This document shows positions 1 to 64,000 of a DNA stretch of 64,000 nt, in pieces. A program made the position numbers and the translations under genes. Position 1 is the first letter of the stretch. Each line of letters opens with the position of its first letter. Source of the stretch: Mobula hypostoma (lineage: Eukaryota); assembly GCF_963921235.1 (NCBI RefSeq), contig NC_086097.1:57290001-57354000 (forward strand). The letters run 5' to 3'. The notes below the pieces were generated by a model. It saw nothing but the letters and a program-made list of their open reading frames with translations. It was not told the DNA's origin and searched no databases.

Positions 1-230
1 GTCATGGTGTGTCGCTTGCCTTAGCGAACCTGTTCCTTTTATCCCCCTGCTGGGGTATCGCCTGTCCATCAAACTTCAAACAGTTCAGGTTCAAAGCAAC
101 TGGTCTGACAATACTCGGAACTGTGTCTCTTTTCATTAATCTCTCTCATCTCTCATATTAACATTTTGAATGTTTCCCCATTGTCTCTCTTATCGGCATC
201 AATCTTCTGATAACTTGGTCTTTTGTCACA
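1..230 (-). mobile_element. Possible partial LTR, cut by the window edge
   Basis: On the minus strand it starts TGTGACAAAAG at 230 and contains a GGGGATAAAAGG TATA-like box. No second end is visible. Confidence 0.3.
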
Positions 231-560
231 CCAGTGTAAACGTTAGGATGTTCCCACCCTTGTTTATTGCTACTGAGCCTATCTATCTAAAAAAAGAAAT
301 TGGAGGATAAAACCATTTTAGCACAAAATCAACAACTGTAATCAGTATCCTTTTTATTCTGCTATTATAGTTGGATTCCAGGTGCTCTACAGTATATACT
401 GTACATTCTAAGTTATTGATCTTTGCTACTAGTTATGCTCAGAGTTTTGCAAGTTTTAAAATTCCATACTTCTGGCATCCTAATTACATGTTTACTGACA
501 TAGCTGAACTGGAAAATTCAGGCTATATGGCACATTTTTAATGCCTTTCAGAAGGTTATA

Positions 561-1462
561 CAATGGATTCCAGTTCACTGGGACACATCAGGATTTTGGC
601 CGAATTAAATGTCTTTCCCATTTAGCTGAAGTTTCATGGAAATGGTTAAAAAGGTATTTAAAAAAAACACAAACTACCATTTACCTGAGTGACAAATTAT
701 GTATTTAAATGAAACACAACTAATTAGAACACTACCAATACTACTACAGTACTATAAAACTGTGTATTAGTTGCTAATAGTTATCAACGGAGGAATTTAT
801 CCTTTGTGCACTGCTGTATTTTTGACTGACTGTAAATGAACAGAATGTGCAGACACCTAGGCAGGTGGTACTGCCTTCATACAATGCTTTCAACGATTGC
901 ATCCGCCAAATCTTCATATTCATTGTAGCATTCAAGGTGATTGTCGATATCTTCAAATTCTTCATAGTTCCTAATTTGTTGAAGTAATGACATTGTTTTA
1001 TTTTCACTCCTGGTGTTTTCTAGCATCTCTAAGCCTGAATGCTTGAACTCAGTTCTGAATTGTCTTAACTGCTTAAAAAAGGATTTGGTGCTTTCCGGAT
1101 GTATATGACGAATAAACTCCTCTCTGGTTTCCAGCTGGGTACAAGTATTGATTGTAACCGTCATTTTGATGATCAACTCTGCCATTTTCATCAGGGATGA
1201 TGCCTGGACATACATAGCCCAGTGGTTATTTATGCCCCCATAGTCCATCCCTCCTGATTAGTTGGTACTCATCCCATCAGGTTTCACTCTCTCACCGTTT
1301 ACAATTGACTTTCAGTTCTTACTTACAGCGAGACCTTCATCTTCGTTAAGAATCTTTCCCTCTAGTTTTATTTCAATGGCTTCCTTTACCAGAGAATTCC
1401 AGCTGTTTTGTTTTTTGAGTTGTCCCAAATAAATGGCAGCCCCAATTAACTGGAATCCACTG
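561..1462 (+). mobile_element. Non-autonomous Tigger/pogo-type DNA transposon (MITE family A), interrupted by a PLE fragment
   Basis: TA|CAATGGATTCCAGTTCACTGGG ... CCCAATTAACTGGAATCCACTG are inverted ends. The interior matches the copy at 23388-26123. Confidence 0.75.
1087..1400 (-). mobile_element. Penelope-like element 3' fragment, second clade (GIY-YIG C-terminus plus 3' UTR)
   Basis: The minus-strand peptide SLVKEAIEIKLEGKILNEDEGLAVSKN resembles the PLE GIY-YIG C-terminal motif. The UTR has a decayed CTGATGA...(G)AAA core at 1158-1196. Confidence 0.7.
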
Positions 1463-1492
1463 TGTGTGTGTGTGTGTGTGTGTATACACACA

Positions 1493-2214
1493 CAGTCGGC
1501 CCTCCTTATCCGCGAGGGATTGGTTCCGGGATCCTTCACAGATACCAAAAAATGCGGATGCTCAAGTCCCTTATTCAACCTGTCTCAAAATTGGTGGACC
1601 TTAGGACCCAGCGGAACCCTGGACTTCATTTAACCTGTCTCAGTGTGGTGGACATTAGGACCCGGTGGCGGAGCTCTGAATCTGCAGTGTTTCTGTTCAC
1701 GAAAATAATCACGATCATGATTGAAAATAAAGTGGAAATAATAAAGCGATCAGAAAGAGGTGAAACGCCATCGATCATTGGAAAAGCGTTTGGCTACAGT
1801 CGGTCAACGATTGGAACAATTTTAAAGGATAAAGTGAGAAAGGCCCTGCCCCGATGAAAGCTACAATTATTACTAAGCAACGCAGTGGTTTAATTATTGG
1901 GTTTTGGAGTTTTGGGTTTTTGATCCTCCACATCAATCCGGCATGGATGGAGAGTGTGCTTGGGATCGGTCTGTCACTGGATCGAAATCGGGAACTTCTG
2001 TTCCCAAGCCCAGTGCTGAAACATAGGTTTCTTAAATGTTTTATATGCATAGAAAGGTAAAACATATATACTAAGACAAACGTTTGACTAACTGACGCTA
2101 AATAATACCGGATGTACCTGTTCCAACTTACTTAGTAACAGAACTTCCGGTTTTCTCGATTCATGGTTGGTTGTATTCGTGCATGCAGAACTCGTGGATA
2201 AGGAGCGCCGACTG
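1493..2214 (+). mobile_element. Internally deleted Tigger/pogo transposon with CENP-B-type N-terminal HTH remnant
   Basis: TIRs are CAGTCGGCCCTCCTTATCCGCGAG and CTCGTGGATAAGGAGCGCCGACTG|TA. Encodes IENKVEIIKRSERGETPSIIGKAFGYSRSTIGTILKDK. Confidence 0.85.
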
Positions 2215-2467
<253 letters not shown>

Positions 2468-3414
2468 AGTATATTCCCCATATCTTTCTCTTATTTGTTC
2501 AGAATTTGTTTTTTTTTCATGATTTCTAGTCCATCCCAAGTTTCTGTTCTACAGTACTGATCTCCAAAAACCCCACATAAATGCTGCCAAATCTCGGTGT
2601 CATTCTTTCAGTGCTATCAAATGATTTTGCCTGTAATGTTAAACGTCATTGATTTATCTCAGTTTCCTACTCACAATACTAATAAACATCAGGTAACTAT
2701 AACTGACATATCTTGTGTACTATTCTCAGTTTAAGAGTATAATGGCCTAAATATTAAAAGTGTAGGGAAAATGAACATTAAATAAAAATCAGAAATACTT
2801 AACAGCTGATGTAGAATTTGAAATATATATTGTGTTACCTATATAACTTTGCAATTGGTTGAATCATCAGATCAGCATTCTAAGTGATTGTTCAGAACTT
2901 AATAAAAATAAATTATGTAACAAAAATGATTTATGGAAGAATGTTTAAGGCTGTAATTCCTTCTTTTCTCTGCTGAGGCTTATAAAGGTTTCAAGGTCTG
3001 TTAATCTGGTTTATGACATCATTGTAACTGCTCAGTTGAATTACAGTCAACCATCAGTTAGACCAGCAATCTTCTGTTTCATTCTTGTCTAAGCAGCTCT
3101 CATGTTTCTTGAAATGCTGCATATGGATAATTTGAAGTCACTGTTTTATCAGTGTAGGCACCACTGAGCCATTTTGTTTCTCTTTAGCTTGAAGTTGTCT
3201 TCCTTATCCTTGTTTATGACTGGATTGAGTTTTCCAAACTAATTCTAAGATGTGGGAACTACTGATGGGGCAGCAAACTTGGCGCTCCTGAGATAATGGC
3301 GAACCTTTTTTAAGAACTGCCTATTGTGTTTTGTTACAACTTCGTGATATGGACCTGTTTAGACTTGCATTTTTTCCCCCTAAAGGACATCAGTAAGATT
3401 TTCAAATCCCCATG

Positions 3415-3722
3415 ATAGCATAGAACAGTACAGTATAGTACAGGCCCTTCAGCCCATGGTGTGGTGCTGACCTTTAATCTACTCCAAGATCAATGTAACC
3501 TTTCCATCCCACATAGCTCTCTATTTTTCTAAAAGTCCGTCTATCTAAGGGTCTCTAAAATATCCTGAATATATCTGCCTCTACCATCCCTAGCTGTACA
3601 TTCCATGCACATACCATTCTCTGTGTATTTAAAAATAACCTACCTCGCCCATCCTTGCTATACTTTCCTCCAATTACCTTATAAGTATGTTCTCTCATAT
3701 TAGTCATTGCTACCCTTGGAAA
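3415..3722 (-). mobile_element. CR1 LINE 3' end fragment
   Basis: The catagaacagtacag...aggcccttcagccca terminus resembles the CR1 tail at 60397. Confidence 0.6.
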
Positions 3723-6700
3723 CAATTAACTAACAATTACTTTAACAATTCAGTTAACTGGTTCTTTCATCCAGTTTTTGCCTAAGTGATCGTGCAGGGC
3801 ACCTCTTAATAGAGTGGGGCAAATCCATTTATTTTCAATTCTAACAGCATGTTGTGACTTTACGCTTTATTCTTTTGAAGTGAAATAATATGTGTGTAGT
3901 ATTAGTGACACATCTGTTTGGGTTAGAATACTCGAAAGTCAATCAATCTAGTAACTGTTCTGCTATATTATTTTGCTGAAATACTAAAACTCCAGGCAAT
4001 ATAATGAATAATATCTGACAGTTGGTATTGGGCAATACTTCATAGAGTGATTGAATTTAACATCTGTTCTTTATGACATCATATTTCTTAAAATGTGTAA
4101 TAGCAGCAATTGCTTCCAAGTTCATGTCTTTAGTAATTTGGATTGGCTTTAGTTCTATGTTTAGTTGATAGAGCATATAAGAGTGAACAATCTGGCATAT
4201 CTATTTCTAGTTTTCATGGTGGATGGAAATTAGGTTTTTCAATTAATCAGTTCCTATTCTAGATCAACTATCTTTATGTTGTATTGTTCAGAATTCTTTA
4301 TTACCATATCCACCCATGCTTTAATTTCATCTATCCTCTCAGAACAGAAATGGTTAATTATATTGTTCCAGTCCAATTCTGTCTTTTTCCACTGAGATTA
4401 GTTGTCTGCGAATTTAAGTTACACCACAACAGTTTTGTTGCAAGAATATCTTGCCAAATGACTCAGGAGTCAGCAAGACTATGAAGCTGAGGTCTGAATG
4501 TAATTTATTTTTAATTTAGGAATCCATTTTCAATTTCTCTTTGCTGCCTCTTTCATCCCTCTCTTACATTTCTTATCTCTTTTTCTGTGTGTGATTTCTT
4601 ATTAAATCTGCTGTTGATGTACAACTGGGGTTGGTGATGAGCAGAAGAGAGATACTGTCCTTCAGCTAAGGAGGAATAAAAAGGTTTCTATAATGAAGCC
4701 TTGGCTGTAGCTGTTGAATGGTCAGCTGCAACACTTTCTACTGTGCCCTCACTGTCAGTACTGAACATGCTTTCATGAATTAATCATTACACAACACTTG
4801 GGAGAGGTGAATAAACTCAATACCTTAGTGAGTTAAAAGATCTGTATCTCAACAGTTTGGGGTGGGGGAGATGGAAAAGGAGCAGGGGTGTTTCTAGCTG
4901 TATAACGTGTATTGGCGAACGCTAAGCTTCCCGATTAGATGGCTCAGGCTTTTAAATCACCTGGTTGTAGATATGGCCTCCACAGATTTCCCAGCTAGCA
5001 ATGACAAAGGAGGTGGGACTGAAGATCAGTGTTATCTCTGTCTCACTAGCCATCAATGATGAGTACCACCTTGCTACCTTATGATGTGATTAAAACATAT
5101 CATTGACTTGAGCAGTCATGCTGAACGTGACAACAGTGGGTGAAATAACACTTTTAAAAGGCAACATTTTTAACATCATTACAAATTCATTACGGATTGT
5201 GTCATGATTTTCTATAATGTGATGCTATCTTGTGCGTCAGGGAATGTGAGCTAAAAAAACTGTTGAATATGTTTATTTCCTTTCATATTCATTCTATGGG
5301 AGTAAATTTTATTGAGCATCTTAAATTTTGGATACTAATTTGTGAATTCTGTAAGGGTGAATTTTATTAATCTAAATAGCTGTAACACAGGGTCACTTGA
5401 ATTCTTTCTTTCACAGTCTTTATATGTGCTGCAAGAGTCTGTGGATCCAGTGGACAACTAATCTCAGAAGTGCAAACCGTTCATGGTTTCAGTACCATAG
5501 TATTTACTTCTACTAAGCATCACCTCAGGTCCACACACTGACGGGACCTGTCGGACAGGGAAGTTGTTTTTTTTGATTATTCACACTTCACGTGAGCAAC
5601 AGCAGGTACTTGTGGCAGGCACTGCTGTGGAGAATGTCTGCTCAGCTATGCACAGTATGCTGATAAGTCTTCCAAGAATCCTTACTCTCACTGCATTCTC
5701 CCACTTGTGTGAGTGGGTTGATATTGCAGTATACTGCAATGATATTTTCGTGAATGGAGATCTAATCCATGAGATAGCAAATGGGACCATGCCTTGATCA
5801 TACAGCTTATAGACTTGATGTCAACATGTCTAGTACTAAAATAGAAAGACATATATCAGCTTAGTCTTGTGACACCGCACTGTTCTGTGCCAATGTGTTC
5901 TCTGGCAAAGCAAGCTGGTCCGTGGAAGGGATGATAATGAAATGCGATACTTAAAACAGAGACTAGATTGAAACCAATTTGTATGTTCTGGCTGGTGCAT
6001 ACTAGAATGTCAGCAGCTGTATTTGAATTGATCTCATCAGAGATTAAACTTATATAATTCCTTGTCTTATTTAACAGTTTATTTATCACCCATGTATATT
6101 TGTGGGTGATTGATTGGGCATCCTTAGCGCCTTCAGAAGAGCTTTAGACATAAGTCATTTTGGTATCTGCTCACAAATTCTGGTCCATTGCATGAAACTG
6201 ATTTTCTACTTGGAGGCTGCACACAGTTGATGTGACAACTTGAATCTTCTGAAACACTACTGTTTGGTATAATAAGGGAACCTGGCCTTTCTTCATATTT
6301 CCTGTGTAGTGGACAATGTTTCTTGTAATATGAAGCCCTGATTTGCCTCTGTTTCTGATGTTAAACTGCAGGCTTCTCGCCGGTACATTTCTGCTGATAT
6401 TCTTGTTGCTGTTGATTATTTTGCTTAATGTCTGTGATCCAGTTTAAGGCTTTCAAGCTGCCATCAATGCTAAGTGATTCAGTAATTTACAAATAAAAGT
6501 GCTGTGATTATACCCATTCCCACAAATAGAGTAAATTATAGCTGAGAATACTTAATATTTATTACAATTCTTGCATAACTTTTTAGCCATACTGCCCAAA
6601 ATTATTGTTGAAATCGTTGATTAGTTTCAATGATGAGTGTCTGGAGACTAGAGAAACCTATGAATGAGATGATAAACTTAAAACTTTTGCTCTGAAAGCT

Positions 6701-6731
6701 TGCACAACCCAGTTTGACATTAAGTGTTGTA

Positions 6732-8588
6732 CAGTGCCTATAAGAAGTATTCATCCAGCTTGGAAGTTTTCATGTTTTATTGTTTTACAACATTGAATCA
6801 CAGTAATTTAATTTGGCCTTTTTGACAGTGATCAACAGAAAAGACTCTTTCGTGTCAAAGTAAAAATAAATTTCTACAAATTGGTCTAAATTTACTACAA
6901 TTATTAAACACAAAATAATTGATTGCATAATTACTCACCCCCTTCGAGTCAGTATTTAGCTGCACCTTTTGCAACAATTACAGCCTTGATTCTGAGTGGA
7001 TAGGTCTCTATGAGCTTTGTACATCTGGACACTGCAGTATTTCCCCATTCTTCTTTACAAAACTGCTCAAGCTCTGTCATATTGTATTGGGATCATGAGT
7101 GAACAGCCCCTTTCAAGTCCAGCCACAAATTTTCAATTGGATTGAGGTCTGGACTTTGACTTGGCCACTCTGGGACCTGTGGTTTTTAAGCTGTTCTTGT
7201 GTAGCTTTGGCTTTATGCTTGGGGTCATTGTCTTGCTGGAAAGCGAATCTTCTCCCTAGTCACAGTTCTCTTGTAGACTGTATCAGGTTTTCCTTCAGGT
7301 TTTCCTGTATTTTGCTGCATTCATTTTATCCTCCACCTTCACAAGCTTTCTAGGGCCTGCTGCAGTGAAGCATCCCCACAGCATGATGCAGCCACCACCA
7401 TGCTTCATGGTGGGGATGGTGTGTTTTTGATGATGTGTGGTGTTTGGCAGATGCATATGCCAAAGATAGCATTTAGTCTGATGGCCAAAAAGCTTAATTT
7501 TGGTTTCATCAGACCAGAGAACCTTCTTCCAGCTGTCTTCAGAGTCTCCCACATGCCTTCTGGCAGACTCTAGCTGAGATTTCATGTGAGTTTTTTTCAG
7601 CTTTCTCTTTGAGCTGCGACTGATAAAGCACCTGGGCAACAGTTGTTGTATTCGCAGACTCTCCCATCTTAAGCTTATAGTTCAAGTCTGTCCCAAGCCT
7701 TGTAGGCCATCAGGCCAGTGCTTATGCCGGTTTCTGTGGCATGAAGCGACTGAGAGTATGAGACTCCCACCCCCCGGATAGGATGCCAGTCTATTGCGAA
7801 GTTAACCCCCAGCATTTGCCGGTACTCATTTTCAGCTAGGTGGACTGGAGCAGTGTGTGGTTAAGTGTCTCGCTGCCTTGGCCGAGACTCGAACCCACGA
7901 CCTTCAGATTGTGAGCCCAACGCCCTAACCACTTGGCCACGTGCCACACACTGAAGCTTATCATTGGTCTCTTGTGGCCTCCCTCACTAGTTCCCTTCTT
8001 GAACGGTCACTGTTTTTGAGGATGGCCGGCTCTAGGTAGATTTACAGTTGTCATATTCTTTCCATTTCTTGATCGACTTAAATGTACTCCAAGGGATATT
8101 CAGTGTCTTGGAAATTTTCTTGCGTTGATCTCCTGACTTGTGCTTTTCAATAATCTTTTCACGGAGTTGCTTGAGTGTCCTTTTGTCTTCATTGTGTAGT
8201 TTTTGTCAGGATGCTAACTCACCAGCAGTTGGACCTTCCCGATACAGGTGTATTTTCACTACAATCAATTGAAACATCTTGACTGTACACCAGGTGATCT
8301 CCATTTAACTAATTACATGACTTCTAAAACCAATTGGCTGCACCAGTGATAACTTGCAGCATCATATTGAAGATGGTGAATACTTATGCAATCAATTATT
8401 TTGTTTTTTTATTTGTAATTCATTTAGATTACTGTGTAGAGATCTGTTTTCACTTTGACCTGAAAGAGTCTTTTTCTGTTGATCAGTGTCAAAAAAATGC
8501 CAAATTAAATCCATTGTGATTCAATGTTGTAACACAATAAAACACGAAACTTCCAAGGGGGTGGGGTGAATACTTTTTATAGGCACTG
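6732..8588 (-). mobile_element. Tc1-family transposon with long (~215 bp) inverted repeats and decayed transposase
   Basis: TA|CAGTGCCTATAAGAAGTATTCA ... TGAATACTTTTTATAGGCACTG|TA. Inverted similarity between about 6732-6945 and 8369-8588. Minus ORF 7295-7639 has WKKVLWSDETKI and TMKHGGGCIMLWGCF, both Tc1 DDE-domain motifs. Confidence 0.92.
7679..7950 (-). mobile_element. tRNA-derived SINE (CORE-like central domain) nested in the Tc1 element
   Basis: Minus strand has GTGGCCAAGTGG (A box) and GGTTCGAGTC (B box), then ACACTTAACC...CAGTCCACCTAGCTGAAAATGAGTACC. AAGCTTAT occurs on both sides. Confidence 0.7.
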
Positions 8589-9214
8589 TATATGGAATTT
8601 AGTTGTGGAAGATGGAAGGCTGAAGTGGATTCTGACATATTCATTCGGATGCAAGTGGGCGTAGTGGAATGCATCACCTGCATTCATATATATTTGCCTC
8701 CGTCTCCCCCACTTATCCCCACACCACAGCTAGCCCAGTTCTCTCCCTGGCATGAGCTACTCTCTTTATTTAGGTTTATTTTAACATCCACAGAATGTAA
8801 ATGTCTAAGCATTGTGAATAGCTATTGCTTTTCTTTAATCCCTCCCCTGTGCTGATGTACTTTGTTGCTAAATTCCTCTCAACATTCTTTACTTCTACTA
8901 TCGTAAGCGTTAGCCTTGTATGTCAATCCTCTCATTTGTTAGTTTGAGATATTGTAATAAATAGTTAATACTCAAAACAAAATTGTATTACTCAATATAA
9001 AAAAACCCATTTATTTTGGACAAATGTATAGACTGGATGTGGGTGGTGTGTTTCGACCTGACAAAAGTACAAGGACTTTGGCAAACCAGTCTCAAGTTGC
9101 CTGCAACTGGGCTTACCTTGAATTCTTTAAATTATAACAACTGAACAAAGAAATTCTATGCAATTGTAGGTTTGTGCATTGGTTTATATTTTAGCTGTAG
9201 AATTGATTTCATTG

Positions 9215-9500
9215 AGTTACAGCATAGAAGCAGGTCCTTTGTCCCACAACATTATCGCTGATAATTGAGCACCCATCCACAATATGGTAGATAAGTGTTC
9301 CTTTGACACCCCCCTCCTGATTCTTTTGTCACTCATCTAGTCTATGTCTAATTGCCTGCATTAGGCCCATGTCCCTCTACTTCTTTCTCATCTGAATACC
9401 TGTTCAAATGCCTTTTAAATGTTGAATTTATGTTTGCTTCCACTACCTCCTGTGGCAGCTTATTCTACGTAACTGGCACCCTCAAGGTGAAAAAACTTGC
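9215..9500 (-). mobile_element. Old CR1 3' end fragment
   Basis: Degenerate similarity to other CR1 tails in the window. Confidence 0.45.
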
Positions 9501-9659
9501 TCCCTAAGATGTAGCAAGTGTACAATGATATTAGCATACAATTTTATTGGAAACTACTAATGCATTTTGAGTTGTATCTTTAAACACTAAATAATTCACT
9601 TGTAATAGTATTCACAAATAAACTGAGATACCAAATACTGCATTTGTTTTTACTATGGA

Positions 9660-11530
9660 AGAAGACACAGAACTAAAGAAAGTAAATGGGGATGTCTTGA
9701 TAGTCCGCTTTACAGTAGAGGAGCTGCTGAATGACTTCAAAGGTACGAAGGTAGACAGGTCTCCAGGGTCTGACTAGGTATATCTAAGCACACTCTGGGA
9801 GGCCTAGCTGAGATATTGTTAGGCACAGGTAAGGTGCCAGTTGATGGGAAAGTAGTGCTTTTATTTAAGAAGGGAACAAAGAAAAACTTGAGCTATGAAC
9901 CAGTAAAGTCTAACATCTACTGTAGGTAAGTTACTGGAGAGGATTCTGAGGGATATAAGATATGCATTCACCTGGAATTACGGGTTGATTTGGAATCATC
10001 AGCATGGCTTTGTGTGTGAGAGATCGTGCCTTACAAATTAGATTGAGTTTTTTTGATGTGACCAAGGAAGTTGACAAGGGCAGCTTAATAGACATGGTTT
10101 ATATGAACTTCAGTAAGACCTCTGATGCAATACCACATGGGAGGTTGCTCTGAAAGGTGAGTTCCATATGGAATCCAGGGAGAGTTGGCTAACTGGATAC
10201 ACAATTGGCTTGATGGCAGAAAGCAGAAGATGATATTGGAAGATTGTCATTCAAACTGGAGGCCTGTGGTAGGTGATCTGGCTTAGGGCTTGGATTGAGC
10301 TGGGCCCGTATATTAGTTTGTCATCTATCTCGACTCCTTTTTTTTCCCAAGAGATTTGTACATTGTCCCAATATATAGACAGATGAAATGTAATGCAGCT
10401 CAGGTTTCAACTTTGCCTGCACCATTCCAGTGTATGTTCAAAATGTTCTTCATGAGAACCAGATTCTTTTATCCAGTGGAGAAGGAACAGCCCCAGTTCT
10501 GCTTCACCTTATTTCCATGTCTCATCCAGTTCTTGATTCTTGCCTGGGCTCCTCTAAACCATATTCCCAATGCCTTCAAGTTCTTGGATCAGATAGTAAA
10601 GTGAACAGATGGTCACTTGCCAAAAAATGGATGGCCTCACTTTTGCTGGATGGAAGTTAGCTTGATCCTTGGGGGCATTTCATACAGTTTACAGATACTC
10701 ATCAATCTGCAGACCATCAATGGACCCAAGTAGAAGGCAACAACATCATCCCTGTTTTAGTGCATGATATCTGTCTACATCCATGTATTGCAGATAATAT
10801 TAAAATAGATGGTGTTGTAGATGGTGTAGAATGTTATGAAAAATTACAGGTGGATCTTGGTCAGCTGGGTGTGTGGTGTGGACTGAGGATTGGCAAATGG
10901 CTTTCAGTCGAGATAAATGTAGCAAATTGCATTTTGGGACATTAAACCAGGGTAGGATTTGTACACTGAGTGGTAGGGTCCTGGGTGATGTTAAAGAACA
11001 GAGGGAATTATAAGTGCAGGTGCATAGTTTGCTGAAGTGGCATCAATCACAGGAAGACTGACTGGTGAAGAAAGCATTTGGCAAGTTGACCTTCATACCT
11101 TAATTAATCGGAGAATTGAATATCAGAATTGGAAAGTTAAGTTGCAGTTATACGTGATGTTGATGAGGCCACACTTAGAGTATTGTGTACAGTTTTAGGC
11201 ATTCTGTTATAGGAAGTATGTTATTAAACTAGAAAAAATACAGAAAAGACTTACCAGCACATTGTCTCAACTTGGGGCTTGAGTTACAAGGAGAGCCTAT
11301 GTAGATCAGGATTTGATTTCCCTGGAATGTAGGAAATGGATAAATGACCCTATTGAGGTTTAAAAGATCATGAGGGGTATAGGCAGAGTGAAAAAATGTA
11401 ATCTTTTTCCCTGGAATCTGATGCTTAAAAGAGGGCATGCATGGTTTAAGGTCAGAGGTGAGAGGCTTAAAAGGGGTATCAGAGGCAGCAGCTTTGTGTA
11501 AAGCATGGTGTGTATTTAGAATGAGCTCCA
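9660..11530 (+). mobile_element. Degenerate CR1 LINE ORF2 (RT) region with an unrelated insert at about 10340-10780
   Basis: DNA motifs cagcatggctttgtg, tatatgaacttcagtaag and gaggccacacttagagtattgtgtacagtt correspond to QHGF, YMDFSK and RPHLEYCVQF. Compare 60885-61658. Confidence 0.75.
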
Positions 11531-11799
11531 GAAATAAAGATTTAAGATTTTTTTTTGTCACATATACATCAAAAGGTTGTGCCTTCCTCCATTTGCCTCC
11601 TCAGCACCCAATTTTGAGTATATAGTATGCATAGCACCTTTGATGGTACAAACGGTCAGTTTTAATATGTGTATTTGTATTTTAAATTACATCCATTAAT
11701 TCTTTTTGTATTTGTTATCTATAGTGAGTATTTAATATTATGTTTAACTATATGTAGTGTGGTGTTCTGTAACTTAAGTTCCATGTTGTCCTTTTACCG

Positions 11800-12100
11800 C
11801 TACACAAACGAAGTTCCTCACGAAAAATAAAGTGAATTGAATTGAAATATGTGTCATTTGCATCAGTGACCAACACAGCCTGAGGACGTACTGGGGGAAG
11901 CCTGCAAATTTTGCCATGCTTCTGGCACTAATATAGCATGCCCACAACTTACTTAACCATAAGTTGTATGTCTTTTGAATGTGGGAGCACTGGAGGAAAC
12001 CCATGCAGGCACAGGGAGAATGTACAGCCTTACAGACTGCTGTGGGAAATGACCCCAGATTGCTGGTGATGTAATAGTGTTACGCTAACCACTATGCTAT
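11800..12100 (-). mobile_element. V-domain tRNA-SINE
   Basis: Reverse-complement similarity to the SINE at 34812-35055 (ggaggaaacccatgcaggcacagggagaatgtaca; ctaaccactatgcta). Confidence 0.6.
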
Positions 12101-12803
12101 CATACATCTAAATGCTGTCTAGTTAAGTACACTATATGGATAGGGAAGGTTTAGAGAGTAATTGGGTAGATGGGGTCTAGTTCACTGGGCAATACAGTCT
12201 GCATGGACAAATTGAACTGAAGGGCCCATTTCCATACTAAATGACTCTATATGGAACTTTTGACCTGAATGCCTCACACTACTAGTGTTGTTAGGGAGCA
12301 TTCTGGAGTTATGTGAATATAACAGATACTAATTCAAGCATGAACTAGTCTTCAATACTTATTGAAAATATAAGCAAGTTCAGGAAGCTTACAGTTAGCT
12401 TTCCCAGATTGAAGAGATTACGTATATGATAGCCAAATGTTAAAACAATGGGGTTGTGTTAACTGGCCTGTATCAAACCATACAAGATGGGCTAAGTTAC
12501 TTGAACCATTGTGACTGAGTTCAAGCTGCCATAGAGATGGATGTTGTCACTTAGCATATCTAACATGGTCGCAGGTGTAGGCAATCAGTAGTTTTTGTGT
12601 ACTTATGATATTTTTGTACTCAGACACGGTCCTGACAGCATTAATTTTGGCTGTCTGGCATTTCTGTTTCCAGAAGCTTTTGGACTATTTGTGTGAATTA
12701 CTTTGCGACAAAGGTGTTTGAACATTCAGAGTTGTCTGTCGCTCTAGATATGCAATTCAAAGGAAACATTGTCAACTCAAAATATTGAAGGAAATGATGT
12801 CAT

Positions 12804-12999
12804 TGTAACTATTGAAAATGTATTGTATCAGCTACTGTTACCCTCGATCTTAAAGGTATAAAAACTATGATGTAGCTTTGGGTTTGTGAGCCTCTACTGA
12901 GGGTATCTCCAGAATGATTCCTACTTGTTGTGATGAATAAAAACTTCTGTTTCACCAGCTTCAGTGTTTCTCTGGTGACTTTGATCATAGTCAGAACAG
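12804..12999 (+). mobile_element. Possible short solo LTR
   Basis: TGTAAC...GAACA(G) with internal TATAAAA and AATAAA. TGTCAT lies on both flanks (12798-12803, 13000-13005). Confidence 0.35.
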
Positions 13000-13241
13000 T
13001 GTCATCATCCCTCTTATGCCTGTATCCTTCCTGGTTCTTGTGGCAAATGTAATACCTCTTCCAAAGAAAACATAAATTTGTTTCATTTATTCCAAGAACT
13101 GGACAATGAGTTACTATGGTGACCTTGGAATCCAGTGACCTGAGTTCAAATAACATCATAACAGCTAGGGAATATAAATTCATACATCGGTCAGAAATTT
13201 GGACAACTAAAATACTTCAGTTAGCATTGGAGCCCTTCTTA

Positions 13242-13753
13242 AGGCTGATTTATACTTCTGCGTCAAATGGTCGCTGTAACCTACGTAAGTGGCCTACACG
13301 CGTTGTGAGCATTTATACTTGTGCGTTGGTGTGTCTGTGTCACTGGTAATTTGCGCATGTCACGCATGCGCACACATCCCCGTGCAAGGCTTCATGGTCA
13401 TGGTAGTCTTTCTCAGGGTAAACAAGTTGAAAGCGAGCGTCTTTTTTCGTAAAAGCGAAATGTGTCTGCCATAATTTCGGAGGTCTGTAAAGCTTTATGG
13501 AAAGCATTGAAGCCAGAGTTCCTTCCCTGCCCTTCAGTCGCCCAATGGGAAGCTATTGCAGCATAGGAGGAAATGTGATGCTACCAAGCGGACCAATCAC
13601 AGTTGTTGCGGTCTGCATTGCTGCGACGCGTAATTACATTTTGGGAGAGGTGCGTGTCAGGCTACGGCGTAGGAATCCGCGTAGGCTCTGCGTAGCGTTC
13701 GCAGCTACGCCGTACCTACGGTGCCAATTTGACTCAGAAGTATAAATCAGCCT
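13242..13753. mobile_element. PIF/Harbinger-type MITE
   Basis: TTA|AGGCTGATTTATACTTCTGCGTCAAAT ... ATTTGACTCAGAAGTATAAATCAGCCT|TTA: 27-bp TIR with one mismatch and a 3-bp TTA TSD. CpG-rich interior. Confidence 0.85.
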
Positions 13754-14010
13754 TTAGTCTAACCTATAATGCAACACCAACCCACTCCATGTTGTTGACT
13801 TTTAAATTCCTTCTGAAATTTCTTAGCAAGTTCAAGAACAGTCAGGAATGGGCAATAAATAAATACTGACCTTGCCAGCTAACACAGAATCCAAAAGGTT
13901 TATTTAAACAAAACTTTGACCCTGTGCCACCTCTAAATTCTATGCAATCATAAACGTCATTCATTTCATTGGGGACACACTCTGCATGTGAAGTGGCCGA
14001 GGATAAGGGA

Positions 14011-14158
14011 CAAACATGAGAAAATCTGCAGATGCTGGAAATCCAACAATGCTGGAGGAACTCAGCAGGCCAGGCAGCTTTTATGGAAAAGAGTAGACAG
14101 TCGATGTTTTGATCCGAGACCCTTCCTCAGGACTGAGAGAGGAGGAGCAAGATGGAAA
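14011..14158 (-). mobile_element. Solo PLE 3' tail with hammerhead-like motif
   Basis: Same terminus as the long PLEs (aaatctgcagatgctgga...gctggaggaactcagcagg). Flanked by AGGATAAGGGA and AGGATAAGAGA. Confidence 0.8.
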
Positions 14159-16000
14159 AGGATAAGAGATTTTTTTGAAAAGCTGAAAGGCTAGCTTGCT
14201 TAAATTTAACACTCTTAACTGTTTTTAAGTGTGTTTATTTTTGTTGTTGATCTTAGATTTTAGAGATGTCTGGCTTATAAGTATTTCTAAATGTAAGAAT
14301 TATTTTATAATCCTTGAAGTAAAATTGCTGTCTTGGAAGCCAGATCTCTTTAATCCAGCCCTGTCTGTTTGTCATGGCATCAGAGGGACAATTCCTCTGC
14401 ATTTCATTGCCTGAGGCTCAGTTACATCTGGACCCTGCCACTTGACACAAGGGTAGAGAGCAAATGGTCTATTTAGTGTAGGCATATGGGGGCAGTGGAT
14501 GTTGACTCTGGGAAGTAGGCTGTGCCTAGGGCAATCTGGGGCAACATTTACCAATTTATAATTGTTTAGAGACTTCACTTTGTGCAATTGGTTTTGGTGA
14601 TTTGCTACATTATCACAGTGACTGTATTCCAAACATGCCGCAATGACCATAAGATCCTTTGAAAATGTTCTAAGGTCAACTGGTGATGTAGTTATTTATT
14701 TCTAATACTGTAATTTTTTTGCAACAAGTTCCAAAATAGCACATACTGTAACTTGCAAATTTTCTTTAATATTGCTGCAGCTGCAAGGGAATGATTCATA
14801 CTAAGTTGCTTGTAAAGAAGTGTCTGTAAAACATACAGCGTGTTACTCATTTTACTGAATGAATGGTTGTCTTGAAATGATCATATTGGTTATTCACGTT
14901 CCATATTCAAGCTCTTCCCTTCAACCTCATAGATTTTATAGAAATATGTTGTTTCTATTTTTACGAGAGATGTAATTGCTTATAAAATAATTATTTGCCT
15001 GAAAAAATGAATATTCAATTTCTAACCTGAAATTTAGATACTTTTCTCACAAAACAAACTGTTTATATTAAAATTCCAGCACCTGCAGTCTTCACTTCTT
15101 GATCACTATATTCATGATTCATGGACATATCATTTGACACCAGTTGTGCCAGCTTTTTTGTGGTTTAGTGTACCAGTCAATATATTATTTTCAGCACTGC
15201 ATAGCATAGCACTGTATAGCAGGCAAGAAAAATCTCTGACCAGTGCTGTTTATATAGTCATAGAAGATCAGTTGACTTTTATTACAATTCTATAAAGATG
15301 CATGCTCTGAAGTGGAGTTGTTTCTGGTTGCAAAAGCCTACATGTGGTAATACAGTTGGTGCTGAAGGCCTCTATGCTGATAGCAAGACTTTTAGACAAA
15401 GTAGTTGTTCCTAGATGCAGTGTGTCTGTTAGCATTGCAGTTGGAATGCAACATAACTGCATGAATGAGCAGAGATATACAGAGCAGGAGAAGCTGTGAA
15501 AGAGAAAGGGAGGACTGTCGGCTAGAAACTATATCTGCCCAGGCAATTCAAAAAGCAAATCTCTTAGGTTGAATCTCTGAGAACATATTGCAAATGGCTT
15601 TAAGGTGACAATGACAATAATTGTTTTATGTCTGACTCATTTCTGGCTGGAACAGGGGATAATTCCAACATCTTGAAATTTGTGATTCTATATTGTGCAT
15701 GGAAAGTCACAATTCTCTTTATTTGAAGTGTTAGTTAATCCTCCTTCTCTCTTGCTAGAGACAGCAGTCAGAGAGTGAATAATCCTTTATTAATAAATCT
15801 GCATATTCCTAGATTGTGTGAAGTGCCGTTAACTCATTCAAATCACCTTTGATTTCCAACTGGTGCTGGACCATAGGTAACACATCATACAAGGTGATTT
15901 TTGGCAGTAATTATGACTCATTTTGTATTTGTCTGCTGTGCAAACAAAATGGTGGATCATGGTGGTGGGGGTTAGCTGTAACAAAGTAGCTGTTGCTTCT

Positions 16001-17489
16001 CAAACAAGAGAAAACCTGCAGATGCTGGAAGTCTGAGCAACACATACAAAATGCTGGAGGAACTCAGCAGGCAGCGTATATGGGGAGAAAAGTACAGAGG
16101 CAGGTGATGGGTGGGCAAGGAGATAAGGTGAGGGAGGGAAAAGGGTATGGGAAATGGTGAAGGGGGGTGGGAGTTGAGAAACATTACCGGAAGTTTGAGA
16201 AATCAATGTTCATGCCATCATGTTGGAGGCTACAGAACAGAATATAAGGTGTTGTTCTTCCAACCTAAGTGTGGCCTCATCACAACAATGGAGGACATTA
16301 TGGATGGACATATGGGAGATCCTGCTTGCTCTGGCGGATGGAGCGTAGATGCTCGGCAAAGCGGTCTCACAATCTACGTCAGGTCACACCAATATACAGG
16401 AGGCCACACCGGGAGCACCAAACACAGTATATGACCCCAACAGGCTCACAACTGAAGTGTTGCCTCTCCTGGAAGGACTATTTAGGGCCCTGAATGGTAG
16501 TGAGGGAGGAGGTGTAGCACCTGTTTTGCTTGCAAGGATAAGTGCCAGGAGGGGCAAATGGACAAGGAAGTTCCGTCGGGAGCGGTCCCTGCTGAAAGCA
16601 GAAAACAGGTGGGAGGGAAAGATGTGCCTGGTGGTGAGATCCTCTTGGACGCGGAGGCTGGTGGAGTGGTAGGTGAGGACAAGAGGAACCCTGGCCCTGG
16701 TAGGGTGGCGGGAGAATGGAGTAAGAGCAGACATGCATGAAATGGAAGAGATGCGGTTGAGGGCAGTGTTGATGGTGGATGAAGGGAAGCCCCTTTCTTT
16801 GAAAAAGGAGACCATCTCCTTCGTTCTAGAATGAAAAGCTTCATCCTGAGAACAGGTGTGGCAGAGACAGAGGAATTGTGAGAAGAGAATGGCATTTTTA
16901 CAAGGTGCAGGGTTGGATGAGGTATAGTCTGGGTAGCTGTGAGAAACTGTGGATTTGTAATGGACATCAGTGGATAAGTTGTCTGTGGAGATAGAGACAG
17001 CAAGATCGAGAAAGGGAAGGGAGGTGTCAGAAATGGACCAGGTGAATTTGAGGGCAGGGTGGAAGTTGGAGGCAAAGTGGAGGAAGCAGCACCAATGCAG
17101 TTGTTGATGTGGCGTAGGAAAAGTGTGGGACGGTCACCAGTGTAGGCTTGGAACATAGACTGTTCCACATAGCTGACAAGCAGGCAGGCATTGCTGGGAC
17201 CCATGCAAGTGCCCATGGCTACCCTTTTGTTGAAGGAAGTGGGAGGAACTAAAGGAGAAATTACTTAGATTGAGTTCAAGTTGCGCTAGGCAGAGGAGAG
17301 TGGTGGTGGAGAGGAACTGGTGCCCAGAAAAAAATTGGAGAACTTTGCGGCCTTCCTGCTGGGGGAATGGGGGGTATAGGGACTGGACATCCATATTAAA
17401 AATAGGATGATTGGGGCTAAATAACTTGAACTCCTTGAAAAGATCAAGAGCGTGTGAGGTGTCACATATATAAGTAGCTTGTTTTAGCG
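16001..17489 (-). mobile_element. 5'-truncated Penelope-like retroelement (RT plus GIY-YIG remnants)
   Basis: Minus peptides MGTCMGPSNACLLVSYVEQSMF and FKERGFPSSTI...RVPLVLTYH. TSD AGCTGTTGCTTCT at 15988-16000 and 17490-17502. Confidence 0.9.
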
Positions 17490-18465
17490 AGCTGTTGCTT
17501 CTGTTGCGTAGCTGCACAGAAATGTCAACTATGTCACAAGGTGAAATCTGATAGAACAGAGCATTGATCTACTGAAATTCTCAGTTTCACTGATACCCAG
17601 CAAGAGTTGACAGTGCATCAGGATTCAAGATGCTATTTTTCCAGGGGTTACGGTGTTCCTTTATGCAAAGCTTGACTCTAGATACTGGTTTTTTCCTCCC
17701 TTAATGCCCATTAACTTCAATTTCACCAGGGCCTCCTTATGTCACACTCTAGTCCCCTTCACTCTTAAGCCCAAATTTTGACTAAAGCTGTACTGAACTC
17801 TGAAATTATTTAGTCCTGATTAAACCAAAATGGAGCTTTATGTTGTGGATAGTAGGGGAATAAGTACTGCTTGATAATTGCGATCACAGAACGAAAAATG
17901 TAAAGAAGAATTTTTTAAGGAAATTGTAGTGGTAACTTCATTACAGCAATATATGTTCATCATTGTGATTTATAGCTCCTTACATACTGAAGATGCATTA
18001 ACATCTAATTTGCCTTTCCCTAACCAAGGAGTGCTTAGTCTTGCAATTTCTTACTGCTGTTGCAATTAACACCTGCTATTCTAATACAGAACCATAAGTG
18101 AATTGTTGACTATCTTCTAGTTTCCTGTACCAAAGGGACGGATTACACCTGAACCTGAGAGTGACCAATTTCCTTCCTGGCAGGTTTGTTACAGCTGTTG
18201 GGTAGGGTTTACTAAATTGGCAGAGGGATGGGAACCACAGTGATAGAGCTGAGGATGGAGTGGATGGGGCAGTTGAGGCAGTGTGCAGTGAGACTGTCAG
18301 GAAGGACAGGCAGATGATGGGGCAAAATTGCAGTCAGTGGGATGAATTGCAGTGTAACATGGGGAGAACATCTAAAAGAGTGTTGAATACAGGACTGAAG
18401 TGTTAAGCTTGAATGCACACAGTATATGGAATAAGGTATATGATCTAAGCTTGGTAGGTATGATG

Positions 18466-18587
18466 AAGGGTCTCGGCCTGAAACGTCGACTGCGCCTCTT
18501 CCTATAGATGCTGCTTGGCCTGCTGCGTTCACCAGCAACTTTGATGTGTGTTGCTTGAATTTCCAGCATCTGCAGAATTCCTGTTGT
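18466..18587 (+). mobile_element. Solo PLE 3' tail (younger subfamily) beginning at the hammerhead core
   Basis: tgatgaagggtctcggcctgaaacgtcgac...ctgttgtttg. 15-bp duplication TTGGTAGGTATGATG at 18451-18465 and 18588-18602. Confidence 0.85.
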
Positions 18588-18614
18588 TTGGTAGGTATGA
18601 TGTTGTGGGCATAC

Positions 18615-19252
18615 TGATCAATTTCAAGTTCCTGGGTGTTAATATCTCGGAGGACCTAACCTGGTCCCAACATATTGATTCCGCTATAAAGAAAGCAAGA
18701 AAGTGGCTCTATTTCCTTTGGAATTTGAGAAAATCTGATATGTCACCTAAAACACTTGGAAATTTCTACAGATGAACCATTGAGAACATTCTCATGGGCT
18801 GCATCACCATCTGGATGGGGGTGGGTGTGTCTACCACATAGCATCGAAATTGATCAGAGTCAGCTACATCAAGGGTACTAGCCTCTATAGTATCCAAGAC
18901 ATGCAAACATCTTCAAGGAGCGGTGCCTCAAAAAGGCGGCGTCCATCAAGGACCCCCACCACTCTGGACGTGCCCTTTTCTCACTGTTACCATCAGGAAG
19001 GAGGTGCAGAAGCCTGAAGGCACACACTCAGCGATTCAGGAACAGCTTCTTCCCCTCTGCCATTCAATTTCTGAAGGACATTGAACTCAATAACACTACT
19101 TCACGCCTTTGTTTTTACTCTTTTTGCACTAATTATTTGATACTTACTGTAATTCACAGTTATTTCCCTCTATTGTTATGTATTGCATTGAACTGCTGCT
19201 GCAAAGTTAACAAATTCCATGACATATGCTGGTGATATTAAACCTGATTCTG
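18615..19252 (+). mobile_element. Rex1/Babar-like LINE 3' fragment
   Basis: Peptide FKFLGVNISEDLTWSQHIDSAIKKARKWLYFL; tail aaacctgattctg. Confidence 0.7.
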
Positions 19253-22200
19253 GTGTTGATCACTGAGCTGTGGTTCAAAGAAGATCATAATTGGGAGGTT
19301 GACATCCAAGGATACACATTTCAACAAAGGACAGGCGGGGCGGGAGTGGCTCTTTTGGTAAAAAATGAAATCAAATCTTTAGAAAGGGATGACATACTAT
19401 AGGATCCGAAGATGTAGAGTTCTTATAGATAGAGTTAAGAAACTCCCAAGGGTAAAAAGACCCTGATGGGGATTATATACAGGCCTTTGAACAATAGCCA
19501 GGTTGTGGGCTACAAATTACAGCGGGTGATGGAAAACACATCTTACAGGCAATGTTACAGTAGTCATGGAGAATTTTTTTTAGTTTTGAACCAATTGACC
19601 TTTGACTCAGAGACACTGAACCAAAATTAATGCTCATTTTCAAAGGTTCATTTTATTATCAAAGTATGTATACAGAATACAACTCTGAGATTTGTCTTCT
19701 CCAGGTAGCCATAAAATACAGAAAACATTGAAGTAGTTGAAAGAAAGACATCAATCACCCCCTCGCACAAAAACTAACAGATCATCCAAACTGCAGCCCG
19801 CCAATTGGCAACATGAAAGAATGGGCAAGAACATGAGAGAAAAACATAGAACTGAAAGAAACCAATATGAACTACAGTCCAGTCCATAAATCTCAAGAGT
19901 TTCAATAACCTCTCCAAGAGCATCAAGACCCAGTGGTCTCTATTTCAATATGTAGGTAGATTGGGGAAATCAGGTTGGTGCTGGATCTGAAGAGAATGAA
20001 TTTGGAGAATGCCTACGAGATTGTTTTATAGAGCAGTTTGTGGTTGAGTCCACTAGAGGAAAGGCTAGTCTGGACTGGGTGCTCTGTGATGAACCAAATT
20101 TGATTAGGGAGCTTAAGGGAATGGAACCTTTCGGAGGCAGTGATCATAATATGAAAAACTTCACCCTGCAATGCGAGAGGGAGAAGCTAAAGTCGGATGT
20201 ATTAGTATTTCAGTGGAGTAAAGGGAATTATAGAGGCATGATAGAGGAGATGGCCAAAATTGATCGGAAGGGGACACCAGTAGGGATGATGGCAGAACAG
20301 CAGTGACTGGATTTTCTGGGAGAAATTTGGAAGGTGCAGTATAGATACAGCTTAAAGAAGAAGTAGTATTTTAAAGGCAATATGGTACAACCATGACCAG
20401 AATATACTTTACTTTACGTTACACTTTATTGCCGCCAAACAATTGATACTAGAATGTACAATCATCACAGCGATATTTGATTCTGCGCTTCCCACTCCCT
20501 GGATTACAAATATTAAATATTAAAAATATTAAAAATAATAAAAATTAGTAAATATTAACAATTTAAATTATAAATAATAAAAGCAGGGATATAATGCTGA
20601 GGCTTTATAAGGCATTAGTGAGGCCTCACTTGGACTATTGTGAGCAGTTTTGGGTCCCCTATCCAAGAAAAGATGTGCTGACATTGGAGAGGGTTTAGAG
20701 GAGGTTCACAAGAATGATTCTGGAATGAAAGATTTATCGTATGAGGAGCGTTTGGTGGCTCTCAGCCTGTACTTGTTGGAATTTAGAAGAATGAATGGGG
20801 ATTTTAATGAAACTTATCAAATGTTAAAAGGCCTAGATAGAGTGGAATGTGCAAAGGTTGTTTCCTATTAAGGGGAAGACTAGGACCATAGGGCACTGTC
20901 TCAGAAGAGAGGTGTGTCATTTTAGACTGGAGATGAGGAATTTCTTTAACCAGAAGGTGCAGAATCTGTGGAGGCCAGGTCATAGGGTGTATTTAAGGCG
21001 GGATTGGTAGGTTCTGGATTAGTCAGGGTGTGGAAGGTTATGGGGAGAAGGCAGGAGAATGGGATTGAGATGGAAAATAAATGAATCATGATGAAATGAC
21101 AGAGCAGACTCAATGGGCTGAACAATCTAATTCTGCTCCTTTCGCTTATGGTCTTTTTTGCACTACTTAGTTAATTGATATATATACTATAAATTGCAAT
21201 AAGTTTGCAAAAAGTAAGTGTGTGTGTAAAATTTATTGTAATTTATAGTTTTTATTGCTATGCATTACAATGTTCTGCTACTACAAAACAACAAATTTCA
21301 TGACATCTGCTGGTGATATGAAACTGATTCTGTGTGTCATCTTGACATCTACCTATGCTAGCTATTGGTATTCTTTTAATAAAGTATGATACCTGCAAGC
21401 AAATCATTTATAATTATTTACTGTTTTCATTATATCTTTGAATAGCCATTTCTGGCATTGAGAGGGGATATCATAACTGGCTGAACTGGTTTTATTTGGA
21501 CCTTCTATGCACTGATAATTTTATAAACTATTTCTTTGTTGGAGTCATAGATATGTATCTATAGAGAATAAATTTTAAATGACTTGCTAGGGAATTTAAG
21601 GGGAAGTTAGACAAACAAAATCTAACTTCCACAGAGCTTGTCTAGAATTTTAAGTTTCTGCCAGAAGATTTTTGAAGTGGAATTATTAAACTTTATTTTA
21701 AAAGGCACTGGATAATTTATTATAAAAGAGGATTCCTTAGTCTTGCTTGCGTTAGTAAAAAAGATTAAAATGAAGTTTAGTGAATTGATGTGTTGAAAAA
21801 AAAAGCAAGTAATGATGATTATGTTTTAGAATTTAATAAAAATATCAGTGAATGCATTGGTATTAAGGTGAATCATTAGATGCAGTAATGAAACGTGCCT
21901 GCATTATTTGAATTTGAAGGCCAGTTTATATCTAATCCCCTACTCAATAAGATTTTTTAAAAATTCAGATGATCCTTCTTGCATAACTATCCATCTCACT
22001 ACATATCAACCGCTTCATATAATCCAATATTGTAGAAATATTTTAAGTGATGGCAGTGGAAAGTAAAAGTAAGAAACTGCAGTTTGAATATGGGGACAGC
22101 AGTTTGAAATCAAAGTCAAAAGAAATGTATGTCTCTGAACTAATTGAACTGGGAAAAATAAAAAATTGCACAAGGTAGGATTTGGCAAGAGGTTTTGCTG

Positions 22201-23387
22201 GAGTTGGAATGGATGTGTGGTCATTAGTGTTATGGTGCATTGAGGAGAGAGTTTGGCGAAAATGGGCCTGGCAAATGCTGAGTTGTAAATGAGAATCTCA
22301 GCAGTGGGCATGGAAGTAGAGTTAGTTAATCTAAGTGATTGCTCTTCATAGGATTTAAATTTAATTTGGGAGAATACAGGTTTAAAATAATTTTGCTTAG
22401 CTTGAGTAAGTAGCTGCGAGCAGCAAAAGAATCGGTGGCAACTGCTAGCATTTCTTGCAGGGATAAACAGGGTTGGTCCTGGTAAACTTGAGCTGGAGGA
22501 AATTCAGCATCCTGTCCAAAGCAAAATAGCATTATAAAAGAGAAATATCACAGAGTAATTCACTTCCTTTTTAAAATTCCACATGATTGTCAATGATGTA
22601 TGTGTATTTTCAATAAATATTTGTAAAAGACTTCAGAAATAACAGATATCCAAAACTAGCCAGAGCTTAGGAAAATCAAGTGGATCTTAAATTGCTTTCA
22701 GACTGTTAGCAAGTTCTTCCAGATGTATGAGAGGCTTGTGGTATACCTTTAATAATAATACTCAAAGAATATGTTGTAATATTTTCCGTTTTATTAACTA
22801 GTCCTCACAAATGAATGTACATTTTAAAAAAAATGACATGATGTGAACATCATGACTAGAGTTAATTTTTAGTCTGGGTCTTTCTTTCTTTGTAATCAGA
22901 CAAATGGAATGAAAGAGTTTTTGGCAACCTGGATAAGAAATTGGCTAAAGAACAGAAAGTAGAATATGTAATGGTGAACAGTGGTGTTCCTCCCTCCTCA
23001 GTCAATGCTTTAACCACTGCTTTTTATTTGAATGTGTATTCCTTTCTTTAAATTGGGTATGCAGAGTAAATTTTCAATATTTTGCAAAACAGGGAAGTAT
23101 GATCACTGGAGAAGAGAATTATATTGATCGTAAGATGACATAGAATGTGAAGTCAGGTAGCAGATGAAATTTAATCCAGGAAAGGGCAAAATATGGCTCC
23201 GGACGTTGAAGAGTTTCCCATTGCCATTTACATCAGTTTTGCCAGGACGCCTTTATGTCACATTGGGTCAAATATGTCTTGATTTCAAGAACTTTCATTC
23301 TTATCTCATCCAGTTCCAGTACATGTGTGGGCTAAGACTGTGATGAGCTCTACCACTAAGTGAGCCTGGTGAAACCCAAACGTAATA

Positions 23388-26123
23388 CGGTGGATTCCAG
23401 TTAATTGGGACACATGGGACCAGTACATTTTGGCCTCGTTAAGTGCTGCCCCAATTAGCTGTAGTTTCATGGAAATAGTTAAAAAGGTATAAAAACAAGA
23501 GAAACTACTGTTTAACTGAGTAACAAATTATGTATTTATATGAAATATAGAACAAATTGGGACACTACCAACAAGATGGTGGTTGTCCGTCATATCCAAC
23601 GATGACAGGAAATCTGTGTGGGAGAGTTTTAAAAGTAGACAAGCTGGAGCATTGCACTCTCTCAACCTTGGAAGTCCAGGTCTGGTGTTATGAGTAGATG
23701 TCACAACTGGCATCTTCCCTGGTTGCAGTGGATGACTATGACTGTTTCTGTGGCTTGTGCCTTCGCTCTCCATGTAATGTTGTAGAACCACCTTCCTGGC
23801 CATTGGTTCTCACTGTAGATCTTATCTGCTCAGTCTGCTGGAGCTCAGTTTGCATTCTAAGACAGGCATGTCTGTCCTTATCTCACTGGGGTATGAGACC
23901 CACCAGCTACCTTCACCTGGTTTGGCCTGCCTCTTGAAGTGGTGTAGTAGGGTGAGGCACTGTCATATGCACACAGCCATTTGGAGCCACAGATGAGAGC
24001 TGAGTGTCTGGTGAAGACCAAAGGTGACATTCAGGATGATTGTCAATACACCCTATCCTCGTTATATGTGTCTTCAGACAATGCGGATTCACAGTTATGC
24101 GAGGAACCTATTTCTACCAACCTCTCGTTATATGTGTCCAAAACTCAGTTATGCGAGGAGCACTGCTTTCCCGCCAATACAAGTCATGTGTGCACGCCTC
24201 TCAGTCTCACTCCCGCCAGTCTCGCATTGGTTTTGGCAACGCGTGGATGTGCGATCTTGCGCTCTTAAACTTTTGTGTTTTTACCTATGGTGCAGTGATT
24301 TTGTGCTTGAAATATTTAACTATGCCTCCTAAGCGTCCGATGTCAAGTCCTGGGCCATCAGCCAAGCGGCAGAGAACCGCTTTAACACTTGGAAAAAAAG
24401 TTGGAAATTATAAACAGGGTGGCGTCAGGTGAAGGTAACACAGCTCTGGGACGCTACCCTGTGCAGTTGCAGGCTATGATAGCTGAGTTAGGCATCACAC
24501 CAAAGCAGGTGTTTAATGCAGATGAAACCGGGCTTTTTTGGAAGCGTATGCTGAAACGCCACTTAACATAAGTAAGGATAAAAAAACTGCATCAGTCTTC
24601 AAGGCAGCAAACGATTGACTTTGCTTATGTGTTCCAATGCCGAAGGAGACTGTAAGATGAAGCCTCTCTTAGTTTACCGTTCACTAAACCCCCGTGCTCT
24701 TAAGGGCTTGAGTAAGAATATGCTTCCTGCCCATTGGGCAGCTAACAAGAAAGCATGGGTCACTGGTCAAATCTTTGAAGATTGGTTTGCTAATCATTTT
24801 GCTGTTAAAGATCTTTTGTTGCTTGACAATGCGCCAGCCCATCCTAAACGTTTGGACAGCATTCATCCTAACATAACAGTGCGTTTCCTGCTGCCTAACG
24901 CAACATCGTTCGACCAAAGTGTGATATCCACAGGCGTATTTTTTACGGCGAACTGTCTTTCAGATGCTGCAAGCAACAGATGATTTTGAAAATCCCGGTA
25001 GTTTACCAACAGTGAGGGAATGGTGGAAGTCCTTCAACATCAGACATGCCATCAACAACATTGATGAATCATGGAAGAAGGTCAGGTCTTCCACTCTGAA
25101 GCGACTGGCAGAATTTTTCAGGCTGCGGAACACTTGGCACAAATGGCGATGGACATGGACCCAAGTCTAGAACGGAGTCAGCATTTCAGTCCTTCCCTGC
25201 AGTCAAGCCTTCTTCCCTACAAGCAAATTTATGCTGAAAAACAAAATGCTGCCAAGCAAACAATTCTCACCACTTTCTTCAAACCGGTGTCATCTCCTGC
25301 TGCCAGCAGTACTGAGAGTTTTGTGAGTCTTCCTTCACCCCTTGCTGTCCTTGATGATCCTGACGACACAGGACCATCCACCATATCAATGTAAAGCTGC
25401 CTGACACCACAACAACCACTCACCTTCCAGAGCGAACACACCTGCCACTGTTGGTGAGTGCTGTACACCCTAGTATGTTAACTTTCTATGATTTATTATG
25501 TTGAATATTACCTTAAATTGATTAAATATAATACGAATGTTGCCTTGTGGTACTGCTTTTGTGTCGTATTGGTATGAAAATGTGAATAAATTACAGATAA
25601 AACATGTTTAGGAAGCCCTCAAGAACGCATCCCTATTTTCTCCATTTAAATAATTATTCACATTATGCGTCGACTTTGAGGAAAGTATCCCCCGCATATA
25701 ATGAGGATAGGGTGTATCTTCAAATTCTTCGTACTCCTAACTTGTTGAAGTAGAGAAATCATTTCATTTTAACCCCATGCCATTCCTGGTATTTCCAAGT
25801 CTGAATCTTGAAACTGCAGTGAGCAAAGCAGATCTGAATTGTCTTGCTGCTTACTTCTTGCCAACTATCAATGACAAAAATTACATTTTTAAACACAAAC
25901 ACACTCAGCTGACTCTATTTCAAAACTGTTCGCTCTAAGCATGATGTACGACTGACGCTTGTTGGAAGCCATTTGGCAAATCTGCTGTCCCAATTAAGCA
26001 GAGTAGTATCCCAAATAAACAAAGGAAATCCCAGCTATTTTATCGATTAGGTTTCGTTCTTTGAATTATCCCAAATAAGCGGCTGCTCGATTAACTGAAG
26101 GCTCAATTAACTGGAATCCACTG
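23388..26123 (+). mobile_element. MITE family A copy expanded by two nested insertions
   Basis: TA|CGGTGGATTCCAGTTAATTGGG ... CAATTAACTGGAATCCACTG|TA. Outer parts align with 561-1462. Confidence 0.8.
24049..25714 (+). mobile_element. Tigger1/TIGD1-like pogo transposon with frameshifted, deleted transposase
   Basis: TA|CACCCTATCCTCGTTATATG ... CATATAATGAGGATAGGGTG|TA. Peptides KKLEIINRVASGE, QVFNADETGLFWKRM, KPLLVYRSLNPRALKG, NKKAWVT, LLLLDNAPAHP. Confidence 0.92.
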
Positions 26124-26796
26124 TATCGGTATAATGGGAGAGTTGATGTCACTTGATAGCATTGTTGACAACAGCTTCCATCACTTTACTAATCATTAAT
26201 AGTACACTGATGAGGAAGTAATGAGCTGGATTAGATTTATCCTTCCTATGAGCAGGCCATACCTGGGCAATTTTCCAAATTGTTGTAATAGTACTGGAGC
26301 ACTTGGCTAAAGGCATGGCTAATTCTGAAGTTTAGTACCATGTACAGAATATTGTATCCTGAGGGATAAATTCAGAAAAAAATCAGTCAAAAAAAAACTG
26401 CAGGGCTACAGAATAAAAATGGAGGAATGGAATGATAGGATTGCTGCACAGGGTGCTGGCATAGAATCAATGGAACAAATATTCTCCTTTTGTGCTGCAT
26501 CAACTTTATGATTCCATATACTACCTCAACAGCCTGGTAGATCTCGGTCGTTATTTTGAAAACCAAGGGTGATATTTAGATTGTCTTGGTGTCTTGCTGG
26601 AATTTGTGTTATGAATCAATCATTTGACCCTTTGAGGATTTTTTTAAAAAGGCAGGCTTGGGTCATAAAAGGGAAAAATAGCACCGAAAATGATAACCAG
26701 TAATCAAGTGCACTTCGAATAATTTTCATCAAAATTTGAATTAAATAATGGACAATACATACTTATAGAGTCAATAAGAGTTTTCCTTGTATTTAT

Positions 26797-26906
26797 AGAA
26801 CATAGAATAGTACAGCACAGTACAGGCGCTTCGACCCACAATGTTGTGCCGACCCTTAAACCCTGCCTTCCATATAACCCCCCACCTTAAATACCTGTAT
26901 ATACCT
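26797..26906 (-). mobile_element. Very short CR1 3' tail
   Basis: Near-identical to 60404-60512 (agaacatagaatagtacagcacagtacaggc...ccccaccttaaat). Confidence 0.8.
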
Positions 26907-29383
26907 GTATGGAGGTATATACAGTTATGATCTTTACTATGTGTGGAATTCTTTAAGTATGTTTTGTATTTTCATAAAAAATAAAAACTAGGTAGCTGTT
27001 ATCCACTATTTTTGTTACTTTCATCTTTACAGCGTAGGAGCTGAATATGATTTCATCAGTGGGAATAACATTTAAAATGTTAATTAGTCAAAGAAAAATG
27101 TCAGTAAAAATGTGTTTCCTTTCCTCCACTAAGATTCTACACTTCCTTTCCTGTTTCAACCACATGCTAAATTTCAAGCTTATATTAATGGATAATGAAC
27201 TAGGATCAAGAACCTACCAAGTATTTCCCTTTGCAGTGAAATGTTCAATTGCCTCAGCCCAACCTCTGGATTTTTCCTGCTCAATGTCCTTACAGATGTG
27301 TAATCATTTAAGGTGTTGATTGAAATCTATCTTTGATCAATCTTTTCTTTGTCATCTCTATAGCTGCCTCCTTTTTTGGTCTTGGTGCCCAAACTTGCTG
27401 AGATGAAACAGGGACGTTTTACAATATTTACAGTTTTGTATGGCTCAGATGTTCACTGGACTTATTTACTGAGCCATCTGCTGGGCATGACAGACCAAAT
27501 AGTTAAAGCAAAATACTGCAGCATTTTGCCTAACCTAAATCTGGAATTTTTTGTGGATGCTTGTAATATAATTGAAACTATTTTTATGAGATTAGGCTCA
27601 ACTCTGGCCCCCAAAAAGAGCAGACATTTACTTTCATTGCTGAGTTGAAATGTTGTGCTCACTAAAATTCAAATTCTACCTAAGGGAAAAGAAATCAACT
27701 TTGTTTTTACATTATTCATCGCTATAGAATGAAAAAAATTGAACCCACCTAGGAATAAACTAGAAGTTCTGAATGTTGAAAGAATCCATTTTGCAGTACT
27801 ATAGCTTGTGGGTTTTGCAGTGAATTTTGAGTAATATGACCTGCCCATGAAGTAATCTGCAGTTCCAACAAAGGTTTGCTTCAAAAACAAGATCGAGAAA
27901 TATAAAAACATCTTGTAATTTTTTAAAGTCCGGAACTCAAGCTCATAATTCTTTACATACATATGGTTATTGTAGCTTTGTATTTGCTGGACACATTCTA
28001 AAATAATTTCTCTAATTGTATTGAGTTTTGTCTTGCGCTTTGACTTGCAAATATTTTAGGGTTCTATTTATTGTCTGATGGAAGCACTTTTTCTTTGGCA
28101 GTTATGACAATGGAGAAAAATGCTACATCCATCCCTACCGGGTAATTTCGTTAAGCTTTGTTTGAAATCTCAGAACACAGAAACACACATGACTGTCATA
28201 CAGAATTAAATTCAATTCTGAAAGAATCCATTTTTTCTGCAGAATTATTCAGGATAATTTCATTTTTCATTACATTTATTTTAATTTGCTTGGCTTTTGC
28301 TGGTACCCTGAAACGTGATACAGCATATTGTCTAGATTTGTATATTGCCACCACCTAAGTTTCATTTATGCAGATAGAGTGTGATGAGTGTCGTAGAGCT
28401 AGCGGATGGCTTCAGACAGACAATCTGTTTGATGCTTAGATATACAGCATATATCCACAAAATGTTTTTCGTGACTGAAGTGTAATGTGATATGCAGGAC
28501 TTAAAACCTGGATTCACTGACTGATGAACCATTTAACATGCAGTAAGTAAATTGTGTATAGAGGATTGCAAGGCACATTTTAGTCTGTTATTGGAAACTG
28601 CTTCCAACTGAGTGGAAATTCCCCTGAGGCAAAAGCTGTTTACTATTTGCAGGGGAATTGAAAGTGCTGATTTCAATCAGATTTCCACAGCAATACACTG
28701 ATGCCTCTGGATTTCTTGTATCGAAAAACAAATGAACAGAAAAAGGCAGGCAACAATATTGCAGTTAAATATTTTGTTGCCTACAACTGGCTTGGTAAAA
28801 TTACATTAAATACAACTAAAAACTTAGGTAAATAATCAGTTTCAAAGAGATAATTGAATGTAAATTGTTGGGAATGCAGCCTAAATACTATTTTTAGTAT
28901 GCATGTTTTCTCACATTTTTATATTCTTTCCTCTCCATAGAACATTGAATACCGTTTCTATAGGAACCAGACATGTGCTCTGAGCTTCAATGAGCTTTTC
29001 AGTTGTAATGGGGGCACTCCATCACTGAATCTCATTGGGTATCCACTCACATTAAATTCCAACAGGAGTTGCTTGATAACCATTAAAATAAGAATCATGG
29101 TCAATTTCCAAACCTCTCATTATTTAGATTTTCAAGCTACTGGCATCTTGTAAATCTTTAAGATAAAATACAGACACCACAGATTTTAGTAGCTAAACTT
29201 TCCATGTAATTGAAAAAAAACACTTGCTTTTCTAATTGACCCAGAATTATTGAAGGAAACAACTAGTCTTGGCAGGGTGTGTATTCAGTATTTCAATGTA
29301 TACAACTCAAAGGTGACAAACTACATAAATGGTTAATTCCTTGGTACAAGTTATACTGTAACTGCAATTGAATACCAATCAAT

Positions 29384-31675
29384 TGCTGGAGGAACTCAGC
29401 AAGTGGCGTAGCATATATGGAGGGGCATAAACAGTTGATGTTTCCAGCTGAGACCCTTCATCGGACAGGGAAGGAAGGAGGCAGAAGCTAGAATAATGAT
29501 GTGGGGGGGAGAGGAAGGAGTAGATAGATGAGACAAGGTGAGGGGAAATGTGTGGGTGGAGGGGGGCGGTATGAAGTAAGAAGCTGGGAAGGGATAAATG
29601 AAAGAGGTAAAGGACTGAAGAAGAAGGAATCTAATAGAAACAGTGGTCTTTGGAAGAAAGGAAAGGAGGAACGGAACCAGAGAGAAGTGATGGGCAGGTG
29701 ACAAGAGGAGTGGTGAGAGGGGAACCAGAATGGGAAATGGAAGAAGAGAGAAGAAGAGAGGGGGGAGAAATTGTCAAAATTAGAGAAATCAATATCCATG
29801 CCATCGGGTTGGAGGCTACACAAATGGTATTGCTCCTCCAACTTGAATTTGGCCTCATTGTGGTAGTAGAGGAGGCCATTGATTAATGTGTCAAAATGGG
29901 AATGGGAAGTCGAATTGAAATGGGTAGCCACTGGGAGATCCTGCCTCTTGAGGTGGGCAGAGCAAAGACAATTGACAAAGCAGTCCCCCAGTCTATATCG
30001 GGTCTCACTGATGTAAAGGAAACCACACTAGGAGTACCAGATACAATAGACATTCCTGACAGACTAACAGATGAAGTGACGCATCTCCTGAAAGAACTAT
30101 CTGAGACTATTTGGGGATCTAAATGGTGGTGTGGGAAGAGGTGTAGGGGCAGGCAAAGCACTTGTTACATTTGTTAGGATGAAGATCTGTTAGGAGGGAT
30201 GAGCGGGCAAGGGAATCCCTAAGTGGGGAGGGGAAAGATGTGCTTAGTGGTAGGATTCCGTGCTGTAGATGGTGGAAGATATGGAGAATGATGTGCTGGA
30301 TATAATGAGGCTTGTGGAGCGGTAGGTGAGGACATGACGAACCCTATCTCTGATTTGATAATGGGAGGATGGAATGATGATAGATCTGTGGGAAATGGAA
30401 GAGATGCAGGTGAGTGCAGCATTGATGATGGTGGAAGCGAAACACTGTTCTTTGAAAAATAGAGGTCATACTAGATGTTACAGAATGGAAATCCTCATCC
30501 TGAGAACAGATCCAGCAGAGACTAAGGAAATGAGAAAAGGGAATAGCATTTTTACAAGTGACGGGGTAGGAGGAGGTATAGATAAGATAATAGAGACAGT
30601 CGGTAGATTTGTAAAAGATGTTAGTGGATAGCCTGTTTCCAGAGATGGAGACAGAGATTGAGAAAAGGGAGAGAAATGTCAGAGATAAACCAAGTATATC
30701 TGAGTACAGACAGTGTTAATGTTGGTGAAACTGACGAGCTCAGGAAGCAGCACCAGTGCAGTCCACTGTAGTGGAGAAAAAGTTGGGGGGCATTGCTAGT
30801 GTAAGCTTGGAACATGGGCAGTTCACTGTTGCTAACAAAAGAGCTGGCATTGCTAGGATCCATGTGAGTGCCCATGGCTATAGCTCTGGCTTAGAGAAAT
30901 TAGGAGGCACTGTAAGAGAAATTGTTGAGGTTAAGATCCAGTTCTGCCAGATGGGTGGTAAGGTTTGTTCTTCTGAAAGAGGTGGGTAGATTTAAGGCCT
31001 TGTGGATGGGGGGGGGGTGGTGGAAGTGTATAGGGTCTGGGCCTCCATGGTGAAAAGAAGGCCAGGAAACTGAAAGTTATTGAAGTGATGGAGAGCATGT
31101 GAAGTGTAGGTTAGATGGTATTGAACCAAGGGGGACAAAATTGAGATGAGGTATGTAGACATGAGTTCAGTGGGGCAGAAGCAGGCAAAAACAATGACCT
31201 TACTGGGACAGTCAGGTTTGTGGATCTTGAGTAGGAGATAGAAATGAGCAGTGTAGTGTATGAGAATTTTGAGGTTTGTGACAATGGATGTGAGATCTAC
31301 AGAGGCAATGAGGTTGATGATAGTGTGGGAAAAATGGCCTGGTACTCCTTGGTGGAGTCCTGTGCAAAAGGTAAGCAAGACAAGTCTGAGAGCTACTGCC
31401 TGGTCACAGAGAGGTAGAGGTTAGTCCACCAGACCATTTTAGCAAGAGACGCTACTGACAACACCACTCTTGTCCGTGGGTGTGGTGGTGAGGTTGGGAT
31501 TGGCACACAGTGAGTGGAGGGCAATGCGTTCATAAGGAGGTGAGGTTAGAATAGATGAGAGGAGTAGTGATGTTGAGACGGTTAAAGTCTCATCGGTAGT
31601 TAGAGATGAGAAGATCCAGAGCAGGGTGTCCAAGAAGACAAAGAGGGTTGAAAATGGGGCTGGGTTTAACTGGAC
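29384..31675 (-). mobile_element. Older Penelope-like element (RT, GIY-YIG, 3' UTR)
   Basis: Peptides FYLLLKIHKPDCP, MGTHMDPSNAS and ATHFNSTSHS...KLEEQ...LQPDGMDIDFSNF; shared terminus. Confidence 0.85.
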
Positions 31676-32391
31676 AAAGATTTGCCTTTGAAATTTTTAG
31701 CAAGAGATGTGACTGACAGTTCTATGACTTTAAAGGTCATCGGTCTCCAAACTTGCTTGTGTACTTTTGCCGATCATTTTTGTATGAGAAATTTTGTAAT
31801 TATACAGTACTTCGTCCATAATCTGAGATAAACCAATTTACAACAATGGTGATTTCTATATCCATTAGGTTTGTCTGCCTGTGCCTCAGCTTGATTTAAA
31901 TTCTGCTGCAATCGTTTCATTTTTCTGAAGGCAAGTAATACTTTTGAAGTTTGACCTTTGAATCCTCCTAACAGCTCAGTGTGGAAATATCCAGGTCAGC
32001 CTTCTCTGGTACTGTGGGGCCTGTTAACAGAATCTGTGAAATGACAGTTTGTTGCTGAAGCTGTCAGTTAATGCTGCCAGGAATGTTTTCAATCTGTGCA
32101 CATGAATCTATTTTTCTTCCTTGGAATAAGCGCACAAGGCACCTAGCAAGGTAGAACTTCAGGGCAATTGAATATAGAAGATGTAATGAGATTTAGTTGC
32201 ATTGATGGTTTTCATTTACATTTATGAGCTTTCATTTTTAAATGTACAGGACAGGTGACCTCAAGTTTCAGTCATTTGGAAACAGAATTCACCTTCACAG
32301 TATTCATAAATCACTGCTGAAATTTTCGAGATAAGGAAGAAAATTGCTCTAATGGAATTTATGAAATAAAATAAATAAATGAAAGAGTTTT

Positions 32392-34665
32392 TGGCAACAC
32401 ATACAAAATGCTGGAGGAACTCAGCAGGCCAGCCAGCATCTATGGGAAAAAGCACAGTTGACGTCTTGGGCCGAAACCCTTCGGCAGGACTGGAGAAAAA
32501 AAAGCTGAGGAGTAGATTTGAAAGGTTGGGGGTAGGGAGAGAGAAACACCAGGTGATAGGTGAAACTTGGAGTGGGAGGGATGAAGCAAAGAGCCAGAAA
32601 GTTGATTGGTGAAAGAGACAGAGGCCATGGAAGAAAGAAAAAGGGTGGGAAGAGGAGGAGCACCAGAGAGAGGCGATAGGTGGGCAAGGAGACAACATGA
32701 GAGAGGGAAAGGGGATGGGAAATGGTGAAGGGGGGGAGGCATTACTGGAAGTTTGAGAAATCGATGTTCATGCCATCAGGTTGGAGGCTACCCAAACGGA
32801 ATATAAGATGTTGTTCCTCCAATCTAAATGTGACCTTATCACGACAGTGGAGAAGGCCATGGATGGGCATATCGGAATGGGAATAGGAAATGGAATTAAA
32901 ATGGGTGGCCACTGGGAGATCCCGCTTTTTCTGGTGGATGGAACATTGATGCTCGGCAAACTGGTTTCCCAATCTACGTTGGATCTCACCAATATACAGG
33001 AGTCCACACCTGGAGCATCGAACACGGTATATGACCCCAACAGACTCACAGGTGAAGTGTCACCTCACATGGAAGGATTGTTTAGGGCCCTGAATGGTAG
33101 TGAGGGAGGAGGTGTGGGGGCAGGTGAGTAGCACTTGCTCTGCTTGCAAGGATAGGTGCCAGGATGGAGATCAGTGGGGAGGATTGAATGGACAAGGGAG
33201 TCGCATAGGGAGCGATCCCTGCAGAAAGCAGAAAGTTGGGGGGCTGGAGGGAAAGTCGTGTTTGGTGGTGGGATCCAGTTGGAGGTGGCGGAAGTTTCGG
33301 AGAATTATGTACTGGGCGTTGAAGCTGATGAGGTGGTAGGTGAGGACAAGAGGAACCCTATCTCTGGTAGGGTGGCAGGATGATGGGGTAAGAGCAGACA
33401 TGCATGAAATGGAAGGGATGTGGTTGAGGGCAGCATTGATGGTGGACGAAGGGAAGCCCCTTTCTTTGAAAAAGGGGGACTTCTCCTTTGTTCTAGAATT
33501 GAGAAAAGGGGTGGTGTTTTTACAAGTACCAGAGTAGGATGAGATATAGTCCAGGTAGCTGTGAGAATCTGTAGGTTTATAATAAACACCAGTGGATAAG
33601 CTGTCTCCGGAGATAGAGACACTGAGATCAAGAAAGGGAAAGGAAGTGCCAGAAATGGACCAGGAGAATTTGAGGGCAGGTGGAAGTTGGAGGCAAAGTG
33701 GATGAAATCGATGAGTTGAGTATGGGTGCAGGAAACAGCACTAACGCTGTTGTTGATGTAGCGTAGGAAAAGTGCAGGATGGTCACCAGAGTAGGCCTGG
33801 AACATAGACTGTTTCATGTAGCTGACAAACAGGCAGGCATAGCTGGGACCCATGTGAGTGCCCAGAGCTACTCCTTTTGTTTGAAGGAAGCGAGAGGCTA
33901 AAAGAGAAATTATTTAGAGTGAGGACAAGTTCCGCTAAACTGAGGAGAGTGGTAGTGGAGGGGGACTGGTTGGGTCTGGTGTCTAGAAAGAAACGAAGTC
34001 TTAGAGGCCTTCCTGGTGGGGGATGGATGTGTATAGGAACTGGATATCCTTAGTAAAAATAAGATGATGGGGGCCAGAGAACTTGAAATCCCTGAAAAGA
34101 TCAAGAGACTGTGAAGTGTCACAGATGTAGGTAGGAAGGGCCTGAACTGGGGGGAATAAGATAGAGTCGATATATGCAGATATGAGTTCAGTGGGGCAGG
34201 AATAAGCTGAAACAATGGGTCTACCTGGACAAGCGGGTTTATGGATCTTGGGTAGGAGGTAGAAAAGGGAGGTGCGGGGTGCGGGAACTATGAGGTTGGT
34301 GGCAGTGGATGGGTGAACCCCAGAGTCAATAAGGTTGGTGATGGTGTGGGAGACAATGGCCTGGTGTTCCTTCGTGGGGTCCTGTTCGAGAGGTAAGTTA
34401 GAGGATGTGTCTGGGAGTTGGCACTGGGCCTCAGCAAGGCAGAGGTCAGTATGCCAGACGACTACAGTACCTCCCTTATCTGCGGGTTTGATGGTGAGGT
34501 TAGGATTAGTGTGAAGGGAGTGCAGAACCAAGCATGCGGAAGGAGTGAGGTTGGAATAGGAGAGAGGAGTGTTAAAGTCTAGATGGTTAATCTTCCATCG
34601 GCATTCTTCCAGCATTTTGTGTGTGTTGCTCGGATTTCCGGCATCTACAGATTTTCTCTTGTTTG
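32392..34665 (-). mobile_element. Penelope-like element (Neptune-like) with an inverted terminal copy at its 5' junction
   Basis: Peptides TIKPADKGG, FYLLPKIHKPACPGRPIVS, MGPSYACLFV and RLEEQHLIFRLGSLQPDGMNIDFSNF. TSD TGAAAGAGTTTT at 32380-32391 and 34666-34677. Confidence 0.93.
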
Positions 34666-34811
34666 TGAAAGAGTTTTAAAACTGGATTGTATTAACTCAT
34701 GACCAGATTATGTGGCTTTTTTAGAATATTGTGATAGGGACCATTTTCCAAAAATGCAACTCTTCCCTCAGCAATCGTAATGCAGTGGTTGACTGTACTG
34801 AACATACATAT

Positions 34812-35055
34812 GGGGCATCACAGAAGCATGGTGGTTAGTGTTACACTGCCACAGTGCCAGTGACCTGGGTTCAATTCCACCACTGTAGTAAGTAGTTTGA
34901 ACATTCTCCCCGTGACTGCGTGGGATTCCTATAGGTGTGCTGGTTTCATCCCACATTCCAAAGATACACAGGTTAATAGTTTAATTGGTCACATGGGTGC
35001 AATAGGCAGTGGGATCTCAGACTGGAAGAGCCTGTTATCTCTAAGTAAAATAAAA
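34812..35055 (+). mobile_element. V-domain tRNA-SINE
   Basis: A-box-like TGGTGGTTAG, B box GGTTCAATTCC, then ttctccccgtgactgcgtggg...ggtttcatcccacattccaaaga (V-domain-like). Confidence 0.7.
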
Positions 35056-36334
35056 TTAATATATATTTGTATCATCTTAATCTTCATGTCGTTGCACCAA
35101 ATAAATACTATTTCTGCAGGAGGTGAAATGTAGGTTGATAATTGTTACAAGCTTAATTATAACTTGATTTCCCCATTAAATGTAGTAGAGCAATAAGTTG
35201 GACATTTGAAAACTAGGTTGATATGGGCCAAGCACAAGCAGATGGAGCTAGCCCATTTAGAAATCTTGGTCAACATTGAAGAGCTGGGTTGGCCGGCCTA
35301 TTTCTGTGCTGTGTGATTCTATGACTAAGTTAGGGTGAAAGAAGCATATTTTTGACAGGTACCCTAGCTGGTTTCTGCCTTTCTTTACATTGTTCATTTT
35401 AGAAGTTCACATTATATTCTCAGTTCTGATTTTTGCTATTTCTCCACAATCTTTTTGGCTTTACTTCATACATATTCCAAAGAATAAAGTTGCTCTACTA
35501 TGCATTATTGGGAAATGTGTTGGAACTTCACCATTATTGAGCTACTTAATATTTTATTCCCATCTGTACACCCTGTCAAATCCTAATTACTGCCTTTTTT
35601 TTTGGAAGACTTGAAAAACCGTGAGCTTGAAATGCAGTAAGCTGTGGATGTGGATTTTGCACTTTATCTTTCGATTGAAGAGTGTTCGTTGTTGTTTGAG
35701 ACAAGTTTTTTTCATTCCCTTTGCATTTTCAACTTTGTCCTCATGTGAGCATTTACTGCATCATTTATTTTACTACTCTCAGCAGCTGAACTTCACTTAA
35801 CTCAGCTTTATTAGACTTCGTCAAAAATATTAATGGTTTAAAACTGGAAAATATTGGAAAAGTACATATTAAACCACCTGAAAGAGAAAAAGCCAATGTT
35901 TTATATTTTATAAAAGTGAAAATCTTTATTCCACTCATACTATTGAAATAAATTGCTTTAAGGAAATAAAGCCTTAATGGATTTAACAAAGCTCATGTAT
36001 TATATGATGTAATGAGTTAAGCTTTCATTGATGATGAACTGACTTGATATGCAACAACATGAATTATTTGTAGTTGGCCCAGAGAGGTATAAGACATTAG
36101 ATAGCTGTTCAACATTCCACTGATTCTGTAGCTTTTCAAACTTTGTTGACATGGATTGGATTTTATTAATTAGTCATTATAAATATAAAAGTGGTCAAAA
36201 GATTTAGCATAATAATCCAGGAAATTGATTCATTGACTGAAAGGAAAGGTTGTAATTGAAATGGGCTATCTTTATTTTGCAGTGATGCTCAATGTTTTTT
36301 CTTGGAAATCTAAATACCTGTAGGTTCTTGAAAT

Positions 36335-38030
36335 CGGAAATAAGCACAGAAAATGCAGGAGACAATCATCAGGGCGGGCAACAAGAGAAACAGTTAGTAT
36401 TTCAGATTAAAGTTCCTTTGTCATAACTGGGAAAGAAATAAAATACATTAGTTTTCAGTAGCAGGGAAGGCGGGGGAGGAATAAACAAGGAGAATATCCA
36501 TGTGGAGACAAGGCCAGGATTGATGTGGCGAGAAGTTGTAAACAAGTTTTTGTGGTCAATAGGTTAATGTGTGCAGCTAGTGAGAGAGAACATGAGCAAA
36601 GGAACAGGAAAGCTACGAAATGAGGCAGTTAGTAATAATACAAACAATTGAGTATAAGTTGCTGCAAAATGTAGGTTTGTTGATCATGCCTAGAAGTTCT
36701 GGTTGAAGGTAAGGTGGAGAGAATAAAATTTACCTGATATCTTATAGATGGCCTGTTGTGGTACAGACAGAAAATAAATTACTTGAAGTTGTAGGATCTG
36801 TATTATGTTTATTAGCACTGACATATGTTGTGGAATTTGTTGTTTTGCAGCAGCAGTACAGTGCATTATAAGATAGTGAGCAAAATGGTGAGATAGTGTT
36901 CAGAAATTTGATGGTGGGTGCAAAGCTGCTCTTTCTAAACTATCAAGTGTGTGTATTTAGGCTCTTGTAGCTTCCTCTCTAGTAGTAATGAGAAGATGGT
37001 GTGTCCTGGATGGTGAGCAACTATTGAGTCCAGCAATTATTGCCCAGAGGATGAGGTGCTGTTCCCCAAGGTTATCTTGAATCTTGTAGAATTGCAGAAG
37101 GCCACAGACACTTATAGGACAAGGTATTAGTGAATGGAGGATGAAAGTGGCAGACAAAAGGAAGCTCTTGGTCATTGCTATGGACTGAATACAGATACTG
37201 CATAAAGCAATCAGCCAGTCTCAATATATTGCCTTCTGTACATTGGAGAAAAGAATACAAAGACTGAATGTGGTACTCTAGACTCTAGAGTCCAACTAAA
37301 TTGTTGCTTCACCTGGAAAGAAAATTTGGGTTCCTGGATCTTGAGAAGAGGTGAATGATAGGTGTTGGATCTTCTATGATTCCATGGGTAAATAACATGA
37401 AATGACAATGCCAGATAGAAATAAAAGCATAGGAAAAGGAGTCACAAAGGGACTGATCCTTTTGAAATGCTGAGAGAGGTCACGAGAGGAATATGTGTAT
37501 ACAGCATAAAGCAATTTTGTTGGAGCTGGCAGAAATTGTGAAAGATCTATTGAATGCAGAAGGTGATGAGACTAGTAATCTCTGTTCTGTCCCGGAGGAG
37601 AGGAAGTAAGACTGGGGTTGCAGAAGATGGTTGAGACAAATCCAGGACTCTGGTAAAGGGAAAACCACAGATCTGAAAGGAGGAAGATATCTCAGAGTTA
37701 CCTGTGTGGAAAGTTTTATCATTAGAGCAAATACAAATGATAAAGGAATTGGGAGAATGAAATGGACTCATGGGAGAAGGTAGTGTTGGAGAAGTATCCA
37801 AATGCTAGCTGTGGAGAATTGTAGACTTGTAATGGACGTATGTTGCCAGTCTATTCCCTGAGATCAAAATGGAGAATCCAGAATAGGAAGGAAAGGGTCA
37901 TGGCTTGTTCCCTGTTCCAAGTAAGAGCAGAGTGGAAATTGCCAGCAAAAGTAATGAAAATTTTTAAGCTCTCTGATTGAGCTTGAAGAAGATTGAAATA
38001 AAGACAATGGAGAGTGCGGATGCTGTCATC
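36335..38030 (-). mobile_element. Highly decayed PLE, with a Rex-like tail inserted at about 36800-37015
   Basis: Residual similarity to PLE RT/EN DNA and the peptide LGEQHLI. Confidence 0.55.
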
Positions 38031-38034
38031 TGGA

Positions 38035-38910
38035 GCATCACACAAAATTCTGGAGGAACTCAGCAGGTCAGTTGTGTCTTTGCTGGAAAATGCACAGTCG
38101 ATGTTTGGGTCAAGACCCTTGATGTAGACCAGGGGTTCTCCAACCTGGGGTCCATGGACCTCTCAGTTAATGGGAGGGCTCCATGGTATATAAAAGGTTG
38201 GGAACCCCTGATCTAGACTGAAACATAGTTGGAAGTTGTCCAGTAAAAGGAAATAGAGAGAAGAGTTTGAGCAAGAGCTGGTAGGCGATAGGAAGATCCT
38301 TGTGAAGAGGGTGATAGGCAGATAAAGTGGTGGGGGCGGGGGCGTAGAAGAATGGGAATAGTGTGAGAAGGTGAGAGGTGATTGATATGCGGGAGTGACA
38401 AAGGATTGAAGATGATGGACTCTGATAAGAGAGGAAGGTGAAGCATGGAATAAAGGGAGGGAGTTGACACAGTTAGAGGGGAGTAGTGGGGAAGGGGAGC
38501 CACTGGAGGAGTGTGTGAATGATGTACAAATGGGGAAGCTGTGGAGGAGAAAGAGACAGTACTAGAGTGGGGAAGAGAAAAGGGATAGATGTTTCTTTCA
38601 CTGTCTTCCCCCCCCCCACACCCTCTCCCATCTTCACATTAAGTACACACACCTCCCATTGGTTTCCCTCCCCATCTTCTTCCTTCTCTTCTCTCCAACT
38701 TCCCTCTCTTTATTCCATACTTCACCACTCCATCATTCTCATGCCCCCACCTGGATCCACCTATTACATGCCAGCTCTTGCTCCATTCTCCTATTCATAC
38801 TGGCTTTCTCCCCTTTATCTTTCACTCTAGGTGAAGAGTTTCAATGCAAAGCATCAAATGTCCATTTCTCTCCATAGAAGCTGCCTAAATTGCACTAATG
38901 TTTTGTGTTG
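38035..38910. mobile_element. Head-to-head pair of PLE 3' tails
   Basis: Minus tail begins cacacaaaattctggaggaactcagcagg. Purine-rich sequence switches to pyrimidine-rich near 38590. Plus tail ends ttttgtgttg. Confidence 0.6.
38130..38210. mobile_element. 81-bp hAT (Charlie-type) MITE
   Basis: CAGGGGTTCTCCAACCT ... AGGTTGGGAACCCCTG with 8-bp TSD ATGTAGAC / ATCTAGAC. Confidence 0.85.
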
Positions 38911-38999
38911 AACAAGGACAAGGTTAGCTTGGTCCACATCCTTGCTGATAGAATCATAGAACATTACCGCATGGAAGCGGGGGCTTTGGCCCATCTAGT

Positions 39000-40716
39000 G
39001 TGACAGTATGGCCCGTGTCCATCCCACACATGAGCCATCTGTTGTCGGCCCCCAACCAACACATATTCCACTCTTCCCTCCTACCCCTCCTCACAGTCCC
39101 CTACCCTGCTCTCATGACTATACCCCTTCCCCACACGAAACCAGCACGGTGGGCTTCACAGCTCTACAGGTGAGAAGACAGCTGAAACGTCTCAACTCAA
39201 GCAAGGCTGCAGGACCGGATGGTGTCAGTACCAGGGTGCTCAAAGCCTGTGCCCCTCAGCTATGTGGAGTACTTTGCCATGTATTCAACCTGAGCCTGAG
39301 GCTCTGGAGGGCTCCTGTGCTGTGCAAGACGTCCGGTCTCGTCCCTGTGCCGAAGATGCCGCGCCCCAGCGGCCTCAATGACTACAGACCGGTGGCATTG
39401 ACCTTCCACATCATGAAGACCCTGGAGAAACTTGTTCTGGAGCTGCTCCGGCCTATGGTCAGGCCACACTTAGATCCCCTCCAGTTCGTCTACCAGCCCC
39501 GACTAGGAGTTGAGGATGCCATCGTCTTCCTGCTGAACCGGTCTACGCCCACCTGGCCAAACCAGCGAGCACTGTGAAGGTCATGTTTTTTGACTTCTCC
39601 AGTGCGTTCAACACCATCCGCCCTGCTCTTCTGGGGGAGAAGCTGACAGCGATGCAGGTGGATGCTTCCCTGGTATCATGGATTCTTGATTACCTGACTG
39701 GCAGACCACAGTACGTGTGCTTGCAACACTGTGTGTCTGACAGAGTGATCAGCAGCACTGGGGCTCCACAGGGGACTGTCTTGTCTCCCTTTCTCTTCAC
39801 CATTTACACCTCGGACTTCAACTACTGCACAGAGTCTTGTCATCTTCAGAAGTTTTCTGATGACTCTGCCATAGTTGGATGCATCAGTAAGGGAGATGAG
39901 GCTGAGTACAGGGCTACGGTAGGAAACTTTGTCACATGGTGTGTGCAGAATTATCTGCAGCTTAATGTGAAAAAGACTAAGGAGCTGGTGGTAGACCTGA
40001 GGAGAGCTAAGGTATAGGTGACCCCTGTTTCCATCCAGGGGGTCAGTGTGGACATGGTGGAGGATCACAAATACCTGGGGATACGAATTGACAATAAACT
40101 GGACTGGTCAAAGAACACTGAGGCGGTCTACAAGAAGGGCCAGAGCCGTCTCTATTTCTTGAGGAGACTGAGGTCCTTTAACATCTGCTGGACGGTGCTG
40201 AGGATGTTCTATGAGTCTGCGGTGGCCAGTGCTATCATGTTTGTTGTTGTATGCTGGGGCAGCAGGCTGAGGGTGGCAGACACCAATAGAATCAACAAAC
40301 TCATTCGTAAGGCCAGTGATGTTGTGGGGATGGAACTGGACTCTCTGACGGTGGTGTCTGAAAAGAGGATGCTGTCTAAGTTGCATACCATCTTGGTCAA
40401 TGTCTTCCATCCACTACATAATGTACTGGTTGGGCACAGGAGTACATTCAGCCAGAGACTCATTCCACCAAGATGCAGCACTGAGCGTCATAGGAAATCA
40501 TTCCTGCCTGTGGCCATCAAACTTTACAGCTCCTCCCTTGGAGGGTCAGACATCCTGAGCCAATAGGCTGGTCCTGGACTTATTTCATAATTTCCTGGCA
40601 TAATTTACATATTACTATTTAACTATTTATGGTTCTATTACTATTTCTTATTTATGGAGCAACTGTAACGAAAACCAATTTCCCCCAGGATCAATAAAGT
40701 ATGACTATGACTCTGA
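39000..40716 (+). mobile_element. Young 5'-truncated Rex1/Babar LINE, RT nearly intact
   Basis: Peptides KAAGPDG, NDYRPVALT, DPLQF, FFDFSSAFNTI, GAPQGTVLSPFLF, KFSDDS, KYLG. One frameshift near 39540 and one stop at 40015. AATAAA plus (ATGACT)n tail. CTAGT duplicated at 38995 and 40717. Confidence 0.93.
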
Positions 40717-41453
40717 CTAGTCCGGGCCAAACCACTAATTTGCCTAGACCCATTGATCTGAACCTGGACCATAGCCCTGCTTTTCCCTTCCTGTCCATGT
40801 AGCTATCCAAATTTCTCTTAAATGTAGAAATCAACACCATACCCACCACTTGAGCTGGCAGCTCATTCCATATTCCCACTATCCTCTGAGGGTGAAGAAG
40901 TTTCCTCTCATGTTCCCCTTAAACATTTTACCTTTCACCCTTAACTCATGATCTCTAGTTGTAGTCTCATCCAACCTCAGTGGAATAAGCTTGCTTGCAT
41001 TTACCTTATCTATACCCCTCATAATTTTGTATAACTATCAAATTTTCCCTCAATCTTCTACATTCTAGGGAATAAAGTGCTAACCTATTCAATCTTTCCT
41101 TGTAACTCAGGTCCTCAAATCCCAGCAGTATCTTTGTAAATTTTCTCTGCACTCTTTCAATCTTATTTAAGTCTTTCCTGTAGGTTGGTGGCCAAAACTG
41201 AACATGGCCCAAATTAGGCCTCACCAACGTCTTATACAATTTCAACGTAACATATAGACCAGAACCTCTGGCCGCTCACCCTCCCACTTAAAAATGCTAT
41301 GGACTTGTTCTTGTCCACAGAATCTCCTTTCTGTTCCCCTAACCAGTGATCCCCTATCACTACAGCTCGCCTCTTCTTCCCCTTTCCCTTCTGAGCCACG
41401 GTCAGACTCTGTGCCAGAGACCTGACCTCCTGACCCCCCCCAACCGCCTCCAG

Positions 41454-41709
41454 TGTCTGTAACTTCAAAACATTAAACTAATTCAAAGGAAGGCACAGGA
41501 CTCTGAAATGCGGGGCTAACTTTGTGTTTTACTCTAAGCGAGGCTCGCACCTATCACGAGGCTGCCTGATGATGTATACAATTCACGTATTTATGCATAT
41601 AACCCATATATGCATAATCCTACTATTTTATATATATATATATACACACACATACATACACAATCACACAAGATTACTCAAATATTGCTGAAATATTAAA
41701 TACACAACA
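41454..41709 (-). mobile_element. Probable solo LTR
   Basis: TGT...ACA ends, about 256 bp, interrupts CR1 ORF1 sequence, AGTAAA signal on minus strand. No clean TSD. Confidence 0.5.
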
Positions 41710-42589
41710 CCCCAACAGCATCCAAAGCAGTATCTGTGTTGTTGAGCGGAACAGCCACAGGATACTTTGCACTGGCTGCCTTTTCCCTTTCGTCCTACTG
41801 ACAGTCACCCAGTTACCTCTGTCCTTCTGTTTGAGTGTCATGACTATCAACCCCTCAGCCTCCCAAATAATCCAGAGTTTATTCAGTTCCAGCTCCAAAT
41901 CCTTAACATGGTCTGTTAGAAGCTGGAGCTGGATGTACTTCTTACAGATATTGTCATCAGGGACAATGGAGGTGTCCTTGTCTTCCCATATCCTGCAAGA
42001 GGAACAGCTGCATTGCTTTAAGTGTGCAATAACAGACACATAAAGGATAAGTAGTGAAGAAAAAGAACTATCTATGGCCTTTGCCTTTCCTAAGCCTTGA
42101 TGAGCCAAAGCATCAATTCCCCACTCTAACATTGGCTTACTCACACAATGGCCATCCTGCTTAAGCCTAACTCCTTTCTATTGGTCCTTGCCAGGTGCCT
42201 AATTATGTGCAACGCAATGTCTCTTCTGGAACTGTGGCGTGCAAAAATTGCTGATTACCCCCGCTTGCTTCTTTTAAACTTTCTCACCATCTACTCAATC
42301 TGGTGCCCCCTCGAGACTGTGGCGCGCAAAAAGTGCCGACTGCTCTCACTTGCTTCTTATAAACTTATTCCCTCTATACAATCCAATGTCCCCTTGGGAC
42401 TGTGGCAAGCAAAAAGTCTGATGTGGGATGGAAGTATGGAGGGATTTTAACATCTGTGGTTGAAGATTAGTCTACTTACACCAGGAAATTGGGAATGTGA
42501 AATGATGGAGACTGTTTGGGATGTCACAGATACAAATGGAAATGGACTGGACTAGAATGAAAACCAGAATGCCAGGTATAGAAACAGCA

Positions 42590-43162
42590 ATGCCCTTGAA
42601 CAGAAAAGCCTACAAAAAGTCTTGAATACAGCCCAGTCCATCATGAGTAAAGCCTTCCCCACCTTTGAGTACATCCACATGGGGCACTGTCACAGGAAAG
42701 CAGCATCCATCATCAAGGACCCTGACCATCCAGGCCACGCTCTCTTCTCACTGCTGTCATTAGGAAGGATGTAGAAGAACTTCAGGACTCTTACCACCAG
42801 GTTCAGGTACAATTATTACTTCTCATCTGTCAGGCTTTTGAGCCAGAGATGATAACTTCACTCAACTTCAGTCAACCCAACACTGAACTGAACACAACCT
42901 ATGGACTCTGCATCTTTCAAGACTCTGCATTTCGTGTTCTCAATATTTATTGCTTTTTTTTTGTTATTGTTATTTTTTGAATTTGCAGTTTGTTGTCTTT
43001 TGCATATTGGATGTTTGCCCATCTTGCTGTGTACTGTCGTTCGCTGATTCTATTGTGTTTATTTGTATTTACTTTGAATGCCCACAAGAAAATAATTCTC
43101 AGGGTTGCAGCTGGTGACATATACAGTATATACTTTGATATGAAATTTACTTTGAACTTTGA
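42590..43162 (+). mobile_element. Rex1/Babar-like LINE 3' fragment
   Basis: gcagcatccatcatcaaggacc...caccaggttcagg, as in 18930-19050; (actttga)n tail. Confidence 0.7.
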
Positions 43163-43438
43163 AGGATGGAGTCAACATTGATAAAAGGGCACTTGGTGAT
43201 CTGGAATAGGATGAAGCAACAAAACTGACAGACAGGCCTATTCCTATTTTTTTTGTGTAATAATTATGTTTATTAGTCAATCACTATTTGTAGTTAGCAT
43301 GGTTTTAAATTTCTTCGAACATTGTAATATTTATAAACATGTTAAAAGTGCACTAATATGTTAGGGGTTAATATGTACAGTATCTGTATATAACTGATGT
43401 CAGTTTTCAGATGGTGAATGTCATTTGCTTTTTTTTAG

Positions 43439-43595
43439 CTCAAGCAACCCGCTGACTGAATCGTTTGCAACCTTTGTAGACCCCTCTAGGGGTTCTCGAT
43501 CAGCAGCATGCAAAACTAAACCAGATGTACAGAGAGCTGCTGATGTACTGCATGACCTTGGAAAACTGAATGGAGAAATGCACAACATTCTACAG
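43439..43595 (+). CDS. KIAA0586: Internal coding exon of KIAA0586/TALPID3 (centriole/ciliogenesis protein)
   Basis: Acceptor tttgcttttttttag, donor CAG|gtaatg, open frame SSNPLTESFATFVDPSRGSRSAACKTKPDVQRAADVLHDLGKLNGEMHNILQ. Resembles human TALPID3 TKVTMQKSDDVLHDLGQ as I recall it. Phase 2 start, phase 0 end. Confidence 0.8.
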
Positions 43596-43799
43596 GTAAT
43601 GAAACAATGACAAGCACACGGCCTGAAATTACAATCCTTTACTGCAAGATCTTGTTAAGAAATATGAAAACAAATATAAAAAATGCTGCAGTGGAATCTT
43701 ACAAAAATAGCTGGACAGGATGCTCTTGATAATTGATAATGATTAAAATGATTAAATACTCATAGGATACACTCACCATGTATGCTAGCAATGATGTAA

Positions 43800-44175
43800 A
43801 AAGTTGATTTGCATTTTATATTCTTTCATGTTCCTTTCATGGTGTCTCAAAGCCTTTTACTGACAATGAAATATTTTCAAAGGGCAGTTTCAGTGGCATT
43901 GTAGGAAACATAGCAGCCCGTGTGGGCACTGCAACTCCTAGATACAATAATTTTCAAATGGCTCCTTAATCTATTACAGACATGGTTAGATTATCTATTA
44001 TAGTAATGGATGCCTCAGTTTTTTCTGAGAATGATTTTATGGTGTTTTGACATAAACTGAATAGCACCATCATTTCCTTAGTTTAATGCCTCTTCCAAAA
44101 GAAGGCACCTCTCACAGACCAGCTCAAGTATAAGCACAGAAATCTGTGCTCTGGAAGGGGACTTCAAATAGCAAT
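43800..44175 (-). mobile_element. Ancient Deu-domain (AmnSINE/SacSINE-like) SINE, decayed
   Basis: ttgcattttata...caaagccttttactgacaatgaa...tgtaggaaacatagcagcc resembles Deu-SINE sequence from memory. A similar piece lies at about 58385-58520. Confidence 0.45.
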
Positions 44176-44472
44176 TGTCCAACTCAAAGACAAAAATACT
44201 GCAGTAAGTGCTGCAGGTGAAAGAGGTCAAGACACAGCTGAATGGAGTATTAACATTTTGGGTCAATATTTTGTCCAATTAACATTAACTGTACCTTCAG
44301 ATGATGCCTGTTGAGTTTCTTCCGCACTCTCTGTCTTAATTTCTGAGTTCCGACATCTGCAGCTGTGTACTTAGTTACAAACTTTAAAATTCACAAGGCA
44401 TCTATTCACATCTGTAATTTATCCTCCAGCTATTTGTCAGTTAAAAGAAAATAAATATGATTATATTATTAT

Positions 44473-47080
44473 AAACAAGAGAAAATCTGCAGATGCTGGA
44501 AATCCGAGCAACACACACAAAATGCTGGAGGAACTCAGCAGGCCAGGCAGCATCTATGGAAAAAGTACAGTTGACGTTTCCGGCTGAAACCCTTTCGCAG
44601 AACTGGAGAAAAAAGCTGAGAAATAGATTTGAAAGGTGGTGTTGGGGGGGGGAGGTGAAGGAGAGAGAGAACCACCAGATGATAGGTGAAACCTGGAGGG
44701 GGAGAGATGAAGTGAAGAGCTGGGAAGTTGATTGGTGAGATGAGGTGAGAGAGGGAAGGGGGATGGGAAATGGAGAAGGTGGGGGGAGTATTACTGGAAG
44801 CTTGAGAAATCGATGTTCAGGCTACCCAAATGGAATATAATGTGTTGTTCCTCCAACCTAAGTGTAGCCTCATCACGACAGTGGAGGAGATCATGGATGG
44901 ACATATCGGAATGGGAATGGGAAGTGGAATTAAAATGGGTGGCCACTAGTAATCCTGCTTGTTCTGGCGTACAAAGCGTAGATGCTCAGCAAGGCAGTGT
45001 CCCAGTCTATGTCGGGTCTCACCGATGTACGGGAAGCCACACCGGGAGCACCGAACACAGTAAATCACCCCAGCAGACTCACAGGTGAAGTGTTGCCTCA
45101 ACTGAAGGACTGTTTAGGGCCTTGGATGGTAGTGACGGAGGAGGTGTAGGGGCAGGTGTAGCACTTGTTCCGCTTGCAAGAATAAGTGCAGGAGGGAGAT
45201 CAGTCGGGAGGGACAAATGGACAAGGTAGTTGCATAGGGAGCGATCCCTGCGGAAAGCAGAAAGTGGAGGGGGGAGTTTGGTGGGGAGGGAAAGATGTGC
45301 TTGGTGGTGGGATTCTGTTGGAAATAGTGAAAGTTTCGGAGAATTATGTGCTGAACGCGGAGGCTGGTGGGGGGTGGGTGAGGACAAGAGGAACTCTAAC
45401 CCTAGTCGGATGGCAAGAGGAGAGGGTAAGAGCAGATGTGCATGAAATGGAACATATATGGTTATCCACTGATGTCTATTACAAACCCAAGGACATGCTC
45501 TTGATCTTTTCAAGGATTTCAAGTTCCTTGGCCCCCGTCATCTCATTTTCACTTTGAGTATCCAATCCCTCTACACCTCCATCCCCCACCAGGAAGGCCT
45601 CAAAGCTCTCTGTTTTTTCTGGACACCAGAGCTAACCAGTTCCTCTCCACCACTACAACACAAGCTGACTTGTCCTCACTCTAAATAATTTCTCTTTTGG
45701 CTTCTCCCACTTCCTTCAAACAAAAGAGGTAGTCAGGGGCACTCGCATGGGTCCCAGCTGTGCCTGACTGTTTGTCAGCTACGTGAAACAATCTATGTTC
45801 CAGGCCTGCTCTGGCGACTGTCCCACACTTTTCCTATGCTACATCAACGAAAGCATTGGTGCTACTTCCTGCACCCATGCTGAACTCGTCAACGTCATTC
45901 ACTTTGCTTCCAACTTGCACCCCGCCCTCAAATTCACCTGCTCCATTTCTGGCACTTCCCTTCCCTTTCTCGATCTCACTGTCTCTATCTCTGGAGACAG
46001 CTTATCCACCGATGTCTATTACAAACCCATGGATTCTCACAGCTACTTAGACTACACCTTGTCCCACCCTACTACTTGTAGCAACGCCATCCCCTTTTCT
46101 CAATTCCTCCATCTCCACTGTATTTACTTGCAGGATAGAACGAAGGAGATGTCCTCCTTTTTCAAGGAAAGGGCTTCCCTTCCTCCACCATCAATGCTGC
46201 CCTCATCCGCATCACTTCTATTTCATGCATGTCTGCACTTACCCCATCGTCCTGCCATCCTACCAGGTACAGGGTTCCTCTTGTCTTCACCTACCACCCC
46301 ACTAACCTCCGGGTCCTAAACTTACACCACCTCCAATGGGATCCCACTACCAAGCACGTCTCCCCTCCCTACCTCCACCCCCCCCCCACTTTCTGCGTGA
46401 TCCCCTTGTCCATTCGTCCTTCCCCACCAATCTCCCTCCTGGCACTTATCCATTCAAGCAGAATAAGTGCTACACCTGCTCCCTCACTACCATCCAGGAC
46501 CCTAAACAGTCCTTCCAGGTGAGGTGGCACTTCATGTATGAGTCTGTTGGGGTAATTTTCTGTGATCATTGCTCCCAGTGTGGCCTCCTGTACATTGGTG
46601 AGACTTGATGTAGGCTGGGAGACCGCTTTGCCAAGCATCTATCCTCCATCCGCTAGAACAAGATGTAGCATGAACATAGATTTCTCCAACTTCTGATAAT
46701 TTTTTCCGCTCCGCCTTCCCACTTTTTCTCTCTGGCCTCTCTTCTGCTCACCAACCTGTTATCTCCCTTTGGTGCCCATCCTCCTTTCTTTTCTCCCATG
46801 ATCAATGCTTCTCTCATATCACATTCCTTCTTCTCCAACCCCTTACTTTTTCCACCCATCACCTCCCAGCTTCTTACGTAATTTCCCTTCCCTCACCTAT
46901 CTGGCTTCTATGCCCTTTTAGCTTGTTCTCCTTCCCCTCCCCCTACCTCCTTAATTTGGCTTCTTCCTGTTTCCTTGACAATCTTGAAGAAGGGTCTTGG
47001 GCCAAAACATCAGCTGTTTATTCATTTCCTGAGATGCTGCCAGACCTGCTGAGTACCTCCAGAAGTTTGTGTGTGTTGCA
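44473..47080. mobile_element. Large head-to-head PLE insertion: minus arm 44473-45452, plus arm about 45462-47080
   Basis: Both arms end in the PLE terminus facing outward. The plus arm encodes LKFT..LPFLD..STDVYYKPMDSHSYLDY and CGLLYIGET (GIY-YIG). Confidence 0.9.
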
Positions 47081-47368
47081 ATAAATTGAGGAGAATATTA
47101 ATGATCTGGGTGGTTTTAATAAAATTAGGGATTTGAAACTGCCTCACATATAATGTATAATAAAAATACAAGATTTTGCTTTCATATTTTATGGTAATAA
47201 TATATTTTCATTGTGTTTCCATTGATGTACAAATCTACATCACAAATATTTTGAGATTACTCTCTGCTTTAATCACATAGTTTTGAGCAATTTTCAAAAA
47301 ATTATTAGTATTGTGGCGAGCATTTGGTCCATAATGACAGACGAGGAAGCTCATTAACTCAATAACAG

Positions 47369-47994
47369 TTTTATTTTTTATTAGCAAAATATACTTTATT
47401 CAAAAATGAAATTATGTACAATAAACCATTCAATGACTCTCAGTCCTTTACAGACGTTTCCACTACATTCTATACATTTCCACACTTTCAGCCACTCACG
47501 TGGCAGTCTGTTGGTTCATCTTTACACACCTTTGTTGAGGGGTTTATTCCCCGCCACCTGACCCCTCCCACTCCTACAGGAGAAGAACCCTAAACCATGG
47601 TCCTTCCCCACCGGGCGGTTGCGGTGGCTGCACCAAGTTTCGGTGCTGTTTTTTTAAATTTTTTAATTCAAAATATACTTTATTCAAAAATAAAATTATA
47701 GACAATAAACCATTCAATAACTTTCCATCCTTTACATACTTTCTATTATAGTCTGTAGATATCCATACTTTTGGCCACCCACGTGGCACTCCAATTGTTC
47801 ACCTTATCACATCATTGTTGAGGGGTATACTCTGGCCACCCGACCCCTCCCACTCCCGTGGGTGAAGAAACCTATACCATGGTCCTTCCCAACCGGGCCC
47901 TTGCGGTGGCTGCACCAAGTTTCAGTGTGTCCCTCAGCATGTACTCGTGCAGCCGAGAATGTGCCAGTCGGCAGCATTCTCCCACGGACATCTC
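47369..47994 (-). mobile_element. Two tandem 3' ends of a Tx1-like LINE (47369-47645 and 47649-47994)
   Basis: Both start with a T-rich tail plus caaaatatactttattcaaaaat and align to each other. The second encodes EMSVGECCRLAHSRLHEYMLRDTLKLGAATARARLGRTMV*. Confidence 0.7.
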
Positions 47995-48510
47995 TTTTAT
48001 TGCGATAAACACAAAACTGACTGGGCACCATGACGTGGAGCGTGAGCCTAGCCAGTCTCACACAGATGGGGGAGGTGACCATCACACACCCCGGTTAGAG
48101 TTAGGGTGACCCACGAATACACAAGCAAATAACTGTATAACCTAAGCTAAAATGTTACAATAAATGATCTGGAACTTCCTACCGTCCTACCGTAATCCCA
48201 CAAGAACAATAAACAGTGCTGATCATTAGAAATGCAAGGGTGGGCGGTCAACCACCCCACCCCCCAGAGCGTCACAGTATGTAGCCACCAAATCAACTGA
48301 AAAAAATGTTGACTGTCTGTATAAGGGTGTTACTTTCTTCACACTCTTGAGATAGCAATTTGACTTATTTCTAGTTATATATCAGATTATTTAAATTCTT
48401 TGTAATTCTCTTGCAAATATGTTAAATTACATAGATGTGGAAACTTGTTAGAACCCAGAATTGAAGTGAGTACACCCTGGTCTTAATTGCCCTCTATGCT
48501 TTTCCTTGTC

Positions 48511-48995
48511 AAGTTCAGAGTTCAAATTAAATTTTATTATCAAAGTACATATATGTCACCATATACAACACAGAGATTAATTTTCTTGTGGGCATACTCA
48601 ATAAATCTATAGAATAATAATGATAGCTCAATCAATGAAAGACCACTCATAGAGGGCGTTCAACCAGAGTACAGAAGACAGCAAGCTGTGCAAATACAAA
48701 GAGAAGAAATAATAATAAATGACTTAATTAATAAACTAATATCGAGGACATGAGATGAAGAGTCCTTGAAACTAAGTCCATTGGTTGTGGGAACATTTCA
48801 GTGATGGGGCAAGAGAAGTTGAGTAAAGTTATCCCCTTTGGTTCAAGAGCTTTATGCTTGAGGGGTAATAACTGTTCCTGAACTAGGTGGTGTGAGTCCT
48901 GATGCTCTCGTATCTTCTCCCTGATGGCAGCAGTGAGAAAAGAGCATGTTCTGGGTGTTCGGGGTCCTTGATGATCAATGCTGCCTTCCTGTGAC
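48511..48995 (-). mobile_element. Rex1/Babar-like LINE 3' fragment
   Basis: Reverse-complement similarity to 42700-43162. Confidence 0.7.
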
Positions 48996-49093
48996 AGTAA
49001 TTTACTTAGAAATTTAGAACCCAGCAAGCTGTATATTAAAATTATTCTGTTTTTTTGGAAGACTTAACTATAATCATGTTTTTTTTCTTTCAG

Positions 49094-49132
49094 GAGGCAG
49101 AGCAGTGGCAGTCTTGCATGCAAGGCATTAAG
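49094..49132 (+). CDS. KIAA0586: Probable 39-nt coding exon of KIAA0586/TALPID3 (EAEQWQSCMQGIK)
   Basis: Branch-like cttaac, strong tract tgttttttttctttcag, donor AAG|gtttga. Phase 0/0, and it continues ...MHNILQ as a plausible helix. Confidence 0.6.
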
Positions 49133-49604
49133 GTTTGATTTCTGATTTTTCTTAAAATATTCACAGTATTTTTAGCTGCTTGGTAATGCATTGAGACAGG
49201 AATGAAAATCACGGAAAAAGGTCATAAGATTTAGTGGTGTTTTAGTTATTCCTCCTCTTCATTCCCTTTCTCACAAATCGAGTGTGAGTGCCAGTCAGAG
49301 CAACAGCTGCAAGCCTATTGACTCACCACCTCTGCAATATCATCTGGTAGGTTGCCATGGAAATTACTACACTGTTCATCACCACTGTATGTTCAGCCCT
49401 GACTTCTTCCCCCATGAGATTTCTTGCTTTTCATATTGGTATATCTCCAGTACATTTCAGTATCTTTATGCTGTACATGGGACTATAAATTTGCATTGAA
49501 GAATTCTCCTAAGTTCTTCTTAACAAAAACTGTGTGCCTTCTCAATTTTTGATAATTAGCTGCAAGTTATTTTTAAGGCATGCACTTCTCGTCATTATTA
49601 ATCT

Positions 49605-50632
49605 CCATAAAGGCCTTTGAAAAGGTGCCGCACATGAGTCTGCTAAACAAAGTTTAGAGCCCATGATATTACAGGAAAGGTACTAGCATAGATAGAATAT
49701 TGGCTAGCTGGGAGGAGACAAAGAGTGGGAATAAAGGGGGTCTTTTCTGGTTGGCTGCCGGTGTCTAGAGGTGTTCCACAGGGGTTGGTGTTGGGACCGC
49801 TTCTTTTCATGTTATGTGTTAATGATTTGGGTGACGTGGCTTTGTAGCCAAGTTTGCAGACAATACGAAGATAGGTGAAGGGGCAGGTAGTTTTGGGGAA
49901 GCAGAAAGGTGGCCACAGAAGGACTTCGACAGAATAGTTGAATGGTCAAAGAAGTGGCAGGTGAAATATAGTGTAGAACGTATATGGTGAAGCAGTGTGG
50001 TAGAAGGAATAAAGGTATTAGCTATTTTGTAAATAGGGAGAAAATTCAGAAATCGTAAGTGTAGAGAGACTTGGGAGTCCTCATTCAGGATTCCCTAAAA
50101 GTCAACATACAGGTTGAATCAGTGGTAAGGAAGGCAAGTGCAATGTTAGTGTTCATTTCGAGAGGACTGGGATATAAGAACATGGATATACTGCTGAGGT
50201 TTTATAAGGCATTGGTCAGTCTGCACTTGGAGTATTGTGAGCAGTTTTGAACTCCTTATCTAAGATAGTTTGTGCTGGCATTGGAAAGGGTCCAGAGGAG
50301 GTGCACGAGAATGATCCCAGGAATGAAAGGGTTGATGTATAAGGAACATTTGATGGCTCTGGCCCCTTCTCTCTGGAGTTCAGAACGATGTGGGGGAATC
50401 TCATTGAAACCTATTGAATGGCCTCAGTAAGGGTGGATGGGAGGAGGATGTTTGCTCTAGTGGGGTTGTCTAGGACCAGAGGACAAAGCTTCAAAATAGA
50501 AAGGCGTCCCTTTAGAACAGGGATGAGGAGGAGCTTCTTTTGCCAGAGGTTGGTGAGTCTGTGGAATTCAATGCCACAGATGGCTGTGGAGATCAAGTCA
50601 TTTGGTATACTTAAAGTGGACGTTGATAGATA
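49605..50632 (+). mobile_element. Decayed CR1 ORF2 RT fragment
   Basis: aaggcctttga..aaggtgcc, gtgttccacagggg and aagtttgcagacaatac correspond to KAFDKVP, VPQG and KFADD. Confidence 0.8.
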
Positions 50633-50639
50633 CCTGCAC

Positions 50640-50915
50640 TAGGTGCCTGCGCTGATTTTGTTCATTTGCAATCAATGAAAAGAATGTCAGCATATGCTGG
50701 ATGAATTCTTCCACTGATAACTATTAGGAATTAATACACAGTTTTATAGTATGGTAGTTGTATTGGTGGTGTTTTAATTTGTTCTGATTTTCATTTAAAT
50801 ACATAAGCTATTACTCAGTTAAATGATAATTTGTCTTTTTTATACCTTTTTAACAATTTCCTTGAAACTTTGGCTAATTGGAGATGCCATTTAATTGGAT
50901 GTACTGGTCCTGATA
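50640..50915 (-). mobile_element. Fragment of MITE family A
   Basis: Reverse complement of about 585-860 (gataactattag...acacagttttatagta...actcag). Confidence 0.65.
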
Positions 50916-51114
50916 TGTCATTGCAGCATCTGTAGATTTATATGTATATGACCATATAGAAGGTCATAGATCTTGAAACTCATTTAACGGTGAGGCGACA
51001 TCTCGGTTTTCAAATATCCTCATCTTCAATTGACAAAGACTATGCTTTTGCATTGAATTTGATGATTAGTTATGTCATACATATCTGCCTTCGCATGAGG
51101 TGACTTTCAAGGTA

Positions 51115-51591
51115 CCGTACAGTGCAAAAGTCTTAGGTACTGTACTGCTGCAAAAGGAATAAATTTCATGATATATGTGAGTGATGATAAGCCTGATTCT
51201 GATATGGGTCATCATTGTGGACTGAGAGTGAGAAGGGTGCAGAGAGAGGGGAATCATAGTTGGGAAAAGGGGAAGGGAGAGGGGAGAGAGCAGAAAGCAC
51301 CAGAGAGACATTCCGTAATCATCAATAAACCAGCTGTTTGGAATCAAATGAGCTTGACTGATGTCTCAGGGCTGGGTGTGTTTGCACCCATGCCATCCCC
51401 CCGCTCCTGGCACTCCTCTGCTATCTGTCCCACACCCCTCCCTTGGCGTTCCACCCTCACCATTCTTAACATCTTTTGCTCCTGCCAGATTTGCAAACTC
51501 TCTTTCCACTCCATGTTTACAAATACGGTACTGTGCAAAAGTCTCAGGCACCCAGCTATATATATGTGCTTAAGATATTTGCACAGTTCTG
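51115..51591. mobile_element. Tc1/mariner-type composite MITE with three TIR copies
   Basis: TA|CCGTACAGTGCAAAAGTCTTAGG at 51115, TA|CGGTACTGTGCAAAAGTCTCAGGCAC at 51526, and inverted GTGCTTAAGATATTTGCACAGTTCTG|TA ending at 51591. Confidence 0.7.
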
Positions 51592-51619
51592 TATCAAGGG
51601 ACTCAAATTTATAGTTTCC

Positions 51620-52430
51620 TGATTAGGTGGTGAAGAGAATGTATCATATGCATACTTGCCTTTATTGGTTGGGACATGGAATATGTAAGTTGGAATGTTC
51701 TACTGCAACCTTACCAAATACTCACTTGGAGTTAGCCCTCACTTGGAGTTTCATGTGCAGTTCTGCTTGGATTGGAGAGATTCACCCAGAGAGTGGTGGA
51801 TATATGGAATGCTCTGCCCCAGAAGGCTGTGGAGGCCAAGTCTCTGGATGCTTTCAAGAAAGAGATGGATAGAGCTCTTAAAGATAGCGGAATCAAAGGT
51901 TATGGGGGTAAGGCAGGAACTGGATACTGATTGTGGATGATCAGCTATGATCACAGTGAATGGCGGTGCTGGCTCGAAGGGCCTATTGTCTATTGTCTAT
52001 TAACACCAGGGAAATTCACCAGGATGTTGCTTGGTTATGGGGAGAGAGTGTTTAGCCTTGTTTTCCCTGGAGGCAAGAAGACTGTGCAGTGATAATGAAA
52101 GACGTATTTAGTGTGGATGGTCAGAATCTTTTATCCCCATGGTAGAGATCAAAAAGATGAGGTCATAATGTTAAGGTGAAAGGAAGACATTTAAAAGAGG
52201 ATCTGAGGGGTGAGTTTGTTACACTGCATTTGATTGATATCTGGAGCATATCACCTGAGGAGGTAGTAGAATCAGATAAAATTACTGTGTTTGAGAGGCA
52301 TTTGAATAGGCACTTAATTAGACAAAACAGTGAAGGATAGCGATGTAAGCAAATGGGATTTGTGTCGATGGATAAAACCGACCTGGCTATGGTGCGCCAT
52401 AGGGCCCATTTTTGTTCTGTAAATGCTATG
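51620..52430 (+). mobile_element. Old CR1 3' fragment containing a younger CR1 tail (about 51780-52000)
   Basis: CR1 3' UTR motifs; (ctattgt)n tail at about 51983-52000. Confidence 0.65.
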
Positions 52431-52639
52431 ACTGTACAGGAAGTAGTCCATGTTTTTCAGTGTGCTGCTATGAACCTTTATTGTCAAAGTGCAGTGTAGT
52501 GCTGTGGGGGCAATTTGGTAAAGAGGTATCATATGGAAATTGAGTTTAAAGCCCATCCTTTACCTGTTAACACTGGCTTGGAGCTTGGCCTTCCTAATAT
52601 GTCTAAAGTAAGCATCATGTGCAAACTGCAGATGGAATA

Positions 52640-53150
52640 CAGGGGTTGGAGTAATTTTAGTTCTTGAGTGTAGCTGCCCGCAAGTTGAAAAGTACATGTT
52701 TTTAGATCTAGAGTACTTGTTGGCACCTTAAGGCACTGGAAGCTATCACTAACAGTGTGTCTGCAACATCCTCCAAGATCATTAGAATGTGAGTAGCTAA
52801 TATCAGGGTCTTCTCCAAGGCCAACATACCCAGCACTGGGGTCCTAATTACATTGTCAGCAGCCATAAGCAGGCTACTTTGTTTTTATGCCTACACCAGA
52901 ATTTGGGAGCTGCCAACTATTCTGGGCTCATATGGGGAAGAGATTACCAATCTTTCTTGAAGACAGTACAACATTCCCACTCATACTTAGGAACCTCTGG
53001 CTTATGACCAGTCAAAGTGCAGAAGTATTTTTAATTGCATGGATGCATTCAGAAGGTCTGCATAAGTGGGAGCAGCAGCATACCACCTTAGGGGCTACCC
53101 TTTTGCTTGAACTGTCAGCACCTTGTGCCTCAGAAGACTCAGACATAAAA
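52640..53150 (+). mobile_element. Decayed RTE-clade LINE fragment
   Basis: tgtctgcaacatcctccaa...aaggccaacatacccagcact resembles RTE C-terminal coding (CLRxIL...ANxPSI). Confidence 0.4.
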
Positions 53151-53782
53151 GAATCTGCAATTTCCATATTCTTAGTATGAGAATTTACACAATCAGATTG
53201 GAAATGTAATCTTCATTCCTTAGGGACCACCTAAGTAGAAACTATTCACGTATTCTTTTTTTCTTTGAGGAATCAGATAATTTTACTATTTAAAATTATA
53301 GTTACATCCAAATTTTAAGTTAAGCAGTTTATACAAATTCAAAATCCAAGTTACATATTACTGTGTTTAAAAAAAAGCTTGCCATGAAGCTCCATAATGC
53401 ACAGTAATTGCATTCATTACTGTGTTTCTTGGCACATTCTAAAATCCATTAAAAGTTTAACCTTTCTTTAATTCTGCTAAAACTGTAAGGAAGCTGTTGC
53501 TTATTTGGGTGCCATAATTATATGAAATGTAAGACTTAAATCTTGAGTTCAATTTGAGGAAAATTATTCACTTGGCCAAATACCAAATATGGAAGTTAAC
53601 TTGCTTGCAAGTAACTGACTTCCCTTCCAAAGAATTGACTGTGAGCAATTCAAAAAGACACTAGTTTAGCCATGCAGAAGCTGGTGGTGTTTGCACAGAA
53701 AGCAGGTGCATGCTGTTTTGTTTGCAGGTGTTGTAAATTAAATGCTCAGTCACAAAAATGGTATTTTCTGCACCATAATGTT

Positions 53783-54012
53783 AGAACATAGAACAGTATA
53801 CCATCAGCGCCTGATGTTTTGCCAAATTGACTAAACCAATGACTCTTAATTAATCTAATTCCTTTTCCCCATGCATTGATCATATCCCTCTCTTCTCTGC
53901 ATATTCATGTGCCCATCTAAGGGTCTCTTAAATGTTCCTGTGCTTACTGCCATCACCACCATTCCTGCCAGTGTATTTCAGGCCCCCACCTCTCTGTGTC
54001 AAAAAAACTTCC
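53783..54012 (-). mobile_element. CR1 3' tail
   Basis: agaacatagaacagta terminus and CR1 3' UTR similarity. Confidence 0.55.
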
Positions 54013-56019
54013 TTGGAATATATAGATCCAGTTTGTATCCAAAATCCTCTATTTGAAAATTGAAGGAAATAGTACAAAAGGGAAAGATTTCCTTTATGCA
54101 ACAAGGCCATGAAACTGTTAATTAAAAAAAACAGGGTTGTGCTTCTTAAAACGGAGTACACAACAGATTACTCTCTCTGCAATGACCAACATAAATATTT
54201 GATGCAGAATGAAAATGCCTTGACAACTTTTAAAGTAGCTAGAAAAACTAAGAAGCAGGAATATACAGTTAAACTGAGACAAAAAAAATGGTTGATTCAA
54301 AATGCTATGCAAACGATTGTATCTCTGCTTCCAATAATAACCATCAGCCGTTTTTTCATTTCATGTGTTATCTTGTGCACTCGTGTGCCAGCAGTCTTTA
54401 CTCGGAGATAAGGTGGATCATTGGATAAAAATCACAAATAAATAGCCTCGGTTTGTAAAGGTGGAGATTTTCTCAGGTTTGTAAATAATGAAGTAACAAA
54501 TAGATGTTGATATTCCCAAAAGGATTAACACCTTCAATTGGCTCCCAAAATGGGGGAAGGATTAAAAGTGTAGTGGAAGAATTGGAAAGTTACATGTAGC
54601 TATCTCTATCAGATTTTAATATTAGCATAATGAAAATTTAGATTACCAGGTAAAAGAGTTTGTACATTATCCAGATTAAGCAAGTATGCTGGTCTGCAGA
54701 CGTATTGATCTGTTAAGTTGTTGTGGTAATTATTAGTTATGAATTGGCTTCCTACATGAAACTGTGGACTATCTGTTTTAGCATTTGCTAGTTGCTGAAT
54801 AACAAACATGGAGGTAAACTACTCCATTAAAAGTGCATTGAATTTTCCCGCCTGCTAGCATAGACAAATTCCTGGAAGAACCTTGCACTGGGATTTAAAA
54901 GCAGCAAAAGTCTAAACTAGCCATTCTGGAGAATAGCCTTTAAAGGCCATGGACTCCTAAGGTTGTCTTCATCTTGAAGGGTTGCAATAAATAACTTTAT
55001 TAATGCTATTGCTCTATTTTCACATTATCTTTTATATCCATTGTCATAATTTGGGTGTTACTGTCAAAGCCACCATTCATTGCTCATCTCTGATTCCTCT
55101 GGAGAAGACATTGGTGAGTCAGTCACCTTCTTAAAGTTCATCTGGTGAAAGTACATCACTGTTTGAAAGTGAGTTCCAGGATTTGGAGCCAGCAATGGTG
55201 ACAATTATTGTACAGTTTGAACCAGAATCTGCAGGCGTTGTTTCCAAATCTCAGCCCTGCTCTTCTTAGTGGTAGTGGTCATGAGTTTGAGAGAATTATG
55301 CCATAATAGCAAATTTCAGGAGTTTGGTGTTGAGCAGGAAGTGATGTGAAAGGCCCAACAAAGATAATTGACTGGCCCTACATAGCTGATTGAGAATAAC
55401 TAAGGCCTTCATGCTGCCCAACCTTTGAAGTGCAGTAACTCAGAGTCTACTGGACACAATAGGGACAAAATTTGTACAGGTACTTCTTGTCCTTAAAAAC
55501 GAAGATAAAATCTTTCAGTCTAATTACTAATCCTTCGACAATGTGTTCAGAGATATTGTAAAGTGTGGTACCAAGAACCACTTAACCACCAGTAAACTAT
55601 AACCTGTTGATGGTTGCTCAGCATTGGTTTCACTCAAGTTTGCCTGACTTTAGACCTCATCATAGCTTTGGTATTGCATGGACTTGAAGGCTCTTTTCCA
55701 GAGGTGAAGTGAACATAACTGTAATTGACATTAAGACAGCATTTTAGAAGCTGTTGAGTGGAGCTAAACCTCATATAGAACATAGAACATGGTTTTGGTT
55801 GTTGGGTAACATTCATCCCTCCCTCAAAGCAATGTTGCAAAAGTTCATCAGGACAGTTTTCCAACTCTTTTGATCATGGTCCTTCCATCATAAGGTCAAA
55901 ACTTGCTGATGAATACATAATGTTCCATTCCACCTGTAATTCATCAGCAAGTGAGGCAGTCTACCCCTGAATGTAATAGGACCTCAAACATCTTGGGCTG
56001 ATAAATGCCAAGCATCAGT

Positions 56020-57010
56020 CACACCCTTCTTCTGGCACTTCCTTTCACAGTACTTGTCCTTTTGCGTTTTCTCTTTCCATCACCCATGTATCCAAACAGT
56101 CGTTACAGGTGAAGCAGAGATTCTCATGCATTTTTTTTTGCAATCTAGTGCCCTGCATTTAATATCCACAGTGTTGTCTCTATTACATTGAAGAAACTAA
56201 ATGCCAATTGGGTAATTGCCCCTGTGGTCAGTCCTCAGGGGTGACGGTGAGCTTCCTGTAATCTGTCACTTCAATTCGCATCTCACACTCACTCTGACTT
56301 GCTGATCTGTGGTCTCCTGTCCTTTTATAATGAAGTCCCATGACAGTTTGAAGAACACTACTTCTTCTTCTGTTCTTCACCTTTCCATCTCACCACTCCC
56401 CTCATTATTCAGACTCATCATCCTCACCCACCTGAATCCATCTGTTCAGCACCTATATAGTCATTTTACATTGCATCTTGTTGTCTTCCTGCACTGCACT
56501 TTCTTTGTAACTGTAATACTTTATTCTGCACTCTGTTATTATTTTACCTTGTACTTCCTCAAAGCACAGTTGTAATTAATTGTCTGTATAAATGGTATAC
56601 TAGAAAAGTTTTTCACCATACCTCAGTGCATGTGATAATAATAAACCACTTTAGCAATTTACCTGGGATTCTTCTCTCAGTTCACCTTTCATGCCCATCA
56701 TCCTTCCTTCATTTAGTTTCATCCACCACCTACAAGTTCCTGTCTCTACCGTCTGCCTCCCTCACCCTGAACCATCTGTCCACTGTTTCCCTTTCATCTG
56801 GTTCCACCTGTAACCTACCAGCCTCTATCCCACTCCACCCTCTTACTTCAATATACTCGCTCTCTTCTTTCCACACAGTGTCCTGATGCAAAGTCTCATA
56901 TTGAAACATCAACTTTCCCTTTGTCTCTACAGATGCTGCCTGAGCTGCTGAGTTCTTCCAGCATTTAACTTTTTGCTTTCAGTTACAACATCTGCTATCT
57001 CGTGTATCTC
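56020..57010 (+). mobile_element. Old PLE 3' part (GIY-YIG remnant, UTR, hammerhead-like motif)
   Basis: caggtgaagcagagattc, tacattgaagaaactaa, tcctgatgcaaagtctcatattgaaacatc and ctgctgagttcttccagcattt. Confidence 0.65.
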
Positions 57011-57232
57011 CTGTCTTAATTTTTTCTGTATCAGTTCCCTATCTGTGATATTAGCTCATCTTATTTGTGTATTTTCACCTCATTTGTCATTTTTCTTCCT
57101 CTCTGGGAGTGGGCGACAAGCCCGGCTTATACACATGGGCATGTCTTCCTGTTTGTTCCTCCATTTTACTCTGCCACATTATTGTCTATCTAACTAACTG
57201 CATCTATCTCTCAATGACCAGATGACGTAATG

Positions 57233-57438
57233 CAGTGGTCCCCAACCTCCGGGCTGCGGACCGATAGATTGCCGCGAAGAATGACTCGGAACGCACCCAG
57301 CACATCTTTAAGAATTAATTAACTTGTTTATTTTGGCTTTTTTCTTAAGGATGTGCTGGGTGTGTTGTGAGTACCGCTGCACCACTGCATTCTTCGCGGC
57401 GATATGTCGGTCCGCGGCCCAGAGGTTGGGGATCACTG
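57233..57438. mobile_element. Palindromic hAT MITE
   Basis: CAGTGGTCCCCAACCT ... AGGTTGGGGATCACTG with perfect 8-bp TSD ACGTAATG and internal inverted arms. Confidence 0.9.
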
Positions 57439-58964
57439 ACGTAATGTGTGAGCTTATCCCCACACCTCTTGCCAATGCTTAAGAAGTTTCTTTAGTCTCC
57501 TTCTCAGTTCTGATGAAAGATCTTCAACCTAATTTGTTAAGTTTGTTTCTCTTCCCACAGATGTGGACTGACCTGCTGAGTGTTTCCTGCACTTACTGTT
57601 TTTAGATTTTCTGCATTTTTGAATTTTCAAATAAATGTACTCTGGTTTCCTTCCACAGTCCAAAGACATACCAGTTAGTAGGTTAATTAGTCATTGAATA
57701 TTGTCCTGTGATTTCTCTAGGGTTAAATCGGTGGGTTTCTGGGCATTGGGGCTTGTAGGACCAAAAGGGCCTGTTACACAGTTTCTATAAAAATAAAATA
57801 AAGTCAGGCAATGCATTTCTTAGCAAGGAAAAAAATTAATATTGAATGGTAGTACAAGTATCCCACCTACACCTTAGACTGAGAAATGGATGAGGATGGG
57901 TACTAATTAGGAGGTGGGGATTCTTACTATTGGCAAAAATATTTAACAGGATCAGCCACATACAGATGACTCTGCGTGCAGGTTAGAAGCTGGGTATCTG
58001 CAGCAAATGCTTGACTCGCCAAATTTGCCAAAAATTTTCCATAATCCCCAAGGCAAATGTCAAGTGTGCAATAGACTATTCTTCACCTCCAACAACACTC
58101 AAGAACCACAAGACCACTGAAAACAAAACTCCTTTTAGAAAAAAGTACCCTCAGTTCCTCTAATCTCTCCCATATTCATGTGTTTCCCAATCTTCTTTCT
58201 TGAGAGATCATTGAAAATGTTTGCTTCAAATTAAATTTCTATTTGACTTCCATCCAGCCTGTGGAATTGAAACTGAGCCTAACAATGCCATAAATTACAT
58301 TCTTTGCAACTGTAATTAGTTATCTTAATGTATTCTACTCAATTTCTGTGCCTATGACACCATAAACAAATAGTAGAAACACTAATATTTGTACATTGCC
58401 TTTCACTGCCTCTCAAAGTCCCAAAACTCTTTACAGCTAATAAATTACATTTATTTGAAATGATATCTCCTTGGGAAGGCCCACAAATGGGAGGGAATGC
58501 AGAAATAGGCCATTGTGCCAACTAATCTATGCAGGTGTTTGCACCCCATTACATTTTCCTCATTTCAGACTAGCAGAATCAATGAAAGATCGCCCAACTT
58601 GAGTGTTCAACCAGAGTGCAGAAGACAACAAACTGTAAACACTAAATAAATAAACAAACAAACAAACAAGCAAGCAAGCAATAAATCTGGAGAACATAGA
58701 TGAAGAGCGCTTGAAAGATAGTCCATTGGTTGTGGGAACATTTCAATGATGGGGCAAGTGAGGTTAAGTGAAGTAATCCCCTTTGATTCAAGAGCCTGAT
58801 AGTTGAGGGATAGTAATTGTTCTGAGCCTGGTGGTGTGACTCCTGAAGCTTCTGTACCTTCTTCTTGATGGCAGCAGCGAGAAGAACACGTCCTGGGTGG
58901 TGGGGGTCCCTGATGACGGATCCTGCTTTCCTGCGACATTGTTTCATGTAGATGTGCTCAGTGG

Positions 58965-59407
58965 TTGATCCTGTTCCATGATCCTCTCATATCCCTTTTG
59001 CCAATCACCTGTCCAGCTCTTGGCTCCATCCCTCCCCCTCCTGTCTTCTCCTATCATTTTGGATCTCCCCCTCCCCCTCCCACTTTCAAATCTCTTACTA
59101 GCTCTTCCTTCAGTTAGTCCTGACAAAGGGTCTCGGCCCGAAACGTCGACTGTACCTCTTCCTAGAGATGCTGCTTGGCCTGCTGCATTCACCAGCAACT
59201 TCGATGTGTGCAGAAGGAGTTGTAGTGAGAGGGACAGAGGGAGAAAAAAGAGAAAGAGAAACAAAGGGGGAAAAATAATATATATATAAATAAAAATAAG
59301 TAAGTAAGTAAGTAAGGGATGGGATACGAGGGGGAGGTGGGGCATTAACGGAAGTTAGAGAAATCAATGTTCATGCCAACAGGTTGGAGGCTACCCAGAC
59401 GGAATAA
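58965..59407. mobile_element. Young PLE 3' region with internal inversion (plus 58965-59210, minus 59211-59407)
   Basis: The plus arm carries the same tail as 18466-18587. The minus arm carries the ORF end (gtctgggtagcctccaacctg...catgaacattgatttctc). Confidence 0.8.
59116..59151 (+). ncRNA. Minimal type I hammerhead ribozyme motif in a PLE tail (this copy has CUGACAA in place of CUGANGA)
   Basis: AGTC-CTGACAA-AGGGTCTCGGCCC-GAAAC-GTC-GACT: stem I AGTC/GACT, stem II hairpin, GAAA box, GUC site. Confidence 0.7.
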
Positions 59408-60396
59408 TCAATAATCAGTTCCTTAGTTTTGCTGACATTGACTAAGAGGTTCTTGTTATGGCACCACTCAACCAGATTTTCAATCTCCCTCCCTGATCGG
59501 AGGCTCGAAGTTTTTGGACGACTCAGAGTCAGACTGTGGTCAGGCATGGCAGGCAGAGTTTTCTTCCTTCTCCCATCTGCGTGAGATGTGGGACATTTGA
59601 GAGACTTTGAACTTTTTTACTGTGCTATGGCCTGTTATTCATCAAATTATGGTATTGTTGCACTGTTGTAACTATATGTTATAATTATGTGGTTTTTGTT
59701 AGTTTTTCAGTCTTGGTCTGTCCTGTGTTTTTGTGATATCACACCGAAGGAATATTGTATCATTTCTTAATGCATGCATTACTAAATGACAATAAAAGAG
59801 GACTACGTGTCCTCATAATCTAATCTAATCTAATGTAGTGATTCATTATACAACAGTGGTGTTGTCAGCAAACTTGAATATGGCTTTGGAGCTGTGCTTA
59901 GCCATATAGTCATAACTGTAAAGTGAGAAGAGCAGGGGTCTAAGCGCACAGACTTCTGGTGATGCCATCTGCTGTGGACCTGTTGCTCCAGTAGGCAAAA
60001 TGGAGCAGATCTAAGTCGCTTCTCAGGCACGAGTTGATATATTTCATCACCAATCTCTCAAAACACTTCATCACTGTGGATGTAAGTGCTACTGGGCGAT
60101 AGTCATTAAAGTAGGTCACCATGCTGTTCTTGGGCACTGGGTAATTGAAGCCAGGTGGGTACCACATACTGCTGCAACAAAAGGTCTCACTCAACACTGC
60201 CACCAGTTGATCAGTACAGGTCTTTAGTTCTTGGCCAGGTTCCCTGTCTGGGCTGAATGCTTTTCGTGCTCGCACATTGGCCTCAGAGACAGATGTCATA
60301 GGATCATCGGGGGATGTGGGAGTTCGTGATGGTTACTCCGTATTTTGATGGTCAAAGTGACTATAGAAGGCATTGAGCTCATCTGAAAGCTAAGTT

Positions 60397-61646
60397 AGAA
60401 CATAGAACATAGAATAATACAGCACAGTACAGGCCGTTAGGCCCACAATGTTGTGCCAACCCTCAAACCCTGCCTCCCATATAAGCCCCCACCTTAAATT
60501 CCTCCATATACCTGTCTAGTAGTCTCTTAAACTTCACTGGTGTATCTGCCTCCACCACTGACTCAGGCAGTGCATTCACGCACCAACCACTCTCTGAGTA
60601 AAAAACCTTCCTCTAATATCCCCCTTGAACTTCCCAACCCTTATCTTAAAGCCATGTCCTCTTGTATTGAGCAGTGGTATCCTGGGGAAGAGGCGCTGGC
60701 TATCCACTCTATCTATTCCTCTTATTATCTTGTACACCTCTATCATGTCTCCTCTCATCCTCCTTCTCTCCAAAGAGTAAAGCCCTAGCTCCCTTAATCT
60801 CTGATCATAATGCATACTCTCTAAACCAGGCAGCATCCTGGTAAATCTCCTCTGTACCCTTTCCAATGCTTCCACATCCTTTCTCTAGCGAGGCGACCAG
60901 AGCGGGACACAGTACTCCAAGTGTGGCCTAACCAGAGTTTTACAGAGCTGCATCATTACATCGTGACTCTTAAACTCTATCCCTCGACTTATGAAAGCTA
61001 ACACTCCATAAGCTTTCTTAACTACCCTATCCACCTGTGAGGCAACTTTCAGGGATCTGTGGACATGTACCCCGAGATCCTTCTGCTCTTCCACACTACC
61101 AAATATCTTGCCACTTACTTTGTACTCTGCCTTGGAGTTTGTCCTTCCAAAGTATACCACCTCACACTTCTCCGGGTTGAACTCCATCTGCCACTTCTCA
61201 GCCCACTTCTTCATCCTATCAATGTCTCTCTGCAATCTTTGACAATCCTCAACACTATCTACAACACCACCAACCTTTGTGTCGTCTGCAAACTTGCCAA
61301 CCCACCCTTCTACCCCCACATCCAGGTCGTTAATAAAAATCACGAAAAGTAGAGGTCCCAGAACAGATCCTTGTGGGACACCACTAGTCACAACCTTCCA
61401 ATCCGAATATACTCCCTCCACCACGACCCTTTGCCTTCTACAGGCAAGCCAATTCTGAATCCACCTGGCCAAACTTCCCTGGATCCCATGCCTTCTAACT
61501 TTCTGAATAAGCCTACCGTGTGGAACCTTATCAAATGCCTTACTAAAATCCATATAGATCACATCCACTGCACTACCCTCATCTATATGCCTGGTCACCT
61601 CCTCAAAGAACTCTCTCAGGCTTGTTAGACACGATCTGCCCTTCAC
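60397..61646 (-). mobile_element. Young 5'-truncated CR1 LINE
   Basis: ORF 60885-61658 has YMDFSKAFDKVPH, GVPQGSVLGPLLF, KFADDTK and RPHLEYC. ORF 60576-60875 continues it. (agaacat)n tail. AAGTT at 60392 and 61647. Confidence 0.93.
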
Positions 61647-61882
61647 AAGTTCTGCCACAACTTTTGAACATCCTTCATTGATTCAGGTTTAGTCTGGAAT
61701 TGCCATTTTGCCTGTGAGTTTGCTTTCTGGAAATCATACCTGGACCTCTTGCACTGGATTTGAATGTCTCTGATCTGGCTGTCAGCAGATTGTGGATCTC
61801 ATGGTTCATCCAGGGCTTCTGATTGGGGAAGACTCTGAATGATTTTGTGGGGACATATTAGTTTACAACTGTTTTGATAAAG

Positions 61883-63295
61883 ACCATAAGACATAGGAGC
61901 AGAATTAGGCCATTTGGCGCATTAAATCTGCTCCACCATTCAATCATGGCTGATCGTTTTCTCCCCTCCTCAGCCCCGCTCCTTGGCCTTCTCCCTATAA
62001 CCTTTGATGCTGTGTCCAATCAATAAATTATCAAGCTATACCTTAAGTACATCCAATGACTTGGCTTTTATAGCTGCCTGTTTGTAATAAATTCCACAAA
62101 TTCACCACCCTCTGGCTAAATAAATTTCTTCACATCTCTGTTTTAAATGGGCGTCCCTCTAGATCTTCCCACCATGGGAAATATTCTTATCACATCTACT
62201 CTGTCCAGGCCTTTCAACGTTCAAAAGGTTTCAACGAGATCCCCCTCACCCTTCTAAATTTTAGTGAGTATAGACACAGAATTATCAAATGTTCCTTGTA
62301 TGATAAGCCTTTCATTCTCAGAATCATCCTTGTGAACCTCCTCTGAACCCTCTCCAAGGCCGGGACAGCTTTTCTTAGATGAGGACCCCAAAACAGTTCA
62401 CAATACTCAAGATGAGGCCTCACCACTGCCTTATAAAGCCTCAGAATCACATCGCAGGTCTTGTATTCTAGACCTCTTGAAATGAATGCTGATATTGCAT
62501 TTGCCTTCCTCACCACCGACTCAACCTGCAAGTCGTTTAGTGTGTTCTGCACATGCACTCCCAAGACCCTTTGCATCTCAGATTTTTGGATTTCTTCCCC
62601 TTTTAGAAAATTGTCTGCACATTTATTTCTTTTACCAAAGTGCATGACCATGCATTTTTCAACATTATATTTCATTTGCCACTCTCTTGTCCATTCTCCT
62701 AACCTGTCTAAGTCCTTCAGCAGCCTACCTGTTTCCTCAACACTACCTGCCTCTCTGCCAATCTTCATATCATCTTCAGACTTGACAATAAAGTCATCTT
62801 CTTCATCATTTAACATAAAAACAACATAAAAAAACATAAACAACATTAAAAAAGTGATCCCAATACCGACCCCTGTGGAACACCACTAGTCACTGGTTGC
62901 CGACCAGAAAGAGATCCTTTTATTCCCACTCGCTGCCTCTTACCAATCAGCCAATGCCCTAACTATGCCAGTAACTTTCCTGTAATGTCACAGGCTCTTA
63001 ATTTGGTAAGGAGCCTCACGTGTGGCACCTTGTCAAAGGCCTTCTGAAAGTCAAAATATACAACATCCGCTGCATCCCCTTTATCTATTCTACGTGTAAT
63101 CTCCTCAAAGAATTGTAACAGGTTCATCAGGCAAAATTTTCCCTTAAGGAAATCATGCTGACTTTGTACTACCTTGTCCTCTGTCACCAAGTACTCCGTA
63201 AGCTCGTCCTTAACAATTGACCAACATTTTCCCAGCCTCTGAGGTCAGGCTAACTGATCTATAGTTTCTGTTCTGCTGCCTTTCTCCTTTCTTAA
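61883..63295 (-). mobile_element. 5'-truncated CR1 LINE, second subfamily
   Basis: Peptides YFDFQKAFDKVPH and RPHLEYC...LERVQRRFTRMI; ccataagacataggagcagaattagg terminus. Confidence 0.88.
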
Positions 63296-64000
63296 AGAAA
63301 GTCTATTACAACCATGATATATTCATTCAGATGCACAGATGAGCCCTTGAACAAGGTCCAGTCTACTGACTCAAAACAATCCTATACCTGCTCCCCTGCC
63401 TCTCATAGCTCTCTGGAGCTTTGTTTATTAGCCTCTGTTTGTGTGCAGGTTGGAAAACTACAGCCAACTGATTTGATTTACCAAAATGTGGTCTGGGCAT
63501 GGAACAGTAGGCATTCCTTATCTTAGTATAATAATGGTCTAGGTGTTTGGACCTCTGGTGCTACAGGTTATATGCTGATGGTAATTGGGCAAGGTTTTCT
63601 TCAAACAAGCCTGGTTGAATTCACTGACTATGATTTTAAATGGTCGGGATGGACTGTTTCTTGTTTGGAGACGTTATCGTGCAGTATCGCAAGCATATCC
63701 TTCTGTTCCTTTTCTCTCATGTAGTTGTCTAGTTTCCTATTGAAAGCATTTAACCTGTGTGTCTCAGCCATACCTTGCTGGTCAGTTCCATGCCCTACTC
63801 TCTGAGCCAGGAAATTACTCTTATTTCCTTATTGGATGCTTTGCTAAATATTATGCCGCACTTAGCCTCTGGTTTGAATTTCCCCACAGGTGGAAATATT
63901 TTCTCAAACTTGATAATAATTTAAAAAATTTCCATCAGCCCATTTCTGAGGTTTTATGTACTTACTTTAACCACATTAAATTAGCCAGTCCCAGTAAAAT

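Follow-up and report, generated by a model that had tools for sequence, protein, structure and literature searches.

Decayed copies of a minimal type I hammerhead motif in Penelope-like elements of Mobula hypostoma

Based on the analysis reported here, we suggest that a motif recurring through 64,000 nt of Mobula hypostoma DNA (the window; contig NC_086097.1, positions 57,290,001 to 57,354,000) represents dead copies of a minimal type I hammerhead in the pseudo-LTR of an abundant Neptune-like Penelope-like element (PLE). We regard this as the best explanation, with a probability of about 0.9. Judged from its sequence, the motif is the dimer-type minimal hammerhead already known from PLE ends, an identification that is correct but ordinary, and the copies in the window most likely do nothing. 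Comparisons with PMC4209133, PMC8557442, PMC11167929, the review PMC6765202 and bioRxiv 10.64898/2026.07.22.740005 refer to excerpts of these sources.

The motif and its copies

The motif has a stem I of 5 bp, followed by CUGANGA, one additional A and a stem II of 4 bp; GAAA-CG-UC comes next, and loop III is absent. It agrees feature by feature with the published minimal hammerhead (min-HHR) consensus, as expected from the first-pass annotation, which had recognized a hammerhead core of the PLE minimal type I. CUGANGA, GAAA and NUH are present in this order in the window plurality and in the majority letters of public contigs. In the predicted fold, a 5-bp stem I closes both ends of the motif (pair probabilities 0.93-1.0), giving type I topology, while stem II, which includes G10.1-C11.1, has 4 bp and a tetraloop (0.9-1.0). 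The extra base between A9 and 10.1 is A in 10/10 copies. ACGT at 15.2-16.2 forms a 4-nt palindrome with no loop III and is intact in 4 of the 10 first-listed copies. Our analysis supports the earlier argument that a stem III without a loop would need two copies pairing through ACGU, but this is the founding argument of PMC4209133 and not new.

The motif was found at all ten loci listed previously, on the same strands and within 1-2 bases of the same positions. The count of about ten holds for these loci but missed two or three more decayed copies (36391, 38823 and ~44255). A profile of motif and tail gave 16 matches in the window at E<=1, of which 15 at E<=1.3e-4. The copies, and an element inserted into one of them, are as follows.

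14098..14135, minus strand: min-HHR with 11/12 core bases, G12 lost and palindrome broken; tail to ~14012; no coding sequence upstream
18461..18589, plus strand: 5'-truncated insertion that begins at U4 of the motif (18461-18492) and extends to the long tail end
29432..29468, minus strand: min-HHR from an older subfamily, without U4 and with a broken palindrome
32455..32492, minus strand: min-HHR with 9/12 core bases (A6C, G12A, A14G) and a UUCG loop, 250 nt behind the endonuclease stop
36391..36429, minus strand: additional old copy with 9/12 core bases; stem I whole, U-A closing pair
38095..38220, minus strand: min-HHR split by an insertion; 8/12 core bases
38130..38210, no strand assigned: 81-nt inverted-repeat element inside the core of the 38095 copy; 16-nt terminal inverted repeats (15/16 match)
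38823..38860, plus strand: additional, heavily decayed copy; pseudo-LTR inverted relative to the 38095 element
~44255-44292, plus strand: additional, barely recognisable copy, a profile match
44568..44605, minus strand: min-HHR with 10/12 core bases (A6C, G8A), of the same subfamily as 32455
46979..47016, plus strand: min-HHR with 10/12 core bases; palindrome broken
56878..56915, plus strand: old min-HHR with 11/12 core bases; decayed stems (3/5 and 2/4 pairs)
57505..57543, plus strand: old min-HHR with 9/12 core bases; GAAA decayed
59115..59152, plus strand: best-kept min-HHR, with 11/12 core bases and stems I and II whole; G8 changed to A (CpG decay)

The earlier statement that every copy carries a lesion is borne out: no single window copy has all 12 core bases, the best have 11/12, the ten first-listed copies keep 8-11 each, and a strict min-HHR descriptor finds none intact in the window. 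With one core mismatch allowed, this descriptor finds one copy (59120-59147) and none in 20 shuffles; the estimated chance of the strict layout is ~4e-10 per site. A degenerate 27-letter pattern allowing <=3 mismatches matches the window five times and none of 100 shuffles, a result that shows only repetition, because the pattern was derived from the window copies. In the 59115 copy, the cut is predicted after 59147, and the majority letter at position 59125, its G8, is G in public contigs. The 18461 insertion is flanked by a 15-nt target duplication (18451-18465 and 18588-18602), and its motif has no 5' arm of stem I, since the 5' truncation falls within this duplication. The copy described before as interrupted is indeed split, by the 81-nt inverted-repeat element and its 8-nt target duplication (7/8 match). 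By resemblance, we take this element to be a hAT-type MITE.

A window consensus rebuilds the 12 core bases as claimed, but taking the plain plurality leaves the stems imperfect: at position 1.1, 6/10 copies have A and 4/10 have G, and 16.2 is tied 5:5. Neither position can be resolved unless CpG decay is allowed for or outside data are brought in. The Infernal check proposed with the motif came out negative, in that no Rfam hammerhead family is among the 36 matches in the window (E<=5) or the 4 matches in 59060-59220 (E<=10).

The host elements

The placement of the motif near PLE 3' ends proved accurate. Dead, 5'-truncated PLEs carry the motif in sense orientation within their 3' pseudo-LTR, ~250 nt behind the stop of the GIY-YIG endonuclease. 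In 4 of 12 copies (29432, 32455, 44568 and 46979), PLE coding sequence precedes the motif on the same strand; the rest have the pseudo-LTR or tail only. The following elements were delineated.

16002..17477, minus strand: PLE body whose pseudo-LTR lacks ~210 nt, including the whole motif; tail at 16002-16097
29334..31596, minus strand: older PLE body with the 29432 motif, ~70% like the others over the endonuclease end
32394..34600, minus strand: longest PLE body, 5'-truncated and with a broken ORF; DKG motif, RT, Cys linker and GIY-YIG (32742-33059), then pseudo-LTR, motif and short tail end
34601..34664, plus strand: inverted piece consisting of tail only, adjoining the 5' end of the 32394-34600 element
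44473..45463, minus strand: 5'-truncated PLE with a C-x4-C-x2-C linker, endonuclease, motif and long tail end
45493..47079, plus strand: PLE head to head with 44473-45463; RT and thumb, endonuclease partly deleted, then pseudo-LTR, motif and short tail end

Atlas look-alikes of the endonuclease piece score 0.95 and carry PF01541 on 17-42% of members, and its translation contains CxxC and two His; the Pfam GIY-YIG match of this piece is weak (E=0.089) and under its cut-off. For the RT region, HTH_animal clusters are the look-alikes (0.96); in one of them, 17% of members carry RVT_1. A DKG motif and a decayed catalytic motif are visible in the broken RT frames, and a Pfam scan of the PLE pieces gave no RT family match, RVT_1 included. 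The linker between RT and endonuclease in the 44473-45463 element is of the CX2-5CxxC type of Neptune, which is common to Neptune and Nematis (PMC8557442). Measured from the cut, 3 of 13 tails end at 61-65 nt, 7 at 98-100 nt and 3 old ones between, and the window copies have an optional 35-nt tail segment. Inverted 5' pieces are present at 34601, 45493 and 38437-38726. An optional 30-40-nt tail and an inverted, 5'-truncated partner are both described for EN+ PLEs (PMC8557442). Because every window copy is 5'-truncated, the ORF start of the element was not located, and no 5' pseudo-LTR is joined to an ORF within the window. A start codon inside the core, such as the anole element has, found no support; read from this ATG, the 18461 copy has an open frame of just 14 codons.

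Decay, covariation and predicted folding

Lesions in the window are concentrated at CpG, as neutral decay predicts: 28/79 CpG cells have changed, 26 through C>T or G>A, compared with 35/273 other cells (p=2e-5). Outside CpG, core cells are preserved no better than the remaining motif cells (10/89 vs 26/185 changed, p=0.57). By aligning public contigs of two organisms (24,420 and 65,981 records), we found an intact majority core in both, with G8 in 87% and 83% of depth. Ten places in the motif vary at >=4%, all of them CpG sites. The palindrome C and G hold in 87-91% of depth, and 11.1 is U in 33-36%, i.e. G10.1-U11.1 occurs in about a third. Variation in the motif did not differ significantly from that in the flanks in these contigs (0/28 vs 9/123 places, p=0.21). 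Among the places listed, the largest two piles of loose ends in both contig runs are at 59116 and 59153, the motif borders. A metagenome scan with a long pattern gave no loci; five loci matching a short pattern had no core, stem I or tail and were taken as chance.

Among 11 decayed window copies, four of five covariation measures are not above shuffles (39, 55, 68 and 136 of 500), and the fifth, cells changed on both sides, is reached in 9/500. Six of 11 pairs are changed on both sides, which 39/500 shuffles reach, with little power from 11 decayed copies. The named pairs hold in 75% of cells compared with 14-37% when slid, a comparison favored by the derivation of the structure from the same copies. 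The folding z of the monomer is ~ -2. By nearest-neighbour energies, the active dimer is at -19.9 kcal/mol and two misfolded monomers are at -29.0 kcal/mol. In the predicted monomer fold, G5-G8 pairs with C15.2-C17, which beats the open core by 4 kcal/mol; this pairing of the core strand with the cleavage triplet would be self-blocking. Predicted folding favors the inactive monomer over the active dimer, in agreement with the protein-assisted cleavage reported for the anole PLE, and a dimer of naked RNA may cleave poorly or not at all.

Model, alternatives and known relatives

In our model, which builds on published relatives, two motifs in a tandem transcript of the source element would swap stem I strands, and ACGU-ACGU pairing between them would build the missing stem III. 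Cutting after GUC would be slow and would probably occur only with the element's own protein. The copies themselves suggest that reverse transcription began ~60-65 or ~100 nt behind the cut site on template RNA whose motif was uncut or had been rejoined, and that it usually stopped early, leaving solo 3' motifs without a partner. The cut site is spanned in 12/12 aligned copies, which argues that the copied RNA was uncut there. No 5' ends lie at the cut site among the 16 tail matches in the window, and no loose ends lie there among the 12 places listed of 446 in public contigs.

A possible, though unlikely, alternative is that the hammerhead-derived motif is retained in this lineage chiefly for protein binding, folding or the start of translation, and that cutting is weak and unneeded for jumping. 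In the excerpt of PMC11167929, mutating the core of the anole PLE left insertion in vitro unaffected, and the cut coincided with neither the start nor the end of any RNA read. The 12 cut-spanning window copies and the predicted self-blocked monomer fold also fit this alternative, as does A6C, which is common to two separate insertions; in a phage hammerhead, A6C gave an activity below 0.1 per minute (PMC3088659). However, copies with the 3' motif must cross the cut regardless of events at the 5' motif, and cut-spanning therefore does not separate the readings. A6C rests on two copies, while the majority core is complete in public contigs and PLEs throughout the Metazoa retain this core. A complete, widely kept core is what selection for catalysis would give. 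It is very improbable that some window copies are active or co-opted by the host, for instance by pairing with a neighbor in a host transcript. Same-strand neighbors do exist (56878 and 57505, ~630 nt apart; 29432 and 32455, ~3 kb apart), but all four have core or stem lesions, three lack the palindrome, decay follows CpG and not function, and the 15 candidate frames scanned yielded no host exon, only transposon domains and two weak matches under cut-off.

Even less probable is that the likeness to a hammerhead arose by chance and that repetition merely reflects a common repeat. The lack of an Rfam match, the covariation that is not significant and the modest monomer z fit this idea, but the chance of meeting 11 fixed core letters, two stems and a palindrome, all correctly ordered, is estimated at ~1e-7 per pseudo-LTR, the motif sits where PLEs are known to carry it, and the named pairs hold far better in place than slid, with the reservation given above. 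A non-LTR retrozyme was ruled out, as there are no tandem units with whole motifs and the copies are dispersed, none of them whole. Returning to the minimal hammerhead of a PLE, we tentatively consider, and doubt more than we believe, that the A6C subfamily (32455 and 44568) kept jumping despite a weakened core and that the main subfamily takes on the self-blocked fold by default. A literature search joining Penelope-like elements, hammerhead and A6C gave no match. If true, this would provide a natural experiment on the need of PLEs for the hammerhead, with copy numbers and ages of the A6 and C6 lineages open to comparison, and the self-blocking fold would account for the dependence of such ribozymes on the protein of the element.

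The minimal hammerhead of metazoan PLEs was defined, dimer model included, by Cervera and De la Pena in 2014 (PMC4209133). In the excerpt of that work, it shares with the window motif type I topology, the absence of loop III, the palindromic 15.2-16.2, a short stem I, the extra base after A9 and G10.1-C11.1; in both cases, copies are mostly solo, derived from 5'-truncated PLEs, and opposite-strand pairs lie 100-700 bp apart. The Acropora and Nematostella(2) rows of its Fig. S3 likewise have a 4-bp stem II and C-G-U-C. By contrast, stem II of the Schistosoma families has 7-8 bp, and that of the window motif 4 bp with a CUCG or UUCG loop. The window family is absent from the Fig. S3 rows compared, which have no cartilaginous fish. 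The PLE hammerhead variants of Lunse, Weinberg and Breaker 2016 also have an extremely short palindromic stem III and cleave as dimers (PMC6765202). Anole Poseidon PAc (Frangieh et al. 2024, PMC11167929) similarly carries the motif in the pseudo-LTR, has two RT start sites behind the motif, separated by an optional tail of 30-40 nt, and inserts from uncut RNA. However, PAc, a member of the Penelope/Poseidon clade, has its ORF start at stem II, whereas the window element has the Cys linker of Neptune/Nematis. Non-LTR retrozymes, reported in the one cartilaginous fish sampled, likewise have type I hammerheads derived from PLE pseudo-LTRs, but they form head-to-tail tandem repeats with a whole motif per unit, while the window copies are dispersed, single and broken (bioRxiv 10.64898/2026.07.22.740005).

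Thus, the window motif adds one host family to the class described in 2014. The role of PLE hammerheads in cells is described as unsettled in the excerpt of PMC8557442; while the broken copies give no answer to this question, an abundant element with multiple subfamilies is good material for addressing it.

Motif copies in the 3' ends of Penelope-like elements

The first-pass annotation reported ten copies of a minimal type I hammerhead (min-HHR) in the window, and the motif is present at all ten loci (10/10), on the strands claimed. In register over 38 columns, these loci share a 5-bp stem I, CUGANGA, an extra A and a 4-bp stem II capped by a four-base loop, then GAAA, C, G, U and C, and end in the 3' arm of stem I. 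As also claimed, every copy carries a lesion: 8-11 of the 12 core bases are kept per copy, and 12/12 in none. A strict descriptor found 0 intact copies in the window and, with one mismatch allowed, one copy (59120-59147), a level reached 0 times in window shuffles (n=20). A motif-plus-tail profile gave 16 matches in the window at E<=1, including two tails without the motif and three copies listed below. The presence of the motif in the window is confirmed.

Motif copies from the motif-plus-tail profile, and the longest element
36391-36429, minus strand: further motif copy
38823-38860, plus strand: further motif copy
near 44255-44292, plus strand: faint motif copy
32394-34600, minus strand: longest element, with a broken ORF ending at 32742; the motif begins 250 nt further on the same strand

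The copies sit in a retroelement 3' end, in agreement with their earlier assignment to Penelope-like elements (PLEs), and coding sequence precedes the motif in 4 of the 12 aligned copies (the ten loci and the two further copies). The final 105 codons of the longest element's ORF resemble GIY-YIG clusters (Atlas, 0.95) and the piece at 45768-46316 HTH_animal clusters (Atlas, 0.96), both assignments being feature look-alikes with no alignment behind them; by Pfam, GIY-YIG in those codons reaches only E=0.089. In translation a DKG motif is visible, as is a C-x4-C-x2-C linker; PMC8557442 gives such a Cys linker as characteristic of the Neptune and Nematis PLEs. A directly oriented 5' pseudo-LTR is missing from every element of the window; inverted partners occur at 34601, at 45493 (opposite 45463) and near 38580. 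Measured from the predicted cut, 3 of 13 tails (reference counted) stop after 61-65 nt and 7 after 98-100 nt, with the remaining 3, which are old, stopping in between; the 35-nt difference between the classes corresponds to the optional tail described for PLEs (PMC11167929 and PMC8557442).

At 16002-16260 (-), a pseudo-LTR has lost ~210 nt with the entire motif; a 3-nt microhomology marks the junction, and the sequence picks up again 2 nt past the point of the predicted cut. This single case is probably an ordinary deletion or a template jump. A 130-nt insertion at 18451-18602 (+) has a clean 15-nt target duplication, and the insert opens with the final five bases of that duplication. An inverted-repeat element of 81 nt (38130-38210), which has an 8-nt duplication, sits in a hammerhead core, and a similar end lies near 57410-57440. 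Two back-to-back pseudo-LTRs occupy 37996-38892 (inverted match of 38437-38560 with 38600-38726, 72%), each closed by a decayed motif, on opposite strands and ~600 nt apart. At 58990-59406, a plus-strand pseudo-LTR with a short tail abuts, tail to tail, a minus-strand piece comprising an endonuclease end and a pseudo-LTR start that continues into simple repeats.

Other mobile-element remains, at 38999-40566 (+), 60576-63000 (-), 24582-24983 (+), 1450-1857 (+) and 7295-7681 (-), include LINE-type reverse transcriptases (Pfam RVT_1), a DDE_1 transposase piece and a CENP-B-type DNA-binding piece; one frame resembles a Tc1 transposase on visual inspection alone. The strongest Rfam microRNA matches, all below gathering scores, come from a (TA)/(TG) microsatellite block at 2210-2470, and we reject them as low-complexity artefacts.

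Decay and family consensus

The claim that the consensus rebuilds an intact core stood for the 12 core bases in the window plurality. The window alone does not rebuild the stems, because among the ten loci position 1.1 reads A (6/10) and position 16.2 is tied. Relative to the majority form of the public contig sets described below, 28/79 CpG cells are altered in these loci, 26 of them C>T or G>A, versus 35/273 other cells (p=2e-5; N7 and G8 excluded from both classes). Non-CpG core cells are no better kept than other motif cells (10/89 vs 26/185 altered, p=0.57). This decay is as expected of unselected, methylated copies. Among 11 aligned copies (split copy excluded), 4/5 measures of stem covariation were not significant. 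In the Infernal scoring proposed in the first-pass annotation, no Rfam hammerhead model matched the window or the best copy's surroundings. Our guess is that models expecting stem III would account for the absent match.

Four public runs were matched to 59050-59225, around the best-kept copy, at 80% likeness; two raw-read runs contributed 0 records, and the consensus rests on two contig sets from different organisms (24,420 and 65,981 records). The A of the window copy at 59125 is replaced by G in 87% and 83% of depth, which restores G8; N7 is C in 85-89%. Depth differs from copy number, and matching is biased toward sequences near the query. Within the motif, 10 places vary by at least 4%, part of the differences in one contig set being uncounted; every one lies in a CpG pair, at 7-15% save 59125 (the window copy's own lesion) and 11.1 (U in 33-36% of depth). 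Non-CpG places varying by at least 4% number 0/28 in the motif and 9/123 in the flanks, which is not significant (p=0.21). Among the places listed, with 434 further places beyond them, loose ends in both contig sets accumulate most at 59116 and 59153, with differing letters beyond, which we read as other subfamilies with the same motif and other flanks.

Proposed pairing of two motifs and predicted folding

The earlier proposal that the motif lacks loop III and needs two copies pairing through ACGU is supported, and is already in print (PMC4209133). A single motif is unable to form stem III because there is no loop between 15.2 and 16.2. In the most likely mechanism, two motifs of one tandem transcript would exchange stem I strands, the ACGU of each pairing with that of the other in a nested structure, and the paired double hammerhead would cut after C17. 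In PMC4209133, single motifs do not cleave, and dimers and trimers cleave weakly. In the best predicted monomer fold (-14.5 kcal/mol, vs -10.5 kcal/mol with the core open), G5-G8 pair with C15.2-C17. Two such blocked monomers total -29.0 kcal/mol, lower than the double hammerhead at -19.9 kcal/mol. The energies ignore tertiary contacts and magnesium; the predicted blocking helix disappears when N7 is A. As a pointer only, predicted folding may add a reason for weak cleavage. The energies are consistent with the anole PLE hammerhead, for which PMC11167929 describes cutting only with the element's protein and insertion of core mutants. All 12 aligned copies traverse the cut site into the tail, so each was copied from RNA that had not been cut at that motif or had been rejoined there. 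The target of cutting, should it matter, would be the upstream motif or other molecules.

A possible C6 subfamily and relation to known hammerheads

Copies 32455-32492 (-) and 44568-44605 (-) are 88/99 alike over motif and tail. Their tails end at different points, and their 3' flanks are unrelated, aligning at 54% with gaps allowed; both copies have C at position 6 and a UUCG loop. The insertions are separate, and the transversion they have in common suggests that their source element already had C6; C6 and the UUCG loop may characterise a subfamily, n=2 copies being too few to settle the lineage. A natural A6C hammerhead was slow (PMC3088659). C6 and the UUCG loop are each <4% in the contig sets matched to 59050-59225; the subfamily may be rare, or merely not matched by that query.

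Literature searches, whose coverage did not extend to a 2016 dimer paper, returned no publication on this PLE hammerhead family. Hosts in Fig. S3 of PMC4209133 include fishes, lamprey, coelacanth, frog and reptiles, with cartilaginous fish absent among the rows examined; retrozymes in one cartilaginous fish are described in a 2026 preprint (bioRxiv 10.64898/2026.07.22.740005). At the family level, we find all the min-HHR sequence features given in PMC4209133: the core, an extra base after A9, G10.1-C11.1, palindromic 15.2-16.2, a short stem I and the pseudo-LTR position. The window likewise holds 5'-truncated PLEs with the 3' motif alone, as in Table S1 of that paper. The interpretation of the motif as a min-HHR, a type already published, is supported.
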